Assembly (NCBI GenBank): GCA_963701095.1 | Contig: OY969564.1 | Coordinates: 2,304,001 to 2,368,000, forward strand | Source of the DNA: an uncultured Methanoregulaceae archaeon | GTDB lineage: Archaea > Halobacteriota > Methanomicrobia > Methanomicrobiales > Methanospirillaceae | DNA: 64,000 nt | Reading direction: 5' to 3' | Notes under the pieces: model-generated | What the model saw: only the letters and a program-made list of their open reading frames with translations | What the model was told of the DNA's origin: nothing | The model's database searches: none | Program-made: the position numbers and the translations under genes | Part shown: in pieces, positions 1-64,000 of the stretch | How the letters are laid out: every line of letters starts with the position of its first letter | Position numbering within the stretch: position 1 is the stretch's first letter

Positions 1-495
1 GCAATCTGCATATCGAGGTGAATGACGTCGTACATCCCTTCAGCAGTGAGGACATCACCAGCGATAGCTTCGATGTTCTCTAATTTTGCTTCTTTGATGT
101 TTTTTAACGCAAGCGCCGAGAACTCAGGCCTAATCTCATAGGTTTTCACACGTGCTGCAATCCCGCCAAAATAGATCGCCGCGACTCCGCTTCCCGTCCC
201 TGCGTCAAGGACGTCGTCTTTGTGGTTCATACCTGTGTAGGCAATTACAAGGCCGATGTCTTTAGGGAGCATAGGTGCACCGGACCGTTTACCGTGTACG
301 AAAAAATCAGTGGGCCGGGGATCCGGACCACGAACTGAGCTCCGGTGTGGGTGGTAATTACAGCGCCTGGTTCTGCCCCGATAAGACCGGCAGCTCAATC
401 TGGCCCTTATCGGTAGATAGCTTTCCCGGGCCAGCCCGGGTGAAAAATTCCCGTCCCTCACCGACTAAAAGGACACGGTCCCCCTCGTCAATCAT
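1..495 (-). CDS. trmI: tRNA (adenine-N1)-methyltransferase, 3'-truncated at window edge, two apparent sequencing frameshifts (~390, ~322)
   Basis: Manual translation MIDEGDRVLL...GKRSGAPMLPKDIGLVIAYTG..VLDAGTGSG (SAM motif I); ATG overlaps the nac stop. Confidence 0.8.
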
Positions 496-833
496 GGCGA
501 AGAGAGTTTCAGGATCGCTTCGGCAATGTCGCCTTTGGTCGTGATCAGTGCTTCCTTGGCTTTTTCCGCAGGTACTTGGGCCTGCTCGGCTACCATAGCG
601 ATATCTTCTGCGGGGATTTCGACCGCAGCTTCTTCAAACCGGGGGGTTCCCACAATTTGGTAGGTGGTTGCACCCTGCATGGTCATCGCTGTTACTTCGA
701 CAGGCCCGAACACCCAGTTACCCTTAGGTGTCTTTATTACAATACTTTCGACGTCTTCAATTGGCTCGACCTGCATGCCGAGCTTCTTCATCATCGCTTT
801 CATCTGGCGTGGATTGATGTTTCCCGGAAGCAT
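492..833 (-). CDS. nac: nascent polypeptide-associated complex protein
   Basis: MLPGNINPRQMKAMMKKLG N-terminus and C-terminal UBA-like GDIAEAIL. Confidence 0.93.
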   Translation of the reverse strand: MLPGNINPRQMKAMMKKLGMQVEPIEDVESIVIKTPKGNWVFGPVEVTAMTMQGATTYQIVGTPRFEEAAVEIPAEDIAMVAEQAQVPAEKAKEALITTKGDIAEAILKLSSP

Positions 834-1311
834 TTTTTTCACTACCCTGCCGTACTCTTACCGCTGCACCATAATTAAATGCAAGCATCTCTGCGCCCGA
901 AAGGAGGGCTGCGCCGCAGGCAAGGAGCCGATCGCCGCCAGCTACAACGAGTACGTCGTCGCCCGCGCGGATCTGCGAATCAGCCGCGACAACATGTTTT
1001 GCAAACGCGTTTTTTCCCTGTGCCACAAACGCCGCGACATCTTCAAGGATTACAACCCGATAACCGGGTGGCGCGAGGATGGTTTGAAGCCGTCGGGCCC
1101 CTTCGATCCCTAGCGTTAACCTGCCGTCAGAAGCCCGGATAGTTGCAAGCCGTACTCCCCCGTAAAGGATTTGGCGAATCCTTCCGGTCGTCGAGAGCAG
1201 AAACTCACAGTCCTCAGGAAATAGCCTGGTCCCGCAAAGACTCCCGAACTGATAGTCAGCGATTGTCTGCACCCTGCGAAGCGAACTGTTCTCCGAGTAT
1301 CCTGTTGACAC
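757..1311 (-). CDS. PUA domain protein (TGT C-terminal-like)
   Basis: ADYQFG..SxTGRIRQ..GRLTL..GKNAFAKHV..IRAGDDVLVV; likely GTG start at 1311. Confidence 0.8.
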   Translation of the reverse strand: MSTGYSENSSLRRVQTIADYQFGSLCGTRLFPEDCEFLLSTTGRIRQILYGGVRLATIRASDGRLTLGIEGARRLQTILAPPGYRVVILEDVAAFVAQGKNAFAKHVVAADSQIRAGDDVLVVAGGDRLLACGAALLSGAEMLAFNYGAAVRVRQGSEKNASGKHQSTPDESDDEEARHAGRAN

Positions 1312-2656
1312 GGTTAACAAACTCCTGTTCTGCGGGTTTGGGGATAAAAGCTCCAGCGGCGATCTTATGTCCCCCGCCCCCGCCGCCATATTCTGCCGAG
1401 GCATCGCTTATTGCTTTCTGGAGATCAACGCCTCGTTCAATGACCCGCTCGGTCGTGCGCATCGATACCTTGGTCAGGTTCTTGTCCTCAGGCACTTCGC
1501 ACATGATAAGAATAGGCTTCTGGCTATTAACCTTTGAAAGTGCCATCCCTGCTCCAATACCAACAATGGTGTCCGGAAACCTTCCTCCCACGTGGATATA
1601 CTGTACATAATCGAGTTCCCGTACCCCAGTCTCGATGATATACTGCAGAAGGTTCCGGATAATTGCCCGGTGATTACCGAGCATATGTTCTGCCTCGCGA
1701 TATGCAATTCCCCGGTCACCCTTGAGGATAGCGCTCCCGACTGCTGGTTTTGTCCACCTGCCACAAGCATTGAGGAGAGTCGAGTATTCCTGGGCGTTCC
1801 TTAGCGGTGTTCTAGGGATTTCGCCCGGGAATCGGTAAGTCTCGGCAAGGAGTCGGTCCACCCGTTCACCGTTTGCGATAAGCTGCTCGGCAAGTGCTGA
1901 GATGATCCGGCGCCGATCTTCGTCGGAAAGTTCTTCCCAAACATACCAGCGACCGTCAGGGCTCTGCTGGACAATACCTAGTTTTTTAAGGAACTGTTTT
2001 GCGCCTTCAGGATTGTTACTTATCCCTTTGATGAAAGGATCATCATTATAGGTAAGCGAGAGGTGGACAGGCCGGGTGGCGGTCCCGTAGCAATTGAGAT
2101 CTTTTTTACAGACCTGAACCGACCCGTGCTTGATCCCATCTTCCACGATTTGCTCGCGGGCAGGCCCTACAAGCCCACAGGTCTCACGGGCCATCATGTC
2201 TCCCACGTTACCTATAATTGCAAGCTTTGCTAGATCAGCATTAGCCTCGTCCATAGATTTTGCGACAAAGTAGGCGACCCCGGCGGCACTCATCTTGGTA
2301 TATCCGTAAGGGAGACAATTTGCCTGCGGATATATGACATCTCCGGGCTGGCTCACGTGATGGTCGACAATAAGTACATCTTTTTCTTTCAGACCCCGGC
2401 CGGCAATAAGGGCCTGATGGCCTGCTCCCATATCGGCAAATACCTTAAGTGTGGCATCGTCCGGGACTTGGGGCATGGTTAATGGCTCAAGCTGCCGGAC
2501 AAAAACAGAACGGCAGGGTATTCCCTTCCTTGTGATTGCCTGAGAAAGAATAGCTTCACAGGAGATACCGTCTGCGTCGATGTGGGAGATGATGGTAATC
2601 CCATGTGCAGCCGTGATTTGTTCGGCAGCTGCCTTCACATCATCGCTGAAACCCAT
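1256..2656 (-). CDS. DHH family phosphoesterase (archaeal RecJ-like)
   Basis: HIDADG, VDHH and DHHA1 GGGGGHKIAAG motifs. Confidence 0.9.
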   Translation of the reverse strand: MGFSDDVKAAAEQITAAHGITIISHIDADGISCEAILSQAITRKGIPCRSVFVRQLEPLTMPQVPDDATLKVFADMGAGHQALIAGRGLKEKDVLIVDHHVSQPGDVIYPQANCLPYGYTKMSAAGVAYFVAKSMDEANADLAKLAIIGNVGDMMARETCGLVGPAREQIVEDGIKHGSVQVCKKDLNCYGTATRPVHLSLTYNDDPFIKGISNNPEGAKQFLKKLGIVQQSPDGRWYVWEELSDEDRRRIISALAEQLIANGERVDRLLAETYRFPGEIPRTPLRNAQEYSTLLNACGRWTKPAVGSAILKGDRGIAYREAEHMLGNHRAIIRNLLQYIIETGVRELDYVQYIHVGGRFPDTIVGIGAGMALSKVNSQKPILIMCEVPEDKNLTKVSMRTTERVIERGVDLQKAISDASAEYGGGGGGHKIAAGAFIPKPAEQEFVNRVNRILGEQFASQGADNR

Positions 2657-2697
2657 TGTCTATTATTTATGGAGTACTTACAGATGAAGTGTAGTAT

Positions 2698-4122
2698 ATG
2701 CGGCCCGATCTCAACTTATGTGCAGCGGATTTCCTCGAAACAGGTATAATAACCCCGGCACGGATGCGCGCAGTTGACGAAAACGCGCAGGCGCTCGGCG
2801 TCACCAGCCTCCAGTTGATGGAAAGTGCTGGAAAAGCACTTGCGGCGTCAGTACCTGATCTCCAACCGGCCTCGGTACTTATTCTCTGTGGACGCGGAAA
2901 CAACGGGGGAGACGGAATGGTGGCTGCCCGGTACCTCCAGCACGGTGTGAATACGAATGTCTTCTATTTGGATTATGGCAAACGTTCCCCGGCTAGCGCC
3001 CACCAACTGGCTGCATTGCCCGGCTGCCAGGTCAATATCCATCCTTTTGTATCCACAGATGACCTGCGTGCCCTTGCCCTCCTTTTCGAAAAGGCAGATG
3101 TCATCGTCGATGCCCTTCTCGGGACCGGTGCAGCAGGGGCTCTCAAAGAACCCTTGGCAACATGCACGGCGATGGCAAATGCATCCGGAGCAAAGATCGT
3201 TGCTGCTGATGTTCCCTCCCCTGGTATGCGGGCAGACCGGATCTGTGCATTCCACCGGCCCAAGGTGACTGGTTCTGACGTCGTTGATATTGGGGTCCCC
3301 ATTGAAGCAGAGATCTGCACCGGCCCCGGGGACCTCACACTTATCCCGGCGCGGAAAAACACAAGCCACAAAGGTGTAGGGGGCACCGTACTCATAATAG
3401 GAGGTGGGCCCTACCAGGGAGCCCCTTATCTTGCAGGCCTTGCGGCCCTTCGGTCTGGCGCCGATATTGTTAGGGTGGCGTCCCCGGTCTATGAACCGGT
3501 GCCTGATCTTATCTTCGAACGCCTCACCGGCGACCGGATCGGGACAGAACACATTGAAAAGCTCATCGCACTTGCAAGTCGAGCCGATGTCGTCGTATGC
3601 GGAAATGGTATGGGAACGGAAAGTCATGACATTGTCCTTGCCGTTGCCCCGCATTGTAAAAAAGCAGTGTTCGACGCTGATGGACTACGGCTTCCGCTTC
3701 CAAAAGCTGCCGGGGAGACAATCTATACACCCCATGCCGGGGAATTTGCCCGCATCTCTGGTGTCAAGCTCTCCGCTGATGCCGGTCATGCGTGTGGCAG
3801 GGCCAGGGCTGTGCAGGAAGCAGCAACACGACTTGGCGGCACCATTCTCCTCAAGGGGCCGGTTGACGTCATCTCCGATGGGCACAGAACCCGGTTCAAC
3901 CGGACCGGCGACCCTGCCATGAGCGTTGGCGGGACAGGAGATGTACTCGCCGGTGTATGCGGCGCGCTGCTCTGCCACCTACCGGCCTTCGAGGCGGCTG
4001 GGATAGCCGCGTACGTGAACGGCCGGGCAGGAGAACGTGTAGCTAAGTTATCGGGACAGGGCATGCTTGCTTCCGACCTGATGGACCGCATCCCGGAAGA
4101 GCTATTCAGGAGACAACGGTAA
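2698..4122 (+). CDS. nnr: bifunctional NAD(P)H-hydrate epimerase/dehydratase
   Basis: LMESAG, GRGNNGGDG, DALLGTG (YjeF_N); SHKG, TPHAGEF, GGTGDVLAG (NnrD). Confidence 0.92.
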   Translation: MRPDLNLCAADFLETGIITPARMRAVDENAQALGVTSLQLMESAGKALAASVPDLQPASVLILCGRGNNGGDGMVAARYLQHGVNTNVFYLDYGKRSPASAHQLAALPGCQVNIHPFVSTDDLRALALLFEKADVIVDALLGTGAAGALKEPLATCTAMANASGAKIVAADVPSPGMRADRICAFHRPKVTGSDVVDIGVPIEAEICTGPGDLTLIPARKNTSHKGVGGTVLIIGGGPYQGAPYLAGLAALRSGADIVRVASPVYEPVPDLIFERLTGDRIGTEHIEKLIALASRADVVVCGNGMGTESHDIVLAVAPHCKKAVFDADGLRLPLPKAAGETIYTPHAGEFARISGVKLSADAGHACGRARAVQEAATRLGGTILLKGPVDVISDGHRTRFNRTGDPAMSVGGTGDVLAGVCGALLCHLPAFEAAGIAAYVNGRAGERVAKLSGQGMLASDLMDRIPEELFRRQR

Positions 4123-4592
4123 TGGTCGAATTTACTCATATTGCAGACGGAATGGCACAGATGGTGGATATCAGCGCAAAATCTGATGTTGTGCGCGAAG
4201 CGGTGGCCACCGGCCGGATTTACCTGCGGCCGGCAACACTTACTGCTATCAAGGAAGGATCCGTTGTCAAAGGGAACGTGCTTGCCACCGCCCGGGTTGC
4301 TGCCACGCTCGCCGTTAAAGAAACACCCCGGATTATCCCTCTGTGTCATACTATTCTGCTTGGTGCCATTACTGTGGACTTTGTCCAATCCGATATGTAC
4401 ATCGAAGCAACGGTGACCACGAAATCCACCGGAAAAACCGGTGTTGAAATGGAAGCCCTAACCGGTGTCTCGGTCGCTCTTCTGACCATCTGGGACATGG
4501 TTAAGTCAGCAGAAAAAGATGAGAACGGCCAGTATCCCGCAACCCGAATCGATGGCATTCATGTCGTCGAGAAACGCAAGGAGTCGCCATAA
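4122..4592 (+). CDS. moaC: cyclic pyranopterin monophosphate synthase MoaC
   Basis: MVDISAK, IIPLCH, TGVEMEAL, WDMVK. Confidence 0.95.
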   Translation: MVEFTHIADGMAQMVDISAKSDVVREAVATGRIYLRPATLTAIKEGSVVKGNVLATARVAATLAVKETPRIIPLCHTILLGAITVDFVQSDMYIEATVTTKSTGKTGVEMEALTGVSVALLTIWDMVKSAEKDENGQYPATRIDGIHVVEKRKESP

Positions 4593-4708
4593 AAGGTCGA
4601 CCTTCGATTAATTTAATATCCCTACTAACATATTCTATAGGACTACGGGATATTGTCCCGTTGAAAGGAATGTAGCCCTTCTGGGCCGAACCTTGAGGTG
4701 TTAATACA

Positions 4709-5299
4709 ATGGTTAAATCGATGTATGCGTATGTCAGGGACGCATGGGCACGCCCTGAAAAATCCTATGTGAAAGAACTGCTCTGGAACAGGATGCAGGA
4801 ATGGCGCCGTGAAGGCAGTGTCACGAGGATAGAGCGTCCGACCCGTATCGACCGCGCACGATCACTTGGGTATAAGGCAAAACAAGGCATAGTTGTTGCA
4901 CGTGTCCAGGTCCGCCGTGGTGGCCGCCGGGTCTCCCGGTATGTCAGGGCACGCCGCTCAGCCCGGATGGGCAAGAACCGGAGCACCCCTGGAAAAAGCA
5001 TCCAGCGCATTGCTGAGGAACGAGCATCCAGCCGGTACCCGAATATGGAAGTACTTAATTCGTACTGGGTTGGTCAGGACGGCAAGCTGAAATATTACGA
5101 GGTCATTCTTGTCGATGGTCATCACCCGGTCATCCAGAGTGATGCAAACCTTGCTTGGGTAGGTAACCCCACTCATCGCGGCCGTGCAGAACGTGGGAAG
5201 ACCGCAGCAGGCCGCCGTGGCCGTGGTATGAGGACCCGGGGAAGGGGTACCGAAAAGACCCGCCCGAGCATCCGCTCCCATGCGAATCAGGGCAAATAA
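4709..5299 (+). CDS. rpl15e: 50S ribosomal protein L15e
   Basis: [29 protein letters not shown]. Confidence 0.97.
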
Positions 5300-5331
5300 T
5301 CTTATTCTTTTTTCCCACTAAGGTTACCTTT

Positions 5332-5976
5332 ATGAAGATTACCGATGCCTGCGTGTATCCCTATCCTGCAGGTGATTCATCGGTCCGCCGGCTAGCGCTT
5401 GAGGCAAATATGTGCGGGTTCGACAGTATCGTAGCCGCAGACACTCCTGCAGCCAACGTGTATGGCATCGATGTGATTCCGGGTATTTTCCTTACCGGGA
5501 TAACGGCAAGGGAAATCCAGGCCATGGTAAAAAAAAGCAAGGGGACCGGTACTATCGTGTCCGTCAGTGCCGGAGACAACGGTTTTAACCGGGCCGTTGC
5601 CGGGACGACCGGCGTCCATATACTCCGGGATGTCAGTTGTGCGGATAAAAAAGCGTTCGACCATGTGGCCGCCAAAATAGCGGCAGATAATACGACCGCT
5701 GTCGATATCGATCTTTTCCCGCTTATATTCGGCCGCGGTCATTTCCGGCAAAAAGCGATTCACCGCTATTTGGATCTGATGGTCCTGTACCGCAGGTTCG
5801 AGTTTCCCCTTACTATCTCATCATCGACACGGTCAGTTCTTGGCCTTCGAACGGTGCGAGAAGTCACTGGTTTATGCTCGCTCTTTGGTATGGACGAGAC
5901 TGATGTTGAAAAAGCACTTGCCGGCGTCAGCCGGGTTACCGCATTTGGGGATGCTGCCGTGAAGGTGATACGGTGA
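5332..5976 (+). CDS. rnp3: RNase P subunit Rpp30
   Basis: PHP-like sequence, FDHVAAK, conserved position after rpl15e. Confidence 0.8.
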   Translation: MKITDACVYPYPAGDSSVRRLALEANMCGFDSIVAADTPAANVYGIDVIPGIFLTGITAREIQAMVKKSKGTGTIVSVSAGDNGFNRAVAGTTGVHILRDVSCADKKAFDHVAAKIAADNTTAVDIDLFPLIFGRGHFRQKAIHRYLDLMVLYRRFEFPLTISSSTRSVLGLRTVREVTGLCSLFGMDETDVEKALAGVSRVTAFGDAAVKVIR

Positions 5977-6497
5977 GTGTCCGTCCGCCAACACTCAGGG
6001 AAAAACGCCGGTACCTGCTCGCCCGCATCGACCCGGCTGGCACAAATCCTGAGGCAAAAGACCTGTATTACGCAGTGTACGAAGCGGTTGTTTCGCTGTT
6101 CGGGGACATGTCAGCCGCTGCAATGCAGCCGTCGGTAATTGCAGTGGAAGGGAAGTACGCTCTCCTGCGCTGTCGCCGTGGAGCCGAACGCGAGTTTGCA
6201 ATTGCACTCTCCACCGTTTCGATCTGCCGGGATATCACATTGGCGCTCAGGGTCCTTGCAGTCTCCGGCACGATCGAGAGCCTGCGGGAACGGATAGTGG
6301 CGCAGGGATCCGCCCCGAAAAATGAGGTTGCTCTCCTGTCCCACTACCAGTTTGATGCGTCCCCGGTAGAGATCGCGCAGTGGTACGGTCACAAGGTTGA
6401 TGCCTTAGAAAAGGGATTTAAAAATACACGTCGATTGTTCTTAACAACAGAAGATCTGGAGATTATCCATGCAACCACAATATCAGATGGGCTATGA
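5973..6497 (+). CDS. rnp2: RNase P subunit Pop5/Rpp14
   Basis: [10 protein letters not shown] and VSGTIESL motifs. Confidence 0.88.
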
Positions 6498-7191
6498 CCG
6501 GGCGATCACTGTTTTTTCGCCCGATGGCAGGCTTTACCAGGTAGAATATGCCCGGGAGGCAGTAAAGCGAGGAACAACAGCTGTTGGGATAAAGGCCCAG
6601 GGGGGCGTTGCACTTATCGTCGACAAGCGTGTCAGTTCTAAGCTGCTTGAATCCTCATCAATCGAGAAGATCTTCAAGATCGATGACCATATCGGGGTCG
6701 CATCATCGGGCCTTGTTGGTGACGCACGGGCTCTTGTAGATCGGGCCCGGATCGAATGCCAGATAAACCGGGTTTCCTATGATGAACGTATCGAGGTCGA
6801 GGCACTTGCAAAGAAACTCTGCGATCATATGCAAACCCTCACCCAGTACGGCGGTATCCGGCCCTATGGCACAGCCCTTTTAATTGCCGGGGTAAGCGAC
6901 AACGAATGCCGGCTTTTCGAGACTGATCCATCTGGTACTGTTCTTGAGTACAAGGCTACTGGTATAGGGATTGGAAGGCCAGCCGCCATGAAGGTCTTTG
7001 AAGAAGAATACAATGAAGGTCTTTCGATCAAAGACGCTATTCTCCTTGGCCTCAAGGCCCTTCACTCGGCGACGGAAGGCAAGTTCGACGTCGATACCGT
7101 AGAGATGGGAATTGTCGAATGTGAGGCAAAGGCGTTCCGGAAGATGGCAAAAGAAGAAGTCGCCTCGTATGTCGGTCAGTTTAAACAGTGA
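6469..7191 (+). CDS. psmA: proteasome alpha subunit
   Basis: [20 protein letters not shown] signature. Confidence 0.97.
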
Positions 7192-7197
7192 TCCTGT

Positions 7198-7902
7198 ATG
7201 ATCAATCTTGAGCAGGCGGTCGTCGCCCGGCTAGAAAGTCACGGGGAAAAGTTCGAAATACTGGTTGAACCCCATCTGGCAGCCCGGATTCGTCAAGGCG
7301 AGAATATCAATATCGAAGATGCCGTCGCTGCTCTCAATGTATTCGGGAATTCGTCAAAAGCAACCCGGGCATCCGAAGAGTCTTTGGAAAAAGTATTCCA
7401 CACTACGGATTTTGCAACGGTTGCAAAAAAGATCATCGAAAAAGGCGAGATCCATCTGACTGCCGACCAGAGAAAGGAGATGACCGAGGAAAAGCGCCGT
7501 AAAGTGATTACATTCATTGCACGGAACGCGGTCAACCCCCAGACCGGCCACCCGCATCCGCCACACCGGATAGAAATGGCTATGGAAGAAGCCCGGGTCA
7601 ACATCGATCCATTCAAACATGTCGATGAACAGGTTAAAGAGGTTGTAAAAGCGCTGCGTCCGATCCTTCCCATACGATTCGAGGAACTCCGGCTTGCCAT
7701 CAGGATCCCGCCCGACAACGCAGCCCGCGCATACGGTGATATTGCGGCGGCAAGCACTATGGAAAAAGATGAATGGCAGAAGGATGGTTCCTGGGTCTGC
7801 GTCGTGAGAATTCCGGCAGGTATCCAGAGTGAGTTCTATGACCTCATAAACAAGCTCAGCAAAGGCGAAGGTCAGGTCAAGATCCTCAATCAAGTATATT
7901 AA
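7198..7902 (+). CDS. ribosome maturation factor SBDS/SDO1
   Basis: GEKFEILV, GEIHLTADQRK, NPQTGHPHPP. Confidence 0.93.
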   Translation: MINLEQAVVARLESHGEKFEILVEPHLAARIRQGENINIEDAVAALNVFGNSSKATRASEESLEKVFHTTDFATVAKKIIEKGEIHLTADQRKEMTEEKRRKVITFIARNAVNPQTGHPHPPHRIEMAMEEARVNIDPFKHVDEQVKEVVKALRPILPIRFEELRLAIRIPPDNAARAYGDIAAASTMEKDEWQKDGSWVCVVRIPAGIQSEFYDLINKLSKGEGQVKILNQVY

Positions 7903-7945
7903 TCGATAAGACAAATATAGAAAGTCAATTCGGTGGATATTAATC

Positions 7946-8250
7946 ATGGCAAAAAGCTCCGATAAATCAGCAAAAGGAAAAGTAACCGGTAGTGCAGGGC
8001 GTTTCGGCTGCAGGTATGGAAGATTCGTCCGCAAGCGTGTCGCCGAAATGGAGAAAATCTCAAGGGCAGTACACCGGTGCCCCCGGTGCGACACCGAGTC
8101 TCTCCAGCGTAAGGGAACAGGTATCTGGGGATGCCGGAAATGCGGATACAAGTTTGCCGGTGGTGCATACCAGCCCGATACCCGGGTCTCCGGGTAGCTC
8201 TGCGTGCAATCGAACGCTCCGGTGTTGTTGTCGAAGAAAAGAAGCAGTAA
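7946..8250 (+). CDS. rpl37ae: 50S ribosomal protein L37ae (apparent 1-nt sequencing frameshift ~8182)
   Basis: [27 protein letters not shown]; restoring one C gives [14 protein letters not shown] to TAA at 8250. Confidence 0.9.
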
Positions 8251-8264
8251 TTCAGGACTCCATA

Positions 8265-8399
8265 ATGGCAAGCAGTTACAAGTGCGCTCGGTGCAAACAG
8301 AAAGTGGAGATCGACGTTAACGTCCGATGCCCCTATTGTGGTCACCGTATTCTTTTCAAGGAACGTGGCGCAGCAATAAAAGAGCTCAAAGCCAAGTAA
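8265..8399 (+). CDS. rpoP: RNA polymerase subunit P
   Basis: [20 protein letters not shown] zinc ribbon. Confidence 0.93.
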
Positions 8400-8464
8400 T
8401 AACGGTATTTCCCGGCATCTCCTTTTTATTCTCGGTTTTCCCAGTACCTCAACGAGGTATAACT

Positions 8465-8699
8465 GTGCAGCACGAAGCTTTTCCGGTTCACTACCGATCA
8501 TGCGGAGAAGATCCTCCGTTCGCTTCTTCCCGAGCTCAGCGATGAGGTGAATCCACGATCATCTACCCGGTGCTGGCTAGAAAGGACTGATACGCTCGTT
8601 CTTCAAGTCGAGGCCCAGGACATCGCTGCTCTGCGAGCTGCCCTTAATATGTTCCTGCGGCTTGTGAGCATTGCCGAGGAAATGCAGGAGATCGCATGA
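8465..8699 (+). CDS. pcc1: KEOPS complex subunit Pcc1 (apparent frameshift ~8480)
   Basis: Manual translation ..SLLPELSDEVNPRSS..LVLQVEAQDIAALRAALNMFLRLV; conserved position before pfdB. Confidence 0.8.
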
Positions 8700-8768
8700 A
8701 AACTATCGACAGCCGCCGGTGTGCGGAATCATTTTTAATGCTGGCAGATGAAACCTGATAGGAATACT

Positions 8769-9131
8769 ATGCAGAACATATCCCCCAAAGTTCAGAACCA
8801 GCTCGCCATGCTCCAGCAGGTCCAGCAACAGCTTCAGACCGTTGTCCAGCAAAAGGCCCAGTACGAAATGGCGGTCCGCGAGGCAAAAAGGGCTGAGGAA
8901 GAGGTCAAGGACTCTGCCGATGAAACGCCGATGTTTATGAGCATCGGAACGGTCATGGTACAGAAGTCAAAAGAACACGTAACCAAGAATCTAACCGAGA
9001 AAGTGGAGACTCTGGAACTCCGGATCAAGTCCCTGGAAAAACAGGAGACTATGCTCCAAGGAAAATTTGAGCAGCTCCAGACCCAGATTAAGGCCGCAAT
9101 CGAGGGCAAGAGTGCCCCGAACGCAGCATAA
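8769..9131 (+). CDS. pfdB: prefoldin beta subunit
   Basis: Coiled coil, FMSIGTVMV, ETLELRIKSLEKQE. Confidence 0.93.
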   Translation: MQNISPKVQNQLAMLQQVQQQLQTVVQQKAQYEMAVREAKRAEEEVKDSADETPMFMSIGTVMVQKSKEHVTKNLTEKVETLELRIKSLEKQETMLQGKFEQLQTQIKAAIEGKSAPNAA

Positions 9132-9197
9132 CTTTTTTGTGCATTTAATCCATTAACCCAAATAGGTTTACAAGAACGCACTACTACCCTGTGTGTA

Positions 9198-9938
9198 TCA
9201 GAGTACGAGCGATGGCCCGCGGTTTTTGCTGATCTCTATTACTTTTCTCGTACACAATTCCGCTTCCTCATCCCGGCCAAGCCGGCGAAGGGCTGCTGCC
9301 TTGTCGTTCCACGCGGTGATGTCAAAAGGATTGATATCAAGGGCATTGGTGAACGCGTCTACGGCATCCTCGTACCGGCCAGTCATCGCCAGACAGTACC
9401 CTTTATTTGTCCAGACTGTTGCGACACCCGGATTGATGCGGAGCACTTCCTCATAGCAGACGAGCGCTTCTTCATATCTTCGGGTATCGGAAAGAACTAC
9501 GCCTTTATTATACCATGGCTTGGGGTATTCCGGATCGATCTGGATCGCGGCTTCATAACTCTCCATCGCTTCATCCTGCTCGCCAAGGTGGTAATGGCAG
9601 TTCCCTTTCGCACTCCATGCTTCAAGGTGACGGGGATCGAGCTTGAGTGTTTCTTTAAGGCAGGGAAGGGCCTGCCTCAGGTCGCCCCGGTGATAGAGGA
9701 TAAACCCCTCCAGGTACCAGGCATCGGTATTAAGTGGGTCAATAGCGTGGATCTTTTCGATAACGGCAAGAGCATCCGCAAACCGGCCTATACGATCAAG
9801 GGTAGCAGCTTTTCCCAGAAAAGCCCCGAGATTCCCCGGTTCTGCAAGAATCTTCCGATCAAAGAGTACAAGTGATTCGTCGTATCTTCCGATGCAGGAA
9901 GAGAAAAACCCGTCCAGATCTTCCATGGCACACCACAT
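9198..9938 (-). CDS. tetratricopeptide repeat protein
   Basis: Repeated W.NKG..L...G...EA...Y..A..I.P units. Confidence 0.88.
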   Translation of the reverse strand: MWCAMEDLDGFFSSCIGRYDESLVLFDRKILAEPGNLGAFLGKAATLDRIGRFADALAVIEKIHAIDPLNTDAWYLEGFILYHRGDLRQALPCLKETLKLDPRHLEAWSAKGNCHYHLGEQDEAMESYEAAIQIDPEYPKPWYNKGVVLSDTRRYEEALVCYEEVLRINPGVATVWTNKGYCLAMTGRYEDAVDAFTNALDINPFDITAWNDKAAALRRLGRDEEAELCTRKVIEISKNRGPSLVL

Positions 9939-10102
9939 GACAACAGAAGGTCGAAAAGATTATAGTATTTTTCTGTCGGGCATTTGTGTTATGTAGGTTT
10001 AGAAGATTTCTGTGATCTCCACAACAACAGGGAAACGTGTAGAGTATTGTTTCCTTATCCCGAGCACTCTCCTAAGTATCAAACGCATCTTTAATACCAG
10101 AT

Positions 10103-10621
10103 GTGGCAATCATGCCTTTGATTGGTATGCCTGAAGTAAAAGATGACCCTTTGGTCGGGAAACCGGCACCGGATTTCTGTCTTCCGGATGCGCAAGGAAC
10201 ACCGTTCTGTCTTCGTTCATTCAAGGGAAAATGGGTGGTCTTGTATTTTTATCCCCGGGACAACACACCGGGGTGCACGATTGAAGCAATGCAGTTCAAT
10301 GCGGCACTCGAAAAGTTTGTGGATCTTGGTGCACAGGTCATTGGTGTAAGCACCGATTCGCAGGAAAGCCACCAGAAGTTTGCCGAAAAATATAGTCTTG
10401 CGATCCTTCTTCTGAGCGACGCAGATCATAAGGTAATCACTGATTATGACTCTTGGAAACCATTGATTCTGTTGGGTAAAGAGATATTGGGTACATCAAG
10501 AGATACATTCCTGATCAACCCGGAAGGAACGATCACCGATGTCTGGCGCAAAGTTTCTCCTAAGGGACATCCCGAAGAAGTCAAAACAGTGCTGCTAAAA
10601 AGGAAGGAGGGTATGAAGTAA
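10103..10621 (+). CDS. bcp: peroxiredoxin (Bcp/PrxQ)
   Basis: VVLYFYPRDNTPGCTIEA. Confidence 0.93.
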   Translation: MAIMPLIGMPEVKDDPLVGKPAPDFCLPDAQGTPFCLRSFKGKWVVLYFYPRDNTPGCTIEAMQFNAALEKFVDLGAQVIGVSTDSQESHQKFAEKYSLAILLLSDADHKVITDYDSWKPLILLGKEILGTSRDTFLINPEGTITDVWRKVSPKGHPEEVKTVLLKRKEGMK

Positions 10622-10817
10622 GATAACCCGGCACAGCGCCTGCCTATATTCCATTTAACGGGCTAATGAATATCTCAAACCAATTTCTCAAAATCTGTTA
10701 GTGTAGCACATGAGATGCTTTTTGTTTAGTGATCCCGTACTATGTCAACAATCTTCTTAGGCACTACCAGGTATATTGCACCGTAGATGTAGGGGCACGC
10801 TAAAAAAGGAGGTTTTT

Positions 10818-12335
10818 TCATTCCCTGCTGGTCAGGTTGATCGCGTTTACCAGTGCGTCGACCGAGGCGAGTACGATATCGTCGCCGCTGCCGCTTGCAT
10901 CATAGATCTTTCCATGTTCATCTGCGACAGCTATAGTGACATGGCATATCGCATCCGAACCCCCGCTTATCGCTTCGATATGGAACTCGGTCAGCTGGAT
11001 CTGCGCCGGGATGATCCCGAGAATGGCTTTTAGGGCAGCATCTACAGGGCCGTTTCCTACACTGGAGAAGACATGTTCGCACCCGTCGACCTGGGCCCGG
11101 ACGCTTGCGGTGGGAATGACGTGGTTACCTGTCATGATGGCGATATCTTCGAGCGTGAGTACCTTTTTCCCTGCACCCGTGCCCATGACACTTCCGGCGA
11201 TTTCGTAGAGGTCAGCGTCGGTAATACGTTTACCTTTGCTTGCGATTGCCTTGACCCTCTCGACAATGATATCGAGCTGTGCATCATCAGGACCGATATG
11301 GGCATCAGCGAGTGTCTGCCTGACAGCGTGCCGGCCGACATGTTTCCCTAGGGTTAGTCTCCGCCGGTGCCCGACCATCTCTGGAGTCATGATGCCGGGT
11401 TCAAAGGTATCAGATCGCTTGAGGACGCCCTGTGTGTGGATCCCGCTTTCGTGCGAGAAAACGTTTTCTCCGACCACGGGTTGGGTGGGGGGGATGCCAA
11501 TTCCCGAGAACCGGGAGATGAGACGCGAGGTCTCAACGAGGCGTTCTTTTTTAATCCCGGTGTTGACACCGTAGATCGATTCGAGGATCATGACGGTCTG
11601 GGCGAGGTCGGCGTTACCGGCACGTTCGCCTAATCCGTTGATGGTGACCTGGACCTGGGATGCCCCGGCTTCGACCGCCGCGACGGTGTTTGCAACCGCG
11701 AGGCCAAAGTCGTTGTGGCAGTGGACGTCAAGAGGGCAGTCTACGTCGTGTGCAAGCCTTGTCATGAGTGCCTTCATCCCTGAAGGGGCGATGACACCGA
11801 CAGTATCCGGGATGTTAATGATGGTTGCTCCGGCCCTGCTTGCAGCCCGGCAGACTTCGACCAGGTAGTCGGGTTCTGTCCGGGTTGCGTCCATGGGCGA
11901 GAACATGCACTTTTTGACATGTTTTCTCGCGTACCTGATGATTTCGTCCGTTATCTCAAGAACCTGTTCCCGGGTCTTGTTGATAGTGTTTTCACGCTGG
12001 ATGTCTGATGTAGGAATAAACACGTGGATCATGTCGACGTCGCAGTCGATGCAGGCATCAACATCGGCTTTAACAGATCTGGCAAGTCCGCAGACGTTGG
12101 CCTCTAACCCGAGCTTTTTGATAGCAGTGACGGTCTCTTTTTCCGCAGCCGACGACGCAGGGAACCCTGCTTCGATGGAATGGACACCGATGGCTGAGAG
12201 CTGTCGGGCAATTTCGATCTTCTGTTCAAAGGTGAATGCTATCCCCGGGGTCTGTTCTCCATCCCGGAGCGTTGTGTCAAAAACGGTCACGTCTTCATGC
12301 GCACGGCTGTCGGTGAAGAAGACGATCCCCCGCAA
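10818..12335 (-). CDS. leuA: 2-isopropylmalate synthase (LeuA/CimA family)
   Basis: DTTLRDGEQ, HCHNDFG, GLGERAGN, C-terminal regulatory GNGPVDA; EAGFP and INIPDTVG favour LeuA over CimA. Confidence 0.75.
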   Translation of the reverse strand: MRGIVFFTDSRAHEDVTVFDTTLRDGEQTPGIAFTFEQKIEIARQLSAIGVHSIEAGFPASSAAEKETVTAIKKLGLEANVCGLARSVKADVDACIDCDVDMIHVFIPTSDIQRENTINKTREQVLEITDEIIRYARKHVKKCMFSPMDATRTEPDYLVEVCRAASRAGATIINIPDTVGVIAPSGMKALMTRLAHDVDCPLDVHCHNDFGLAVANTVAAVEAGASQVQVTINGLGERAGNADLAQTVMILESIYGVNTGIKKERLVETSRLISRFSGIGIPPTQPVVGENVFSHESGIHTQGVLKRSDTFEPGIMTPEMVGHRRRLTLGKHVGRHAVRQTLADAHIGPDDAQLDIIVERVKAIASKGKRITDADLYEIAGSVMGTGAGKKVLTLEDIAIMTGNHVIPTASVRAQVDGCEHVFSSVGNGPVDAALKAILGIIPAQIQLTEFHIEAISGGSDAICHVTIAVADEHGKIYDASGSGDDIVLASVDALVNAINLTSRE

Positions 12336-12487
12336 AATCCTTGCGAGCCATGGTTATCCCTATACGTTCCCGGATTATTTAAAACGGTTACTGCACCAGG
12401 TTTCTTCTTTGGTTTTTCGCCAGAAAAACGAACTTGGGCACTGCGATATGTTTAATACGAAACTACCCCTACATTATTAGGCAGTGC

Positions 12488-12593
12488 CCCGCCTTAACTC
12501 AGCCTGGTAGAGTGCGCGGCTGTAGTATGGTTTGCCGGTATCGGCAACTGCGCGGCTACCGCGATGTCCCCGGTCCGAATCCGGGAGGCGGGA
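12488..12593 (+). tRNA. tRNA-Tyr(GTA) with 32-nt intron at 37/38 (12526-12557)
   Basis: Acceptor CCCGCCT/AGGCGGG, anticodon stem CGCGG/CCGCG, loop CT-GTA-G^A, T-arm GGTCCGAATCC. Confidence 0.92.
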
Positions 12594-12608
12594 TATACTG
12601 TATCAAAT

Positions 12609-12681
12609 GCCCAGGTAGTGTAGCGGCCTATCATGATTGCCTGTCACGCAATCGACTCGGATTCGAATTCCGACCTGGGCG
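12609..12681 (+). tRNA. tRNA-Asp(GTC)
   Basis: Acceptor GCCCAGG/CCTGGGC, anticodon stem ATTGC/GCAAT around CT-GTC-AC, TTCGAAT loop. Confidence 0.95.
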
Positions 12682-12729
12682 TAATCCATTTCTCGCAATT
12701 TTTCGATTTTTCGGGTGTATTTTTCAGGA

Positions 12730-13007
12730 TCGGAGGAGAATACGCTGATACACAAACGGAGCAGTCTGTCTATACTTCGGACGGGCAGGTGATTCAGGCA
12801 ACCGGGGTCCTGAATGCATCTGTACAGCAGCTTAATGTACTTGCAGATACGGCTAACTCTTGGAAAACCAAGGTGGAGAACGATATTGCGACGAACTATA
12901 TGTCCACCTATGCTTCCGATCTGCAAATGTACAACCAGACGTATAGTGTCTACCAGAATTATTACACGACGGTTTATTCTCCTGATTATACACGTGGAAC
13001 ACCCTGA
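12730..13007 (+). pseudogene. headless gene fragment (Y/T/N/Q-rich)
   Basis: Protein-like open frame (YADTQTEQ...YSPDYTRGTP) with no start codon between the tRNA and the start of this stretch. Confidence 0.35.
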
Positions 13008-13165
13008 ATACCAATCTGCAGGATGTATCTATGCCAAAAGAAATGGTATTGGAGAATAATTATGGATGAACCGGGGGATAAATGTCGGTGTGGCAATATG
13101 GCCTCACGGTGGAGTGGGTTATTACGCCAAAGAATACCATGCATCCTGAAAAGCAACAGTCTCCC

Positions 13166-13671
13166 ATGAAAAACATCATTCTCATTGGCATGCCCGGTGC
13201 AGGGAAGAGCACCGTCGGGGTTATTCTTGCAAAGATGCTCGGGATGACCTTTGTTGATACCGATATTGCGATCCAGGAACGTGCCGGCCGGCTCCTGCAG
13301 GAGATTATCAATATGGATGGACCAGATGCGTTTCTCGCGATCGAAGAGAAGACAATTCTCTCCCTTCATTACCATCATTGCGTTATCGCCACCGGGGGAA
13401 GTGTTGTTTTTTCAAAAACGGCGATGGACTGGCTGAAGCAGGATAGCGTGATCGTGTACCTGAAGATCTCCTGCGAGGACATGATCAAAAGGCTCAGGAA
13501 CATCACGACCCGGGTGTTGTCCTGATCCCAGGACAGAGCCTTCCGGCTATGTATCATCAGAGGGTTCCTCTGTACGAGCAGTATGCCGATATCACAATCG
13601 ACTGCGCAGACGAGGATTTTGAAGAGGTGGTGGGGAAGGTGATTCGGGAGCTCGCTGTGAAAAAGTTTTGA
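13166..13671 (+). CDS. aroK: shikimate kinase (apparent frameshift ~13513)
   Basis: IGMPGAGKST, VDTD, IATGGS; second frame gives RVPLYEQYADITID to TGA at 13671. Confidence 0.88.
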
Positions 13672-14052
13672 ACTTTGATTTCGTTCAGCCGGCTCTCCAA
13701 GGGCTTATAAGAGCGGATGGATTTCCAACGACGATAGCTATTCACGCAGTATTGATGATCATTCACCTGTTGTATCCAGGTAATCCTGCCAAGATCTCAG
13801 GGAATTGTCTCGGTGGCCAAAAAAACCGGATCTATAGATAGAAATATGAGGTCACGAAGCAAGTCTTGCCAGTCACAGGAGGAAAAAGGAAACCGGAGTC
13901 ACCGGCGGGCCGGCGACATCCTTACACAAACAGTGACGGGAAGAGATCATTCCCTATCACCAGTCTACCGCACCCGGTGCAGCATACCGGGAGTACACAC
14001 GGCTTTTGCCGGAAAATACAACAAATGAAAATAAAAAAAATTGAGGTTTGAA

Positions 14053-15687
14053 ATGTCACAACAGCTTGGCGGACAGCCAATTATCATTCTCAGGCAGGGA
14101 ACGACACGAAATCGCGGGCAGGAAGCCCAGGAGAATAACATTGCCGCAGCTAAGGCAGTAGCTACCGCGGTTCGGTCGACTCTTGGCCCAAAAGGCATGG
14201 ACAAGATGCTCATAGACAGCATGGGAGATATCGTTATCACCAACGATGGTGCAACCATCCTCAAACAGATGGACATCGAACATCCTGCAGCAAAGATGAT
14301 GGTCGAGATTGCAAAGACCCAGGACGACGAAGTGGGCGATGGCACAACATCGGCAGTCGTTATCGCCGGTGAACTCTTAAAGCAGGCCGAAGAACTGCTC
14401 CAGTCCCGTGTCCACCCGACTGTCATTGGGGAAGGATACCAGCAGGCGGCTGTAAAGTCACTGGCGATCCTTGAGAGCCTATCTGTTGCGGTAAAACCCT
14501 CCGATACTGCAATGCTTGAAAAAGTCGCGGAAACAGCGATCAGCGGTAAAGGTGCAGAGGCCTACAAGAAACTTCTCTGTGCGATGGTCGTAAAAGCAGT
14601 CACGTCGATCACCGAGCCCGATGGAACGGTCGATATCAAGCATATAAACGTGCAAAAGAAAGTCGGTGGTGCCGTGGAAAATACCGTTCTGATCGAAGGT
14701 ATGGTACTTGACAAGGAGAGGGCGAACCCGGGTATGCCAAAAGTGGTAAAGGACGCCAGGATCCTTCTTCTTAATGCGGCAGTCGAGTTCAGGAAGACCG
14801 AAGTCAGCGCCGAGATCAATATCACCCGCCCCGAACAGTTACAGGCTTTCCTCGATGAAGAAGCGCAAATGGTGCACGGCCTTGCAGAGAAGATTATTGC
14901 AAGCGGAGCGAACGTCATGTTCTGCCAGAAAGGTATTGATGATGTCGCCCAGCATTACCTGGCAAAAGCCGGCATTCTTGCCGTGCGACGGGTAAAAAAG
15001 AGCGACATGGAGAACCTTGCCCGCGCTACTGGTGCAGCGCTTGTCAACAGCATAGACGCAATTTCTGCCTCCGATCTCGGGACAGCCGGCCTAGTGGAGG
15101 AAAAGAAGTTCTCCGGTGAAGAGATGATTACGGTCTCGCACTGCAAAAACCCAAAAGCAGTCTCCATCATAATCCGGGGCGGCTCAGACCACATTATCGA
15201 TGAGATCGAGCGTGCTCTCCATGATGCACTCATGGTGGTCAGTGTTGTTGTAAAGGACAAGAAAATCGTCGCCGGAGGAGGAGCACCCGAGACCGAGCTT
15301 TCGCTTCAGTTGCGACAATATGCCTCGACTCTGGGGGGCCGCAACCAGCTTGCCGTTGAAGCATTTGCAGCAGCCATGGATGTTATTCCCCGTGCTCTAG
15401 CCGAGAATGCAGGTCTTGATTCCATCGATATGCTGGTTGCAATCCGGGCTGCGCATGAAGCAGGGAACCGGACCTTCGGCCTTGATGTATACGCGGGAAA
15501 ACCCGTTGACATGCTGAAAGCCGGGGTTGTCGAACCGTTAAGGGTCAAGACCCAGGCGATCACCAGTGCAGCCGAGGCAGCAGTCATGATCCTGCGTATC
15601 GACGATGTCATTTCCTCGTCAAAAGCAGCTCCTTCGGAAGGCGGGATGCCGCCCGGTGGGATGCCTCCGGGCATGGGCGATTATTAA
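14053..15687 (+). CDS. thsA: thermosome (group II chaperonin) subunit
   Basis: [23 protein letters not shown]-terminal GGMPPGGM. Confidence 0.96.
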
Positions 15688-15951
15688 CCCCCTTTTTTCG
15701 GTAGTTTTTCCGGTTGGGCTCATTGTTTTTCCGGAAACGAAATCGGTTTCATGCATCATGCTATACGCTGGGACAACCTATTCATATGTACACAAACGGT
15801 TTTGGGCATACATTCGATCGCGCTCGATCCTGAGGACAAGAGCGATCTATCGCCTCCCCTATGAAACCCTTTTTGCAGTAAAAATCGATTAAAACCAAGG
15901 GTCTGGTATCATTTTCCCTTGGGCGCACCAGAGCATATCAACGAGGAAACA

Positions 15952-16149
15952 ATGCCTAAACAACTATTCAAATCGGAAGTTGCGGGGACATCCGCCGGAA
16001 ATATCATCCGGTGGATCTGTCCCACATGTTATGCAGAAAATGCAATTATTAACAGAACAGCAGGGGATTTTTTCAAGGCATCCCGGGATTCCACATGCCG
16101 GCAATGCAGGAACCGTTCTACCATTACAACACCCCGCTTTCACGCGTAA
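15952..16149 (+). CDS. small zinc-ribbon protein
   Basis: CPTC and CRQC pairs. Confidence 0.6.
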   Translation: MPKQLFKSEVAGTSAGNIIRWICPTCYAENAIINRTAGDFFKASRDSTCRQCRNRSTITTPRFHA

Positions 16150-16165
16150 CCGGCATTTTCTTTTT

Positions 16166-16342
16166 TTAACGCGTTCTGGTTCTCAAAATCACTGCTATAA
16201 TCAGCACAATTATTGAAAGGGTTAATATGTACCAATCATATTCGTATAGATTCTTTTGAAGAGCAGTTCTTGCAATGCTAATGAGAGTTACTACCGCAAT
16301 ACCTGACCAAAACCCGATTATCAAATCCCAGTTGATTTTCAT
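16166..16342 (-). CDS. small 2-TM membrane protein
   Basis: Two hydrophobic segments. Confidence 0.5.
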   Translation of the reverse strand: MKINWDLIIGFWSGIAVVTLISIARTALQKNLYEYDWYILTLSIIVLIIAVILRTRTR

Positions 16343-16571
16343 AAATCTCGACCTTCCAGTCAAAAGTGGTAATCTTACTAAATCTACTTTTGGGCTTTGC
16401 CCAGGGTATCATCACCCTGCCTTCGCCAATCAAATCTTATGTCAAATCCGGTCTTAAAAAAACGATCTGTTAACCTGTGATAATTGCTGCTTACCCGATG
16501 TCCGTAAAATGCTTCCTCATTAAGTGGATTTATCTTATATACTGCGGATAATCCCCGTGTGAGGAAACACC

Positions 16572-17009
16572 ATGTCTCCAAGGGTAGATCCATTCAATAA
16601 TGCCCGGTTTCTCGTGGAAATTGAGGGAATAACACGGGCCGGGTTCCAGGAAGTCGAGTTCGGGAGTGCCGAAACCGAGGTCATCGAGTACCGGGAAGGA
16701 AACGATCCCCCTGTAATGAGAAAATTATCAGGCCTAACCTTGTATTGCCCGATCCGGCTGGTATGGGGTATTACCAGCGATATGGAACTGTATACCTGGT
16801 ACAATACCTGCATCACGTCCGGAGCGGCTGGCCAGAAAAGAAGTATTGACATTATCCTGCTCGACGATGGCGGAAACGAGAAGGTGCGGTGGACTCTTTC
16901 GAATGCATGGCCCAGCAGATATATCCCGCCGGACTTCTCTGCCCTGGATTGTGATGTTGCGATTGAAATGCTCGAGATTGTTCACGAGGGATTTACCCGG
17001 GTTACCTGA
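16572..17009 (+). CDS. T4 gp19-like tail tube protein (eCIS Afp1/Afp5-type)
   Basis: DPF..ARFLVEIEG..AGFQEV..IEYREG..RKLSG..LxWG..W..RW..NAWP..VAIE.LEIVHEG. Confidence 0.88.
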   Translation: MSPRVDPFNNARFLVEIEGITRAGFQEVEFGSAETEVIEYREGNDPPVMRKLSGLTLYCPIRLVWGITSDMELYTWYNTCITSGAAGQKRSIDIILLDDGGNEKVRWTLSNAWPSRYIPPDFSALDCDVAIEMLEIVHEGFTRVT

Positions 17010-17039
17010 TTGTCCGTTGGAAGGAGGCCTGAACAACGT

Positions 17040-17470
17040 ATGCCAAGTTCACAGCGACAGGACCCTCTGCCGGCATTCCGGTTCGTGGTCGAGAAAGAGG
17101 GAAAAGCAATCCCGCAGGTGACCAGGGTCACCGGTCTCATGCTGGAAAGCGGGTTGTTCTTTCCCGATACTCCCGGTGCATCTCTTCTTCCGGTCCCCCA
17201 TGTTGTTGTGCAGCGGGGAGTAACGGACGATACCCAGCTCTGGGACTGGGTGAAAATGACCCGTAAGGATCCTACCCTCAGGTACGATATCCGGATCCTT
17301 CTCATGGACGCCTCCGGCAAAGCATTTAATGTCTGGCGGCTTGTGAAGGCCTACCCGTTCGGTGGTACGGGCCGGATCTCATCGCTGACACGAGTGCGGT
17401 GGCGTTCGAGATGCTCGAACTCGGGTATGAACGGATCGATTGGGAACTTCCTGACGGGACGTCGGTCTGA
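17040..17470 (+). CDS. second, divergent gp19-like tube protein (apparent frameshift ~17358)
   Basis: DPLPAFRFVVE..QRGVT..LWDW..W..KAYP; second frame WYGPDL.AD..AVAFEMLELGYE to TGA at 17470. Confidence 0.78.
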
Positions 17471-17526
17471 GACGGAACCCGTGATGTATCGGATCCCAGA
17501 GGCGGGCTTGAAATAGGGAAGAGCGA

Positions 17527-17564
17527 GACGCTCACCGGGGATTTCGCCCCTTGCAGCCTGGGCT
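17527..17564 (+). repeat. dispersed structured ~40-nt repeat, copy 1
   Basis: GACGCTCACCGGGGATTTCGCCCCTTGCAGCCTGGGCT. Confidence 0.75.
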
Positions 17565-17822
17565 GGACCCGGTCCGGATGTGTCGGCAGGATATACTCCA
17601 CCATATACTCAGGTTGTATGGCGGTTGTTCTGTCAAGGTATCGGCAGTTCTGAATATCCTCCCATCGAAGGAAAAAGGACAACCTGCAGACGAATGAACA
17701 GAACACCTTTTTCATTGTACTAACTTGGCGGTTCAATCAGACAACTTTGAGGATCTTGGGAATATATCCAACCATCCATGTAACAACCAAACGATACAAA
17801 ATGTAACGTATGGAGAACATCG

Positions 17823-18428
17823 ATGTCACAACTCGTTATAGAAACAGACACGGTAAAAAGAGGAGTGCTCTACTTCTTTGCTATCGTGGGCATCGCGATC
17901 ATTGGATGCTGGATCGGGATGGGTATCGTGGATCATTACATCAGTTTAGAGGCACAGCAGGCACCTGCTCCTGTGAGTGCACCTGTTACGGCTCCGGCAA
18001 CTGCTCCTGCTGCAGCTTCTGCTCTTCCTGTGGCACCAGTGGCACAACAGTACCCGTTTGTCATTGAATTTACGGTTCTGTCAACCACCGTAGCAGACGG
18101 GCATTATGTAGTGTTCACGACCGCCGGCCAGACCTTGTACATGCCTGACTTCTCTTCGTGGAACTCTTTGTACCCGCAGAACACGTATACCACGACCATT
18201 CTCGGGACTGAGGTAAATGGTGCATTGGATGCCAGTGCCGCAAACCTGATGTACCATTTCAATTATCCCCCGGTATCTTATCCCTTCTCTTACCCGGTGT
18301 ACTATCACTACTCGGGCTTGTACTACCGGTTCGATGGGTTGAAATCAAGCCAGATTCCGGCAACCACAGTTTCCGGTCAAAGAGTGATAGAGGGTATCCC
18401 CCCAAACTGGAACAGGGCCTATCCATAA
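17823..18428 (+). CDS. membrane-anchored hypothetical protein (one copy of a ~55-aa domain)
   Basis: N-terminal TM, Ala/Pro linker; paralog of 18537-19487. Confidence 0.75.
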   Translation: MSQLVIETDTVKRGVLYFFAIVGIAIIGCWIGMGIVDHYISLEAQQAPAPVSAPVTAPATAPAAASALPVAPVAQQYPFVIEFTVLSTTVADGHYVVFTTAGQTLYMPDFSSWNSLYPQNTYTTTILGTEVNGALDASAANLMYHFNYPPVSYPFSYPVYYHYSGLYYRFDGLKSSQIPATTVSGQRVIEGIPPNWNRAYP

Positions 18429-18536
18429 TCCTCTTTACAATCTGCCTTTAGTCCAGGTATACCCCTACAGGAGTTACCCGGTTTTTGCGGATCTGGATCG
18501 CCTCAAAGAACACCTTAAATTTCTCTCGGATACACT

Positions 18537-19487
18537 ATGTCCCAGCTTGTCATAGAAACGGATACCATCAAAAAAGGAGTGCTTTACTTCTTTGCTGTCG
18601 CGGGCATCGCAATTGTCGGATGCTGGATCGGGATGGGTATCATGAATTATTGCATCAGCGAGGCGGCACAATTAACCAGTGCTCCTGTCACTGCATCTGC
18701 CACGGCTTCCGCGCCAGCTGTGGCATCACCGGTACAACAGTTCCCTTTTGTCATTGAATTCACGGTTCTGTCAACCACCTTTGCCAACGGGCATTACCAG
18801 GTCGGGACAACCGCCGGAAACATTCTCTACGTGCCTGACTATGCGACGTGGAACTCTTTGTGGCTGCACGATTCCTATTCTGCAACGATAACAGGTGTCG
18901 AGCCAAACGGTGTTCTGGATGCCGGGACAGTCAGCCGTGTATCCTTATCTGGCACGTTTCCTTCATTACCTGAAACAATTCAGGCATCGCCCTATCCCAA
19001 AGCCCTTGCATTTACGGTCTCGTCGACAACCATAACAAACGGCAATTATGACGTAATGACTACCACCGGCCAGACCTTGCACCTGCCCGATTACGCGACA
19101 TGGAACGCGCTGCTCCCGCAGGACACTTATTCTGCAACAATTACCGGTTCTGAGGCTGACGGTTCGCTGGATGCCAGTACCATAACTCCTGCCCAGGTAA
19201 ATTATCCGGCGGGTACGTCCCGGGTAAGTACTGCGATGGCATCACCAACGACCTGGACACTCCAGGACTCACAGCACACCGGCACCATAACACTGTACCC
19301 GGGCGGTACCGGCCAGGCAACCATCGATAGTTACCCGACGGTATCGTTCACGTACACGCTCGCGGCCGATGGAACAGAGGGAACAGCATCGTACAACCTC
19401 TGGTCGGTCCCGTTCACGTACAATCCCGCCACTCATGTAATTACATCACCTCATTATCCGGGAGCAGAACTGGTTCCTGCCGGATAA
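18537..19487 (+). CDS. membrane-anchored hypothetical protein (two copies of the same domain)
   Basis: Near-identical N-terminus MSQLVIETDT.K.GVLYFFA; internal repeat FTV.STT..NG.Y.V.TT.G..L..PD...WN.L. Confidence 0.75.
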   Translation: MSQLVIETDTIKKGVLYFFAVAGIAIVGCWIGMGIMNYCISEAAQLTSAPVTASATASAPAVASPVQQFPFVIEFTVLSTTFANGHYQVGTTAGNILYVPDYATWNSLWLHDSYSATITGVEPNGVLDAGTVSRVSLSGTFPSLPETIQASPYPKALAFTVSSTTITNGNYDVMTTTGQTLHLPDYATWNALLPQDTYSATITGSEADGSLDASTITPAQVNYPAGTSRVSTAMASPTTWTLQDSQHTGTITLYPGGTGQATIDSYPTVSFTYTLAADGTEGTASYNLWSVPFTYNPATHVITSPHYPGAELVPAG

Positions 19488-19783
19488 AATCGTATTTTTA
19501 AGGTACCCTGGAGCAGGCTGTTGATCCGCATGGTACTGGGTTTTTTCGGGACACACTAACAGGACTATGAGGTATGGAGGAAAGAAACCGGGCGTGTGAC
19601 CTCACGCCCGGCGAAATCCCGGAGTGTTCGAGTATCTCCCATATTGACCGCAGTCAGCGTGCGGTCGGTCTGATATATACGAGTATACTTAAAAAGTCGT
19701 GGTCACTTTCTATTTTTTAGAATTCCGATTTGTTCTCTTCTTTGTTCCGGACTCTCTTAAAAAAATGAATTTCGCCGTATTAT

Positions 19784-19927
19784 CTAATGGTATATCTTGC
19801 ATCCAAGGAACCCGAGATAAAGACCGCCCCCTATGATGGTCAATGCGCTGAATCCTGTAAGGAGGAGGAAAAACCATGCGAGTCCTCCGCCGATTATTTG
19901 TATTCCGGTTTTTATCTGATCATCCAT
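19784..19927 (-). CDS. small membrane protein
   Basis: 47-aa hydrophobic ORF MDDQIKTGIQIIGGG.. Confidence 0.4.
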   Translation of the reverse strand: MDDQIKTGIQIIGGGLAWFFLLLTGFSALTIIGGGLYLGFLGCKIYH

Positions 19928-20074
19928 GGGAGAAAAACTCCTGAAAAACGAAACTTCATGCAATTTTACTGCCCGTGGCATATATAATTCCCTGATCGCG
20001 TTTGGAATATGATTGAACCGCCGGGTTAGTACAATCAAACTTCGAAAATCGTTCTCGCACGGTTCCGCTCTTCA

Positions 20075-20479
20075 TTAGCACTTCGCCTCGCATGCGAAGG
20101 CTGCGGGTCCATTGCTCCCGGCGTTCGAGGCACACTGTTCCACACAGGCTTTACAGGCATCGAATGTTGCGTTCTCCACTAACCTGCAACTTCCTCCACT
20201 GGTATCGCACCGGGCATACACCCGGCACTTGTCGCCAAGCTCGTACACCATTGAACATTCCTGCGGGGGATTGGGACTGCATGCGAGATCAAGACCATGA
20301 CATGGCGTAAGTCCACAGGAGGATCCGCTCAGGGTGACTGCCGGGATCGTAGTGGGCATTGTGGGCGAACTTCCTCCCCCGGGAGATGTGGATGTGCAGC
20401 CTGATGCAAGGAAGCCTGCGATGAGTAAGGCTGTAAAAATACCGGTGATGATAACATCAGCCCTCATAAAAAATCCCAT
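20075..20479 (-). CDS. Cys-rich lipoprotein
   Basis: Lipobox-like ASGCT, T/P linker, C-terminal domain with about 10 Cys. Confidence 0.7.
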   Translation of the reverse strand: MGFFMRADVIITGIFTALLIAGFLASGCTSTSPGGGSSPTMPTTIPAVTLSGSSCGLTPCHGLDLACSPNPPQECSMVYELGDKCRVYARCDTSGGSCRLVENATFDACKACVEQCASNAGSNGPAAFACEAKC

Positions 20480-20659
20480 GGTAGAGATAAATCCACTATC
20501 CTATTATAAATTTTTTTAACCACTGTGCCGGTGCATGAACGGGACTCAAAAGAAACGGATACCGTCTAATCGATGGTGTCTGTTTAACAGGTCCCGACAA
20601 AGCACCAGAACCTGCGAAGCATACAATTATTAATTTCCAATCTCTATGCGGGAAATATT

Positions 20660-20992
20660 ATGGCACAAACCATTAAACTAATCGTTTATCCGGTTCACGA
20701 TATAGAAAAAGCCAAAGCATTTTATGGCAGGTTTCTCGATGCCAAACCGTATGTTGAAAGCACTTACTATGTAGGGTATAAGGTTGGCAGCCAGGAAATC
20801 GGATTAGACCCTAACTCCACGATTGGGCCTGTTGCTTATACCGATGTGAAGGATATCAAAAGCAGTCTCCAGGCAATGATTGAAGCCGGTGCTGAGGTTG
20901 TGCAGGACGCGAAGGAGGTAGGTGGTGGTCTGTTCATAGCCCAGGTAAGGGACGCTGACGGGAACGTTGTCGGACTCAGACAACAACCTTAA
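20660..20992 (+). CDS. VOC/glyoxalase family protein
   Basis: YPVHDIEKAKAFY..EVGGG..RDADGNVVGL. Confidence 0.88.
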   Translation: MAQTIKLIVYPVHDIEKAKAFYGRFLDAKPYVESTYYVGYKVGSQEIGLDPNSTIGPVAYTDVKDIKSSLQAMIEAGAEVVQDAKEVGGGLFIAQVRDADGNVVGLRQQP

Positions 20993-21093
20993 GGTCCTGA
21001 CGGACTATCGCAAAAACAACGACATCTGGCGGGTCAACAGATATCAATTTTAATTTATTCCGGATGCCATTGCATGAACGGATTCGCACACAC

Positions 21094-21417
21094 TCATTCC
21101 TGGTTGCCGCTCATTGCCTCGCTCATCTTTAGTTTGATCATCTCCATTGCTTCCTGGATGGTATCCCGGGCATCCTCCCGTTCCATCCGGTAGAGTTTCT
21201 GCAAAGGAGAAAGAGCCCTTGGATCTCCGAGCATGCCCAATGCCCAGGCAGCTTTTAACCGCACCCGAACGTCGTCATCCCACAGGGTGTCAATCAACGG
21301 CTCCACGGCCCGGGTATCTCCCATCCGCCCCAGCGATTCCGCCGCCTTCCACCGCGTCCCCTCGTTATCATCGGAAAGCATTTCGACTAATCCTTCAAGA
21401 GTACCTGGACATCGCAT
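21094..21417 (-). CDS. HEAT (PBS lyase-type) repeat protein
   Basis: R.KAAESLG..GD.RAV.PLI repeats. Confidence 0.85.
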   Translation of the reverse strand: MRCPGTLEGLVEMLSDDNEGTRWKAAESLGRMGDTRAVEPLIDTLWDDDVRVRLKAAWALGMLGDPRALSPLQKLYRMEREDARDTIQEAMEMIKLKMSEAMSGNQE

Positions 21418-21547
21418 ACCACCTCTAACCGGCGGTTAATGATTCCTGTTTTTTTCGCACCTTCTTAAAAAGTCTCGCAATGCACCGTCTCGATCCGTGA
21501 ACCGGTGCACGAGGTGGATTATGCCTGAGAAACGTTGCGGAGCCGGT

Positions 21548-22006
21548 TCACCGGGCATGTTCGTCATACCATGCCTGGAGCTGGTTCTGGAGCGCTGCGT
21601 TGCTCTTCTCAAGTTCAGCATAAACCTTCTTTATTGCATCCGTAACCGGGCCCGGTAATTGTGCAAAGAGTGCGTCTTTTGCCAGGTCAGTCTGGACCCG
21701 GAGTTTTCCCGTGTCGTCCCTGGTAACGCAGACTTCAAATGAACAGACCCGGTCCAGGGCATCCGCAGGTTTTTCTGCTGCAGTTTCGGTTATTTTGAGC
21801 GCTACCTCGATAGACTTTTTGTTTTTGTCATTGTCGATTTTTAACCGGACGAGGGGAAAATGGGGTACGGCATGAACAAAAAAAGCATCCTTTTCCTTGT
21901 TCACGAAGATCGTATAGTTGAAAACCTCAATCTTTTGTGATGTAATGAGGTAATCCACAAAACTTTTGATAAGATCTGACTGTTTATTGTCGCTCATACA
22001 TTCCAC
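21548..22006 (-). CDS. hypothetical protein
   Basis: 152-aa ORF with protein-like composition. Confidence 0.6.
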   Translation of the reverse strand: MECMSDNKQSDLIKSFVDYLITSQKIEVFNYTIFVNKEKDAFFVHAVPHFPLVRLKIDNDKNKKSIEVALKITETAAEKPADALDRVCSFEVCVTRDDTGKLRVQTDLAKDALFAQLPGPVTDAIKKVYAELEKSNAALQNQLQAWYDEHAR

Positions 22007-22187
22007 CCGGATGACTATTTCTCTGTACAGGTTCTGGTTGATCTCTCATACATAAATTTCCGTGTTCTGCCAAAGTGTCGGAAAGTGATATATCTCTTCC
22101 AGAACGGGATTAAAAAATCACTCCCAAAGACCTCGCAGAACAGTATTTTGGAAGATTTATTATAACAAACGGATTAACAATCAATAG

Positions 22188-22349
22188 ATGCCGGGAAAAG
22201 TGATCGCTGCTCTTTCTGTATACAGCGTTGTGCTGGTCACCTTCTTTCTTACCGGAACTCCATCATTGTGGGCATTTGTTTTCGCTCTAGTAGCCTGCGG
22301 TTTGTGCTATGCCAGCGGTCTGGAAGTCTTTTTGCCGAACGGTTCGTAA
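22188..22349 (+). CDS. small membrane protein (53 aa, not in ORF track)
   Basis: MPGKVIAALSVYSVVLVTFFLTG..WAFVFALVACG; TTTATTATAA upstream. Confidence 0.45.
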   Translation: MPGKVIAALSVYSVVLVTFFLTGTPSLWAFVFALVACGLCYASGLEVFLPNGS

Positions 22350-22370
22350 CGTCCCTGCCGCTGCTGTTTT

Positions 22371-22886
22371 TCACGTTCCAAAGAATGGCAGCGACGGGTT
22401 AAACACAATGATAAGGTAATTTACGTACCCGATCAGGAATGTGAGGATAACGACGACGCTGAGGAGCAGCGTGGCACCGAAAGATACCCTAACGGACTGT
22501 ATCATGGTGGCAAGGAGCATGGCGATTACAAATACACTGGCCAGGATACCCATGAAAGGTGACCTGAGACCGAAGAAAAAATAGCCCCATAACCCTATCA
22601 GGATGATAGCAAAGGCCAGGAAGGAAAGGCAGAGCAACCGGTCATGCTCCTTCATATGCTCCGCATGCCAGATGAAGAGGATTGAACCCCCAAGGAGCAG
22701 GTATGCAATACATACGCCTGTCATAAGCATAAACGTGTCCACGGGAAGAGAGACGGGTTTTATCAGTCCAGCAAACCAGGTGGGGAGAATGGGGAACGCG
22801 AAATACGTGGTGAGCCCTGCAGCAGCAAGAAAAAGCACACCGAGACCAATCAAAGGTCCTATGGGATGGTTCCCTCGTGATGACAT
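22371..22886 (-). CDS. TspO/MBR-like membrane protein
   Basis: Five TMs, WF..L.KP, LW...FFGLRSP..G pattern. Confidence 0.7.
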   Translation of the reverse strand: MSSRGNHPIGPLIGLGVLFLAAAGLTTYFAFPILPTWFAGLIKPVSLPVDTFMLMTGVCIAYLLLGGSILFIWHAEHMKEHDRLLCLSFLAFAIILIGLWGYFFFGLRSPFMGILASVFVIAMLLATMIQSVRVSFGATLLLSVVVILTFLIGYVNYLIIVFNPSLPFFGT

Positions 22887-23042
22887 ATAATTTACTATTG
22901 CAAACGCGCCGGCATAAATGGGTTTTGGAAGAGAATTGCGTCTCTGTAGTCTTCCCTCTATTGACTCTTTTTTTTGAAGAAAGTAAATGTACACTTTGTC
23001 TTTTTGCGATAGTTATATCATCCTCCGACGTGACTTAAGATT

Positions 23043-24317
23043 ATGGCGAAACAATCGCAGAGTCAATCCGGGGGAAGAATCGCCGCATTTGTTAGCTCCT
23101 ACTCTAACAAGAGCACTGGGGGTGGGTATAAGAGTGCCATCGAGTCGTTTCTACGGTGCATTAATGGGCTTCCAAAGGCGAATACGGATGGCACAAGGGC
23201 AAAGTATGACTATGAACTACTTTTCGACGATTACCTTGCTGACAAGAAGCGGAACCATGATGAGGACTTCACGAAGTTTGCTGACTGCCTAAAATCGGAG
23301 TGTGCGAGTCACCAATCAGCCCGGCAGATTATGACAAATGCGAGGCGTATCCTCGAAGACAATGGTGCAAAATTCAAGGGCAAAACCGTCCGGGATTTAA
23401 AGCGGGAGATGAAAGGTGGGGCGGGTACTGTTGACAAGGTTATGACGGCGAAAGTAATCGATACTGTCCTGAAAGAACTCGATATAAAAGGACGAGCAAT
23501 TGTTCTTACCCTTGCCAGTTCCGGAGCCCGGTTAAACGAAATCCTTTCCCTGAAACTCTCCGATATAGACTTTGAAAGCAACCCGATTAAACTCACCCTG
23601 CGAAACACTAAAAACAAACAAACCCGGTTTACCTTCATTAGTTCAGAAGCAACACGAAGTATCCAGGCATGGCTTGAAAAACGTGAACACTATCTCGCAG
23701 GTGCATCCCGCCGAAACGCTGGACTTGTGCGGGCTGGTATCTGCGGGGAAAAAGACGCAAAATCGGATCTCCTCTTCCCTCTAACCGATACAGCCGTTAA
23801 TGCTCTTTGGGAAAATGCACTTAAGACAGCAGGTTTGTATTCGCAGGATGAACAGACCGGACGTAACCAATACCGGATACATTCTTTCAGAAAATTCTTC
23901 ATCAGCCAATTAAGCATGGCAGGTCAGAAAACACTTGCAGAACACCTGGCAGGACATATCGTTTATCTCGATGGTTCATACCGCCGGATTGATGAAGAGG
24001 CGGCTGGGAAGGCATACCTCGCCGTTCAGCACGTCATTACAATCGGTATTCCTCCAGAGTTCCGGGAGAGTGCAACCGAATTAACCGGCAAATTGAAGAT
24101 ACAGGGCGAAAGCATAGAGGGACTGCGGGCGATGAACGAGAAACTTGTCGCCCAAATGGTGAAGTTAGAAGACCAAAACACCACCCTCCAAGAGGATATT
24201 TCGATTATCAAGGAGGAGCAGGAACGGATGCGGCAGCATTACGCTATTATTGACCAATTGATGGCAAAGGACAGTGATGCGCAAGCTATATTCGGCAAAC
24301 TTCTGAAAAACCGTTAA
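23043..24317 (+). CDS. tyrosine recombinase/integrase with C-terminal coiled coil
   Basis: Complete catalytic set: SSGAR(R), NTK(K), HSFR(HxxR), LAGH(H), DGSY(Y). Confidence 0.92.
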   Translation: MAKQSQSQSGGRIAAFVSSYSNKSTGGGYKSAIESFLRCINGLPKANTDGTRAKYDYELLFDDYLADKKRNHDEDFTKFADCLKSECASHQSARQIMTNARRILEDNGAKFKGKTVRDLKREMKGGAGTVDKVMTAKVIDTVLKELDIKGRAIVLTLASSGARLNEILSLKLSDIDFESNPIKLTLRNTKNKQTRFTFISSEATRSIQAWLEKREHYLAGASRRNAGLVRAGICGEKDAKSDLLFPLTDTAVNALWENALKTAGLYSQDEQTGRNQYRIHSFRKFFISQLSMAGQKTLAEHLAGHIVYLDGSYRRIDEEAAGKAYLAVQHVITIGIPPEFRESATELTGKLKIQGESIEGLRAMNEKLVAQMVKLEDQNTTLQEDISIIKEEQERMRQHYAIIDQLMAKDSDAQAIFGKLLKNR

Positions 24318-24441
24318 TGTTGAGATAATCCGCGCGACCAATCTCTTTTATTTTTCACTATTTTCGTTAATGGACATTAATACGTCCCATTATTACTGCC
24401 ACGCATAACCTTTATAGAGTCGATTTTGACAACCTCAATTT

Positions 24442-24840
24442 ATGCAGGTGAGTAATAACGCAATCCCTTACCTGATTGCCCGGTCTGATTTTCAGAAGTT
24501 CAGCCGTTTCTATCAGCTCGCGGCTTTGGCTCTGGAACAGACCGGGAAAGTCCGGATTGTCGATGGCGTCCAACCTTCAACCGTCTCGTCTGCATGTGTC
24601 GCATCAACCGAACCCGCGCCATCCTCAGATGGCTATCGCTACTGTGCCCCGTCCCCAGCTCACGGGGGACTGGTGGCACAAGAGGGGGCGGAAGGGCTGC
24701 CCTTTAGGGCATCCCTTGAAGGTGACGGGGGGTTCATCAGAACCCCCCCAAGAGACGGGCATCAGCCCGTCTCCCTAGGCTACTATAAACTAATTGCCAC
24801 TGACACGTCTGAATATACCATTATGGGGGTTCAAAGATGA
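24442..24840 (+). CDS. small hypothetical protein upstream of Rep; only the first ~45 aa look protein-like
   Basis: CTTTATA about 25-30 nt upstream; stop overlaps the Rep ATG (ATGA); 3' part coincides with hairpins. Confidence 0.5.
   Translation: MQVSNNAIPYLIARSDFQKFSRFYQLAALALEQTGKVRIVDGVQPSTVSSACVASTEPAPSSDGYRYCAPSPAHGGLVAQEGAEGLPFRASLEGDGGFIRTPPRDGHQPVSLGYYKLIATDTSEYTIMGVQR
24618..24798. other. array of five GC-rich hairpins, putative rolling-circle origin
   Basis: GCCATC-ctca-GATGGC; TGTGCC..GTCCCC-8nt-GGGGAC..GGCACA; AAGGG.TGCCC-ttta-GGGCA.CCCTT; GGGGGGTTC-atca-GAACCCCCC; GAGACGGGC-atca-GCCCGTCTC; then TACTATAAAC. Confidence 0.65.
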
Positions 24841-25862
24841 TACCCCCTGAACTGATAAGCCAGATACGGAATGACCCCTTTCTGAATTACCTCATTAATC
24901 CTGTTCTGCGGTTCGATAACTACCTCAACAGCACATCACGTATGCACATAAGGATAAAAGGCATTAAACTGCGATATGCCAATGATGACAGTAACCTTGA
25001 GATTGAGGACATCCAATCGCTTGAACTCGACCTCGGATATCCCCACCGTTGGACAGAACGATACGACCATCACACCCTCTGGAAACTTTACCACCTGCAA
25101 TACTACTACATCGCCCACCCTGATAGGATGCCAAAATACACGATGATGATTACCTTAACGGGCTCTCATGCATCACCGAAGAACCCCACTAAACAGGGAC
25201 TTTCCCATATGGCATACCTGGACAAATTCCATGAATCACACCGGCGAGAGAAAAAGATGGTCGGAAAATACCTCAATACGGTCGATTACCTCTCCATCCT
25301 TGAAGGACACCCTGAAAGCGGCTATATTCACGCTCACGACCTCTATTTCCTCGATAACAGACCTTCTAAAGAGACCCTCGCTCTCATTCAAAACCACTGG
25401 AATAACACTCTCGGCATGGGCTCTGCTGAACATGGCATCAAAATTGAGATTAAGGAGCCAAAGGACTTTCACGACATCAAATCTCTCGTCGCTTACCCTA
25501 TGGCATATATCGGAAAAACCACTATCGGCGACCTCCCCGAATGGACAAAATACGATTTGATATTCAATACCTGCCTGTGGCTATCAGGTCAGCCTAAAAT
25601 TCATGGTGGACTAGGAAAGAGGATTCGAGCCTTCCAGCCATCGCGGTCCCTGTCTGCAATCATGAATCCAACCATAGATAACTCAAATTTTAAGTATGTC
25701 GAAACTACCCTCAAAACGGAGAATGATAACAGGGTCTTACACCAATGTCCCGATTATGATAATAATATTGAACTCTGGATGGATGGTGGCGGAGATAATG
25801 GGCAATGCGACACACTGGATAACTTGATGTGGCAGAAGAAAATTGAAAATATCTCATATTGA
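24837..25862 (+). CDS. HUH rolling-circle replication initiator (Rep)
   Basis: Motif 1 MITLT, motif 2 SGYIHAHDLY (HUH), motif 3 YPMAYIGK (two tyrosines). Confidence 0.82.
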   Translation: MIPPELISQIRNDPFLNYLINPVLRFDNYLNSTSRMHIRIKGIKLRYANDDSNLEIEDIQSLELDLGYPHRWTERYDHHTLWKLYHLQYYYIAHPDRMPKYTMMITLTGSHASPKNPTKQGLSHMAYLDKFHESHRREKKMVGKYLNTVDYLSILEGHPESGYIHAHDLYFLDNRPSKETLALIQNHWNNTLGMGSAEHGIKIEIKEPKDFHDIKSLVAYPMAYIGKTTIGDLPEWTKYDLIFNTCLWLSGQPKIHGGLGKRIRAFQPSRSLSAIMNPTIDNSNFKYVETTLKTENDNRVLHQCPDYDNNIELWMDGGGDNGQCDTLDNLMWQKKIENISY

Positions 25863-25880
25863 TGAGAAAATTTTATGAAA

Positions 25881-26382
25881 TTAGGATTCGTTGCAGTCGA
25901 TATACGTACGACGGCAAAAAAAGATAAAACAAATCGTTGGGAGTATTAAAATTTCAACGAATCCTATAATGGACATATGTGCCCAAAATCCAATTAATTC
26001 CCATATCCCAATCATACCAATTGGAGGGAGGTTTAACAACCATTTTTTCGTACTATCGCCCTTCCTAACGGTTTTACATTCCTCCGGAATTTGTTTTTCT
26101 AATAAAAAAACGACTTTCTCATAACGACAATAGTGCTTTATTATCGTATTTTGACCAAATAACCATCCAATTGATATAGAAATTCCAAATAGGGGAACAA
26201 TTAGAAGCTTTTCTTGAATTAAACTGCAATCAGTACCTCTGAAAATATGCCCCCAATAAGAGTGCACTTGCACCAATAAAAATGCTGAAAAAAACCCAAG
26301 TTAGATTGTCTTGGTGCATTTTCAAATCATTTGCAGAACGCAACTGTTGTTCATGTTGTTTTTCACATAGACCAATTACCAT
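25881..26382 (-). CDS. AT-rich multi-TM membrane protein, cargo (frameshift ~26245)
   Basis: Frame 1 MVIGLCEKQ..DNLTWVFFSIFIGASALLLG joins frame 2 LLIVPLFGISISIGW..LLEKQIP..; convergent with rep. Confidence 0.55.
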
Positions 26383-26942
26383 AATAGTATATTAAAACAG
26401 TAAAATTATTGTTTGTTTGCATGTTATTCCGTAACTTCTGACGTTAACGCATAAATACAAAGTTTATTGAATTATACTTTGTGTTTCTTTGAAAAAAATG
26501 CATAGACCGGTATTCTTGGAGAACCCGATTTTTGTCTGTCCATAAAGAAGGGGAAAAATCTGGTGGAGTGTACGATCGAAAACTCGCTCTTTCGCTGTGC
26601 AAAGGGACATAATCCAGGATTATGATGATCAGAATAATCTTGTTGGTGTAAAAATTCTCAGGGTATTTGACCGGGTAGAATCCGCTAGTCTGAGAACTGT
26701 TAAGGCCGAATCTGCGTAATACAGGATCAGGCCCACTGCAGGAGGTTATTAGATAAACCTGCAGTTGATCAATACCCCGGACTGGAAAGGTTTTCCGAGA
26801 TATTCGTGCGACTCCTTCCGTTTTAAGCACAATCTTCTTGAGATCATCGTAGAGAAAAAAACCCTGTTCACGCTATAATACTGCTGATTTCCTTTTTTCA
26901 TGGCGGATAAGGGTTATGCCCCCGGGGGTATCTGAAAAAAGG

Positions 26943-28088
26943 TTACCCGAGTTTTTCCAGACGCCGGCAGGCCTCGCGGAGGGTCTCTTCCTTTTTGGAG
27001 AAGGTGAACCGGAGTTTTGTCTCTCCCCCCTTTTGACAGAACGAGCTTCCCGGCACTGCCGCAACGCCGACAGACTCGATAAGATAGCGGGCAAAAGCAG
27101 TATCCGTCATCCCGAAGCCGGAGATGTCCGTGAAGATATAGTACGCCCCTTCCGGAAGCTGACAGGAGAATCCCGCTTTCTTCAGGCCGTCGTAGAGAAC
27201 CTGCCGACGGATGGTGTAGTCCCGGGCCAGCCCCTCGTAGTACGTAGAAGGCAGGTCGAATGCGGCAACCGCGGCGTGCTGGAGGGGAGCCGGTGCCCCT
27301 ACCGTGAGGAAATCGTGGATCTTCCTGATGCGTGCAGTCAGCCGGGTATCGGCAACCGTGTACCCCACCCGCCATCCGGTCACGCTGTAGGTCTTCGAGA
27401 GGCTGTTGATGGTGACTGTTCGGTCTTCCATACCGGCAAGCGACCCGATCGAGACGTGCCGGTGCCCATCGTAGAGGATATGCTCGTAGATCTCGTCGGT
27501 AATAGCGATAACGTCGTGCTCGAGGCAGAGGTCGGTAATAAACTGCAGCTCGTTTTTGGAAAAGACCTTCCCGGTCGGGTTGTTGGGGGTATTGATGATG
27601 ACCGCCCGGGTCTTTCCGGAGAACGCCGTTTTCCATGCCTCTTCGTCCAGCGGCCTGCTGCCGTCACCAAGCGGGATATGGCGGGGGACGGCCCCGGAGA
27701 TGACCGCATCCGGCCCGTAATTCTCGTAGAAAGGTTCGGGCACGATCACCTCGTCCCCCGGGTTTACGAGCGCGATCATGGATGCCATCATCGCTTCGGT
27801 AGATCCGCAGGTGACCGTGATCTCCGTTTCCGGGTCCGCCTCTATCCCATTGTACCCCTTAACCTTCCGGGCGATCGCCTGCCGGAGATCCTGTGCCCCC
27901 CAAGTGATCGCGTACTGGTTGTAGTCCCCGGTAATTGCATCGCAGGCAGCCTTTTTGAGTTCGTCCGGGCAGGGGAAATCAGGAAACCCCTGGGCGAGGT
28001 TGATCGCCTCATGTGCGAGGCTCAGCCGGGTCATCTCCCGGATCACGGATTCCGTAAAGACGTCCGCACGGGAGGGTGGAAGTATCAT
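26943..28088 (-). CDS. PLP-dependent aminotransferase class I/II
   Basis: INLAQGFPD, NTPNNPTG, DEIY, SLSKTYSVTGWRVG. Confidence 0.93.
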   Translation of the reverse strand: MILPPSRADVFTESVIREMTRLSLAHEAINLAQGFPDFPCPDELKKAACDAITGDYNQYAITWGAQDLRQAIARKVKGYNGIEADPETEITVTCGSTEAMMASMIALVNPGDEVIVPEPFYENYGPDAVISGAVPRHIPLGDGSRPLDEEAWKTAFSGKTRAVIINTPNNPTGKVFSKNELQFITDLCLEHDVIAITDEIYEHILYDGHRHVSIGSLAGMEDRTVTINSLSKTYSVTGWRVGYTVADTRLTARIRKIHDFLTVGAPAPLQHAAVAAFDLPSTYYEGLARDYTIRRQVLYDGLKKAGFSCQLPEGAYYIFTDISGFGMTDTAFARYLIESVGVAAVPGSSFCQKGGETKLRFTFSKKEETLREACRRLEKLG

Positions 28089-28224
28089 ACTACCTTCTGG
28101 GGCGGCAGAGAGGATAATCTCATCTTTTTTTTTACTGGACCCGTACATGTGGGAACGGGGAAAAACGACCGGTAAATGTTTCAGGAGGATCAAAAAAAAG
28201 GACAGGCTGGAAACATGCCTGCGG

Positions 28225-28695
28225 TTATTCGTTCAAAGGCTGGAATCCCTGTTTGAATACCTTCCCGAACTGAACGCGGATCTTCGGGTCCTGTGCACAC
28301 ACCGGACAGACATAGTCCTCCGGGAGATCCTCGAATTTCGTCCCGGGTTTTATTCCCCGGTGAGGCTCACCGCGTTTCTCGTCATAGATGTAACTACACA
28401 TGGAGCACAGGTACCGGGTTGGCCTCCACTCTTCAAAACCCCATTTTCCTATCTTGCCTTTGCCCTGGTATCCGCACACAGGGCATACATAGTCCTCCGG
28501 GAGATCCTCAAAAGCGGTACCGGCAGGAATGCCATTATGCGGTTCCCCGCGAAGCGGCGAATAGATATATCCGCACATTCTGCACTTGTATCGTAAAGGA
28601 ACACTCTCTTTTTTAGCTGGTGCCTTCTTCTTTGCCGCGGTTGCCGGTTTCTTTTTCACATCGCTTTTTTTCGTTGTTGCTCCTGCTTTTGCCAT
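28225..28695 (-). CDS. double rubredoxin with Lys/Ala-rich N-terminal tail
   Basis: Two Cxx[18 protein letters not shown] units. Confidence 0.9.
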
Positions 28696-29060
28696 ATCAG
28701 TTCACCCCGCCCAAAGCCCTTCATCACCATTGTTTTTTTACAGAAAAGCCAGGGATAACTTGAAATTGATATTACAAATTATTATAATTACGTATACGGC
28801 TACAATAGGCAATATTGCAGGGCAGACCTCGGTTCTTGTGAAGGATTGAGTATTGGCGGCGCTCATCTACTGCAAAAGATGCAACGGGCTGCTGGTGACG
28901 CAGATCGAAAAACACAATGTCAATGTCTACGCCGGTTTCGCGGCCATTATGATCCCGGACGTCTGGGACCGGACTTTTCTTTCTGATCCCGGTATCCAAA
29001 ACAGCGTTGTTATTATGTAACGTCTCACCAAGAAGACAATGAACACTCCAGTTCTGCTTT

Positions 29061-30572
29061 TTGGCGGGAAGGGGGATCACGATGCTGAAAAAATGCGACC
29101 TGACAGAACAGATCGATCAGAAGACCTTCGATAAGGAAATGGATCCTATGAGGGTACGTCTCGGGCAGCTTCAGCGGGAGCTTCATGCCGGCAAAATCCC
29201 GGTAATTATTGTCATTGAAGGCTGGAATGCCGCAGGAATTTCGTTAACGGTCAAGGAACTCGTCCGTGCTTTTGACCCCCGGGGCATCGAGCTCTCGACT
29301 ATCGGACCTCCTGCTGACGAAGAGCTGCACCGTCCGCTGTTGTGGAGATTCTGGAACCGCGTTCCCCCCAAAGGCGGGATCGCCATCTTTGACCGGAGCT
29401 GGTACAGTCGGGCCCTTGCGGAGACCACCAAACACCCGGCCTGGGAAAAACGCGTTGACAAAGCTATCCAGTCATTCAACCGGTTTGAGCGCCAGCTCAC
29501 CGATGACAAAACGATTATCGTCAAGATCTTTCTCCACATCAGTAAACAAGAGCAGCAAAAACGCTTTATTGACCGTGAGACAAACCCCCTTACCTCGTGG
29601 ATGGTAACTTCAGATGACTGGGATTTCCACAGCGAATATGATACGTATTTCCCGGTCATTGATACCTTCCTTAAGGAAACCAGTACTCCCAATGCTCCCT
29701 GGACGGTCATCGGGGCCAATGATACCCCGTTCGCCATCATGAGGGCATACCAGACCGTCATAAATGCCCTTGAAAAGAAAGACGGCGGCAGGGAAAGTTC
29801 CTCCCGGAAGCAGCATGACACATTCACTCCCGATCTTGTCCCGGTCAAACGAGACGAGGAAAAGCCGGTCAGGCTCGACAAGGAGACGTACAGGAAAAAA
29901 CTTGTGGCCGCACAGTTGATGCTTGGCGATATGCAGACCATCTTTTTCAAACGCAATATCCCGCTTATCGTTATCTTTGAGGGAAGGGATGCTGCGGGGA
30001 AAGGGGGTACAATAATGCGCCTCACGCACGATTTAAACCCACGAGGTTACGGGGTCACTCCCGTTGGGGGTCCAAACGAATTTGAAAAGGATCATCATTA
30101 TCTCTGGAGGTTTATCAGGAAATATCCCCGCCAGGGTCATATGACGATCTATGACCGGAGCTGGTATGGCAGGGTCCTTGTGGAACGGGTGGAAGGTTTC
30201 TGCACTCACGCCGAATGGAAACGGGCATATTCCGAGATAAACGAAATCGAAGAAGAATTCCGCTCATGGGGCGGGGGCATCCTGAAATTCTGGCTTGAGG
30301 TCAGCCCCGAAGAGCAGCTCAAACGGTTCCGGGAGAGGGAAAATGACCCCCTCAAGCAGTGGAAGATCACCGAAGAAGACTGGCGGAACCGGCAGAAATG
30401 GGACCAGTACAGCGAGGCCATAGACGAGATGTTCAAAAAAACGAGCACGAAGGGCGCTCCCTGGATTTTTATAAATTCTGATGATAAATGGAATGCACGG
30501 ATAAAAACAGTTGAGACGGTCTGCGAGTACGCCGAGCGCCTGCTCCAGCTGAGATATCAGCACTATAGTTAG
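29061..30572 (+). CDS. pap: two-domain polyphosphate kinase 2 (polyphosphate:AMP phosphotransferase)
   Basis: EGWNAAG and EGRDAAGKGG Walker A motifs, two DRSWY motifs. Confidence 0.9.
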   Translation: MAGRGITMLKKCDLTEQIDQKTFDKEMDPMRVRLGQLQRELHAGKIPVIIVIEGWNAAGISLTVKELVRAFDPRGIELSTIGPPADEELHRPLLWRFWNRVPPKGGIAIFDRSWYSRALAETTKHPAWEKRVDKAIQSFNRFERQLTDDKTIIVKIFLHISKQEQQKRFIDRETNPLTSWMVTSDDWDFHSEYDTYFPVIDTFLKETSTPNAPWTVIGANDTPFAIMRAYQTVINALEKKDGGRESSSRKQHDTFTPDLVPVKRDEEKPVRLDKETYRKKLVAAQLMLGDMQTIFFKRNIPLIVIFEGRDAAGKGGTIMRLTHDLNPRGYGVTPVGGPNEFEKDHHYLWRFIRKYPRQGHMTIYDRSWYGRVLVERVEGFCTHAEWKRAYSEINEIEEEFRSWGGGILKFWLEVSPEEQLKRFRERENDPLKQWKITEEDWRNRQKWDQYSEAIDEMFKKTSTKGAPWIFINSDDKWNARIKTVETVCEYAERLLQLRYQHYS

Positions 30573-30853
30573 TACTGTGTGCCATTCCGTGAATGGATTC
30601 CCCGGTTGGATTGTGTTCCGGGGATCTGTTTTCGGATTAATTACGGAATATGGATTTCTGAAGCTGCCGATAACCCGTCAGGGTCCGGAAAAAAATTACC
30701 GGTTTTTGACTTCTTTAATGTCAGACTTATCGGAAAGACAGGTAAAAAATCCGTCTGTGACATCTTCTAATGCCTCTTCTTTTGTTTTCCGAGGATGCAT
30801 GTTACGGTAATAATCGGCACAACCTTTGCCTTTCACCATCATGTTTGCCCCCT

Positions 30854-31270
30854 TCATGTGAAGATAACCAGGTTTCCGATATCGTCTTTCAGGTCTCCTG
30901 TACAGTTCTCCATCCCGCCAACCAGCGAGGTAACCAGTTGCGGGTCAAAATTTCCCTTCGTATACATGCAGGTCATGCTTTTCCCCTCAAGCAGGCTCTT
31001 CATCTCCTGCGTTTCGGTGGCGTTCAGGCTGACAAGTGTCTTTGTAAAAACGCAGCCTGGGGAAGACGCGTAGCGCATGGTCCCGACATCATCGATGACG
31101 GTTATATTTGTATCCGTGCAGGCATTTGCAGCGGTGATGAACCCGGCCTCGGCCGGGGTGGGTGCGTTTTGTGAAGCCACGGGTGTATTATTGGAAGTGC
31201 AGCCGGCGAAGGTTGCCGCCAGGAGGAGTACAGCCAGCGGTATCACGGTATACCTTATTCTGCTTTGCAT
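30854..31270 (-). CDS. lipoprotein
   Basis: FAGCT lipobox-like signal, four Cys in the mature domain. Confidence 0.7.
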   Translation of the reverse strand: MQSRIRYTVIPLAVLLLAATFAGCTSNNTPVASQNAPTPAEAGFITAANACTDTNITVIDDVGTMRYASSPGCVFTKTLVSLNATETQEMKSLLEGKSMTCMYTKGNFDPQLVTSLVGGMENCTGDLKDDIGNLVIFT

Positions 31271-31277
31271 GGAAACA

Positions 31278-32392
31278 TCAGCCCCCCGCCGTACCCGGCC
31301 CGCCAACAGGGATCGATTTCACGATGTCTTCCAAGTGCCCGTAGATGCTAAAAAGTCGTAGTGGCTCGACAGCAGGATCGGTTGATCCCTGCCCGGCATT
31401 TATCCCGTACACGCTCTGCACGGCGCCAGCATCAACAGTAAGCCGCTGAATGAAATAGCTGTTTGCCGTCGTTGGCGGGTACTCGGACAGACCGAGACTC
31501 GTTGCTATATTCTTCCTGATCTCGTCCTGCGTAGCCTTGGCGATATCCTTGTTGCTGAGAGCCGTGGATACATCATTGAAATATTCTTCATAGTTACCCT
31601 GGCCCTTTTTCAGCTGTGCCAGATCCCAGTTCGCCTGGAAATTCGTGGGGTCTTTATCGAGTATCGCTTTATATTCCCCTTCAATTTTCGCTTCCGTTGC
31701 ATCGACCTGGGCTTTTTCTTTTGCAACCATCAACCTCTCCTGGGCAATCTCCGGCGTGTCCCCGGTTCCGGTTCCCGCAGTTGCTATTTCATACCTGGTG
31801 ATGTCATTTTCCTGGTTTGTCATCTGTTCACGTAGGGTAAGATCATTGATCAGATCGTAGTGCGCGCTTCCGATAGCTGAAGAAATATATCCTGTGGAGG
31901 CAGGTGCAACTGAAGGAATGAGTGTCACTGCGGTTGCCACCGGGCATCCCTGGTTGTTTGTCCCGCTGAATGAAGTTGTTCCCGTGCAGGCGCCAGCAGT
32001 ATCCGGGCCGGGATACTCCAGCTGTATTTTCCGGTAAATGCGGAACAATCCGTGGTAAAGAAAATATCATATTCCGATAATGCCGAACTTCCCGGGGGGT
32101 CAGCGACCGTTCTTCCGGGTATGTGTAATATGTTGCCGGAAATAAACGTTCCCCCGGCGGATCCATGGCCGATATCGCCCATAACGGCAGTTCCCTGGTT
32201 AAACTGGATAGTTACCGGGCTCTGTGTGGTAGTAGCTCCCCCATTACAGCCGGAATCGTCTTCCGTTACCGTCACCTGCCATTGGGTTGACCCGCTGTAG
32301 GAACTCCAGTTCCAGGGTTGGGGCGTAGTGTCAGCGAGAACAGGCACAACAACCAGCATGACCAGGATACATCCTAAAACATTCCTGAGCAT
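31278..32392 (-). CDS. secreted protein with TPR-like segment (apparent frameshift ~32018)
   Basis: Signal peptide in 31925-32392 ORF, continued by 31278-32048 ORF (DPTNFQANWDLAQL..GNYEEY). Confidence 0.6.
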
Positions 32393-32517
32393 ATACAGCC
32401 CTTTTTCAAATCCATGGGATATATCGGTATCTTTTTGGGTGCCCGGATGACGTTTCCGTGTAATTCATCAAAAATAATATAAACGAATCGTCCGATACAA
32501 CTCCGCCAGAGGAGACT

Positions 32518-33291
32518 ATGCCCATAAGCGGATTCAACCTGCTTTCCGGCATCGGCATGATAGCTGTCGGTGCCAGTGCAATGGTATACTGGCACCTGAA
32601 ATACCATACCGGCCTCAAGTACTTTTTAATCGGGGGCATTCTCTGGGCGATTGCGATTGGGATCAAGCTCGCCATGGACCTGACTATCACCCAGCCAATC
32701 CAGTCGGCGTTGCTTGCAGATTTTCCGGTTTTCACCGTTGTTGTGATAATGTCGTTATACCTGGGCCTGCGAACCGGGTTCCTGGAAAGCGGTATCACGT
32801 ACCTCGTTGTAAAACATACGTCCCTGGCCCATTCCGGGTTTAAGGAAGCAGTTGCTTTAGGTATCGGGTTTGGCGGTACCGAAGCCATTGTGCTCGGGAT
32901 CTCTTCGTTCGCAAGTGTTCTGGCGCTTCTCCTTTCTCCTTCATTGCAGGGTACCCTGACCCCGGCAGTCCTTGCCCAGTTCGCTCCGGCATTTATCCCG
33001 CTTCCGGTGATCGAACGCGTTTTTACCCTTTTTATCCATGTATTTGCCGTGGTCCTGGTGGTCTATGCAGACAGGTGCCGGAAACTCCGCTGGCTCTGGC
33101 TGTCGGTTTTCCTGAAAACGATCACCGACGGTGCGCTACCCCTGTTCGCCTATTCTTTCACCGGCCCGGGGATACGATCCGTTCTCCCCGTCGAGGGATA
33201 TATTGCGGTACTGGGGATCATCTCCCTTGCCGGTCTATACCTGATTCAGGAGCGGTTCAACGAACTGCCGGTTATACCAGAACTTGAATAG
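32518..33291 (+). CDS. YhfC family intramembrane metalloprotease
   Basis: GFLESG, A.ALGIGFGGTEA, ER...L.IH. Confidence 0.8.
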   Translation: MPISGFNLLSGIGMIAVGASAMVYWHLKYHTGLKYFLIGGILWAIAIGIKLAMDLTITQPIQSALLADFPVFTVVVIMSLYLGLRTGFLESGITYLVVKHTSLAHSGFKEAVALGIGFGGTEAIVLGISSFASVLALLLSPSLQGTLTPAVLAQFAPAFIPLPVIERVFTLFIHVFAVVLVVYADRCRKLRWLWLSVFLKTITDGALPLFAYSFTGPGIRSVLPVEGYIAVLGIISLAGLYLIQERFNELPVIPELE

Positions 33292-33362
33292 GAAGCAGAA
33301 GAACATGAACCCTGACAGGTATATCCTGTTACCGGGCTTTACGTTAGGAAGAAGAAGATCTT

Positions 33363-33425
33363 CGGGGCTTCCCTCCCCTGGCCGCGTATTCTGACGCCGG
33401 ATTTTCAGTTTTTTATAGAGAAAAA
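33363..33425 (+). repeat. partial dispersed repeat (copy 2) followed by the motif found upstream of the HNH genes
   Basis: CGGGGCTTCCCTCCCCTGGCCGCGT then CCGGATTTTCAGTTTTTTATAGAGAAAAA (compare 39375-39402). Confidence 0.55.
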
Positions 33426-33601
33426 CGTCTCTGGTGCCTTCATCAGATCATTACCTGAACATTACCACTTCGAAGAAAAGTAACACGGTGTACCTTAACA
33501 GAACGTAGCAGGAAATTAAGTAAATTCGTTGGTTGTTGCAAAAAAAAGACGTTGCAAAAATTGATAATTGAGATAACTTTTATTATTCGTCATAGTGGAG
33601 G

Positions 33602-33823
33602 ATGATACCTATGCCATACACATGGAAAACAAAAATTGATGTCGATGAAACCATTGTTGTGATCATGAGTGTTCTTGACAAGCACCCGGACCTTCCGAAC
33701 TGGCTGATTGTCACGATAATTGGCTCAATTGCCGGTTCAGATAAAAAAATGGTCAAGTATTTCTTCAACGAAGTGGAAAAACACGCCCCGTCTGCCCTGA
33801 AATATTTCGAATCAACCCAGTAG
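33602..33823 (+). CDS. hypothetical protein
   Basis: 73-aa ORF with GGAGGATGA upstream of an internal ATG. Confidence 0.55.
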   Translation: MIPMPYTWKTKIDVDETIVVIMSVLDKHPDLPNWLIVTIIGSIAGSDKKMVKYFFNEVEKHAPSALKYFESTQ

Positions 33824-33840
33824 AAGGATGAAGATTAATC

Positions 33841-34110
33841 ATGGATGTATTGGGTTCTCTTGTCGGTATCATCCTCGCAATTATCGTGGTAGTTATCATC
33901 TTTTTGCTCCTGAAAGACGTAGTAGCCCTGGTTATCAACGCAATCGTAGGTGTCATCGCCCTTTTTCTTTTAAACCTGTTTCACATAATGAGCCTTTTTG
34001 GTGCTACCGATCTTCCGATCGACTGGATTACTATCCTGATCTCTGCAATTGGTGGACTGCTCGGTGTGGTTATCGTCATCGTCCTGCATCTGGTAGGAGT
34101 TGCGTTATAG
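33841..34110 (+). CDS. BofA-like (pro-sigmaK processing inhibitor family) membrane protein
   Basis: LVINAIVG.IAL..LN..LPIDWITIL..AIGGL.GV. Confidence 0.7.
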   Translation: MDVLGSLVGIILAIIVVVIIFLLLKDVVALVINAIVGVIALFLLNLFHIMSLFGATDLPIDWITILISAIGGLLGVVIVIVLHLVGVAL

Positions 34111-34224
34111 GTCATTCAACAGAGCGGATAGGACTACATTTTCGGGAGGAGCAGGTATCGAACACCTTGAGTAATGCTCCATCCGCAAGATTCTTTCATC
34201 ACCTGATAAGGATCTGTTTTTGCC

Positions 34225-34392
34225 TTACGTTGATTTGGATTTGGACATGAGGACTACGACGCCTGCCGCAATTGCAACCAGTCCCGCCAGAACGACTACT
34301 ATTTTTACCAATACGATCGTGAAAACAATGAGTACTGCAAATGCGACTAACAACAATCCAACAATAATCGCAGCCAAACCAAGCCAGTTCAT
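34225..34392 (-). CDS. small 2-TM protein (55 aa, not in ORF track)
   Basis: MNWLGLAAIIVGLLLVAFAV..; AGGAGAGG upstream. Confidence 0.55.
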   Translation of the reverse strand: MNWLGLAAIIVGLLLVAFAVLIVFTIVLVKIVVVLAGLVAIAAGVVVLMSKSKST

Positions 34393-34813
34393 GAATCAAT
34401 TCCTCTCCTGTTCTGATTGATGAATGAATACATCACATCTGATATTTAGGGATTGCGTGGGCGGCAGGGCGGACAGTAATATATTGCCATATGATCCCCT
34501 GGTATGCTGGGAAAGGTGTTATACTGCGATTTGCGACGCGATTGTGATACATGCTGGTTCTGGTGCCTTGTCGGGACGTTTGTCCCGCGTGCAGAACTGC
34601 CAGACCCCCGGTGCGCCAATGCCAATGGAGCTCCCTGGTTCGGACTGAAGATTTGTCCCCCAGAAAGAACGGGTACATTCTCCGGGTGTCTTCGGTTCCG
34701 AAGGCGGACTAAAAAAAGTCTTTTATTTTACCTTTTTTCACAATTAACAAAGCGTTATTTAAAAAATTATGATGATTTAGTTTAATTAAATACAAACATG
34801 GAGTTGAAGGATT

Positions 34814-35484
34814 GTGGAGATAGTACCTGGAATTCACCAAGTCGATGGTGTAAATGGTAATTGTTTTATTATTGTTCGGGACGAGCTAACACTTATCGAT
34901 ACGGGAATGCCCGGAAACAGGGCAAAAATAGTAAAATATATTCAGGATGTTCTTAAACGTGAACCTTCAGAAATCAAAACTATCGTCCTGACACACTTTC
35001 ATGTTGATCACGTGGGTGACGCTTTCGATCTCAAAGAACTGAGCGGTGCGAAGGTGGCCATTCATGAAGCGGATGCGGACTATGTTTCCGGGAGAAAAAC
35101 CCAGCCTGTACCGAGAGGTGGTATAGGAATGATCCTTAAATTCCTCATGCCCCTGTTTTTCAGATCAAAGCCTGTTGAACCGGATATAAAGCTCGGCGAC
35201 GGTGACACAATCGCTGGTCTCACCACAATTCATACACCAGGACATACACCGGGAAGTATTTGTCTTTTTGATCCGGCATCAAAAATTCTGTTTGCAGGGG
35301 ATCTATTGAGGTTTGACGGCATTAACATCAAAACAGGGCCATTAACCTTATACCCGGTGAGGTAAAAAAATCAATCAATAAAATCGCCGCAATTGATTTT
35401 GATATCATGCTGTCGGGACACGGGATACCTCTTAGACCCGATGCGTCGGTAAAGGTCCGGGAGTTTGCAAAATCATTACCCTGA
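34814..35484 (+). CDS. MBL-fold metallo-hydrolase (apparent frameshift ~35353)
   Basis: LIDTG, THFHVDHVG, HTPGHTPG, AGD; second frame LSGHG to TGA at 35484. Confidence 0.88.
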
Positions 35485-35585
35485 GTTCTCAGAGATGCAA
35501 TCTGGGAATTTCATTCCATTCGATTTTTCGATTAACAGTTCGTTATCGGTTATTTAAATAACCTCAAAGGACATCCAGATCTGAA

Positions 35586-36269
35586 CTAGGATGCAGTACC
35601 GGCGCTCTCATAAACCCGGGTTAGGTACCTCGCATAGAATATGGTAAGGATTGGCAGAACAAAAGCGAAGAGCACGGCTGCAATGACCACTCCTGGCATG
35701 AGCAGTTTAATTATCAGCACAGCACAGACAGCCTCAAGGATGAGCCCGGGTATCAGGACAACAATAATACCGATTATCAGTGCCAGGATATAGGATAACC
35801 AGCCAATCTTTTTTATCGTTGCAATAATTTCCCCGAAATTAAAAGCTTCGCCGAATTTTGCAGTGCGTGCGAAACGGATCAAGCCCATTGGCTGAATAAG
35901 GGTAATAATAATGACGACGATGGCCAGAAGACCTATGAGGACTGGACTAACCATACCTGATATCATTCCCGCCGGAGTGTTTTTGAGTGAGGGAAAAGCC
36001 AGACCAACTACGAGGAACCAGAGGATAATTGCAGGTATTGCATACACTAAACTGACGATAATGAAACGTATGCCGTCAACGATGAGTTTAGGCCAGTTCT
36101 CTACTTCGGGAGCAGGTGTTGTTCCCCGGTATACACCCATGATGTATCCCATCAGGGGGATAACGAGAATAAGTGTGGCAATAACCAGGAGCAGCCACGT
36201 CTTCATCTTGTCAATGACACCTTCCTTTACATAGGTAAAGGAGTTCCCGATAAGCGTTCCATAATCCAT
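35586..36269 (-). CDS. DUF4013-type membrane protein
   Basis: GY...YRG...PE...W..L..DG; RFAR..KF.EAFNF. Confidence 0.78.
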   Translation of the reverse strand: MDYGTLIGNSFTYVKEGVIDKMKTWLLLVIATLILVIPLMGYIMGVYRGTTPAPEVENWPKLIVDGIRFIIVSLVYAIPAIILWFLVVGLAFPSLKNTPAGMISGMVSPVLIGLLAIVVIIITLIQPMGLIRFARTAKFGEAFNFGEIIATIKKIGWLSYILALIIGIIVVLIPGLILEAVCAVLIIKLLMPGVVIAAVLFAFVLPILTIFYARYLTRVYESAGTAS

Positions 36270-36448
36270 TTTATTTCACCTGAAGGATATGCTCCAATGT
36301 GATTGTTGATGTAATAATTACCCGGTTTCGCATATTCTCCGTGATCGATTCTGTTCCTACACGATAATTATTGCCCTTCAGATGCGTTCCTCTCCCACGA
36401 AGGATTTATCATACATACGTGAACTACTACAACCGGGGAGGAGTCACT

Positions 36449-36685
36449 ATGGACGAAACAAAAGACAAACTTGGTATATTTATTCCGGCAACATTCGCGA
36501 AGAGAATGATCCTGTATATAGTCATAGATCTGCTTCTGATTAACCTGATAGTGTTTTACTGGCATGAAAACATGCCATTACCTGTGGTTCTCGGTGTAAT
36601 TCTCATAGAGGTGATAGCTCTTGCTGCCGCCTTTGCATTCTGGATCCCGCAGTATCAGCGAGCAGGCGCTCATGTAAGGTGGTAA
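36449..36685 (+). CDS. small membrane protein
   Basis: GGAGG SD-like motif, two TMs. Confidence 0.55.
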   Translation: MDETKDKLGIFIPATFAKRMILYIVIDLLLINLIVFYWHENMPLPVVLGVILIEVIALAAAFAFWIPQYQRAGAHVRW

Positions 36686-36746
36686 ACATGAGTTTTCCGA
36701 CACGAAATCTCTCGGAAACTCCCGTCACAGTATTGGGTGCAGCGGC

Positions 36747-37667
36747 ATGATCGATGCAATAAACCTCACGAAAAAATTCGGGGACCTTACCGGGGTCGAC
36801 AGCCTGACGTTCCATGTCAGTGAAGGCGAGGTCTTCGGTTTCCTCGGCCCCAATGGTGCCGGAAAAACGACCACGGTCCGCATGCTCTGCTGCCTTATCT
36901 CAAAGACCAGCGGGGAGGCAAAGATCGCCGGGTATGATACCACAAACGACGCCGATTCCCTGAAGATCCGCAGGATCATTGGTTTTATGCCGGAAAATGT
37001 CGGCCTTTACAGCGAACTAAGCGCCTACCAGAATCTCGATTTTTACGCCAAGCTGTATGATCGTACCGAACAACAAAGAAAAGAGAGTATCGAACGCCTG
37101 CTCAGGCTGCTCGGGCTCTGGGAAAAGAAAGACGTAGCCGTGGGAACATTCTCCAAAGGCATGAAACAGAAAGTGGCCATTGCCCGTGCGCTGGTGCACG
37201 ATCCGGAGATCCTGTTTCTGGATGAACCAACGGCCAACCTGGACCCAGAAGCGGCCAAAACGGTCCGGGACTTTATCACGGAACTGAAAAAAGAGAAGAA
37301 GACCATCTTCCTCAACACGCACAACCTCGACGAGGCACAGAAACTCTGCGACCGCATCGGTATTCTCAAAACACATCTGCTCCGCATAGGGACTCCGGAA
37401 GAGCTGAAAGAGTCGCTCTGGGGTAGTAAAACGGTTATCCAGCTTGAAGAGGTCGACGACAGGATAGTTTCGGCAGTCAGACAACACACTTCAGGAAAGG
37501 TGGTGGTCGAAGACCATCGGTTGGTAATCGATGTAAAGAACGCCGGAAAAGAAAATCCCGGTCTGGTCCAGGCCATCGTGGCCGCGGGGGGCCGGGTCCA
37601 GTTCGTCCAGGGACTCAATCCCACCCTTGAAGACGTATACCTGAAGACCGTGAGGGAAACGCTATGA
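36747..37667 (+). CDS. ABC transporter ATP-binding protein
   Basis: GPNGAGKT, FSKGMKQ, LFLDEP. Confidence 0.95.
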   Translation: MIDAINLTKKFGDLTGVDSLTFHVSEGEVFGFLGPNGAGKTTTVRMLCCLISKTSGEAKIAGYDTTNDADSLKIRRIIGFMPENVGLYSELSAYQNLDFYAKLYDRTEQQRKESIERLLRLLGLWEKKDVAVGTFSKGMKQKVAIARALVHDPEILFLDEPTANLDPEAAKTVRDFITELKKEKKTIFLNTHNLDEAQKLCDRIGILKTHLLRIGTPEELKESLWGSKTVIQLEEVDDRIVSAVRQHTSGKVVVEDHRLVIDVKNAGKENPGLVQAIVAAGGRVQFVQGLNPTLEDVYLKTVRETL

Positions 37668-38410
37668 GATTTTCAAAAGCATGGATCATCGCGTCGAAAG
37701 ATATCGACATCTTCCGGAAAAAGAAGAGTATCTTCTACAGCGTGATCCTTCTTCCTCTCTTTGTATCCGTCGGTCTGCCCCTGATGATCTTCTTTCTTTC
37801 AGCAGGATCCGGCAGTAGCATTTCAGATGTCCAGTCAGGCCTGCCCCCTGTCATAAATGCATTCTCGTTTGTGTTCCTGATCGGTGCTGCAAGCCTCCCG
37901 ACCGTGATCGCATCCTACAGTATTGTGGGTGAAAAACAGGAACAGAGCCTGGAGCCCCTGCTCGCCACCCCCACCACCGACAGCGAGATCCTCCTGGGAA
38001 AAAGCATCGGGGCACTCCTTCCCCCCCTGGTTGCCATCTGGATCGGTGGGGTGATCTTCATGTGCATGATCGACGCCGTCACCTCTGGTCTGCTTGGCTA
38101 CCTCTATTATCCCAACGGAATGATAGCGGTCATCATGCTGCTCCTGGTGCCCCTGGCAGCTATCACGGCGGTGGAAGTGAGCGTGATTTTCTCGGCCCGG
38201 ATAAACGATGTACGGACCGCACAGCAGCTCGGGTCCCTGATCGTGATCCCCTTTGCGGTGATCTACCTGCTCGGGGAGATAAACGTGTACCCGCTTACGA
38301 TACCCTATCTCCTCATCATCTCGGTAATCATTCTTGTCGCCGACGTAGGGCTTTTCTCTCTTGCTGTGTCTACATTCCGGAGAGACGAGATCCTCACAAA
38401 GTGGAAATGA
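37664..38410 (+). CDS. ABC-2 type permease
   Basis: SIVGEKQEQSLEPLLATP..ILLGK, six TMs. Confidence 0.9.
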   Translation: MRFSKAWIIASKDIDIFRKKKSIFYSVILLPLFVSVGLPLMIFFLSAGSGSSISDVQSGLPPVINAFSFVFLIGAASLPTVIASYSIVGEKQEQSLEPLLATPTTDSEILLGKSIGALLPPLVAIWIGGVIFMCMIDAVTSGLLGYLYYPNGMIAVIMLLLVPLAAITAVEVSVIFSARINDVRTAQQLGSLIVIPFAVIYLLGEINVYPLTIPYLLIISVIILVADVGLFSLAVSTFRRDEILTKWK

Positions 38411-38415
38411 AATCC

Positions 38416-38490
38416 TGCATGTGCCAATAAGATCCCTGGTACGCTGGGTGTGTCCGTGATGACACGAGGCGGGATGCGGAGGGTTATTGA
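38416..38490 (+). pseudogene. decayed remnant of a HIT gene 3' end
   Basis: GATCCCTGGTACGCTGGGTGTGTCCG..CACGAGGCGGGAT..TATTGA aligns by eye with the 3' ends of both HIT genes. Confidence 0.65.
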
Positions 38491-38506
38491 GGGAATTTTT
38501 TCAGAA

Positions 38507-38546
38507 GACGCATCACCGGGGCTTTTCGCCCCTAGCCGCGTGGGCT
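38507..38546 (+). repeat. dispersed structured repeat, copy 3
   Basis: GACGCATCACCGGGGCTTTTCGCCCCTAGCCGCGTGGGCT. Confidence 0.8.
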
Positions 38547-38724
38547 AACTCCCGGAGGTTTAGTCATTGACGAGTATTTTTCCTTAACCTCTCATTACAA
38601 AAACCAATTACTCCGGTATCCTTATTGTTGCTCTCCACGCTGGGAAATTTCTGAAGTATTGGGAAAAACGTACGAGATGGACAAAGTAACAGGATGAACT
38701 TTGTATCAAACCGGTTTCTGAACG

Positions 38725-38763
38725 TTAATGCACATAATGTGCATTAAGCGCTAAATGTGCATT
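38725..38763. promoter_or_regulatory. perfect 11-1-11 palindrome plus a third half-site; probable protein-binding or recombination site
   Basis: TTAATGCACAT-A-ATGTGCATTAA, then AATGTGCATT again at 38754-38763. Confidence 0.5.
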
Positions 38764-38764
38764 C

Positions 38765-39248
38765 GCTGACCGGGAACTATGGAAGAACTGCCTGCCGCCA
38801 TTGATCGGCTGGTGTTTTTTTTGCATCGAGCCAATCGAAAAGGTTCATGGTAGGGCTGTCTTTGTGGAAGTATTCCGGGTTCACACAATCGGTGCCAACG
38901 GCCGACCAGGAGCCCCCCTCCATAAAATCAATTCGGACGTGTTCATCTTTTGTATTCACAAATATGATCTTGATGTTGGCATATTGCGTCCATTCTTTGG
39001 CTATATCCATGACTTTAGCCCGTTGCAAATCCTTACCGCCGATAAAGCGGCACTTCAACTCAAAACCCGCTGGCCACATTTTATTGTTTTGGATAGCCAT
39101 CAGCGGGACCGCAATACCCATCTTCGGGTTAACAGTACCGCTTAGTGCCATGCAGCGCTGCGGCGATATATGCCTGATGCTTCTTCGAATTTGCCACTTC
39201 TTTAGGAATGATACGATCGAAACAGATTTTAAGATTAGATTTCTTCAT
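38765..39248 (-). pseudogene. zinc metallopeptidase (metzincin/astacin-like) pseudogene
   Basis: W..G..L..RF.GG..KV...AKEW..YANI..VRI.F..GGSWS.VGTD..PTMN..AVL, then TAG where HExxH is expected; 5' frameshift. Confidence 0.7.
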
Positions 39249-39434
39249 ACCGGTGGTCCTCCTTTTTCGATAACGAATTCCTGAGAAGAAACCCTGAGGT
39301 TCCTCCATAACATCTCCCTTTTTGGGTACCGAGAATATAATTATTAATAATATAATAACTAGCTCATGTTTGTACCGGATTTTCAGTTATTATAGAGAAA
39401 AAGCAATAATTCCTGAACTGATATATCTGGTTAT

Positions 39435-39665
39435 ATGGGATCGTTTGATCTCGAAAATTTCAAAACGATCAATACGATTATTGAGCGTGACAGCAAGGAC
39501 GCGACCTACAAGTTTGCCCTGTTACGCGGTGTCATCGAGATTTCGCAGGAATACCAGCAACTGGTAAAAGAATCCGGGGATCGTGTTTCGCTTCCTCTCG
39601 GTCTTCTCATTGAGAAATGCGCATATCTTATTGATGTCCGGGGGTTTGATGCATGGCGCCGGTGA
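39435..39665 (+). pseudogene. HNH nuclease gene with in-frame internal deletion of 308 codons
   Basis: Both ends match 41560-42714, joined at TGA(G/A)AAATG. Confidence 0.85.
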
Positions 39666-40030
39666 AATGCCCGTTCTGTAATCCGCTGGCTGAAGATATT
39701 ATTGCACGGAACGATCTCTGTTATGCCCGCTGGGACCGGTTCCCGGTGAGTAAGGGGCATTTATTGATTATTCCGTTCCGGCATGTACCGGATTTCTTTT
39801 CAATGACTGTTGAAGAGAAACAGGCGATGGTTGGCCTGATTGATGCGTGCAAAGGTGTCATTGAGGAAAATTTCCAACCGGCCGGCTATAACCTCGGGAT
39901 CAACGTTGGCGCAGCGGCCGGGCAGACGGTGATGCACTGCCATTGCCATATGATCCCCCGGTATGCCGGGGATGTCCGGAACCCGAGAGGCGGTGTACGG
40001 GGGATTGTCCCGGGGAAGAAGGAGTATTGA
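39653..40030 (+). CDS. HIT family nucleotide hydrolase
   Basis: CPFC, PVSKGHLLIIP, AGQTVMHCHCHMIPR. Confidence 0.93.
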   Translation: MAPVKCPFCNPLAEDIIARNDLCYARWDRFPVSKGHLLIIPFRHVPDFFSMTVEEKQAMVGLIDACKGVIEENFQPAGYNLGINVGAAAGQTVMHCHCHMIPRYAGDVRNPRGGVRGIVPGKKEY

Positions 40031-40048
40031 TGGGGGATTTTTCTAGCG

Positions 40049-40087
40049 GACGCTCACCGGGGCTTACCGCCCCTTGACGCGTGGGCT
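40049..40087 (+). repeat. dispersed structured repeat, copy 4
   Basis: GACGCTCACCGGGGCTTACCGCCCCTTGACGCGTGGGCT. Confidence 0.8.
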
Positions 40088-40157
40088 TTCCCCAAAGGGA
40101 TGGCAATGACGTGAAAAAAGATCCTCGAATGACAGTGCATCATAAAACCGGAAAAAC

Positions 40158-40214
40158 GATACACAACAGCTCTTGTGTATCACTGGTGAGACACAAGACT
40201 GCTTTGTGTCTCAC
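40158..40214. repeat. twin inverted repeats downstream of the Fic gene
   Basis: GATACACAA-6-TTGTGTATC and GTGAGACACAA-7-TTGTGTCTCAC. Confidence 0.7.
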
Positions 40215-40261
40215 GTTTGTATGATTATGATACACTACGGTCCCGGACGATTATGGAAAAA

Positions 40262-41368
40262 TTACCAGCTGCTGCTCTCAGTGATGGCGATCAGCCGGGA
40301 GAATCGGTAAATCGTCGGGCTCGTTCCTTTCCCTTCCCGGGTTACCGTGAGGATATTCCCCGCTGTCAGCCCCTTCAGGACCCGGTGGGCGCTCGGCTTG
40401 GGAATTCCCGATTCCGCAATGAAATCGTAACTCTTGAAAATCGGGCGTGAGAAGAGCGTATCAATCGCCTTTATGGTATACTGCGAATGCGTTACCTCAG
40501 GGACTTCCTTTTTCATCTCTTCATAAAGCTCAATAATCGCCGTAGCTTTCTGGTTGTTCTCGGTCGCCTGTTCGATGAGCGCATGGAGGAAGAACCCTAT
40601 CCAGCCGTTCCAGTCGTTCTCACGGGAGATGGCAAGCAGCCTTTCGTAATATTCATCCCGGTGATGCTCGAGGTAAGCACTGATGTAGAACATCGGCGTT
40701 GAAAGGATCTTTTTGTTATAGAGGATGATGGGAACCAGCATCCGCCCGATTCTTCCATTCCCGTCGCGGAACGGATGGATGAGCTCAAACTGCGCTTTGA
40801 GTACCGCAAGCTGAACGAGCGGGTCCCGCTCTTCATTGTGCAGGTAATTCTCCCAGTTTGTGAGGGCATCCATAATGAGGTTCGGCGGGGGAGGAATGAA
40901 CGTGGCTCGTTCGATTGGCGTACCGTAAGGAGCGATGTAGTTCTGGATGCGGCGGATCTCCCCGGGCTCCCGGTCACGCCCCCGGACACTGGTCAGCAGG
41001 ATGCGGTGGAGATCGCGAATCATGTTTGTACAGATCGGCCGTTTTCCCAGATCCTCAACCGCAGCCCGCATTGCGGTCCGGTAATTGATGATCTCCTGGA
41101 TATCCAACCGTTTCTCCGGAGTAATCTTGTGTGCCTGGTCCGCTTCAAACTGCAGGACCTCTTCGAGGGATGCCTGAGTACCTTCTATCCGTGACGAGAG
41201 GACTGCTTCCCGGATGGCGAGCGGCGAAAGAAGGATCTCAGGATTGACAATGCCCTGGAGCAGGCCGTCATACCGGGCAAGGGCCGCATTCGCTTTACCG
41301 ATAAGGGGAATGTGTGCCATCCAGTCGATGTCATCGAGCGGGAGGGTCCGGGGCGTGTACGGCTCCAT
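40262..41368 (-). CDS. Fic family protein with N-terminal inhibitory motif and C-terminal HTH
   Basis: SSRIEG motif, HPFRDGNGRIGR. Confidence 0.95.
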   Translation of the reverse strand: MEPYTPRTLPLDDIDWMAHIPLIGKANAALARYDGLLQGIVNPEILLSPLAIREAVLSSRIEGTQASLEEVLQFEADQAHKITPEKRLDIQEIINYRTAMRAAVEDLGKRPICTNMIRDLHRILLTSVRGRDREPGEIRRIQNYIAPYGTPIERATFIPPPPNLIMDALTNWENYLHNEERDPLVQLAVLKAQFELIHPFRDGNGRIGRMLVPIILYNKKILSTPMFYISAYLEHHRDEYYERLLAISRENDWNGWIGFFLHALIEQATENNQKATAIIELYEEMKKEVPEVTHSQYTIKAIDTLFSRPIFKSYDFIAESGIPKPSAHRVLKGLTAGNILTVTREGKGTSPTIYRFSRLIAITESSSW

Positions 41369-41559
41369 TTCTGACTTCAGTATAGTGTCTGGGAGAATAT
41401 TAGGTTTGGCAGAGGATTTACGAGGTTTTTCGACATTTCATTTGATGTGTGCTTCGTATCCTTATTGAAACCCGGGAATTTTACCCGTCGCTTATTCACG
41501 CTTTTATCCGGTTATTATAGAGGAAAAAGCAATAATTCCTGACAGATAAATCAGTTACT

Positions 41560-42714
41560 ATGGGATCATTCGATCTCGAAAATTTAAAGACTATCAATAC
41601 GATTATTGAGCGGGATAGCAAGGACACGACCTATAAGTTTGCCCTGTTACGCGGTGTTATCGAGATCTCGCAGGAATACCAGCACCTGGTAAAGGAATCC
41701 GGGGATAGTGTTTCGCTTCCTCTTGGTCTTCTCATTGAGAAATGGCTTTTGTACTATTATCCTGTCATTGAAAGCCAGGCATTTTTACCCCAACTGCATG
41801 GCGAGAAACCGGATTCTTTCCACAAGAGGATATCCTTCCGGCCGCTGTTCAGGGAAGTGACGGATTATTATGCAGGAAAGGGCGGCTTTTCGGCCTTCTA
41901 TAATGACTATGTGAATGGGTCCCTTGCTCCTGAAATTTCACCGGCTGTTTATGCATTGATTGCAAAAATCAGGACAACGATAACCACTATGCCTATGAAA
42001 CATCTCGGCCGCTCGCAGGGACACCGGGATTACTCTGTTTTTTCGTACAACAGGGATGCCCGCCGGATTCCCGCCGGGATGCCTGTTGGCCAGGAATCGG
42101 TTGTGCAATATTCCGGGACATTTTCTTTCCGGAAGGACCTTTTCCTGGTATTCCAGTACCTGGGCAGTTTCATCTCCGGTGATGATTCGCTGGTATACCA
42201 ATGGGCTGAGTTTACGCGTAAGGCAAGCGGGGGCACCCTTGCTGTTGCTGCGGTTATGGAAACATTGCGGACTATGCCGGAAACCGAAAGGGCGGTGAGC
42301 GAGGCCCGGCAGGTCTATACCCAGTTGTACCAGAACTATCACCATCTTGCATGCGTGTGGTCCGGGAAGCCGATCACGGATATGGGGCTGCTTCATGTGG
42401 ACCATATGATCCCGTTCTCGGTCTGGAAGAACAACAATCTCTGGAATTTGATGCCAGCATATGAGAGTATTAATGCAAAAAAACGGGATATGATTCCTTC
42501 ACCGGAATTTATTGAAAAAAGAGCGGATGCCATTGTCACGAACTGGAACAGTATGTACAAGGTCTATCCCAAACGGTTCTTGCGGGAGATTAATCTCGCC
42601 CTGGTCGGTTTGCCGGAGCAATCTTCTGGCTGGCAGGATGTAGCTTTGGAACGGCTCGGTGAAAAATGCGCATATCTGATTGATGTCCGGGGGTTTGATG
42701 CATGGCGCCTGTGA
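41560..42714 (+). CDS. HNH endonuclease domain protein
   Basis: N-terminal TYKFALL; CVWSG..HVDHMIPFS..NNLWNL....IN..K.D. Confidence 0.85.
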   Translation: MGSFDLENLKTINTIIERDSKDTTYKFALLRGVIEISQEYQHLVKESGDSVSLPLGLLIEKWLLYYYPVIESQAFLPQLHGEKPDSFHKRISFRPLFREVTDYYAGKGGFSAFYNDYVNGSLAPEISPAVYALIAKIRTTITTMPMKHLGRSQGHRDYSVFSYNRDARRIPAGMPVGQESVVQYSGTFSFRKDLFLVFQYLGSFISGDDSLVYQWAEFTRKASGGTLAVAAVMETLRTMPETERAVSEARQVYTQLYQNYHHLACVWSGKPITDMGLLHVDHMIPFSVWKNNNLWNLMPAYESINAKKRDMIPSPEFIEKRADAIVTNWNSMYKVYPKRFLREINLALVGLPEQSSGWQDVALERLGEKCAYLIDVRGFDAWRL

Positions 42715-43079
42715 AATGTCCTTTCTGTAATCCGCTGGCTGAAGATATTGTCGCACGTAACGATCTCTGCTATGTCCGCTGGGACATATTCCCGGTGAGT
42801 AAGGGGCATTTACTGATTATTCCGTTCCGGCATGTACCGGATTTCTTTTTATTAACTATTGAAGAGAAACAGGCGATGGTTGCTTTGGTTGATGTGTGCA
42901 AGGGTGTTATCGAGGAAAATTTCCAACCGGCTGGGTACAACATCGGGATAAATATTGGCGCAGCAGCCGGGCAGACCGTGATGCACTGCCATTGCCATAT
43001 GATCCCCCGGTATGCCGGGGATGTCCGGAATGCACGGGGTGGGATACGTGGAGTTGTGCCGGGGAAGAGGGAGTATTGA
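42702..43079 (+). CDS. HIT family nucleotide hydrolase (paralog of 39653-40030)
   Basis: HCHCH triad; near-identical to first copy. Confidence 0.93.
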   Translation: MAPVKCPFCNPLAEDIVARNDLCYVRWDIFPVSKGHLLIIPFRHVPDFFLLTIEEKQAMVALVDVCKGVIEENFQPAGYNIGINIGAAAGQTVMHCHCHMIPRYAGDVRNARGGIRGVVPGKREY

Positions 43080-43096
43080 GGGGGATTTTTTTAGAG

Positions 43097-43133
43097 GACG
43101 CTCATCGGGGCTCCGTCCCTTGCCGCGTGGGCT
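43097..43133 (+). repeat. dispersed structured repeat, copy 5
   Basis: GACGCTCATCGGGGCTCCGTCCCTTGCCGCGTGGGCT. Confidence 0.8.
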
Positions 43134-43191
43134 AATTCGGGAGAATAAAAATTAGATAATTATTAACGGCTCTAACTTGTGATATTAAATA

Positions 43192-43605
43192 ATGACTGAT
43201 GTCTTGACCAAAGAGCAGCGGACATTTAATATGTCAAAGATCCGGGGAAAAAATACCGGACCTGAGATCAAATTAAGAAAAATGCTCTGGTCACAGGGCA
43301 TCCGAGGCTATCGCATCCACTATATACTGCTAGGCAAACCCGATATCGTCTTCACAAAAAAGAAAATCGCAATTTTTGTTGATGGCTGCTTCTGGCACAA
43401 GTGTCCAGTCTGCTTTCAGGCTCCTGAAACCCGAAAAGAATTCTGGATGAAAAAGATCCAGTCAAATGTCGACCGCGATAAAAAAATTAATGATAAGTTA
43501 CAGATTGACGGATGGACCGTAATTAGAATATGGGAGCATGAAATCCGGAAAGAACCTGAAATAGTGATTAAAAAATTAATCAAGAAAATGTCGATATCAG
43601 CTTGA
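43192..43605 (+). CDS. vsr: very short patch repair endonuclease
   Basis: R..NMSKI.GKNT.PE, GKPD, FVDGCFWH, IWEHE. Confidence 0.95.
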   Translation: MTDVLTKEQRTFNMSKIRGKNTGPEIKLRKMLWSQGIRGYRIHYILLGKPDIVFTKKKIAIFVDGCFWHKCPVCFQAPETRKEFWMKKIQSNVDRDKKINDKLQIDGWTVIRIWEHEIRKEPEIVIKKLIKKMSISA

Positions 43606-43629
43606 CATGATTAATTATACCTTTAATCT

Positions 43630-45594
43630 TTAAATTTCCTCATCGCTATCATCGCCGCCGGACTTGCAAATATCGAGGTCTTCTCCTTGAGTTTTATCAT
43701 TTTCTAGGACAGTATCCTCTTCAAGAAGATATTTAATGTCCGGAATTATTGGATTTCCTGCTTTTCCAAAATATTCATCCCGTGTTTTAACAGATTCTTC
43801 ACTGATTAGCTCTTTTTTTAATGATTCCGGGATATCTATCCGGATTTTTTGGACCGATTTCCAGCATTCTTTCTTTTTACACCATTCGGAAATATTTCTT
43901 GATCCCGAAGGACCTTCGGTAATTGTGTTTCTGACTTCCGATGCCAGCTGACCAATAAATTTCTGAAGGGCAGGTGACAGATCCTGCTCCTTCCAGATTT
44001 TTTCAAGATCAATTCGTTTATTGGTCAATTTTGAAAGAATTGCAATAGTATAGGTCACATAATTTCCCTTGTATGGCCCGAAGTCCAGTTTCTTAATAAT
44101 TCCATCCGTTTTTTTGAACAAAATCGCTTTGGCTACAAGAAGCGAGAAGTAATACTTGTCGGGAATCTGAAGCGGACCTTTTTTTTGCTTTAATACAAAG
44201 GCACGGAAATTTTTCTGACTCCCAAGACTGACTATGTCAGGCATCTGATCCCACGAATTTTCATATTTTGCCAGATCTGTTTTTGTAAATCTCTGATGTG
44301 TCGGATTTTTGTCAGAAAAAATTGCTTTCAACTTCGGGGTCCTTTCTCTTTCTTTATCCACCTGATATTGCCCCCGTGCACGTTCATAGTACCAGTGCGT
44401 GTCCTGCTGACTCCCCTTTTTTGCAGGAGCCAAGACAGAACGGGACATTTTCTGGATTTCAATATGGAATTCTTCATTGGATACAAAATCCGATTCAGAG
44501 ATCCTATTCTGACTGTTAGCATATTGAGTGATTTTCGGGACGATAAATTTCATGTCGTTCTGATTTTTCAGAACTGTTAATTTGACCTGAACGAGAACTT
44601 CAGATATGTCACATTTTTCCTTAAAATAGGTATAGTGAATTGCTGCAGTAGTCTGACCGCCATTAACAATCTGAAAATCCCTGATCCAAGAAATGCCGGG
44701 AATACCGCAACTATTCTTTTCCAGTTTGACACACTCAGCAGTTGTCGAAATTCCGTTATTATATGCAAGGAACATGCAAGGTTCATTATGGATAGTTTCG
44801 CGGATTCCTTTGTTCACCTTTCCCTTCATTTGCAGGAATACCCGGATATTCCTTTCAAGAAGCTTTGGCCCGTATTTTCCATATAATTCGGCAACCATTT
44901 TTCCCGGCATTATTGCCAAGTATGATGTGTACCGGGGATTCTCGTTAGGCATTTCAAGACAGGTAAGAGGCGCCCCAAAATCCTTTATAAAATCTATCTC
45001 TATTGGTTCGGGCCGATTTCCTGAACTAGCAAGCCCGAACAATCGCTTTAAATCCCATATCTGATAAGAAATTCTGATTCCGTCTTCATTATCATCAGGA
45101 ATGGGCTCCGGTTTTACAATCCCATCTGTAATGATAAACAGATTTACACCAACGATATTTTCCCTGTTATTATAGATTGTATCGGCAAGATCAAATGCCG
45201 GATTTGATTCTTCAATTTTACCATATTTTTTATTAAGTGCGTTGGAAAGAAAGGTCCTGATCTTTTTGATATATGAATTGATATCAGATTTTGTTACCGG
45301 AATCCGGGAATATTCATTTGTGTAAACTGAAATGAAGAGATCAAAAAAAATCCCCTCTTTGTCACCATTGTTTTGAGTATTAAGGTTACTGTTATACGCA
45401 TTAATTTTGAAGCCTTTTCCTTCTAGGCGGCACAGAATATAATCTTCAATCACTGCAATATCTGTAAGATAATCAAGAAACTTTTCTGTGAACTGCTCTT
45501 CCATGAATGCTTCTGATTCGGGATCTTGGGCTGCATCAATAACATCCCGCTGAAAATTCTCGGCAAATTGTTCAAAATCACTCTCGTTGGTCAC
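43630..45594 (-). CDS. AIPR family protein
   Basis: LLERNIR.FL, F.AYNNGI, QIVNGGQT, ANSQN, YERARGQY. Confidence 0.92.
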   Translation of the reverse strand: MTNESDFEQFAENFQRDVIDAAQDPESEAFMEEQFTEKFLDYLTDIAVIEDYILCRLEGKGFKINAYNSNLNTQNNGDKEGIFFDLFISVYTNEYSRIPVTKSDINSYIKKIRTFLSNALNKKYGKIEESNPAFDLADTIYNNRENIVGVNLFIITDGIVKPEPIPDDNEDGIRISYQIWDLKRLFGLASSGNRPEPIEIDFIKDFGAPLTCLEMPNENPRYTSYLAIMPGKMVAELYGKYGPKLLERNIRVFLQMKGKVNKGIRETIHNEPCMFLAYNNGISTTAECVKLEKNSCGIPGISWIRDFQIVNGGQTTAAIHYTYFKEKCDISEVLVQVKLTVLKNQNDMKFIVPKITQYANSQNRISESDFVSNEEFHIEIQKMSRSVLAPAKKGSQQDTHWYYERARGQYQVDKERERTPKLKAIFSDKNPTHQRFTKTDLAKYENSWDQMPDIVSLGSQKNFRAFVLKQKKGPLQIPDKYYFSLLVAKAILFKKTDGIIKKLDFGPYKGNYVTYTIAILSKLTNKRIDLEKIWKEQDLSPALQKFIGQLASEVRNTITEGPSGSRNISEWCKKKECWKSVQKIRIDIPESLKKELISEESVKTRDEYFGKAGNPIIPDIKYLLEEDTVLENDKTQGEDLDICKSGGDDSDEEI

Positions 45595-46612
45595 ACAGAT
45601 CCCTCCCTAAACCTGACAAAAAATCTGCCTCGCTCACTCTAAATGGAATACACGAAGACAAATCAATGGTATAATGCACATCTCCCACTCCATTTCTCAA
45701 ATCATTTTCAATAATCCGGGGAAACTCATTTTTAACCAGAAAAATATGGATATCCCTGTCAACATAACCACGGGAATCATATTTTATCCTCTGTTTGTCG
45801 ATATATCCGGCTTTAAACAATTGCATCTCAAATTCGTGAACCGGACCTTTTTGTAAAGCAATCTGATTTCGGATTTGATCAATAATTGCAGGAAGTGTTT
45901 CCCCGGTTTCATTTACTTCATGAAGAGAAAGATGATAGATATAGAGTACATTTAATCCTGTATCATCCAGTTGCTGTTCACTGGCAATGGGAATTTTCTG
46001 GTGTTGTTTGGCAATATTTGTTTTCACTTCAACACCTATGCCGGATATCAGGAAATCCTGATTTCCTTTTGAAGGACCTTTCCATGCACGAATGGCTTTT
46101 TCAATTCCAATTCTCGGAAAAAGAATGTCCCGTAAAAACCTCATTTCCCCGTACAGACCCCGCTGATATTCGGGGCTTAAACCCTGCGATCCGAAAACAT
46201 CAAGAAAATGATGCCACATCAACAGACGTTCTATTATTCCTCGGACCATTTGCTTCTGATTCTTTTCCGAATTTGCTGTTTGATAAATATCTTCACAAAG
46301 CGTTGAAAAAATATCGGTAAAGGTCGGATCATTCAGAATAAAACCAACAATTAATGATCCTGGATTGTCATCGTGAAAATTCACGGGGGAAATATCAAAA
46401 CCCCGTAATTGAGGTAACGACCGGAATTCAGCGTAATTATGTTTTTCAACCCGAATGAGGAGCATTCTACGGTTTGCAGGTTTTTCATAACCAAGAAAAA
46501 TGTCATGAGATATATCGGGTGATATTCTTCGGATAATTATCCCATTTTCATCTTCGTTCGCGGATGACTCTTCCAGAATTTTCCAGATTGGATCAAATTT
46601 TTCAGCTGTCAA
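45578..46612 (-). CDS. PD-(D/E)xK motif protein (DUF4420-type)
   Basis: GLYGE, W.GP....QDF....VEVK, I.SE.QL. Confidence 0.85.
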   Translation of the reverse strand: MTAEKFDPIWKILEESSANEDENGIIIRRISPDISHDIFLGYEKPANRRMLLIRVEKHNYAEFRSLPQLRGFDISPVNFHDDNPGSLIVGFILNDPTFTDIFSTLCEDIYQTANSEKNQKQMVRGIIERLLMWHHFLDVFGSQGLSPEYQRGLYGEMRFLRDILFPRIGIEKAIRAWKGPSKGNQDFLISGIGVEVKTNIAKQHQKIPIASEQQLDDTGLNVLYIYHLSLHEVNETGETLPAIIDQIRNQIALQKGPVHEFEMQLFKAGYIDKQRIKYDSRGYVDRDIHIFLVKNEFPRIIENDLRNGVGDVHYTIDLSSCIPFRVSEADFLSGLGRDLCDQRE

Positions 46613-49346
46613 ATTCCTGCTCCCAATAAATGTTATTTACTTTATATGTGATTTTGACTGCTTTTTTGCTATCCGGGAAACTGAATGCAAGACCTATTAC
46701 AGGAATTTTTACATCAACTTTCAGCGGTTTTGGATCCAATGGATAAATTAGCAGAAGACCTCTTGTCGGGGGCCGTGCCGCTCGAATATAAGGTCCGCTT
46801 GGAATTGTTTTTTCATTAAATTCTTTATCGGTTCTATCTGGATCATTTTTCATCAACTCCAAGGCGAGTTTGTATTCCTCGTTTGTTAAATCAATAGATT
46901 CATGCCGTGGGCTGATGATTTGCGCCTTTTGCAGTATATAATTTTCATCTCTTTCGGTCAGACCTATAGTGTGACAATTGAAGTTGTATACATTTGCAGC
47001 TTTTTGTCGGCTAATCAGTGCAATAGTCCAAGATTTCAGTTCTCCAACTTCATTTTGCTTCTGAATATACTGGCGTATTAAATCCGGCCGTATTGTTTTC
47101 GAAAAAAACTGATACTCGTCAAGAATCTGAAAAATAATTTCTGAATTTATACCACTCCAGATTGGCGTATCACCCTTCATTGTTGAAGTGGTTCCCATTT
47201 TTTTAACAATATTTTCGATGCAGTTCAGATTATTCTCCAGAGTCATTGGGTCTTTGCTGAAAGATGTGGTCTGGGGTTTTGAATTCGAAAATGTACACTG
47301 CATTTCAGTACCGGATCTCATTTTGTTCACCGCAGTGATTTTCAGACCTTCCGGATGAGTTCTCACTCGGAGCCCATAATCCGCGGGGGTCGCTTTCAGG
47401 GATGCCATATAATCGAATTCATTTCGTAAGTCTTCCGAGGCCATGTTGATAAATGAATACCATTCAACAAGTTCATGTGAGGTATAGAGCCGGCATAAAT
47501 CAATATATCCCGGCCTGAATCCGAACCATCGTCCCATCTGCATCAAGGTATCGTACATTCGTGAAGCACGGAGATAGTAACTAACTGTGAGCCCTTCGAG
47601 TGTGAGACCGCGGGATAATTTATCTCCCCCGATTGCAATGATACTGATACCGTCCGGATTATCCTTGTAATCAAGGGCATCTTTAGCCGTTCCGTTAATT
47701 ATTTTTATTCGGATTTTTGCAGCAGCTGCATAAAGATTTGATTTTACTGAAGCCCAGTCAACATTCGTGAGAAGTGGATCATCTATGCGCCGGGTGATAT
47801 CCGCTGTTGTTGGTACATAGTCTTCCCGCCAGAGGTTTTCCATCTCCCGGTAAATGCTTGTTTCTGAGTCCGGGTTCTCATATTCTAACCGGCGTCTTTG
47901 GGCTGTAAGTTCAACACTAATGAGAGCTGCAAGTTTGTCCTGTACGGATATGTATCGTGTAACATGCACAAGCATAGAGTTATGACATCTTGTCTCGCCA
48001 CGAGATTTTCTAGCAGCACATGAAATAATGAACGCATTAATCGCTCTCTTTAGAGATTCTGGTAATTCTTCTGGATTGAAAAATTTTGTGTGTTTATCCG
48101 GTATTAATGTCTCATAATCTCGGATAATACGGATAATGGGTAACCCCGCTTCTTTTTCGGAATCCGGGTCATCGTCCTGTGTAAAGCCAAAAATTTGTGA
48201 AGGCCCCACATAATTAGGAGGAGGAGGAAGGTTGATTATAAAATCTCTTGGGAAAAGATCCTCACCATGCGTTGTTGTCTCTCCATCAGGATAAATAAAA
48301 ATATTTGCGAACGGCGTTGCCGTATATCCAACATAAGCACTTTTTTCGAAATGATGCAATAGCTCACGGATTTTTCCGTTGATTGCGCTGACATCATAAT
48401 CGGGGAGAGGACGATCGTTTTCATCACGTGGGATAGGATTCGTATTCACTGACGCATTATCTGCTTCATCATCAATAACAAGCAAAGGGATATTCCGGAC
48501 AACAATTTTATCTGTGTTCGGATCTCTCTGACCTTTGACACTAATCGCCCATTTGATAAGATTTGCTAAAACCGATTTCTGTTTTTTTACAACAAGGATT
48601 ACTGGATCAGTACCCCCCGGCAATACTCCGACTTGTTGAGCCACTCTTTTATTAAAATCTCCATTATCTTCACTACTGGTGAGAGAACTGACTGCAAATA
48701 ATTCCTCGCCGGGCAGTTTTCCGACCCCTGTTCGCAGATTTTCCGTATCGAATTTTCTCCCACGTCTTGTATCAAATCCCAAAAAACCTTCGTCAAGACG
48801 AAGCTGGGTTTGGCTTCTGAGGCTTTTATGCATCCCTGCAAGGACAATAACAAGTTTATATCCTGCATCCGCAGCTTTGCAAATCAGACCCGTGTAGTTG
48901 GAAGTTTTTCCGGACTGAACCTGCCCGACTACCATCCCCCTACGATCCCATTCACCTTCACGGAGTGGATACTCGAGGAGTTCAAGAACCTTGTCAGTGA
49001 GTTCATCGATACGGATAATTGATGATTCATGAATCCCCTTTTCTTCCATCAGATAGCGCTGGTATCTATTCCAGAATTTCCATTTTATCTGACTTTTTCT
49101 GTCAGGGAGCCAAGCAATATGGGTTTTCTGATTATCTTCAAGAATCGTTGCCCGGCCTTTCCAAATTTCACAGCGGGATTCAATGTCCCGGATCAGATAT
49201 TCGATATCAAACGGCTCAAAATTTTTTTCCTCCTTGATCATTGAAAGGACACGTTCACATTTTTGCCGGATAATCTCTACTGTCGGTGTTTGCTCACTCT
49301 TGAGCATTATGAGAACGTGCTGTCTTGCTTGATCAATTGAAGACAT
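46602..49346 (-). CDS. Z1 domain-containing helicase-like protein
   Basis: GQVQSGKT, IDDEAD, YTATPFAN, LSRGLTLEGL, DTLMQMGRWFG. Confidence 0.92.
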   Translation of the reverse strand: MSSIDQARQHVLIMLKSEQTPTVEIIRQKCERVLSMIKEEKNFEPFDIEYLIRDIESRCEIWKGRATILEDNQKTHIAWLPDRKSQIKWKFWNRYQRYLMEEKGIHESSIIRIDELTDKVLELLEYPLREGEWDRRGMVVGQVQSGKTSNYTGLICKAADAGYKLVIVLAGMHKSLRSQTQLRLDEGFLGFDTRRGRKFDTENLRTGVGKLPGEELFAVSSLTSSEDNGDFNKRVAQQVGVLPGGTDPVILVVKKQKSVLANLIKWAISVKGQRDPNTDKIVVRNIPLLVIDDEADNASVNTNPIPRDENDRPLPDYDVSAINGKIRELLHHFEKSAYVGYTATPFANIFIYPDGETTTHGEDLFPRDFIINLPPPPNYVGPSQIFGFTQDDDPDSEKEAGLPIIRIIRDYETLIPDKHTKFFNPEELPESLKRAINAFIISCAARKSRGETRCHNSMLVHVTRYISVQDKLAALISVELTAQRRRLEYENPDSETSIYREMENLWREDYVPTTADITRRIDDPLLTNVDWASVKSNLYAAAAKIRIKIINGTAKDALDYKDNPDGISIIAIGGDKLSRGLTLEGLTVSYYLRASRMYDTLMQMGRWFGFRPGYIDLCRLYTSHELVEWYSFINMASEDLRNEFDYMASLKATPADYGLRVRTHPEGLKITAVNKMRSGTEMQCTFSNSKPQTTSFSKDPMTLENNLNCIENIVKKMGTTSTMKGDTPIWSGINSEIIFQILDEYQFFSKTIRPDLIRQYIQKQNEVGELKSWTIALISRQKAANVYNFNCHTIGLTERDENYILQKAQIISPRHESIDLTNEEYKLALELMKNDPDRTDKEFNEKTIPSGPYIRAARPPTRGLLLIYPLDPKPLKVDVKIPVIGLAFSFPDSKKAVKITYKVNNIYWEQEFDS

Positions 49347-50874
49347 TAAGTGGCCTCACTTTCTTTAAACTGCATGAATTCTGTCACATATTTGGGATAA
49401 TCGGAAAACGGTTCCATATGAATCAGCCGCAATTTTGCATTTTCCGGGGATATCCCCGTGTTAATCATCGAACTCCAGATCTCTTCCAAAACACTTTTCA
49501 ATTCATCAGAGGGAGCACCTTCAAATGGTCGCTGGATTTTATCCGGATTATTCGAGCCATTCATGATTATCAGAGGGACCGGGACTGTTTCCTCGATAAT
49601 CCGAAGCATTGCCTGGATTTTTTTTCTTGACACTCCGGAATTTTGGAGGATATCAGAAACTAATGGATGATCCCGGTTAATGGAATAATGATAGTTTCCA
49701 TGTAGGACTAATGTAGACCAAGGGAATGTGATAGAAGATTCACTGGTTCGTTCTGCAACTTTTCCTCGAAAACGGAACACAGATATCGCTTTATCAATCG
49801 TAAGACGGGAGATGCGCTGAAAATCATCCCTGATAAGATTCGGAGGTCTGGCAACGGACTTCTTGACATCAATTTTCCAGTCGCCATCAAGCGAATTGGG
49901 AATATCAACCATTATACGGGCTAATTTGGTAAATTGTTCTTTTCTGATTGGCTGTCCCTTCATGGATTCCAAACCCAGCCAGTCCCCCGGAACGATCAGA
50001 CGTTCATTGCGATAAATATAGAAACCCTGACGTTCGTTCCATCCCCCGGACCCCCGGCTAGTTCATAAGTCTCGTCATCAAGTTTTGAACGATGAGGTAA
50101 AACAAAGGGTTGGATAGTGATTTTTTTACTATTATAGAGAATATTCTCATGGGGCAGATGTTGCGTTGACGGGTGATTCGTCAGAAACGGATCCCAAGGC
50201 TTTATTTCCCTGCCGTTAAGAATGATTTTCAAACTACGGGGTTTGACAAGAAATCGATGAAAAACCATTTCGAGGTGCTTTTTCATGATGTCAAGCTGCG
50301 CTAAAAAATGATCCTTGTGTTTTTTATTCGTAGAATCTGTCCCTTTCGTTATTCTGTCCATCTTTTCCCATAGGACAATTGTTCCACATTTCATATCATC
50401 AAGAACAGAAAAAACCGGGGGAATATTTTCTTTATTAGGTTTAACGAGACGCCACTCCCCACATAAATTTACGTAATCCAGATCCCAGAAACGGATAACC
50501 GTTTCATTCCCTTCGGATTTTGATCCCACAGTAAGTTTCCGACATTGTGAAAACGATGCTGTTTTCAATCCAAGACCAAATCTCCCGAGGTCTTTGGCAT
50601 CTCTTTCTTGGAGGGGATTTTTGCTCCCGGGTCGCATCGCATTTTTCAGAGCATTTTCGGTCATTCCATGACCATCATCTCTGATAGAAATCGTGGAATT
50701 CTCCCCATCCCATGTACAATCAATCCAGATATTCTGTGCCTCGGCATAAATGCTGTTATCAATTACATCTGCAACGGAAGTCTCAAGATGATACCCATAT
50801 GCCCGAAGTGTTTCAATCATCGCACCGGCGTCAGGGGATACAATATCATAAAAATCGGAAAGGGTTGTATCCAT
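49346..50874 (-). CDS. MORC/MutL-like GHKL ATPase (apparent 1-nt frameshift ~50045)
   Basis: DVIDNS, DDGHGM, DLGRFGLGLKTASFS; restoring one G gives GGWNERQGFY into the 49346 ORF (W.IDVKKS). Confidence 0.9.
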
Positions 50875-50951
50875 TCAGATCATCACTATCGAGAGAGATT
50901 TTTTGTATATTGATAATTATAGTATGATCTGTATTATCTATTGTGTTTTAA

Positions 50952-52223
50952 TTATTCGGATGAGTTTAGCATTTTATATATTTTTTGGGCAATCCCCTCT
51001 GCCATCAATGGTGGAACAGCATTCCCTATCTGAACATATTTTGCAGATCGTGGTCCTTCAAAGAGATAATCATCAGGGAAAGACTGGATTCGTGCCGCTT
51101 CCCTTACCGTTAGTGATCGTGCTTGGGTTATATCGGGATGAATAAAATAATGACCATCTTTCGCTAGATGAGCAAGAATAGCATGAGAAACAGAATTTTT
51201 GTCTACCACCTTATATCGATCAAGAAATGCACCACGGTTTCGATGGGTTTTGAGTTCTTCCGGAAGATCATTATAATTTAATCTTTGACCGGATTTATCC
51301 CATTTTTTTATTACGATGCGATAAATTTCCCGATCTCTCTCGTTATGCCACCTTGCCTGATGATGGCGGACTTTACCGATTTCAGTTCTCATTTCTTTAT
51401 CGATTAGATATTTTGATTGGCGGCCTGTTCTGTAAGATTGTATACCATCATTGCCCTCACCGGCTTGGAGTCGGGGCAGATCAATGAGAAGATCTTTCAC
51501 TGTACCGGTATGTCTTTTACATGGAAATTCCGGATAACTGAAATCATCCTCTTTCCTCCAGCCAATGAAAATTATTCGCTGTCTGTCCTGCATCACTTCA
51601 AAATTTGATGCATTGAGAACATGAGCAGTTTTATCCAGATGATATCCGAGTCGGGAACATCCATTTATTACATCATTGAAAATAGTTCCTTTTTTCGCGC
51701 TGATGAGGCCGGGAACATTTTCAAAAATGAAAAGCCGTGGCTGAAACTCCTTTAAAAACTGATGATAATGCCGGTAAAGGTAATTTCTTGGATCATTCTC
51801 TGATTTCTTCCCGTTTTTTCCCCGACCAGCAAGAGAATAGGATTGACAGGGAGGCCCCCCGATAATGACATCAACATCAGATCGGTGATAACAGTTTTTC
51901 AGTGTCGATTTAAGATCTGCAATAATGGAATTATTTGCAGAATCTGATAACATTCTATTTATGACCCGTGGGGATTCGAACCCCTCCTCTTCTGACATTT
52001 GAATAAATTGCTCACGGTCAATTTCTCCCCGATAATATTGATTATAAAGAGCCGTTTTTCCGGCATCTTTGAGATTGTGATACAATATCCGAGTTTCCAG
52101 TGTATCGGCAGCATTTTTATCCATCTCGATGTGGCCTAGGAAATCAAAAGAATGCCGAACAAATCCTTCAGTTAGTCCCCCGCCTCCGGAGAACATATCG
52201 AGAACAAGAAACTTTGAAGGCAT
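50952..52223 (-). CDS. dcm: C5 DNA cytosine methyltransferase
   Basis: DMFSGGGG, GGPPCQ, FENV, Q.R.R, REAARIQSFP, QIGNAVPP. Confidence 0.95.
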   Translation of the reverse strand: MPSKFLVLDMFSGGGGLTEGFVRHSFDFLGHIEMDKNAADTLETRILYHNLKDAGKTALYNQYYRGEIDREQFIQMSEEEGFESPRVINRMLSDSANNSIIADLKSTLKNCYHRSDVDVIIGGPPCQSYSLAGRGKNGKKSENDPRNYLYRHYHQFLKEFQPRLFIFENVPGLISAKKGTIFNDVINGCSRLGYHLDKTAHVLNASNFEVMQDRQRIIFIGWRKEDDFSYPEFPCKRHTGTVKDLLIDLPRLQAGEGNDGIQSYRTGRQSKYLIDKEMRTEIGKVRHHQARWHNERDREIYRIVIKKWDKSGQRLNYNDLPEELKTHRNRGAFLDRYKVVDKNSVSHAILAHLAKDGHYFIHPDITQARSLTVREAARIQSFPDDYLFEGPRSAKYVQIGNAVPPLMAEGIAQKIYKMLNSSE

Positions 52224-52328
52224 TGTCTAGTTGTTTTTGCCAGGATTGATATTAATTGTGACTGTTTAAATTAATGGAAAAATCACTAACTGTGTTGTTA
52301 ATGTTCAGTGAAAGAGGATAATATTTGG

Positions 52329-52665
52329 TCATCCCAGCCACCCTATCAGGCACGCCATATATTTCCCGGACTAAGTTAGGAAAACAAAAACATTCCTTCT
52401 GCTTTCTCCCGGATGATCAGTTTGTTTTGTTCCAGTTTCGACAAGATGGTCTTGTCGAGTTTCATTAGCTGCCTGCTCTGGACGCCGCGTTTTTTCTCTC
52501 ACTCAACTTAAGAGAATAACGTCTCGAACCCTTGCACATGCTGGTCCCGGAGAACTTCAAAGATATCTTTAGTTCTCATTGGTTTATCCTTCTTGTATAG
52601 GAACATGAGGATATACTTCCCATTTTCACCGGGCTGCATAAATGCAAAGTTAACTACCTCATTCA
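52329..52665 (-). pseudogene. winged-helix regulator C-terminal remnant with internal stops
   Basis: ILMFLYKK.KPM..KDIFEVL..*..SRQLMKLDKTILSKLE..LI.REK..LT*SG. Confidence 0.5.
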
Positions 52666-52800
52666 CATCAGGAGTCTGGCAGATACTGCACCCGTGAAGG
52701 TTGACCTCTTCTCGGTCCGGCAAAATCCTTTGCCATAACACAGTAAAGGTTAACGTCGTGCGACATCGCAGCCATCGTCATTCCCCCGCCTTCTGTCCTA

Positions 52801-54837
52801 TCAATGCGCTTGTCCTGGGAGGATGAAGGTTAAGGCATTCCTGTCTTCGGAAAAATCATCGTCCCATTCAGAATGTCGCCAGTAGTCATCGAGATCCCGG
52901 GTCTTCAGGTACGAAGAGTAGATCTTGTACGCAAGGTTAGCGATCATGTCTGGTCCCTCGCTGTTCGTCACCAGCCCGCTGCCCGGGTGACTGAATGTGA
53001 ATTTGTCGCCGGTCCACCGCTTCTGCAGCGCTTTCATTTCCGCAAGCAGCCGTTCATCGGCGGGGTACTTGATCTGCCCTTCGCGCATACGCTCCTCAAG
53101 GTTTTCGTATATCTGCATCTTGTGTTCCGGCGTGTACGGGGTTTCCTTCAGCCCGAAATCAAGGGCAAAGCGCTGCCTGACTATGCCGGTCGCATGCTCA
53201 TCATGAACTAGGGTTTGGACGCGGTATCCTTCGCACAGGAGATTGATATCGTACAGTGCCTTTTTCCAGTTGAGCTGGTTATCCTCCGGCAGCCAGTACC
53301 GGACCAGGTCAATAATGACCGAATCGCCTTCCATGTGACCGATGCAGAACCAAAGGACATCTCTGCGCCGGCTCGTACCAAGGGCTCCCTGATACTTGTC
53401 TGAGTACGTAAACGAAAACCACGATTCCTGCTGGCTGTTGCGGTCGACGAGTCCCGGGGAAAACATTGCATTCCGATCAGCGTTGTTTACCCCGAACGTC
53501 AGCATTAACGCATCAGCTCTATCAGGGCTGGACAAGCCCCGGCGTTTCATATCGTCTTTACTCTCGATCAGGATCTGTCCCCGGCTGTTGACCTTGTACC
53601 GGATGCCGGCCAGCTGGGTAACCAGAGCCTCATCATCAGGGATAGTGATATCACCAGACTCAAACCGGGACCGGAGAGCAAACCACCATTCAGCCCGGGC
53701 GTTCCCATACCGTTCCTTATTCTGGGCCGCAGAGCCGCTCTGCATCTCCACGACTGAAATCTTCTGCTCGTTAAGCCGGTCGAAGACACCGGCACCGACA
53801 CCAACACTATCGATCTTTGCAATGGTCGACCCCGTCTCACGCATGGCAAAAATAATCTCCCCGGCAGTGGTCATGGTATCGGACATCGGCAGCACCTTCC
53901 AGATCCGGGCCGCAGATCCCTGCCGGAGCATGATAACAGTCTCATCTCCACCGAACCGGGCAACATCAACACCGAGCTCCACCGGCTCCGTTGCATCAAG
54001 ATTCCGGTCAACCGCAGCCTCAATCCAGTGCAGAGGGATCAGGGTATTATCGCCAGAAGACGGGAACTGTGCAAGCACCTTGGAATGATACAGTGGTGAA
54101 TCGGTACCCCACTGCTTCACGCGGTCAGATACCCAGCCCGGCGAAACCAGGTACGGGGCTGGAAGACTGCCGGTAACCTTAGTCCCCCACGTACCGCTAA
54201 TGATATCCTGTTCCGTAATACCAAACCTGGTAAAGTTCGGGGTATCGTACGCCGATATCGTGATCTTCGATGCATGGGAGTTAGATGAAAACTCTTTGTA
54301 AAACCGGCCCGATGGGTTCAGCGGGTTACCTATCATCAGGAGACGAGATTCATCCGAGGTGAGCACACCATCAATTGCATCGAAAATATCTTCCGAGACA
54401 CCGCTGGACTCATCAGCGACTACGAGGATAAACGGTGCATGGAATCCCTGGAACTTATCACCGGCATGTTCCGGAGAGGTGAATCCCATCGCAAACCAGT
54501 CGTTACTGATCTTAAGTTCCTGCATCAGGCATTCCCCGTCTAACGGCACTTTTGCCCGCTGGAAACCAGCCCGGATCTCTTTCCAGAGGATCCCGGCAAC
54601 TTGGCGGTCGGTCGGGGCGGTCGTGATGACGATCGATTGAGGATGGTTGTACAAAAACCACAGCGAAGCATCGGCGGCAACGAAGGATTTCCCTGCAGCA
54701 TGACAACTTTTTACCGCAGTCACTTTATGATCCCGGATGCTTTCGAGGATTTGCACCTGCTTTTCCCATGGAGTATGGCCGAGCACTTCGCGTACCCAGA
54801 GCCCGGGGTCGAGAAGGTACCGGATTGCGCTTGTCAA
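52801..54837 (-). CDS. terminase large subunit with an extra C-terminal degenerate nuclease-like domain
   Basis: Walker A SCHAAGKS, Walker B VVADES, IGNP, LGVDVA..GGD, SPDRADA; GGAGGTG SD then TTG at 54837. Confidence 0.88.
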   Translation of the reverse strand: MTSAIRYLLDPGLWVREVLGHTPWEKQVQILESIRDHKVTAVKSCHAAGKSFVAADASLWFLYNHPQSIVITTAPTDRQVAGILWKEIRAGFQRAKVPLDGECLMQELKISNDWFAMGFTSPEHAGDKFQGFHAPFILVVADESSGVSEDIFDAIDGVLTSDESRLLMIGNPLNPSGRFYKEFSSNSHASKITISAYDTPNFTRFGITEQDIISGTWGTKVTGSLPAPYLVSPGWVSDRVKQWGTDSPLYHSKVLAQFPSSGDNTLIPLHWIEAAVDRNLDATEPVELGVDVARFGGDETVIMLRQGSAARIWKVLPMSDTMTTAGEIIFAMRETGSTIAKIDSVGVGAGVFDRLNEQKISVVEMQSGSAAQNKERYGNARAEWWFALRSRFESGDITIPDDEALVTQLAGIRYKVNSRGQILIESKDDMKRRGLSSPDRADALMLTFGVNNADRNAMFSPGLVDRNSQQESWFSFTYSDKYQGALGTSRRRDVLWFCIGHMEGDSVIIDLVRYWLPEDNQLNWKKALYDINLLCEGYRVQTLVHDEHATGIVRQRFALDFGLKETPYTPEHKMQIYENLEERMREGQIKYPADERLLAEMKALQKRWTGDKFTFSHPGSGLVTNSEGPDMIANLAYKIYSSYLKTRDLDDYWRHSEWDDDFSEDRNALTFILPGQAH

Positions 54838-54874
54838 AGCATGCACCTCCGGAACACCAAAAAATGCCCCGACA

Positions 54875-55369
54875 TCATATCCCCGCCTCCTCAAGCGCGG
54901 CCAAAAGTTCAGCATGGATTTCGGGATGTTTCGATAAAATACGCATGAGAACCGGCCACTCCGGGGACGTTGTAATAGTCTGGACGCCGACATTTACTTG
55001 GACGGCAGTCTGGTTTCTGGCATTCAGCTCCCCGGTAACCTGTCCCAGCAGCTCTACACAACCCCGGGCTTCCCGGATCGCACTTATTGCTGTCCGCAGG
55101 TCGCCGGCTGTCTCTGCCTTGTTCATGTACGAGATCGATTTGCTGAGGAGACCTTTTGTCCACTTTAGGAGATCCTCTCCATTGGCGATCTGTCGTGCCT
55201 CTTCAGCTTTTGCGACAGATGCCGAAATGTGACCAGCTTTTTGATGATCGTAGAGGCTGCTTTTCGTGGCACCGAATTGTTTAGCGATAGTCCGGAGGGA
55301 TGTACCTCTGATAATTTCCTGATCAATTTCTGTGCGACTTTTGTGTGCACAAATACAACATTTTTTCAT
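54875..55369 (-). CDS. putative terminase small subunit (CxxCxH + HTH)
   Basis: KCCICAH..EID..SLRTIAKQFG..SL..H, helical middle region, directly upstream of terL. Confidence 0.65.
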   Translation of the reverse strand: MKKCCICAHKSRTEIDQEIIRGTSLRTIAKQFGATKSSLYDHQKAGHISASVAKAEEARQIANGEDLLKWTKGLLSKSISYMNKAETAGDLRTAISAIREARGCVELLGQVTGELNARNQTAVQVNVGVQTITTSPEWPVLMRILSKHPEIHAELLAALEEAGI

Positions 55370-55694
55370 TAAATCAACTCTTTTACAAAACACCCGGATT
55401 GCAAGTTGTAATCATACGAATACTATCAGGATCATTTTCCCGCGCATTGCCCGTCGAATGGAAAGTTCAGGTCGAAATACAAGAGCCTGAACTTCAAGGA
55501 AAAAGATGAGAAAAGCGCCTTTGTAATCGACAATGTCAAGCTGAAAACCGGGCATCGAATACGTTGGCGTTCCAGAAAATTATAAAGGTAAAATGAAATT
55601 CGGCAAAAACAAAAAAAAAGAGAAGAATCGATAAAAGAGGAATATATCAGGTTTTTTGCGGATTGCTCAAAATGCTCAACTATATTTCAGGGTA

Positions 55695-55734
55695 AGCCCA
55701 CGCGGCACAGGGCAGCGAGCCCCGTTTGAGCGTC
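55695..55734 (-). repeat. dispersed structured repeat, copy 6 (inverted)
   Basis: Reverse complement GACGCTCAAACGGGGCTCGCTGCCCTGTGCCGCGTGGGCT. Confidence 0.75.
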
Positions 55735-55933
55735 TCCTGCCTCTAAAATACCGGCCGGCCCCCATTATTCCTCAATGTGCGACAATGAATAAACAGGATT
55801 CATATTTCATGGCTGGCTTTTCCCTGAAGTAATCTTTTAACCACACGTAACGTGCAAACACCGGATTTTAGATGCAGAATGTATTGATTTCAATTTTGGT
55901 ATATAAAAAAATAAATGATAAAACTGTGATTAA

Positions 55934-56572
55934 GTGAATTGTATGGTACCAGATAAGAACAGTGGCAATCAGGGGTCGGAGAAACCAGGGGACCACATCT
56001 TATTCGCATACTTGTGTAACCGACAAAAACAAATGAGTGATGATTTTAATGCAATGGATCAGAAATTCGCACAAATTATTGCCTTTAACGGCGTAATATT
56101 GGCGGTTCTCATTATTGGGATAGATCCAGCGAAAGCGGCACATTTTCCCGTTTGCCTGGGAGGAATAGTAATAATTTTCGCAAGTGCGTTTCTTTCAGGA
56201 ATTGTGTACTCCCCTAAAAAATATGACGATGGTCTTGAAAATTTCTGGACAGGATGGAATGATAGTAAAAATGATTCCCGGGGGGATACGCCACGCCCGA
56301 ACAAATTAATGAGACTGTTCTTTCCAAAAAAACGAAATGTTAATGAAAGACAGAAGTTTCCTGTTTATTCATTAGATGAGATATACAGGCCGGAAGAGAA
56401 CAACGAGGTTGTTCCACAACCAGAATTGGGAGAGATAGATACCTATAACAAATTGTTATTAAACTCAATCATCAACAATTCAAACCTGAATGATGACAAA
56501 GCCGATATTTTTGGAGTTGTTTTACTGCTCCTTTTCGTGGGTTTGGCTTTTGTGATACTAGGGTATTATTAA
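55934..56572 (+). CDS. 3-TM hypothetical membrane protein
   Basis: AT-rich ORF; D.K..QIIAFNGVIL, two N-terminal TMs and one C-terminal TM. Confidence 0.65.
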   Translation: MNCMVPDKNSGNQGSEKPGDHILFAYLCNRQKQMSDDFNAMDQKFAQIIAFNGVILAVLIIGIDPAKAAHFPVCLGGIVIIFASAFLSGIVYSPKKYDDGLENFWTGWNDSKNDSRGDTPRPNKLMRLFFPKKRNVNERQKFPVYSLDEIYRPEENNEVVPQPELGEIDTYNKLLLNSIINNSNLNDDKADIFGVVLLLLFVGLAFVILGYY

Positions 56573-56655
56573 CATTTTAATGAAGGATGAACTTTGGTCC
56601 AGTCAACTGGCTTTGCCATTTCGGCAAAATCAAAAAGGAAAAGAGTGGGATTGGA

Positions 56656-57743
56656 TTAACGGGTTTTTGGGATACCGAACAGGGTAAAACATCCCAGTTT
56701 CTGGCAGGTGGTAAACAAATCCATGCCCGGGGCTACCAGACCCGGCAAACCAAACATACCGATTATATAATACGCGGCTGCAAGACAAACGATGCCAAAA
56801 CCTGCACCCAGTACCATCCCGGCCGCCGAATACGGGCGATAAGGAATAACCTGGTCGTTTGTCTTTCGAGCCGCTGAGTACGCGTAATACACGCCGTAGA
56901 GCCAGATAAGGATGCCAGGGACAACGGAGAACATCAGTCCCACACCGGTGCCAGAGCTATTACCATGCCCTCATCGGATCGTCCGTTGTATGCCTGGCCA
57001 AGCCCCGGGATAACCAGCGAGAGGACAGCAGCATTCTGCGGGTTTTTGTAATAAGAGTCAGTGTCCGGGGTTTCCTGCAGGGATTGTTCCCGTATATACG
57101 TACTGAGTTTTGCGATGATCTGCTCGTTCTGGCCGGTGTCAATCCCTATCCATCTGCGACGTGGTCGGAACAGGTATTGTGAAAGGGATCCGTTGTTTGG
57201 AACATGAACACTGGTGTAAACGCTCTGAATTTGTATCAGGCTTGAGTTCATGCCTTTCTTCTCAATGGTGAACCTTACCATGCTGATCCCACCATTGAGC
57301 GTTTCAGTAGTGGCATGAACCGTGCCGGTATCAGGATTCGCATTAATAATTTTTGCAGAAGGAAGTAACGGGACCGCGAGTTTGCAGAGAAGAAATGCCC
57401 GTTCAAACGGGACAGCGATTTCCAGGTCACTTTCCCGCAGGAAATATTTGTCGCCCAGGGACTGCCAGTCATTGACCTGGTGCTGTCTGTTCTCTGCATA
57501 TTTTGTACGATTGTAGTAAAAGTATACGAGGAGACAGACGAAGATAAGGAAGCAGCCAGTGACAACCTCTGTATTCAGAATTGGAGGAAGTTCCGGGCCA
57601 GAAAAAGAACTCAGGCCAATCCTGTGGTAGTAATTCAGGCTAATCAGGATAGAAATTAAATAGATGACTATACCGCAGATGATGAGGAGGAAAAAAGCAA
57701 TTATTATTTTTCGTTTTGAGGATTCCTGCACTGCTGTACTCAT
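56656..57743 (-). CDS. membrane protein with TM2-like motif (apparent frameshift ~56953)
   Basis: KNP..AAVLS..IPGLGQAYNG joins frame with IW.YGVY.AY..A. Confidence 0.65.
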
Positions 57744-57915
57744 AATATAACCAAAGAATTTTTAATCGGATATTATATAAAAAGACTTGATTTTTGAAAG
57801 AGATCAGCACATGAATCCGGCAACAATAAAAAGAGAGGAATTTGAAAAAAGGCTTAGGATAAAAGGGTTTATGAAGGATGTACTATCTCGATTTCAGGTG
57901 ATATTGCCGGATTAA

Positions 57916-58440
57916 TTATTCCGTCGTATCTATCTTATTAATATCAACCACCATCTGTATTGTGTCGGAATTTTCAGTTATTCTTATAAATCCCCCATAT
58001 TTTTTATAGAACCGGATCGTTTTCGAATCTTTCTTTGCATCAACTTTAACGAAACGACATCCAATCCGTTCAGTCAGTCTGAATGCAAGGGCGAAAACCC
58101 GTTTAAGCATTTCACGTCCTACCCCCTGACTACGCATCCCGTCTTTTATTGCCATTCTGGCTAAAAGTAAAGCTGGATATTTATTGGGTGGATCCTCAAT
58201 TTCCAGCGATAATTTTTTCACCGAGTCTGATGTGATGCATCCCATAGAAAGTGAGAAAAACCCTACAAGATCGCTATCTGCATAGACAAGGTAGGTAGTG
58301 CTGATTTTTTCACGCTGCATGGTTTTTGCATCGCTTCGTAAAAAATCTTCCAGATCCCTGGAATCTGAACATGAAAATCCTGAAACGTCGGAATCATCGG
58401 ATAATTTTGAAAAAACGAGTGAATTAAGATCGATTGTCAT
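57916..58440 (-). CDS. GNAT acetyltransferase, toxin type
   Basis: FSC....DL..FL..DA, VGFFSL, YPALLLARMA, RSQGVG, VDAK, FY.KY. Confidence 0.85.
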   Translation of the reverse strand: MTIDLNSLVFSKLSDDSDVSGFSCSDSRDLEDFLRSDAKTMQREKISTTYLVYADSDLVGFFSLSMGCITSDSVKKLSLEIEDPPNKYPALLLARMAIKDGMRSQGVGREMLKRVFALAFRLTERIGCRFVKVDAKKDSKTIRFYKKYGGFIRITENSDTIQMVVDINKIDTTE

Positions 58441-58447
58441 TTTGCAG

Positions 58448-58597
58448 TTACGGCCATTCTTTTGAGAGCTTGCGGGCTTCCCTGAAAACCGCCTGGCTCT
58501 GCGGGGTAAACTTTTGCTTTGGCGCACTGACGTACTTGTTGAACGCACATGCTTCTTCCCCCCGTAAAACTGTCTCTAATTCAATCTGTTTTGCCAT
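58448..58597 (-). CDS. 49-aa putative antitoxin (not in ORF track)
   Basis: MAKQIELETVLRGEEACAFNKY..; ends 7 nt before the GNAT ATG. Confidence 0.6.
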   Translation of the reverse strand: MAKQIELETVLRGEEACAFNKYVSAPKQKFTPQSQAVFREARKLSKEWP

Positions 58598-58885
58598 AAC
58601 TGGTAACCTTTATACACGATTTATACACCCAATCAGATAAACCTACAGCATAGTAACATAGTTGAACCCCGGAAAAAGATTCATTTCCGTTCCTCCAGTA
58701 CAGGAAGATCGCACTGTATAAGCCGATTACTCCCATAGATGATCCGAATTTATCACGGTGATCGGAATGCGGTTCGCTGGAGAAAACCTGGCATTGGATA
58801 TATTAGTGTTTTATTGGGTTACGTCGGAGAATGAATTCGGCAAAATCGAGAGTAAAACGGATGGATTGGAAAAAGGGGTTGGAAT

Positions 58886-60403
58886 TCAGGGTTTCTTTTC
58901 CATTATAAGGTAAAGAGCAGCAAGGATAACGATAACAGCAATGGCGCCCGCGGTCACCACGGGTTCTCCTGGTGCTTCTGCCGGAGTTGGTGCAATTAAC
59001 GGGGAAAGGACAATAAGTTCCGGCGCATTTGAGACCGTCACGTGATAATTTCCCTGTGCGTCCGCATACATCACCGTTGTCTCGTTGAGCGCATACATGC
59101 CCGGTGCGGATGCATGGAGCGTGTACGAAAGACTGTAGGTCTCATGCGGTAAAAGGCCGGGGATCGTCCCTTCCGTCATTCCGCCAACAACCGGTAAAAT
59201 CGGCAGGGTCCCGTCTGCGATCTCGATATCGGAAACCGGCTCCGGTCCGGCATTGAACAGGGTTATCGTCACATTCGAATCCATTCCCTGTTTAATCGAC
59301 CATGGCGAAACTGATTTGTTTACCAGCACCTGGCTCCCGGCCGGATTGGTAACGACGGAAAGCGTGGTTCCCGTACCTGGTGATACCGTACCCAAATCCT
59401 TTGAATACCAGACACTGTTTCCCTGGTCTCCGTCAATAACCCACAACCGGTTATCAAAGAATACAGTGGAATAACCGTTTGCTTCTGCAAATGTAGCATT
59501 GTCCGTTACTTTTGTCCAGGTGACACCATCCGGTGAATACCAGACATCATCGTAGTAGGGATCGCCACTGTTCATATAATCTTTCAAGCCGCCGATCAAC
59601 CACATCCCGTTACCGGCAGTAACAAGGCCGAAATATCTGCGTTCCGGAAATGCCGCCGCTGGAGTGGCTGGTGTCCACGTAACACCATCTGTTGTTTCCC
59701 AGACATCATTGAAGTCGTTTCTCCAGTCAAAGCCCCCGGTCAACCATAATGTATTATTGAACGCAACCGTTTCAGGGTTCATGCGAGGAGAAAATGCAGC
59801 CGCTGCAGTTGCCTCTGTCCACGTAACGCCGTCCGGTGAATACCAGACGTCGTTATGGGTAATCCCGTCCTGGGTGCCACCAACTACCCAGATGTTGCCG
59901 TTGTATACCGCAATACCAAAATCCCACCGGCAGGCAAAGGGAGCGTTCGCGGTCGCCTCAGTCCAGGTGATCCCGTCAGAAGAATACCAGACATCGTTTA
60001 AGGGGTTCCTGCTTTGGGCATCTCTTCCGCCGATCACCCAGATTTTGTTGTCAAAGACAACGGAACCCTGGCCGTACCGTTTGCCAAACTGTGCGTTTGC
60101 GGTTACCTGTTTCCAGTTGGTGCCATCAGGAGAAGACCAGACATCGCTATAGTATACGGTGCTGTCCGGGTTCTCGCCTCCCATTACCCAGAGTGCATTG
60201 TTAAAAGTGACGGCAGACTGCGCAATCCTTGCAGAAAACGGGGTATGTGCAGTTGCCTCGGTCCATGCCAATGAGGGTGTACCCGCTGCTGATGCGACAG
60301 GGACAAAAGCACCCAGGAGAACAACAAACAGGCAACCGCAGAAAAGACTCATGCATTTTCTTTTGATGCGATCGTTATTTTTTATCAGTTTCAAAGAAGG
60401 CAT
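58886..60403 (-). CDS. surface beta-propeller (kelch-like) protein with Ig-like domain and C-terminal TM anchor
   Basis: Signal peptide; six units of FN..LWV.GG...DVW.S.DG..W..AT..A.F..R. Confidence 0.85.
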   Translation of the reverse strand: MPSLKLIKNNDRIKRKCMSLFCGCLFVVLLGAFVPVASAAGTPSLAWTEATAHTPFSARIAQSAVTFNNALWVMGGENPDSTVYYSDVWSSPDGTNWKQVTANAQFGKRYGQGSVVFDNKIWVIGGRDAQSRNPLNDVWYSSDGITWTEATANAPFACRWDFGIAVYNGNIWVVGGTQDGITHNDVWYSPDGVTWTEATAAAAFSPRMNPETVAFNNTLWLTGGFDWRNDFNDVWETTDGVTWTPATPAAAFPERRYFGLVTAGNGMWLIGGLKDYMNSGDPYYDDVWYSPDGVTWTKVTDNATFAEANGYSTVFFDNRLWVIDGDQGNSVWYSKDLGTVSPGTGTTLSVVTNPAGSQVLVNKSVSPWSIKQGMDSNVTITLFNAGPEPVSDIEIADGTLPILPVVGGMTEGTIPGLLPHETYSLSYTLHASAPGMYALNETTVMYADAQGNYHVTVSNAPELIVLSPLIAPTPAEAPGEPVVTAGAIAVIVILAALYLIMEKKP

Positions 60404-60643
60404 GGTACCTCCAGGATCCTGTTTGTACTATTTCAGGAGCGGGCAGGATAAAGCTGGCGATCAACGCCTGAATTGAGGTGCTGAGGCGCAGGACCAACTC
60501 CATACGTATAGTGAGAAAACTGATGAACCGGAACGACGCATATACGTCCATGAAATTCAGGGTCCAGGTGGTGCCTGAGGAATGGGGAAGGTTTCTCCGT
60601 CTTTGTCCCTGGACTTTCATTCGTGAGGTGACCGATCCCTCCC

Positions 60644-62702
60644 ATGGCGCCCGGTACTGACCAGTCAAATGAATTTTACGTAAAACACCTCCGGGTCACC
60701 TGCCACCACATCGACAGCCTTCTTGGCGAGATCGAAGGTATCCTCTACGAGTCCTCATCGAAAACCGCATTTCCGGAGTATGTCATGGACCTTACCCCGG
60801 CGCAACAGAAGACGATCGAGGATTATATCACCCGAATCCGGGCCCGTCTCGTCCAGGTAATGGAAGGGCAGGGGATTGGCAGCAGCAAGCCCGGCATTCC
60901 CGTCTCGCGGGCTGTTCATGCCAGGCTGTATACCATCGATATTGCGGCCGAAGAACTAAAACCGCAATACATGATGGGGTTCGGTAATATCCCCGACAGC
61001 ACCGCAACAGAACTCAATGGCATTGCGGGGGAGTTGCAGGCACTTGTTTCACGCCTCGGCCAGTATCTTAACCAGGGAACCGGGCAGGATTTCCGGGAAC
61101 GGCTGCAGCGGCTGGAAGGGGCAGGTAATGACCTTTCCCTCCTCGCCCGGATCGAACAGGTTGTCGCGAAACGGGGACTGGTGGAATTCCGGGGGACGAT
61201 CGATGCGATCCTCGACCGTGCCGAGGACCGGAGTTTTGAGATCGCGGTCTTCGGGCGTGTCAGCTCCGGCAAGTCGTCTCTCCTCAACGCCGTCATCGGG
61301 ACTGACATCCTGCCGGTGGGAGTGACCCCGGTTACGGCCGTCCCCACGCGTATTATCTACGGGGAAAAACCATCACTTTCGGTATCGTTTGCCGATGCAC
61401 CGGCAAGGACGTTTCCGATCGAACAGCTCGGGGAGTTCGCTACCGAACAGCACAACCCCAATAACGCAAAGCATGTGACCGGGGTCACTGTGACCATCCC
61501 GGTATCGAGCCTCTCCCAGGGGGTTTCCTTTGTTGATACGCCGGGTCTCGGTTCACTTGCCACAGGAGGTGCTGCCGAGACCCTTGCGTACCTGCCCCGG
61601 TGCGATCTCGGGTGGTCCTGATCGATGCAGGATCCACGCTGACCGAAGAAGACGTCCGGACCATCCGTGCGTTGCAGGAAGCTGCCATTCCCGCACATAT
61701 CCTGCTCAGTAAAGCAGATCTCCTCGACCGGCCTGACTGCGAAAAGACCATCGGGTACATCACGCAGCACATAGCATCAGGGACCGGCCTTTCCCTGCCG
61801 GTCCATCCGGTCAGTGTCCACCCCTCGCACCGGAAGCTGCTCGACCGGTGGTTAGGAGAAGAGATCCTCCCGGTCATGAGCCATTCGCAGGACCTCCGGA
61901 CAGCGTCGTTACAGAGAAAGATTGGTGCATTACAGGAATCCCTGGTGTATTCCCTGCAGAACCAGATCCGGCGGAACCGGCACACACCTGCGGGAAATGC
62001 AGAAACCTTCAAGGCGGTCGAAATCCGTCTGCGAAGGGCAACCGGTCTTATCGTGGAGACCACAAAAGCATGCAGGGAAAAGGCCGATGCCATGGACGGG
62101 AAGGTTTTTGAAACCTGGATCGCCGCTGCTGCAGGTGCCACAAACAACAGGCCGGGGGACGCTGACAGAAAGATTCCTGCGGAAGATGCGATCCGCACCG
62201 CTCTCCTCCAGACCGTGCAGGGTGGGATACAGGATATCCGGGAACAGATCGAAACCCTTGCCAGGAGCCTGCAGGACGAGCTCGTAAAAAGTGCGGCAGA
62301 CCTCGTCATTACCGATGTGCCCGGAGATAATGAATTCCTCTTGCTGGTCCGGGATATGCCGGCCTTCGATCCCGGAACGATCCAGGTCACGGTGCCCGCA
62401 TACCTATTCACCGCGTTGCGGCAGAACAGGCTGGGAAAAAGCTGCTGGAACGCAGGATACGCCGGCAGTTTTCCGAATCTACCGGACTGGTCTTTGCCAG
62501 TTACTTCAGGATCCTCAAGGAATGGACAAGCCAGGTGACGGGCCGGATGGGCCAGAAATTCGAGACCTATGCCGAACGATACCGGGCACAGGCAGAACAA
62601 TCACCCCCGGGGCAGGAGCTGACAACGGATGAGGTGGGCGCTATCGAGGAGGATCTTAAAATGCTCGGTGACGCTGCAAAAGACAAAGAAAGGCCCGGTT
62701 AA
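60644..62702 (+). CDS. dynamin-like GTPase (apparent frameshifts ~61612 and ~62440)
   Basis: GRVSSGKS, LPVGVTPVT, DTPG, SKAD; third frame ends at TAA 62702. Confidence 0.82.
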
Positions 62703-62776
62703 CGTGGTGGAAGATACTCAATTTTTCCATGCCTGAAAAAAGATATACTATCCCTCAACAAGGTAAGAGAATCTTT

Positions 62777-63526
62777 TTAAATTGACAGTGACCGGTGCAA
62801 CTCCCCTATCGTAATCATTGTCTTGTAGCCTTTGTCTGTAATGATGTAATCCCCCCGCTCATGGCGCTGGAGGATCATGCCGGATTCCGTCAGCTTCCTG
62901 ATATGGAAGAGGAGGTTACCTCCCTTCAGGCCGGTCAACTGGGAGATCTCCGAGAACGTCCTGGTCCCGGTTGCAAGCGCCTTTACGATCTGGAACCGCT
63001 GGGCGTTCGCCACAGGTTCAAGGAGATCTTTTACCACGGCTTCATCAGGTATTTCGGCAACCCCATCGGTAGTTTTGGTATCCTTCCGGTATATGCCGAG
63101 GGTCTGCATCAGGCTGACCTGTTTCTCGAACAGCTGGCCGACCTCGGTAAAACAGGTACCACACTGATCGTACGGACCTTTCTTCCTGAGCACCTTCATC
63201 CGGTCCCGGTACGATTGAATGAGTTCGTCAGAAACCTCGCCATCCCTTATATGCTGGGCGGAATTTTCTAAAAATTCCATAAATACCCCATAACAGGTCT
63301 TCCGCATAGCACAATCCTCCACCATATGGGCTGACAGATCGGTCTTCGCAGTACCAACCTGGTGATCAGCAAACAGCCCGGCATACTCCTTCTTTATATC
63401 TGCCAGTACCACATCCACGTGCTGCTGGTTTGCCCGTTCGATGAACCGCTTCAGGTCGGTCCTTAAGCCGGTGATCTCCGTCTTCAGTTCGCGGATCTCG
63501 GTCATTGTCCCTAACGCTGCTCCCAT
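62777..63526 (-). CDS. winged-helix (ArsR-like) regulator with Cys-containing N-terminal domain
   Basis: PVAN.QR.QI....TFSEISQLTGLKGGNLLFH..KL; Y.IT.KG. Confidence 0.85.
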   Translation of the reverse strand: MGAALGTMTEIRELKTEITGLRTDLKRFIERANQQHVDVVLADIKKEYAGLFADHQVGTAKTDLSAHMVEDCAMRKTCYGVFMEFLENSAQHIRDGEVSDELIQSYRDRMKVLRKKGPYDQCGTCFTEVGQLFEKQVSLMQTLGIYRKDTKTTDGVAEIPDEAVVKDLLEPVANAQRFQIVKALATGTRTFSEISQLTGLKGGNLLFHIRKLTESGMILQRHERGDYIITDKGYKTMITIGELHRSLSI

Positions 63527-63660
63527 GTTCCTAACCTTTTGTGTTGAATTGTTGTCCTTATGACTGTGCGGGTCATTTTTCTATACTGAAAATGTATTGT
63601 ATATTTTTATGACCCGTGTATATATATCTATGACCCAACAATGGTTAGCCGGTGAAAAAC

Positions 63661-63906
63661 ATGACCAAATCAGTGAAGGAACAAATCCATGCACAGATTA
63701 CCGGTGCACTTAAGGGAGCAAAATTCCCGGTCGCAACGCCAAAAGATCTAATTGCAGCATTCCCGGACGGCGCAAACACAACCTGCCAGGTGGGAGACCT
63801 GAAGATGACCGCCGGCGAGGCAGGAAAACTCCTGAAGGCCTCGGACTTCCCGTTTAAGAGTGCAAAGGCTGTGGCTGACGTCATTGTTGAGCGGGCAGGA
63901 CTGTAA
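63661..63906 (+). CDS. MTH865 family protein
   Basis: GA.FPV.TP..L.AAFP.GA.TTC..DFPFKSA. Confidence 0.85.
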   Translation: MTKSVKEQIHAQITGALKGAKFPVATPKDLIAAFPDGANTTCQVGDLKMTAGEAGKLLKASDFPFKSAKAVADVIVERAGL

Positions 63907-63941
63907 TTCTTCGGACATAGTTCATTACCGGTGAATGTACC

Positions 63942-64000
63942 ATGGCAAAACTAACTGCAGAGATGAAAGAAGCGTTTGGCAAGATGAAGATCTTCCCGGT
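63942..64000 (+). CDS. pyridoxamine 5'-phosphate oxidase-like protein, 5' fragment
   Basis: MAKLTAEMKEAFGKMKIFPV; only about 20 codons visible. Confidence 0.45.
   Translation, partial: MAKLTAEMKEAFGKMKIFP

Follow-up and report, generated by a model that had tools for sequence, protein, structure and literature searches.

A lineage-specific GC-rich hairpin repeat at the edges of defence modules in a Methanoregulaceae accessory island

Defence islands are known to be mosaic, and to our knowledge the mechanism by which archaea swap the modules of such islands is largely unknown. A stretch of 64,000 nucleotides from an uncultured Methanoregulaceae archaeon (hereafter the window) raises the question of what lies at these joints, since an initial annotation had claimed six copies of a structured repeat marking the boundaries of accessory genes. 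The repeat proved real, and its six copies were confirmed. The 2,625,686-bp genome contains five strong copies and a decayed one, all within a 38-kb accessory island: copy 1 at 17520..17568 (cmsearch 56.8 bits, E 2.8e-14), the decayed copy at 33347..33390 (cmsearch E 0.058, nhmmer E 0.042), copies 2, 3 and 4 at 38500-38550 (65.7 bits), 40042..40091 (67.9 bits) and 43090..43137 (63.7 bits), all on the plus strand, and the inverted copy 5 on the minus strand at 55691..55741 (61.5 bits). With filters off, the covariance model recovers the five strong copies at E <= 2.8e-14 and nothing better than E 1 between 1 and 17 kb of the window. Outside the island, nhmmer and the covariance model detect no further strong copy and one degenerate relative only, and nhmmer over the whole genome yields no additional copy below E 0.8. 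A search with the 3'-half consensus (<=3 mismatches) finds matches at 17546, 38528, 40069 and 43115 on the plus strand and at 55695 on the minus strand, i.e. five observed versus 0.01 expected, a number reached in 0/100 shuffles. The 5'-half consensus gives six matches, of which those at 17527, 40049 and 43097 have 0-1 mismatch, the one at 33354 has 3, and those at 29702 and 30303 appear to be chance; the copies at 38507 and 55695 are missed by this search because each contains an extra base. According to ORF calls, every copy is intergenic, as previously described, and copies of one genome are only ~81% similar to each other.

The motif is a GC-rich hairpin of ~48 nt with the consensus GACGCTCA-N-C-GGGGC-loop-GCCCC-TYG-CCGCGTGGGCT. 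The proposed inner GGGGC/GCCCC stem with a variable loop was borne out in 71 distinct copies: the stem is almost invariant and the loop ranges from 3 to 6 nt in length, a combination that fits a folded single strand and rules out a coding reading of the motif. The outer stem is less clear-cut. Its suggested form, GCTCA/TGGGC, is possible, as 95.3% of the cells pair with one double change, but the alternative register ACGC/GCGT performs slightly better across the 71 copies (98.9% of cells paired, two compensatory double changes). A third outer helix (GGGR ... YCCC) was rejected, because cognate pairs reach -8.55 kcal/mol versus -8.54 for mismatched ones, with 2746/5000 permutations as low; the flanks of the motif are complementary in general. 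No thermodynamic signal stands out: RNA folding energies are unremarkable (z-scores from +0.5 to -1.4) and DNA z-scores are mostly insignificant. The motif is preceded on its 5' side by a G-rich, C-poor tract (G exceeds C in the upstream 40 nt of 60/67 copies), and the T-run reported as a preface is present at 38500, 40042 and 43090, with a weaker form at 55741.

Where do these copies sit relative to the modules of the island? Copy 1 marks its left edge, and 4 nt separate it from the upstream stop codon of a truncated tail-tube ORF, gp19-like by Pfam (17010-17516). The first segment encodes a tyrosine recombinase (23043..24317, plus strand, Pfam Phage_integrase 6.2e-14), which is not of the integron type and adjoins no copy. 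The decayed copy comes after a YhfC gene (32518-33291) and before a promoter-like module recognised in the sequence, CCGGATTTTCAG..TATAGAGAAAAA (33397-33428); a HIT relic is found at 34446-34514. Ahead of copy 2, from 38485 on the plus strand, a HIT gene is reduced to its final ~20 nt, accompanied by a T-run (blastn of 38485-38551 against the HIT regions). The HIT triplication that had been put forward thus comprises two intact genes, and at 38485 only this gene tail. The plus-strand stretch 39435..40030 holds an internally deleted HNH gene (residues 1-62 joined to ~330-383 by tblastn) and, after it, the intact HIT gene 1 (39653-40030, Pfam HIT 4.9e-23), which copy 3 separates from a convergent SoFic-type Fic defence gene (40262..41368, minus strand, PADLOC SoFic 1.8e-114, Pfam Fic_N and Fic). 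A second promoter-like module (~41509-41531) lies ahead of an HNH_4 nuclease gene (41560-42714, plus strand, Pfam), which forms an overlapping two-gene cassette with the intact HIT gene 2 (42702-43079, plus strand, Pfam). The regions of the two HIT genes are 88% identical over 477 nt, repeat included. Finally, copies 4 and 5 are the left and right arms of an inverted pair around a Vsr+MZA defence block (43192..55393), which opens with Vsr (43192-43605, plus strand, PADLOC and Pfam), continues on the minus strand with MzaE/AIPR, MzaD, MzaC/Z1, a split MzaB and a Dcm methylase (43630-52223, PADLOC and Pfam) and ends with three unassigned minus-strand ORFs (52508-55393); copy 5 lies ~300 nt upstream of the minus-strand operon. 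The defence modules HNH-HIT, SoFic and Vsr+MZA are flanked by copies as direct or convergent inverted repeats. The idea that the repeat marks accessory-gene boundaries was upheld, the copies being at module edges and not evenly spread behind core genes.

The duplicated HIT regions suggest a trivial explanation, in which the copies would have no function and be mere HIT 3' flanks, passively multiplied by segmental duplication of that gene. Copies 3 and 4 are inside the 477-nt duplication, copy 2 keeps the HIT tail, and HIT is the second commonest named neighbour of the repeat (18/208 contexts) after HNH_4 (20), followed by NERD-UvrD (10), RNase III-like (9), HNH_2 (9), Vsr (8) and PLD (8). Against this, the core follows a variety of unrelated genes (gp19-like, shikimate-kinase-like, UvrD, RNase III-like, HNH_2 and ResIII-PLD genes), species-level genomes retain it although the rest of their intergenic DNA diverges, and 29 of the 40 motif-bearing genomes of the genus have no HNH match at E <= 1e-10. 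The motif also occurs without a HIT gene in genome G091, from another family, and in a 0.7-kb mosaic element that is non-coding (differences at the three codon positions of 1436/1282/1627 versus 1784/1271/4116 for HIT). As a general explanation, the passive relic is largely refuted, and we consider it very improbable. In the same vein, HNH-HIT was discarded as the driver of the repeat, given that HNH is present in only 12/60 genomes of the genus (11 of them with the motif) and yet in 11 genomes of other families, all without the motif.

The repeat family is lineage-specific, being confined to Methanoregula and close kin. In a sample of the same genus, 40/60 genomes possess the motif in 1-11 mostly clustered copies; it was seen in 2/8 genomes of a second family and in 0/32 genomes of four others. 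Because related genomes are not independent, such contig and copy counts overstate the support. Genome G091 stands apart with at least 44 dispersed copies, some as inverted pairs (convergent pairs 55-170 nt apart), together with a second hairpin module. A scan of all species genomes with the exact pattern returned 91 stretches; among the 80 listed, four have bacterial labels and the others are labelled Methanoregula, Methanoregulaceae, Methanolinea or unclassified Methanomicrobiales. A viral origin was dismissed on the basis of 0 exact motif matches among viral contigs. The comparison with Rfam 15 produced no family match, either by gathering threshold or by suggestive E-value, and a literature search covering few subscription journals retrieved no such element in Methanoregula or other methanogens, although a description may exist.

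Does a dedicated enzyme act on this hairpin? The motif could be a true site-specific recombination or transposition site on single-stranded DNA, attC-like or REP with a cognate enzyme encoded elsewhere, and would then define mobile cassettes. Its conserved stem, free loop and asymmetric conserved flanks are reminiscent of attC or of ends recognised by HUH enzymes, and cassette-like arrays in one orientation with 1-5 kb spacing are observed (six copies on contig C47 of G050, three on contig C43 of G035). Besides, the genome-wide spread in G091 requires a way to move, the order of modules in the 0.7-kb mosaic element varies between genomes, and GC skew places the better-folding strand on the lagging-strand template in 5/6 copies of the present genome. 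The search for enzymes speaks against this reading. For the integron integrase TIGR02249, the best match in the whole genome scores 47.9 bits and the integrase of the window 32.6 bits, far under the cut-off of 265, and a link to IntI was rejected. The supposed HUH relative fared no better: 0/80 scanned ORFs match an HUH family, and the HIT proteins, with their histidine triad, are not HUH nucleases. PF01797 (Y1/RAYT) has no match in this genome, in G050, in G032 or in G091, which is 91% complete and may have lost such a gene from its assembly; among the genomes scanned, only G001 has matches, two on contigs that lack the motif, and the RAYT link was rejected on these results. No recombinase is present among the 40 largest neighbour clusters of the 208 contexts, so that the association with particular recombinases envisaged at the outset did not materialise. 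The one integrase family considered as a partner was likewise set aside, its homologues occurring in 36/60 genomes of the genus and in most other families, and not beside the motif; the integrase next to one long element is unrelated to that of the window. A tRNA-Gln gene is ~115-200 nt from the motif in 8/58 loci, with no recombinase alongside, and a tRNA-Thr gene is near it in two further loci, both from Methanolinea. Since, in addition, the two mapped breakpoints (see below) differ in position, left and right halves do not reassort between sub-families, and no target-site duplications were seen, we regard a site-specific system as unlikely.

A different possibility is that the repeat acts at the RNA level as a 3'-end element, i.e. 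a hairpin transcribed with the upstream gene that would insulate or stabilise the transcript, selection keeping one per horizontally moved module. The polarity of the repeat is in line with it: in the 80 nt upstream of the 67 copies considered, the end of a co-oriented ORF was seen 25 times and the start of a divergent one only 4 times. One-sided stem changes mostly give G-U on the given strand (12 cells versus 7 unpaired), and in 62/70 copies the RNA fold of this strand is better than that of the complementary one, a bias that its G-rich composition accounts for. Contigs from RNA libraries (runs X1 and X3) bridge the 40042 copy and contain the core in other contexts, but give neither strand nor ends. 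Their stops at 38548-38553 and within 40049-40078 result from k-mers common to the copies, and the gap that they leave at 42476-43139 carries no weight. Several features are difficult to reconcile with an RNA element. No U-tract comes after the hairpin, which dismisses an intrinsic terminator (T5 is found within 60 nt downstream of 15 copies versus 8 in control, and within 30 nt upstream of 11/67 versus 6/67 in the control window). A T5-T7 run, an archaeal terminator signal, precedes the HIT-type motifs, so that most transcripts should stop short of them. Furthermore, the 18/67 copies that face a convergent gene end would be read antisense, and so strict a conservation of unpaired flanks is unusual for a terminator. 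On balance, the RNA reading is doubtful but not negligible.

Copies of the repeat coincide with breaks in synteny between relatives. G050 shares 96.8% identity with the window over 38478-43133 and is unrelated upstream, homology beginning at copy 2 in the junction alignment (38485..38550). G041 shares 43094-52224, precisely the stretch that its own inverted copies enclose, and the end of the MZA block marked by copy 5 bears an inverted copy in G041 too. In G053, a 741-bp insert is located between 135-nt direct repeats that surround the motif. The core is conserved in its own right, and a homology that starts at the motif is therefore not proof of a crossover there. Only two breakpoints, both with G050, were mapped, one ~50 nt inside the 3' end of HIT and the other at the motif, on or inside its 5' portion; these different places fit homologous rather than fixed-site crossover. 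Neither excision circles nor joints were present in the contigs examined, and recombination was never observed in progress. With both flanks as queries, no clean filled/empty pair was returned, only segment replacements within the 0.7-kb mosaic element.

Taking these data together, we tentatively favour a REP/BIME-like extragenic element that modules carry with them as a joint for exchange driven by homology. The conserved core and the shared tail of the adjoining gene would provide a short homology with a hairpin-prone centre; recombination between copies, homologous or by short homology and with partners in the same island or on incoming DNA, may add, remove, duplicate or invert modules, and each module would travel with its own copy. 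The data show that the family exists, how it is distributed and oriented, that it stands at the boundaries of modules, mostly anti-phage ones, and that integron and RAYT enzymes are absent; that the repeat is the place of recombination, and a factor in promoting it, is what we infer. Besides the unremarkable folding energies and the small number of mapped breakpoints, two further points count against the joint: ~81% similarity within a genome makes the copies a poor substrate for homologous recombination, and such recombination cannot account for the first arrival of the core behind unrelated genes.

The REP, BIME and REPIN sequences of bacteria are short, GC-rich, imperfect palindromes that are extragenic, lineage-specific and associated with RAYT transposases; their many copies are scattered along the chromosome, often as inverted doublets. 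Our repeat resembles them as a GC-rich imperfect palindrome with conserved flanks at gene 3' ends or between convergent genes, found singly, in inverted pairs or, in G091 and the 0.7-kb element, as part of a mosaic with further short modules, lineage-specific and tied to variable regions. It differs by being archaeal, by its low number of copies (1-11 per Methanoregula genome), which are clustered in one or few islands and not dispersed, and by the lack of a RAYT/Y1 transposase in this genome or G091. The initial suggestion of a REP-like element suits the relatives in G091 (at least 44 copies on many contigs), which behave as REP/BIME; in the genome under study, 5+1 copies are clustered in 38 kb. 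The attC sites of integrons are 57-141 nt long, with RYYYAAC ... GTTRRRY boxes that pair at the base of the site; the repeat is ~48 nt, highly conserved in sequence and devoid of this pair. Its 3' end is an invariant GCGTGGGCT, and its 5' GCTCA[A/T/C]C fits RYYYAAC in the AAC sub-type only. What is shared with integrons, including the archaeal ones of Ghaly et al., is a hairpin site with a variable centre, 3' of cargo ORFs, and one motif per small cargo module, many with defence or toxin-antitoxin genes. IntI, attI and Pc are absent, breakpoints are not fixed and arrays are convergent rather than co-oriented by intI, which goes against the attC-like label; the MITE-like one fails for want of terminal inverted repeats and target-site duplications. 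When both orientations occur on one contig, copies converge in 11/12 contigs, this window included, and eight multi-copy contigs have a uniform orientation. A Ter-like polar fork trap, which convergent arrays could suggest, was excluded, as the island is at 2.32-2.36 Mb with an origin near 1.75 Mb and a terminus near 0.5 Mb (GC skew and Cdc6). A CRISPR-like repeat was also discarded: the resident 32-nt repeat (~147.5-151.4 kb) shares only the words GCGTGG/ACGTGG, and the motif spacing of 1.5-16 kb contrasts with the regular spacing of CRISPR repeats.

Also comparable are the dRS3/NIME repeats of Neisseria and the 'minimal mobile elements', in which gene blocks open to exchange have short repeats on either side that are considered to favour their replacement through homologous recombination with imported DNA. 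The present repeat surrounds such blocks as well; the neisserial ones are bacterial and far higher in copy number, and dRS3 is also a phage attachment site. We know of no natural DNA uptake in Methanoregula. CIMEs of ICESt-type elements and tycheposons are likewise islands of successive modules; their att repeats have identical cores, at which a cognate tyrosine recombinase cuts. Here too, modules are separated by att-like repeats, mostly without their own integrase and some near tRNA genes, but the repeat varies most at its centre, and it has no cognate integrase linked to it.

A bolder and decidedly unlikely scenario is an integron-like cassette system without integron integrase in Methanoregulaceae, where the folded 48-nt hairpin and its G-rich leader would be the site of a candidate host or element enzyme that cuts and joins single-stranded DNA. 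If true, whole defence systems (MZA, SoFic, HNH-HIT) would be excised, inverted or inserted between convergent sites, and the burst of copies in G091 would represent integrase-free cassette machinery running free.

To conclude, a seam defined by its sequence recurs across a methanogen genus and offers a practical marker of module boundaries and of new defence systems. The repeat is also a concrete substrate for recombination and binding assays, and it makes it possible to test if archaea, too, have working elements of the REP/BIME type, a notion hitherto limited to bacteria.

The repeat, a hairpin of ~48 nt, occupies the six places in the window that the initial annotation had assigned to it, with five strong copies (17520-17568, 38500-38550, 40042-40091 and 43090-43137 on the plus strand, 55691-55741 on the minus strand) and a decayed one (33347-33390). 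Its 3'-half consensus is matched at 17546, 38528, 40069, 43115 (+) and 55695 (-), five times against 0.01 expected and a number attained in 0/100 shuffles, and its 5'-half consensus at 17527, 40049 and 43097, and weakly at 33354. Searched with a profile, the whole 2,625,686-bp genome yielded the five strong copies at E ≤ 1.1e-9 and the partial copy at E 0.042, with no further copy below E 0.8. The covariance model that had been called for, built from the five copies and run on the window without filters, recovered the same six places, which direct reading also confirmed, and left the first 17 kb without any match below E 1, in line with the reported lack of copies in the core part. Since the profile and covariance searches give only these six places, all between 17.5 and 55.7 kb, the motif is not a genome-wide repeat in the source organism. 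Those first 17 kb include, at 4646-4697, a match to the Rfam eL15-Euryarchaeota ribosomal protein leader (34.1 bits for a gathering score of 33.7).

The consensus drawn from 85 matches, 71 of them distinct, reads GACGCTCA-N-C-GGGGC-loop-GCCCC-TYG-CCGCGTGGGCT, with ACAGCCAGCGTGGGCT as a minority form of the 3' end. Over this set, the inner stem with variable loop described earlier holds: its five pairs are near-invariant and the loop varies in sequence and in length (3-6 nt). This combination argues against a coding reading and for a fold within one single strand, and the variable loop also speaks against a dimer site in double-stranded DNA, whose spacing would be fixed. The GCTCA/TGGGC outer stem first proposed is tenable (95.3%, one compensatory change), but for the four-pair helix ACGC/GCGT 98.9% of cells are paired and two changes are compensatory, a result equalled by 3/500 shuffles; covariation support is thin because nearly all positions are invariant. 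Single-copy folding energies were not unusual, and an additional outer helix between the flanks lacked cognate-specific complementarity. The 60 nt located 5' of the motif form a G-rich, C-poor tract (G 34-36%, C 11-17%), G exceeding C in 60/67 copies independently of the upstream gene, and this tract explains in part why the RNA folds better on the given strand than on its complement in 62 of 70 copies. GGAGG/GGGGAT-like words are abundant in the tract, for instance at 43030-43089 and 38440-38499.

The accessory island is preceded by a thermosome gene and by two gp19-like tail-tube ORFs, a truncated pair. This pair (16572-17516) is isolated and looks like a contractile-system remnant severed at the island edge; the match of its second ORF covers just the central part of the Pfam model, and repeat copy 1 follows the end of this ORF after 4 nt. 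The island holds a tyrosine recombinase (23043-24317), PPK2, YhfC, an ABC transporter, an HNH gene with an internal deletion followed by a HIT gene (39435-40030), a SoFic gene (40262-41368), an intact HNH_4-HIT pair (41560-43079), and Vsr with an MZA system and a Dcm methylase (43192-52223); three further ORFs without assignment end the list. MzaB is split at 49346-50874 (-) into ORFs of 292 and 208 aa that correspond to the N- and C-terminal parts of the model. In the intact pair, HNH_4 (384 aa) and HIT (125 aa) overlap; the other HNH copy has lost residues ~63-329. HNH homologues occur in 24 of the 101 Methanomicrobiales genomes searched, and the pair may constitute a candidate two-gene defence cassette that is so far undescribed. 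A promoter-like module, CCGG.TTATTATAGAG.AAAAAG, lies upstream of both HNH copies, 3' of the decayed repeat (33397-33428) and, in relatives, immediately after many motif copies; a frequent order around the HNH-HIT operon is thus motif, promoter, genes, T-run, motif. The supposed HIT triplication is reduced to a duplication of HIT together with the repeat (two genes 88% identical across 477 nt, repeat included), the third member being a 68-nt stub in which the HIT tail alone is kept; an additional HIT relic is present at 34446-34514. Passive duplication would account for copies 2-4 but for no others, which makes it a most improbable origin of the family.

Among 67 copies with sufficient flank (ORFs ≥ 80 aa), a co-oriented ORF ends upstream within 40 nt in 19 cases and within 80 nt in 25, and a divergent ORF starts upstream in 2 and 4; downstream, a co-oriented ORF starts in 4 and 16, and a convergent ORF ends in 13 and 18, respectively. 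These counts attach the motif to the 3' side of the upstream gene or sequence. Copies are convergent (+ ... + - ... -) in 11/12 contigs having both orientations (the exception being contig C17 of the related genome G008), and eight other multi-copy contigs show a uniform orientation, many of these loci being homologous to each other and not independent trials. A Ter-like fork trap was excluded by the skew and the position of Cdc6. A role at RNA 3' ends or as an insulator would account for the polarity, but we consider it rather unlikely, as it leaves unexplained the antisense cases and the placement of the T-run: HIT-type copies have a T5-T7 run, an archaeal termination signal, on the 5' side of the motif, which argues against a routine 3'-UTR role for them. 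Parts of the island were found as assembled contigs in four metatranscriptome runs from four studies. Contigs from two runs bridge the 40042 copy, and the 34-nt core is also found in contigs next to flanks that belong to other copies; RNA libraries thus contain the motif, probably by read-through, the contigs being devoid of strand or ends and DNA carry-over being possible. Contig stops at the motif were rejected as RNA ends, since k-mers common to the copies explain them. The deepest coverage by RNA-library contigs (27-59) lies at 38553-39303, where a minus-strand ORF (124 aa) overlaps a plus-strand one (145 aa), neither with a family match; adapter sequence occurs right at 39298-39303 in two runs, and minus-strand initiation near 39298-39303 would be compatible with an AT-rich TATA-like tract at ~39327-39358.

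Comparisons with related genomes place the copies at synteny seams, as had been suspected. One genome (G050) is 96.8% identical across 38478-43133 of the window but has an unrelated sequence further upstream. Another (G041) has 43094-52224 in common (78-88%), a Vsr+MZA block that also lies there between an inverted motif pair, with a different upstream gene, and the motif adjoins Vsr in G057 too, in a third upstream context. In G053, a 741-bp insert is found between 135-nt direct repeats (92% identical) made of the tail of a shikimate-kinase-like gene, the motif and 24 nt more. Several MAG contigs start or stop at a motif copy. In the base-level alignment of the source genome with G050, one breakpoint falls ~50 nt inside the HIT 3' end and the other at or within the 5' part of the motif; these two breakpoints hint at homologous rather than fixed-site exchange. 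The suspected association with defence genes was recovered when 979 ORFs from the surroundings of 208 distinct motif contexts were clustered: HNH_4 (20 contexts) and HIT (18) lead the named clusters by size, with NERD-UvrD helicase (10), RNase III-like (9) and HNH_2 (9) next, followed by Vsr, PLD and ResIII-PLD-DUF3427 (8 each) and Dcm, DUF3800 and ArdC (6 each), and toxin-antitoxin parts are also neighbours. As a possible partner enzyme HNH itself tested negative, with only 12/60 genus genomes having it and 11 genomes of other families having it in the absence of the motif. A presumably type I-C-like CRISPR array lies elsewhere in the source genome (G000:C1:~147500-151420); it has ~60 units, and its 32-nt repeat ends in GTGGATTGAAAT.

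The motif is a lineage-specific family. The covariance model detected it in 40/60 sampled genomes of the same genus (1-11 matches apiece), in 2/8 genomes of a second family and in 0/32 genomes drawn from four other families of the order. When each prokaryotic species was represented by one genome, an exact-pattern scan matched 91 stretches; among the 80 listed, four bear bacterial labels and the remainder are labelled Methanoregula, Methanoregulaceae, Methanolinea or unclassified Methanomicrobiales. Two of the four contain the whole motif (L076, labelled as a Deltaproteobacteria MAG, and L084, labelled as a Fibrobacteraceae MAG, with the complete archaeal motif on a 257-kb contig) and probably result from mis-binning, or else from transfer; the other two, in which the 5' half is missing, were rejected as chance matches. 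Metagenome contigs yielded at least 126 motif stretches and viral contigs none. Neither the gathering scores nor E-value scans run on three stretches linked the motif to an Rfam family, and the portion of the literature consulted contains no description of this element.

In 28/208 contexts, the motif sits in the middle of a conserved non-coding element of ~0.6-0.7 kb, whose ORFs differ evenly across codon positions, unlike HIT or HNH. One contig carries three direct copies of this long element, 78-82% alike, within 31 kb around accessory segments; copies lie at L046:5404-6118, L047:7406-8030 and L047:16008-16704, and a degenerate one is located in the source genome beyond the window (G000:C1:2618560-2619060, i.e. 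L051:6560-7060). A second hairpin lies within the element (L075:1377-1632 and relatives; columns 45-61 of the long-element alignment A4): GUGCGCC-GAA-GGUGCAC alternates there with GCACGGC-GAA-GCUGUGC in 3/15 sequences, so that three pairs change in a compensatory manner while one G-U is invariant. It may be a structured module of RNA or ssDNA. As the motif lies downstream, directly upstream or ~400 nt upstream of this hairpin, the long element is a mosaic of modules. A tRNA-Gln(ttg) is found ~115-200 nt from the motif in 8/58 loci scanned (L010, L014, L020, L028, L082, L088, L090 and L186) and a tRNA-Thr ~170 nt upstream in two Methanolinea loci (L068 and L097); two motif/tRNA loci checked had no recombinase alongside.

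A wide spread was seen in G091, a genome from another family of the order, with at least 44 matches dispersed over many contigs. Its variant, GACGCTCTCGGGGGC-loop-GCCCCCGCCGCGTGGGC, is often arranged in convergent inverted pairs, with 55-170 nt between the two copies and accompanied by another hairpin module (GGGAGGGGGC/GCCCCCTCCC), and the copies flank ordinary genes (e.g. L159:831-1102, L151:4551-5454 and L164:1016-1213). A dedicated site-specific system acting on single strands would account for this burst as well as for the arrays and mosaics, but its enzyme was not found and we hold it to be unlikely. PF01797 (Y1/RAYT) had no match in G000 (the source genome) or G091, and no integron integrase scored above the cut-off. 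The link to a particular recombinase raised by the initial annotation did not materialize either: the 40 largest neighbour clusters of the 208 contexts contain no recombinase or transposase, and the integrase adjoining one long element is a member of a family that occurs throughout the order and is not consistently adjacent to the motif.

The properties of REP, attC, NIME and CIME elements served as our basis of comparison. The G091 copies behave like REP/BIME elements, yet they are archaeal and no Y1 transposase was found with them. On all the facts we lean, tentatively, towards a REP/BIME-like family of extragenic hairpins. Such a family would travel along with accessory modules and mark where they join, and the hairpin may promote the exchange of these modules through homology-driven recombination.

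Follow-up and report, generated by a model that had tools for sequence, protein, structure and literature searches.

A small integrated element of Methanoregulaceae encoding a tyrosine integrase, an HUH-type Rep and a candidate replication origin

RESULTS

The window analyzed here, a 64,000-nucleotide stretch of DNA from an uncultured Methanoregulaceae archaeon, contains a discrete integrated element of 3515 bp (window positions 22969-26483) that carries four genes. A first-pass annotation had placed this element at 22990 to 26450 with a length of ~3.4 kb, which was close but fell short of the limits determined below. The features of the locus are as follows.

22969-22982, plus strand: attL core (TTTTTTTGAAGAAA), the left copy of an imperfect 14-nt direct repeat and, with attR, the best local direct match of the two ends
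22980-23012, plus strand: left sub-terminal arm, in which AAAGT (22980-22984) and ACTTTGT (22993-22999) form an inverted pair; kept in sister elements L006, L009 and L017
23043-24317, plus strand: tyrosine recombinase (integrase) of 424 aa (Pfam PF00589), its C-terminal tail resembling a coiled coil
24411-24416, plus strand: TTTATA, possible archaeal TATA box as read from the sequence, with the orfS ATG ~26 nt downstream
24442-24840, plus strand: orfS, conserved open reading frame of 132 aa overlapping rep
24643-24680, plus strand: hairpin H1, a module common to a genus-specific MITE of ~205 bp
24692-24748, plus strand: hairpins H2 (24692-24717) and H3 (24727-24748; 9-bp stem, loop ATCA), from the DNA fold
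24752-24773, plus strand: hairpin H4, GC-rich, with a perfect stem of 9 bp and the loop ATCA; the 18-mer follows after 4 nt
24778-24795, plus strand: origin motif, the 18-mer GGCTACTATAAACTAATT, candidate nick region of a double-strand origin, conserved in 17 of 17 loci
24837-25862, plus strand: Rep, a two-tyrosine HUH endonuclease of 341 aa, from motifs and a structural model
25881-26382, minus strand: cargo gene, convergent, encoding a 166-aa membrane protein (corrected for an extra base at 26236)
26445-26483, plus strand: right sub-terminal arm, in which ACAAAGT (26457-26463) and ACTTTGT (26476-26482) form an inverted pair; 77-80% identical in L006, L015, L017 and L023
26484-26497, plus strand: attR core, right copy of the direct repeat (TTTCTTTGAAAAAA), from the end-to-end match and a contig junction

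The integrase matched the Pfam Phage_integrase model (E value of 6e-14; 52.6 bits, the cut-off being 27.1) and PHROG integrase families (E value of 2.6e-19). Residues R163, K190, H280, R283 and Y313 of the catalytic site were invariant across 12 aligned integrases, in agreement with the initial description of an intact tyrosine recombinase. With its counterparts in L006, L009 and L017, the protein shared 80% identity. In 15 of the 17 loci whose sequence covers the rep start, a tyrosine integrase was located upstream of rep, indicating that the two genes co-occur beyond this window. In the family, one integrase type uses cores rich in A/T and another targets the 3′ end of a tRNA, and some sister elements were bounded by a duplicated tRNA 3′ end.

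The element is bracketed by a 14-nt direct repeat (TTTYTTTGAARAAA), the two copies of which are identical at 12 of 14 positions. Homology with L006, L009 and L017 starts at 22966-22970 on the left, and homology with sister elements stops at 26499 on the right. Inspection of the ends by eye indicated that the two bases in the middle of the core vary among the window element, L006, L009 and L017 and match between each element's own ends. Alignment of the left end with the right end gave a score of 43 as the reverse complement and of 24 when read directly. From their sequences, the left and right arms are candidates for the integrase-binding arms P′ and P, respectively.

A contig of 7239 nt (depth of 13.4) from metagenome run X1 joins position 22968 directly to position 26484 and, hence, has the structure of an empty site. 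The 20 letters before 26484 in this contig correspond to window positions 22949-22968, a string unique in the genome, and the depth in this run was 13-13.4 for the flanks and 8.96 for the element. In run X2, contigs spanned both junctions with an even depth. The presence of the element is polymorphic, with filled and empty alleles coexisting in one sample, the empty allele being, as assembled, that of a single contig with a 20-nt anchor together with the difference in depth. Inside the core, the empty site has a C where attL has a T, so that not every base can be accounted for by a simple precise reversal, and the position of the crossover is not fixed. A circular junction (26483 joined to 22969) was not seen among the metagenome contigs examined, these being contigs rather than raw reads.

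Rep contains the three motifs reported in the first-pass annotation, namely, MITLT at residues 104 to 108, H165-A-H167 and Y220-x-x-x-Y224-x-x-K227. Residues T106, T108, H165, H167, Y220 and Y224 were invariant in 23 close and 15 wider Rep homologues. An AlphaFold model (pLDDT of 83; pTM of 0.80) had an HUH-type fold, as the annotation had predicted, and matched a Helitron transposase (Z score of 8.9 over 224 aligned residues), the SIRV1 ORF119 Rep (Z score of 8.1) and the AAV5 Rep (Z score of 7.0), scores of 7 to 9 being at a level for which the tool cautions that matches may reflect common folds and the best match being a transposase and not a plasmid Rep. The best Foldseek match was 2x3g. 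Most of 60 distant Rep relatives (found by phmmer with E values of 1e-20 to 1e-6) passed the cut-offs of PF23343 and/or PF07232, whereas the window Rep scored 13.5 bits on PF07232, below the cut-off of 23, and had no score on PF23343 or PF05840. No Pfam, PHROG or NCBIfam model was matched at its cut-off by the window Rep or its close clade, and no match was obtained among PDB sequences; none of the Rep relatives has been studied experimentally. Initiation of rolling-circle replication is the presumed function of this protein.

The array of hairpins that had been noted upstream of rep consists of four structures, and the 24600-24800 region folded as DNA with a free energy of −56.7 kcal/mol. The likely origin does not involve the whole array, however, but the last hairpin and the adjacent 18-mer. 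A 56-nt segment around H4 had a z score of −4.7 relative to shuffled sequences, and 15 of 17 loci had a GC-rich hairpin at the corresponding place (z scores of −1.65 to −5.8), L012 and L025 being the exceptions. About ten different stem sequences with co-varying changes were found at this position, and the loops also differed between loci. The 18-mer was nearly invariant, while the Reps of these loci are only 47-64% identical. Eleven loci matched the consensus GGCTACTATAGACTAATT exactly, five had one mismatch and one had two, and no wobble variation was apparent in any of the 17; the window copy is one base off the consensus. This motif was unique in the window's genome and was detected in 6 of 151 family genomes, compared to 1 for a reversed control; L007 has three tandem copies. 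On these sequence comparisons, H4 and the 18-mer are the best candidate for the origin, with the nicking site probably situated within the 18-mer. H2 and H3 may be an accessory origin or a single-strand-origin structure. The H1 segment occurs as dispersed copies in relatives (80-88% identity), with a covariation of T/A to C/G in the outer stem, and only once in the window's own genome.

A metagenome contig of 1594 nt (L025) contains rep and the 18-mer without an integrase. An exact terminal overlap of 123 nt implies a circle of 1471 bp, the circularity being as deduced from the assembly.

The orfS TGA overlaps the rep ATG as ATGA, consistent with the translational coupling of a small open reading frame to rep that was originally described. 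In OrfS, a conserved mini-domain of ~35 aa at the N terminus is joined by a variable GC-rich linker to an LGYYKLI stretch at the C terminus; this stretch overlaps the candidate origin, such that H4 and the 18-mer sit within its coding sequence. The reading frame was open in 11 loci. Among the 33 codon columns of the N-domain, position 3 was variable in 29, compared to 16 for position 1 and 14 for position 2, and the codon differences comprised 604 synonymous and 412 non-synonymous changes. An AlphaFold pLDDT of >90 was reached at approximately residues 10-40 only. No family match was found in Pfam, PHROGs, PADLOC or NCBIfam; the N-domain protein is probably a regulator or accessory factor.

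The convergent membrane gene of the first-pass annotation is real but is split in the assembly into two minus-strand open reading frames (25881-26276 and 26230-26382) by a single surplus base at 26236. This base was missing from the contigs of all four metagenome runs, and the corrected translation is identical to P0189, an uninterrupted 166-aa protein in a public assembly. The cargo protein scored 26.6 bits on Pfam 8xMP (PF24838; E value of 5.9e-6), below the cut-off of 30, and a crude hydropathy scan suggested ~3 hydrophobic helices. This slot is variable across the family. L015 carries an FRG protein with a PADLOC PDC-S15 match (E value of 5e-43), L008 and L014 carry PLD-like (DrmC-like) proteins, with a matching open reading frame in L013, and L016 carries a PIN protein, all of which are candidate defense genes. 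As previously stated, no capsid, conjugation or partition family was matched by any of the four genes in Pfam, PHROGs, PADLOC or NCBIfam, indicating that the element is without a transfer route of its own.

Rep matches were patchily distributed, being found in 13 of 151 Methanoregulaceae genomes, and this distribution, together with the empty-site allele in one metagenome, demonstrated that the locus is not fixed. Close matches (E value of <1e-90) were restricted to three genomes (that of the window, G176 and G140). No Rep match was detected in 72,556 plasmid records (tblastn, PLSDB) or 50,697 phage records, and neither Rep nor the 18-mer matched IMG/VR viral contigs. The family appears to be so far undescribed.

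DISCUSSION

Taken as a whole, these data make it probable that the 3515-bp segment is an integrated, plasmid-like element that still moves in natural populations. The integrase would recombine the two 14-nt cores, which adjoin inverted AAAGT...ACTTT arms within the element, releasing a presumed circular intermediate and restoring the chromosomal site, while the reverse reaction would insert the circle at short A/T-rich sites. From the circle, orfS and rep would be expressed as one translationally coupled unit, with the orfS N-domain protein probably acting in regulation or as an accessory factor. Rep would recognize H4 and nick in the neighboring 18-mer via Y220 and/or Y224, after which host enzymes would perform rolling-circle replication, possibly using the upstream hairpins for lagging-strand initiation. 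A single cargo gene, open to exchange and here coding for an 8xMP-like membrane protein, would occupy the slot 3′ of rep.

An element of this kind could, instead, be a virus satellite, which would excise and replicate likewise but spread only when packaged by a helper virus of Methanoregula, with the cargo modulating infection. The absence of capsid, conjugation and partition genes and the candidate defense genes of the sister elements fit this explanation, and bioRxiv 10.1101/2025.02.15.638363 proposes satellite-like circles, small and encoding a Rep, for spindle viruses of haloarchaea. Those circles, however, are described there as having capsid or ATPase genes, neither of which is found here. 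As no morphogenesis gene, or fragment of one, was detected in the element, as IMG/VR viral contigs gave no matches and as no helper virus was identified, we regard a satellite as unlikely. A role of the HUH protein as a mobilization relaxase, like those of integrative mobilizable elements, or as a rolling-circle transposase similar to those of IS91 and Helitrons, rather than as a vegetative initiator, would make the 18-mer a transfer origin or transposon end. All three roles are served by HUH enzymes (Kazlauskas et al. 2019, PMC6668415, as far as its account extends), and the best structural match was the Helitron transposase. The 18-mer, however, is internal and beside rep rather than at an end of the element, and the ends are integrase-type cores or, in sister elements, a duplicated tRNA 3′ end. 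The L025 circle has rep and the motif only, as a minimal replicon would have, and there is no conjugation machinery known here or family match pointing to one, all of which render this role very improbable.

Even less credence can be given to the view that the element is a relic in decay, no longer moving or replicating, with conserved features that reflect nothing more than recent common descent. Relics do occur, since the window's genome holds a solo right-end-like sequence (positions 1,023,702-1,023,768) and a piece of a Rep C terminus (positions 670,774-670,831), and rep copies with in-frame stops are present in G140, G159, G048 and G175; the single change in the window's 18-mer could be viewed similarly. 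Against this, all four genes are intact after removal of the assembly error, the catalytic residues are all present, the orfS N-domain has a coding pattern of substitution and empty-site and filled alleles coexist in one sample.

The integrated, plasmid-like element has partial counterparts among known systems. In pMV158 and the element here alike, the origin motif adjoins a GC-rich inverted repeat upstream of rep, and a small gene precedes rep and is co-transcribed with it, in pMV158 in the CopG-RepB arrangement and in the element here presumably; the motif here differs in being 3′ of the hairpin and not in the loop. The pMV158 origin string GGGGCTACTACGACC, as given in a section of PMC9569500, has GGCTACTA and a subsequent GAC in common with the 18-mer. 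No RepB family (PF01719) match was found for Rep in the Pfam scan.

The comparison with pC2A of Methanosarcina acetivorans (vector derivative pWM321) made in the first-pass annotation holds for architecture only. pC2A is, as is presumed for the element here, a small methanogen replicon, and both have an HUH Rep, a tyrosine recombinase or a gene like it (ssrA in pC2A) and origin motifs near rep. As far as the account in PMC9569500 goes, the pC2A RepA binds and nicks the plasmid, the origin has been proposed to lie within the 5′ coding part of repA, ssrA is not essential and no att site is defined for it, and pC2A is known as a free plasmid. The element here, in contrast, resides in the chromosome, its cores are defined, an empty-site allele exists and its candidate origin has a different sequence.

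The same motif order (xTLTx, HUH, YxxxYxxK) is found in Reps of PF07232 (DUF1424, e.g., alphapleolipovirus HHPV1 ORF1), PF23343 (REP_ORF2-G2P) and PF05840 (Phage_GPA), but the element does not have pleolipovirus structural genes. Rep-Arvir elements (SNJ2 and relatives, PF25227) similarly combine an integrase, a rolling-circle initiator and a hairpin origin in archaea, including methanogens, but their initiators are Rep_trans-like with a TBP-like fold and not HUH, according to the relevant part of PMC13107129; no PF25227 match was obtained for the window Rep in the Pfam scan. Small elements with an integrase and a replication or nicking protein that are transferred via others, as is presumably the route of cell-to-cell transfer for the element here, include pSSVi, pSSVx and bacterial integrative mobilizable elements (covered in part in bioRxiv 10.1101/2025.02.15.638363). 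Their replication proteins are unrelated to Rep, and the element here, at 3.5 kb and four genes, is smaller.

Ends of the element and an empty site in a natural population

End homology, repeated core sequences and contig junctions in two metagenome runs (X1 and X2) delimited the element to positions 22969-26483, a length of 3515 bp.

Genes of the element and its immediate surroundings
22371-22994, minus strand: TspO/MBR gene, the left neighbour (Pfam E 5e-9)
23043-24317, plus strand: tyrosine integrase gene, int (Pfam PF00589)
24442-24840, plus strand: orfS, 132 codons, its stop overlapped by the rep ATG as ATGA
24837-25862, plus strand: rep, 341 codons, encoding an HUH Rep
25881-26276 and 26230-26382, minus strand: convergent membrane (cargo) gene, read as two overlapping ORFs in the assembly
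26943-28193, minus strand: class I/II aminotransferase gene, the right neighbour (Pfam E 7e-70)

The G+C content was 0.44-0.55 across int, orfS and rep, went down to 0.34-0.40 between ~25600 and 26800 and was 0.59-0.62 in the aminotransferase gene. In DNA comparisons, homology to three sister elements (L006, L009 and L017, from Methanoregula-labelled genomes and metagenome contigs) began at 22966-22970, and a conserved right end of 60-66 nt extended to 26499, where homology ended. The attL core (22969-22982) and the attR core (26484-26497) are imperfect copies of a 14-nt sequence in direct orientation and agree at 12 positions. On the side facing the element, each core adjoins an arm that contains AAAGT...ACTTT, and the two arms are mutually inverted (alignment score of 43 inverted versus 24 direct). 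Plain terminal inverted repeats of a transposon were rejected as a reading of these ends; the pattern is that of a palindromic recombinase site whose two arms were separated on integration. In a comparison by eye of the window, L006, L009 and L017, the middle two core bases varied from element to element and were the same at both ends of each.

Contigs of run X2 spanned both junctions at an even depth of 8-9. In run X1, a contig of 7239 nt (depth, 13.4) covering 26484-28500 continued leftward of 26484 with 20 letters equal to window positions 22949-22968, a string that is unique in the 2.63-Mb genome. This contig, which joins 22968 to 26484, is an empty site, as observed from one contig end and the contig depths. 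The flanks had a depth of 13-13.4 in this run versus 8.96 for the element, a difference that fits a mixed population of filled and empty sites. A base inside the core was a C in the empty site versus a T in attL; hence, the exact crossover cannot be fixed. No attP junction of an excised circle was present among the contig joints and loose ends listed, and contigs drop rare variants. A synteny search in 30 relatives did not find the empty site, since tspO and the aminotransferase gene are on different contigs or are not neighbours in these genomes. As the polymorphism for presence or absence occurs in a soil metagenome, field samples allow activity of the element to be monitored directly.

Further sequences related to these ends or to their surroundings were observed. 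A short repeat lies in the host DNA just to the right of attR (26503-26591), and four further partial copies of it (36-68 nt, 82-89% identical) are present elsewhere in the genome. An intergenic solo copy of the right end, outside the window in the same genome (C1:1023702-1023768; 78% identical over 67 nt), includes an ACAAA...ACTTTG arm and a core of TTTCTTT with an A run; no int or rep gene is nearby, and this copy may be a relic of a lost related element. A relative lacking the element (L054, G003:C13) has GAAAGTAAACTTTC upstream of tspO, ~300 nt beyond the TspO homologue. This string nearly matches the terminal sequence of the L014 element and could be a site resembling att, or else what remains of a different family member in the same neighbourhood.

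The Rep protein

The first-pass annotation had assigned three rolling-circle replication motifs to Rep, and these were recovered as xTLTx, HUH and YxxxYxxK with six residues invariant. Both histidines of the HUH motif (H165-A-H167) were invariant in 23 close and 15 wider homologues, as were Y220 and Y224 of the catalytic motif located C-terminal to it, while K227 was conserved in at least 90% of homologues. Motif 1, N-terminal to HUH, reads M-I-T-L-T (residues 104-108) and has T106 and T108 invariant. The 23 close homologues were drawn from 45 relatives (42-100% identity) detected in a search of 5.8 billion proteins; none of the 45 is named, and they are mostly on contigs of 1-8 kb. A HMMER scan of 1.84 billion representatives yielded 146 proteins at an E value of up to 0.001, and most of the 60 of these that were scanned against Pfam were above the cut-offs for PF23343 (REP_ORF2-G2P) and/or PF07232 (DUF1424), with one being close to the cut-off for PF05840 (Phage_GPA). 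Residues T106, T108, H165, H167, Y220 and Y224 were also invariant in a mixed alignment, that of the 15 wider homologues.

The window Rep itself scored 13.5 bits on PF07232 (E 0.035) versus a gathering cut-off of 23; by this profile comparison it is related to DUF1424 yet lies outside it by Pfam's criterion. Identity with Rep-Arvir was rejected, as there was no match to PF25227 at an E value of up to 0.1. Neither Rep nor orfS matched any NCBIfam model, the Rep profile found chance matches only among PDB sequences (E above 0.09), IMG/VR contained no relatives of Rep and tblastn against PLSDB plasmids and GenBank phages gave no match.

The fold of a Rep model had been put forward in the same annotation as a test of its reading. 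The AlphaFold model (pLDDT 83, pTM 0.80) has a predicted HUH fold, for which match scores were moderate. The top matches in the VIA search (48,161 chains) were a Helitron transposase (Z 8.9), the SIRV1 ORF119 Rep (Z 8.1; rmsd 3.1 over 114 residues) and the AAV5 Rep (Z 7.0). In a Foldseek search, 2x3g and AAV, geminivirus and circovirus Reps led the list, all with E values above 0.001. Motifs and modelled fold place the window Rep in the HUH endonuclease superfamily, within the two-tyrosine Rep class, and predict site-specific nicking through a covalent 5'-phosphotyrosine link. A stretch of 59 nt outside the window in the same genome (C1:670774-670831) resembles the rep 3' end (25794-25852; 80% identity) and is apparently a relic of a Rep C terminus.

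A candidate origin within orfS

An array of hairpins before rep had already been described, and four (H1-H4) were found between 24643 and 24773, the 3' end of the array being the most telling part. The region was compared in the 17 loci whose sequence covers the start of rep, these being the window, L006-L009, L012-L020, L022, L024 and L025; L010, L011, L021, L023 and L026-L029 were left out because the rep start or upstream DNA is missing, and L057 because it repeats L009. An 18-mer, GGCTACTATAGACTAATT, was located 40-60 nt before rep in all 17 loci, being exact in 11, with one mismatch in 5, the window copy (24778-24795) among them, and with two mismatches in 1. The 18-mer is translated as LGYYRLI at the end of orfS and was without wobble variation across loci whose Reps are just 47-64% identical, indicating that the constraint acts on DNA. 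A GC-rich hairpin of 8-13 bp was present 2-6 nt upstream of the 18-mer in 15 of the 17 loci, L012 and L025 being those without it, and approximately ten different stem sequences were used. These hairpins were compared through per-sequence folds; a column-wise count of covariation in H4 was dropped, as the MAFFT alignment put stems out of register.

The 18-mer was unique in the window's own genome and occurred in 6 of 151 family genomes, versus 1 for a reversed control; an exact copy was absent from IMG/VR. It resembles the origin string of pMV158 as quoted in PMC9569500. We infer that H4 and the 18-mer constitute a candidate double-strand origin of ~45 nt. An Rfam search of 22000-27500 gave a sole match, to the cyanobacterial sRNA NsiR9 (24625-24748; 32.7 bits versus a cut-off of 90, E 4e-4), which was taken as spurious and most likely caused by the stacked GC-rich hairpins. 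Three tandem copies of the 18-mer were observed upstream of rep in L007 (positions 1100-1250), a contig of a Methanoregula-labelled genome; this locus has a methyltransferase gene directly upstream in place of an integrase and may be a rearranged or relic copy.

Judged from its codon pattern, orfS is a real gene despite the embedded origin motif. The frame was open in eleven loci, and within the N-terminal 33 codons the third position was variable in 29 of 33 columns, versus 16 and 14 for the other positions, with 604 synonymous versus 412 non-synonymous codon differences. In a structural model the N-terminal part alone was confident, with a predicted strand-helix-helix-strand order and pLDDT above 90. 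A Foldseek search with this model produced nothing below E 1, and residues 1-48 had no usable match in the ESM Atlas. A complex prediction for Rep with orfS residues 1-48 scored 0.01, a value that counts neither for nor against an interaction. The position of orfS suggests a regulatory or accessory role.

Exchangeable integrases and cargo genes

All of the 17 loci except L007 and L025 have an integrase gene upstream of rep, making 15. The window integrase scored 52.6 bits on PF00589 versus a cut-off of 27.1, and the catalytic residues R163, K190, H280, R283 and Y313 were invariant in 12 integrases. A score of 65 bits on the NCBIfam XerA model was far below the cut-off of 220, indicating that this protein is not a Xer orthologue. 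Ten loci were detected by tblastn with this integrase (28-81% identity), or eleven with the window. Another type of tyrosine recombinase (Pfam E 1e-21 to 1e-23) was present in L008, L012, L013 and L016, with a different small ORF (116-137 aa) behind it. Elements of this second type are inserted at a tRNA 3' end, the tRNA being probably tRNA-Thr, judging from the anticodon loop. The gene stands at the start of L012 (1-130), and in L013 (45-125) and L016 (50-126) 17 nt of the tRNA end are duplicated at the far junction (4250-4290 and 4581-4598, respectively). The rep-origin unit has thus been joined to two integrase types that differ in their targets.

The cargo gene of the window is split in the assembly. 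One base, at 26236, was missing from the contigs of all four metagenome runs (X1-X4), and its removal produced a single ORF of 166 aa that is identical to P0189, a public protein encoded on a 38.7-kb contig; therefore, the split reflects an error in the assembly or, failing that, no more than variation between strains. A single base at 21404, close to the 5' (start-codon) end of a HEAT-repeat-like ORF (21094-21417), was likewise absent from contigs of runs X1, X2 and X4. Both differences are probably assembly errors. P0189 scored 26.6 bits (E 5.9e-6) on PF24838 (8xMP, octameric membrane protein), below the gathering cut-off of 30; PF24838 is listed for it in the collection's precomputed table and was present in 46% of members of the neighbouring ESM Atlas cluster (score, 0.92). 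A full-text literature search found no relevant papers on 8xMP or the RipA octameric membrane protein.

Content downstream of rep differed from element to element.

Cargo of related elements
L015: FRG-domain protein (PADLOC candidate system PDC-S15, E 5e-43)
L008 and L014: PLD-like (DrmC-like) proteins
L013: 260-aa ORF matching the PLD-like (DrmC-like) proteins of L008 and L014
L016: PIN protein and DUF3467 protein
L017 and L020: other membrane proteins
L006, L018, L019 and L022: proteins without a family

None of the four proteins of the window's element had a PADLOC match. As the cargo slot is swapped among close relatives and is often occupied by defence-like genes, these elements may serve as vehicles that spread such genes through methanogen populations in nature.

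Distribution and a possible free form

Matches to Rep were found in 13 of 151 sampled family genomes, with close matches (E below 1e-90) in three, namely, the window's genome, G176 and G140. In several of the 13, rep was broken by stop codons. Six genome loci were in records titled Methanoregula, Methanoregulaceae or Methanomicrobiales, and the runs holding the element were labelled as soil and wetland metagenomes. The first and last 123 nt of L025, a metagenome contig of 1594 nt, are identical, implying a circle of 1471 bp. This contig encodes just a Rep (47% identical) and a 79-codon ORF; it has the 18-mer and no integrase. At the level of assembly, L025 hints at autonomous replication of the rep-origin unit, and it would be a minimal replicon of the family.

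Nature of the element and relation to known systems

Our preferred interpretation, which we hold to be likely, is that this is an integrative rolling-circle plasmid-like element that is still excising or inserting in nature. A dead relic is a weaker explanation; broken rep genes exist among the relatives, and the window copy retains the invariant Rep residues and occurs alongside an empty site in run X1. It is also less probable that the HUH protein is a relaxase or a transposase; the Helitron transposase at the head of the matches to the model favours this reading, and the position of the candidate origin, beside rep and inside the element, speaks against it. A satellite that would depend on a helper virus is compatible with everything seen and is again the weaker reading. 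Virion genes (spike/fusion, matrix or capsid) such as a pleolipovirus or another virus would carry were not found; orfS, Rep and the cargo halves had no PHROG match. In an extended version of the satellite idea, which we consider improbable, the elements of 3.5-4.5 kb would play, in methanogens, the part of phage satellites or of shuttles for defence cassettes, excising and amplifying by rolling-circle replication on helper-virus infection, riding in helper particles and carrying anti-virus or exclusion genes between Methanoregula strains. The chassis for such a satellite may be the exchangeable integrase, an orfS-rep pair with the origin inside coding sequence and one hypervariable cargo slot.

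The kind of element proposed here is already known. Integrase-bearing rolling-circle elements are described in PMC13107129, and pC2A, a small archaeal replicon compared here by architecture only, combines an HUH Rep and a tyrosine recombinase according to PMC9569500. No described family of such elements was found in the full-text literature searched, and paywalled papers or supplements of PMC6668415 and PMC13107129 might list such Reps. Several features appear to be new. One is the Rep clade, which is covered by no family model and, within the collections searched, is represented by neither a plasmid nor a virus (the pC2A RepA being compared by architecture only). The others are the four-gene integrative architecture in Methanoregulaceae, the embedding of a candidate origin in coding sequence, the two integrase modules, the exchangeable cargo slot and the direct evidence that filled and empty sites coexist in a single population.

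As a candidate vector, the family offers a four-gene replicon with mapped ends, a candidate origin of ~45 nt and integrases with two target choices, and is raw material for shuttle or integration vectors, as pC2A was for Methanosarcina. Methane in peat and wetlands is produced mainly by the Methanomicrobiales; to our knowledge, their mobile elements are almost unknown, and we know of no genetic tools for Methanoregula.

A dispersed hairpin repeat

Hairpin H1 (24643-24680), with ~20 nt on each side (24620-24693), matched a repeat present in many copies in related genomes (loci L040-L053 and L076-L087), and the hairpin module was also present in the orfS linker of L015. The core pattern of the repeat was detected in 14 of 31 genus genomes, including that of the window, each of which had 1-20 copies; none of the 120 genomes sampled from other genera had it, and there were 0 control matches. 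The dispersed copies had no match in Rfam. A tRNA fragment was rejected as an explanation, and a TnpB-type guide RNA was rejected because no long ORF of the TnpB kind was found beside it; the hairpin belongs to a non-coding unit of ~205 bp. In one genome (G153), copies of this unit were 89-99% identical, with terminal inverted repeats beginning TGCTCTGTAGAAA; the unit, being non-coding, ~205 bp long and bounded by such repeats, is therefore a MITE. The outer stem of the repeat hairpin exhibited T/A to C/G covariation, and in the window's genome the H1 module occurred solely inside the element.

Follow-up and report, generated by a model that had tools for sequence, protein, structure and literature searches.

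A catalytically degenerate second nuclease domain on the large terminase of a portal-less methanogen locus

Why would a large terminase (TerL) carry two nuclease-fold domains, and what could such a protein serve where no portal gene lies beside it? TerL is among the best-studied viral machines, and an ATPase joined to one nuclease is treated as its fixed architecture. A recurrent, selectively retained and dead second nuclease domain descended from a foreign TerL lineage would be a new architecture, and TerLs bearing such an add-on would offer a natural experiment as to which region of the protein sets capsid or portal specificity: whether the C-terminal tail or the ATPase domain faces the portal is still debated (PMC5389665). 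The question is raised by a terminase pair in the window – the whole 64,000-nucleotide stretch of DNA analysed here – that may be the remnant of a capsid-less integrated element whose host is a Methanoregula-like methanogen.

A complete terminase pair without a portal

The TerL frame is intact, as a sequence-only reading of the window had claimed, and spans 730 aa from its first ATG. Homologues begin with 'MTSxIRYLLDP', and the corresponding position in the window is a TTG (54837) with GGAGGTG 6 nt upstream; this TTG is the probable true start, giving a protein of 678 aa. Residues 74-514 match PHROG phrog_2 (terminase large subunit, E 2.5e-36); Pfam offers no family for TerL or for either of its nuclease pieces, even at E 10. 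Across 10 aligned TerL homologues G101, K102 and S103 of Walker A, D194 and E195 of Walker B, and the acidic residues D343, D350, D395, D491 and D494 of the first (type-A) nuclease domain are invariant, and the PDB matches of a profile of the whole family, 8dkr and 4idh among them, include the TerL nucleases of E217 and Sf6. Judged by its ATPase and nuclease motifs the ORF is thus a complete TerL, as first read from the letters. The coordinates of all features are given in the table.

Features of the terminase locus (window positions; residue numbers refer to the long form of TerL)
Feature	Position	Strand	Basis or remark
TerL ORF, long form	52801-54993	-	ORF list and translation; PHROG phrog_2, E 2.5e-36
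ATPase domain, about aa 57-321	54031-54825	-	phrog_5902 and phrog_7579 match aa 57-242
Walker A, around K102	54685-54708	-	
Walker B, LVVADES	54406-54426	-	
First (type-A) nuclease domain, aa 322-510	53464-54030	-	phrog_2, E 1.5e-9, piece alone
Add-on domain, aa 511-730 (220 aa)	52804-53463	-	TerL nuclease fold; type-B ancestry; catalytically degenerate (predicted)
Gly539 codon, where TerL nucleases have their first metal-binding Asp	53377-53379	-	Column table
C-terminal tail, aa 708-730 (..SEWDDD...ILPGQAH-end)	52804-52872	-	W...G..H skeleton; predicted disordered
TerS-like gene, CxxC and helix-turn-helix N-terminus	54875-55369 (or to 55393)	-	By position only
77-aa ORF downstream of TerL	52508-52741	-	Weak DUF6293_C winged-helix match, E 6e-4
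Low-GC island: Vsr, AIPR, DUF4420, Z1, HATPase_c_3 (two ORFs), Dcm	43192-52223	.	Pfam

Compared with a canonical TerL neighbourhood, the upstream TerS-like gene is present and the downstream portal is absent. The TerS-like gene has a weak Pfam match to HTH_7 (E 0.0036) and none in PHROGs. The claimed lack of an adjoining portal, capsid or tail gene was borne out, with none found by Pfam or PHROG between about 43 and 60 kb of the window; gp19-like tail-tube genes lie at 16572-17516, 35 kb from the terminase. The closest integrase is at 23043-24317. As neither integrase nor primase occurs within about 10 kb of TerL, the window copy is not a self-sufficient element; its gene content marks it as a stripped remnant that would have lost both genes. 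The locus therefore fits neither a complete Caudoviricetes provirus (no portal, MCP or tail gene beside the terminase) nor in full a PICI-like satellite: capsid and portal genes of its own are lacking, as in such satellites, but so, within about 10 kb, are an integrase and a primase. That such loci decay is shown by a congener, in which a 159-nt relic of the add-on domain (87% nucleotide identity) is found at the syntenic place, adjoining the same dynamin-like gene (88%); in the window the two frames are whole.

Several further features of the locus were considered. The neighboring low-GC island (GC 0.38-0.42 vs about 0.50 nearby) is found in three congeners at 72-89% nucleotide identity with no terminase DNA match at E ≤ 1e-20: comparison of the genomes thus marks the island as a separate module, apart from the terminase element, and its interpretation as cargo is weakened. 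A 45-nt stretch of high depth (55695-55737) was rejected as an attachment site: it is a repeat of which the window has five copies, dispersed among intergenic regions. Rfam gave no match at E ≤ 1 over 52000-57000. Pieces of TerS and TerL, among them 53419-53642, which spans the domain boundary, are represented at a depth of 2-5 in contigs assembled from three RNA libraries; DNA carry-over may account for this coverage. In metagenomes, at least part of the stretch occurs in 20 runs of 13 studies, and 15 of these runs contain half or more of its sampled words.

The absence of a portal extends to the relatives of this TerL. One TerL clade (19 rows, support 99) holds all the long forms in its tree and all five no-portal loci, and includes none of 77 IMG/VR viral TerLs. 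The portal is absent from each of the five clade loci with context (the window and four related loci); for comparison, a PHROG portal is the first large ORF downstream of TerL in 46 of 61 viral-contig loci. Nothing but TerS and TerL recurs in all five, the TerS-like gene lying directly upstream of TerL in every case (31-57% identity); the 77-aa ORF has no counterpart in L024, L025, L027 or L028. A primase is found upstream in three of the five (L024, L025 and L027), and in L025 the order is integrase ... primase - TerS - TerL - tape-measure-like protein; none of the ORFs tested there matched a capsid or portal family. Scoring the neighborhoods of homologs, a check proposed with the sequence-only reading, thus places the close relatives outside complete proviruses. 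Given the five portal-less loci and the gene content of L025, a satellite-like packaging module is a fair reading of what the clade's genes suggest, and the add-on marks a TerL clade of capsid-less integrated elements in peat methanogens. Of the proposed alternatives – satellite module, domesticated anti-viral decoy or provirus remnant – the satellite-like part fits the clade, while the window copy itself is stripped of primase and integrase. Short-form TerLs related to these occur in the same portal-less contexts with no add-on; the add-on is therefore not required for that lifestyle. In a further related element (L132) a split ATPase is followed by three tandem nuclease-domain ORFs, and multiple nuclease modules therefore recur in these elements.

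Fold and ancestry of the add-on domain

The last 220 aa of TerL form a second domain with the RNase H-like fold of TerL nucleases, in agreement with the original claim. At E ≤ 10 a profile of the add-on matches four sequences of the PDB, led by three TerL nucleases (5tge, 5m1q and 5m1f; E 0.0095-0.027) and followed by a portal protein (E 1.1). The AF2 model of the add-on (pLDDT 82, pTM 0.78) finds TerL nucleases as its top Foldseek matches (5m1f: E 9.8e-9, TM 0.63/0.73), and nearly all of the matches listed, from 51 at E ≤ 1e-3, are TerL nucleases. The model of full-length TerL is poor (pLDDT 53.6, pTM 0.34). A search with the add-on among 1.84 billion representatives gave 423 matches at E ≤ 1e-3; in proteins of about 450-600 aa among the matches listed the alignment falls at the C-terminus, and shorter proteins are also present.

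An origin of the two nuclease-fold domains of TerL by internal duplication was rejected. The residue-by-residue parallels once drawn between them hold at the level of profile and fold: the add-on HMM matches the corresponding helix of the first nuclease, with an i-E of 0.15 for the window copy and of 0.003 and 0.0011 for relatives. They do not hold in direct comparison, BLASTP of the first nuclease against the add-on giving no significant match (E 6.4). The add-on does, on the other hand, share 47% identity with the nuclease domain of a type-B TerL encoded elsewhere in the same genome, a canonical protein of 541 aa, and in the tree the add-on copies form one group (support 91/94) nested within the type-B clade (100/100). 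This placement marks the add-on as a capture from a different, type-B, TerL lineage.

The genome's only type-B provirus is broken, its putative portal being split by a frameshift into pieces of 343 and 248 aa. A 595-aa type-B protein is a candidate portal by position and as a language-model look-alike; PHROGs and Pfam hold no match for it, and prediction of a complex between it and the add-on scored 0.01, a value that speaks neither for binding nor against it. Searching IMG/VR, the type-B TerL was not found with the query used.

Residue loss, evolutionary rate and carriers

The change of the first catalytic Asp to Gly, noticed from the letters, is confirmed at Gly539. This Asp is present in 7/7 type-B and 33/33 distant TerLs – 40 canonical domains, being those aligned at this column – and in none of nine add-on or orphan copies. 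The third Asp is kept in five of the nine and the fourth in three; the window copy retains three of the four acidic positions. From these substitutions the add-on is presumably catalytically dead. Other positions do not vary: all add-on copies share GH, W, Y, P and L as well as the tail's W, G and H, and these three tail residues (kept in 9/9) are also found in type-B TerLs with complete ends. The model of this tail is of low confidence (pLDDT below 50 for model residues 194-209; mean 47-50 over the last 30 residues). Percentage identity gives the tail no advantage over the core (30-60% vs 28-52%): its conservation is confined to the motif skeleton.

Rates of change set the add-on apart from its active relatives. 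In pairwise comparisons of long forms the add-on is 26-48% identical where ATPase identity is 68-75%, while the active nucleases of type-B TerLs keep 60-61% identity when their ATPases share 71-75%: by this measure the add-on evolves about twice as fast. Nine differences between strains are listed within the add-on, five synonymous and four non-synonymous; changes in the LVHDE motif are synonymous only.

The add-on is borne by at least six TerLs (P0001/P0004, P0006, P0009, P0016/P0285, P0015 and P0125), in which its frame is open over 220 codons at only 26-61% identity. It also occurs as a stand-alone protein of 216 aa, in a cluster of 12 members (212-216 aa, on contigs of up to 50 kb), and on the nuclease ORF of an unrelated split TerL (P0284), where it follows a phrog_27743 nuclease. 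The N-part tree requires at least three gains or losses, which means that the domain was retained or moved more than once. A search of genome contigs for more long forms gave one locus, and a word search with aa 511-730 two proteins; a metagenome scan gave seven loci, comprising the window's own sequence, five canonical type-B TerLs and one with only a TerL 3' end. In IMG/VR the add-on alignment gave 31 pattern matches and no confirmed long form. Among 401 genomes of the order a protein search found the long form only in G274 – the other long-form genome – and no type-B-like match.

What the second domain may do

Our leading explanation, held tentatively, is that the window locus is the remnant of a satellite-like element and that the dead domain serves, without catalysis, as an adaptor, perhaps to the portal of a helper. 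A capsid-less integrated element would here have been reduced to a TerS-like gene and a complete TerL. Such elements would bring their own terminase and borrow capsids, and the dead nuclease domain together with its flexible tail would serve as the adaptor – most likely as a surface docking on the portal of a type-B helper virus. This role is favored by the orientation ascribed to TerLs, whose nuclease domain and C-terminal tail are believed to point toward the portal. Primase and integrase would since have been lost from the window copy, with its two reading frames still intact. Neither a helper virus nor a capsid gene nor an encapsidated form was seen. Further observations count against an adaptor: fast evolution with further loss of acidic residues is also compatible with slow decay, and the sole type-B provirus of the genome is broken, with no type-B-like match in the 401 genomes of the order.

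Slow decay is the essence of a rival history, in which illegitimate recombination between two proviral TerL genes left an accidental chimera: a functionless, drifting domain in a provirus relic. The add-on does evolve much faster than the remaining protein, on long branches, and has lost its acidic residues piecemeal; both terminase loci of the genome stand in truncated contexts, the congener keeps only its 159-nt relic, and a lone thaumarchaeal TerS-TerL is taken for a likely relic in the pertinent passages of Krupovic et al. 2019 (PMC6563490). Nevertheless, we regard such a history as unlikely, for a drifting domain is hard to reconcile with a frame open over 220 codons in six TerLs so divergent in this part, with a confidently folded model, with invariant core and tail residues, with the occurrence of the domain both behind a split-TerL nuclease and as a gene in its own right (12 cluster members), and with the repeated retention or movement implied by the N-part tree. 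It is likewise doubtful that the dead domain is a pseudo-enzyme handling DNA, acting on DNA or on the active nuclease and not on the portal. It might grip DNA in the manner of the phi29 vestigial domain, or might pair with the active nuclease so as to regulate or bias cutting, for example by single-strand nicking or by auto-inhibition until the end of packaging. The domain has the fold of a DNA-binding nuclease, three of four acidic positions survive in the window copy, L132 has tandem nuclease-domain ORFs after its split ATPase, and the vestigial, inactive nuclease domain of phi29 TerL still binds DNA according to the relevant part of a review (PMC13595956). But the acidic positions are not conserved across the add-on family, and both the foreign TerL-lineage origin and the invariance of the terminal tail motif would be left unexplained.

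Domestication has the least to recommend it, and we consider it very unlikely. The cell would keep TerS-TerL as an interference protein, the chimeric TerL competing for the type-B portal or DNA and so spoiling packaging. The pair does lie beside the Dcm/Z1/DUF4420/AIPR/Vsr island, its frames are intact though a congener lost the gene, the virus lineage that gave rise to the add-on has infected this genome, and RNA-library contigs touch parts of TerS and TerL (weak support, because such libraries can contain DNA). The island is, however, a separate module found in three congeners with no terminase DNA match; relatives of the TerL stand beside primase and integrase, as in mobile elements; and a mere competitor would not need intact ATPase and nuclease motifs.

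To return to the adaptor, a bolder version of that reading, which strikes us as improbable, makes the add-on a portable portal-docking device with which capsid-less archaeal elements (integrase-primase-TerS-TerL), equipped with a complete terminase, load DNA into the capsids of unrelated type-B tailed viruses; the stripped TerS-TerL pair of the window could then start to package in situ and move the adjoining Dcm/Z1/AIPR island into helper capsids, as in lateral transduction. On this bolder version the elements would be the first archaeal tailed-virus satellites to hijack capsids by a chimeric TerL. If the elements are satellites with their own terminase, satellite biology would extend to archaeal tailed viruses, and chromosomal islands would have a route between methanogens.

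Among known systems the closest are canonical TerLs – those of the Thermus phages G20c and P74-26 (5m1f, 5tge), HK97 (6z6d) and Sf6 (gp2) – which have the same ATPase and RNase H-like nuclease, on whose nuclease domains the add-on superposes, and which likewise have a TerS-like gene directly upstream. Unlike them, the TerL described here unites two domains of nuclease fold in a single chain, of which the latter lacks the first Asp and comes from another TerL lineage; no portal gene follows TerL. A literature search found no description of a large terminase with a second nuclease domain among the titles and abstract openings listed. The packaging ATPase of phi29 also retains a TerL-type nuclease fold devoid of catalysis, said in the part of the review devoted to it to bind DNA (PMC13595956); there, however, the dead domain is the only C-terminal domain, in a virus that needs no cutting, whereas here it is an extra one behind an apparently active nuclease.

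Set side by side by description, NitKor-E1 is the nearest archaeal parallel: an integrated thaumarchaeal element with an integrase, whose TerS-TerL are its only virus-like genes and whose function is called 'enigmatic' (the pertinent passages of Krupovic et al. 2019, PMC6563490). It is a single element, with no extra domain reported in those passages, in contrast to a whole TerL clade here, three of whose five loci have a primase upstream. Phage satellites – PICIs, cf-PICIs, P4-like elements and the Streptomyces satellites – resemble the relatives of the window locus in having integrase and primase, packaging-specificity genes of their own and no full virion module. PICIs carry TerS or a factor that redirects it, and are not known to carry TerL. 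The cf-PICIs and Streptomyces satellites have TerL together with portal and capsid genes, as given in the portion of PMC10690885 that treats them; the elements described here differ in having TerS and TerL with neither portal nor capsid, and may depend on a helper.

The add-on domain of the window TerL

Most relatives of the window's large terminase subunit (TerL) are 465-510 aa long and end shortly past an SPDRADAL motif; the window TerL and a few others (long forms) run on for about 220 aa, a stretch referred to here as the add-on. The remainder is canonical: aa 74-514 match the PHROG terminase large subunit family phrog_2 (E 2.5e-36; a Pfam search of TerL returned no family, even at E 10), the TerL family profile matches the nucleases of the E217 and Sf6 phage TerLs among solved structures, and Walker A (G101, K102, S103), Walker B (D194, E195) and, in the first nuclease, the acidic residues D343, D350, D395, D491 and D494 are invariant in an alignment of homologues (n=10). 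Judged from its sequence, the enzyme looks competent. The N-terminus of homologues (MTSxIRYLLDP) has its window equivalent at a TTG at 54837, which has GGAGGTG 6 bases before it and the stop of the small subunit (TerS) 37 bases before it. Because the homologue start maps to this TTG behind GGAGGTG, the real length is probably 678 aa, close to the 683 and 677 aa of its long relatives.

The add-on itself is, on four lines of support, a second TerL nuclease-fold domain. Compared with the PDB, a profile of four add-on sequences retrieved four entries at E<=10; three TerL nucleases rank first (5tge, 5m1q and 5m1f; E 0.0095-0.027) and a portal protein comes fourth (E 1.1). The same profile gave 423 matches at E<=1e-3 among 1.84 billion representative proteins; among the matches listed, proteins of ~450-600 aa carry the match in their C-terminal part, and shorter proteins are listed too. 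An AlphaFold2 model (11-row alignment; mean pLDDT 82, pTM 0.78) has a core of mixed alpha/beta structure, with confidence low at the end (pLDDT <50 at residues 194-209; block means of 47-50 for the last 30 residues). Foldseek returned 51 matches to this model at E<=1e-3, with 5m1f at the top (E 9.8e-9, TM 0.63/0.73), followed by 5tge and the TerL nucleases of HK97, D6E, Sf6, T4 and SPP1. A search of the window's genome also matched another site, at 47% identity to aa 508-730: the nuclease domain of a canonical 541-aa TerL of a second lineage (type B). Profile, model and type-B identity agree with the sequence-only reading, which had seen a second nuclease domain here. That reading also drew three residue parallels between the two nuclease domains; the second is borne out by the add-on HMM, which touches the first nuclease at the corresponding helix (i-E 0.15 in the window, 0.003 and 0.0011 in relatives), but a direct BLASTP of the two domains was not significant (E 6.4).

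Features of the terminase pair and its surroundings in the window
Feature	Coordinates	Strand	Remarks
T4 gp19-like tail-tube genes	16572-17516		two neighbouring genes (E 1.5e-37, 8.7e-11), far from terminase
Tyrosine integrase gene, then ORFs without family match	23043-24317		30 kb from terminase pair
~45-nt GC-rich intergenic repeat (AGCCCACGCGGCA...GAGCGTC), four copies	17552; 38534; 40075; 43121	minus	downstream of plus-strand genes
Fifth copy of the repeat	55695-55737	plus	upstream of TerS
Two HIT-family genes	39653-43079		88% identical over 477 nt including flanks, around Fic and HNH endonuclease genes
Low-GC island	43192-52223		Vsr, AIPR, DUF4420 (PD-(D/E)XK), Z1, HATPase_c_3 (two ORFs), Dcm (C5 cytosine methylase); GC 0.38-0.42
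HATPase_c_3 gene of island	49346-50874		two ORFs, 292 + 208 aa, in different frames, 23 nt apart
Long TerL ORF	52801-54993	minus	730 aa counted from first ATG
Add-on	52804-53463	minus	aa 511-730, second TerL nuclease-fold domain
TerS-like ORF	54875-55369, or to 55393 from upstream GTG	minus	ORF calling
Dynamin-family GTPase	60644-62538		two overlapping ORFs, 325 + 312 aa

Origin, divergence and distribution of the add-on

In a maximum-likelihood tree of 27 nuclease domains (including 11 more distant TerLs), six TerL add-ons and two short orphans form one group (support 91/94), nested in a clade with canonical type-B TerLs (100/100) and apart from the 11 distant TerLs. Because the add-on group falls inside the type-B clade, the add-on is a captured type-B nuclease domain; this nesting rules out a duplicate of TerL's own nuclease. 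One single capture event is compatible with the tree, though not proven by it. The second nuclease domain seen at the outset is real, and its interpretation was right in part only – capture, not duplication, being the origin – which makes for a more interesting case than an internal duplication would.

The replacement of the first catalytic Asp by Gly, read from the window sequence alone, was confirmed in a column table (Gly539). At this position (strand 1), Asp is found in 7/7 type-B TerLs and in each of the 33 distant TerLs that align at the column (another 7 are gapped), and the nine add-ons and orphans all have a different residue (G, G, C, A, A, V, G, G, I). The third acidic position is Asp in 47/47 canonical rows compared to 5/9 add-ons, and the fourth in 7/7 type-B TerLs compared to 3/9 add-ons; the window add-on retains three of the four. 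A GH pair past strand 2 and a terminal W...G..H skeleton, usually at the protein end, are kept in 9/9 add-ons; measured by percent identity, conservation of the add-on tail (30-60%) does not exceed that of the core (28-52%). Among long forms, identity is 68-75% in the ATPase, 67-73% in the first nuclease and 26-48% in the add-on (closest pair: 91% in the first nuclease, 61% in the add-on). Since the nucleases of canonical type-B TerLs keep 60-61% identity at like ATPase identity (71-75%), evolution of the add-on is much faster. The strain differences listed, a small sample, include nine within the add-on (five synonymous, four not); those in its LVHDE motif are synonymous only.

The add-on frame is open and foldable in six TerLs (P0001/P0004, P0006, P0009, P0016/P0285, P0015 and P0125). 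A stand-alone form of 212-216 aa makes up a 12-member cluster on contigs of up to 50 kb, and in the database protein P0284 the add-on is fused behind another nuclease module, phrog_27743 (N-half, E 4e-34), the family of the nuclease ORFs in split TerLs (ATPase and nuclease on separate ORFs). In a smaller tree, long forms are interleaved with forms that lack the add-on, requiring at least three gains or losses.

Elements around the terminase pair

Among 101 TerLs placed in one tree (77 from IMG/VR loci, 18 database proteins, five from genome loci and that of the window), a clade of 19 rows (support 99) comprises every long form in the tree, all five loci scored portal-less and 0/77 viral-contig TerLs. 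The five clade loci with context – the window, L024, L025, L027 and L028 – have only TerS and TerL in common. The order is primase - TerS - TerL - 204-aa ORF in L024 (a long form; the contig ends 1.5 kb further), integrase ... primase - TerS - TerL - 142 aa - tape-measure-like 575 aa in L025 (flanked by cellular genes), primase - TerS - TerL - small ORFs in L027, and TerS - TerL - small ORFs in L028. The primases of L024 and L027 are 62% identical, and that of L025 belongs to the same PHROG primase families. In the window, portal, capsid, protease and tail genes were not found at ~43-60 kb (Pfam, PHROG), as the sequence-only reading had it for portal, capsid and tail genes adjoining the pair; a 77-aa ORF lies directly downstream of TerL, followed by the low-GC island, and membrane proteins, a GNAT protein and a Kelch-repeat protein are encoded upstream.

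For comparison, we took 61 IMG/VR loci in which 2 kb or more lie downstream and an ORF of 280 aa or longer occurs within 2.5 kb (one more locus with 2 kb downstream had no ORF of such size). That ORF is a PHROG portal in 46 of the 61, a head-morphogenesis protein in two, a methyltransferase in one and without family at E<=1e-5 in 12; a Pfam rescan of four of these 12 matched one to Portal_Mu. Another genome (L026) has a TerL of 67% identity that is likewise followed by portal, protease/capsid and tail genes. The TerL clade is tied to capsid-less elements, and a satellite-like lifestyle is proposed with moderate confidence.

A second, unrelated kind of element with the same layout is present in the same family. 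One such element (L132) encodes a primase, a TerS-like protein, a split TerL (9465-12248: an ATPase ORF and three tandem phrog_27743 nuclease ORFs), a Neck1-like protein, a tape measure and an integrase; the other (L133, 9577-10988) has only primase - TerS-like - ATPase ORF - one phrog_27743 nuclease ORF. The ATPase ORFs of both are 266-276 aa, and no portal or capsid match was found among the ORFs tested. With P0284 as query, matches came from 20 of the family's 227 other genomes, a few being to the add-on half, or fragments.

The type-B TerS-TerL pair of the window's genome (L003, G000:C1:98000-117900) lies in a truncated provirus-like stretch. DUF1064 resolvase-like, Dam, DUF4238, ParB-like and phrog_11143 genes precede it; two small ORFs follow, which from their sequence we take to be a HicA/HicB-type pair, then one ORF of 343 aa, one of 248 aa and a Ser/Thr kinase-TPR gene. 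The 343- and 248-aa ORFs correspond to a single 595-aa protein next to type-B TerL in metagenome contigs (97% and 94% identity), and the putative portal gene of L003 is split by a frameshift. The 595-aa protein has no PHROG or Pfam match; it does resemble portal clusters in a protein atlas (score 0.96; PF06381), which makes a portal identity a lead rather than an established fact.

History of the locus and possible role of the add-on

The window, which encodes ribosomal protein L15e, RNase P subunits p30 and Pop5, a proteasome alpha subunit, thermosome and prefoldin, is archaeal chromosome, and the sources of the closest TerL homologues are named as Methanoregula and other Methanomicrobiales MAGs. 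Metagenomes of peat, bog, wetland and soil contain sequence of the locus: some or all of the stretch turns up in 20 runs from 13 studies, and 15 of these runs have half or more of the sampled words. The low-GC island is found in three congeners of the genus at 72-89% nucleotide identity, and none of these gave a DNA match to the terminase genes at E<=1e-20; the Dcm/Z1/AIPR island is a module independent of the pair. Its HATPase_c_3 gene may be frameshifted, and the island system so broken. The ~45-nt repeat reaches a depth of up to 357 in a peat metagenome, compared to 6-9 in its flanks; Rfam gave no match on 52000-57000, which includes the copy upstream of TerS. The tail-tube pair may be part of a contractile injection system or tail-like particle, and no link was seen between the tyrosine integrase and the terminase pair.

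The dynamin-like gene 7 kb from TerL has an 88% nucleotide-identical counterpart in a congener (G086), where a 159-nt add-on piece (87% nucleotide and 77% protein identity, spanning aa 612-664) lies within 52 bp of it, followed by unrelated genes. The simplest reading would be that a long-form TerL was already here in the common ancestor and was nearly all deleted in G086. In the window lineage ~2.5 kb of TerS-TerL is still open with all motifs present; because the pair is intact while G086 keeps a 159-nt relic, there is a hint, not proof, of selection, independent insertion being an alternative. The dynamin gene, split in the window, forms a single ORF of 682 aa in a congener (L134, 8426-10474), which suggests a frameshift or assembly error.

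Together these analyses show, at the level of sequence, a complete terminase with an extra, predicted inactive, fast-evolving, retained nuclease-fold domain of foreign TerL ancestry. The add-on would act as a non-catalytic adaptor, and in the preferred version would provide the terminase that the element itself encodes with a type-B helper virus's docking surface: the TerL nuclease domain and C-terminal tail are thought, according to a passage in PMC5389665, to touch the portal. Confidence in the anatomy is high, and in the portal-docking mechanism low. Plain decay remains a live explanation, with lost acidic positions on the one hand and open frames and a conserved terminal skeleton on the other. 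Equally live is a DNA-handling role: in phi29, as described in PMC13595956, an inactive nuclease domain persists as a DNA-binding module. As for the pair as a whole, a thaumarchaeon element with a lone TerS-TerL has been termed, in an account in PMC6563490, enigmatic and a likely relic.
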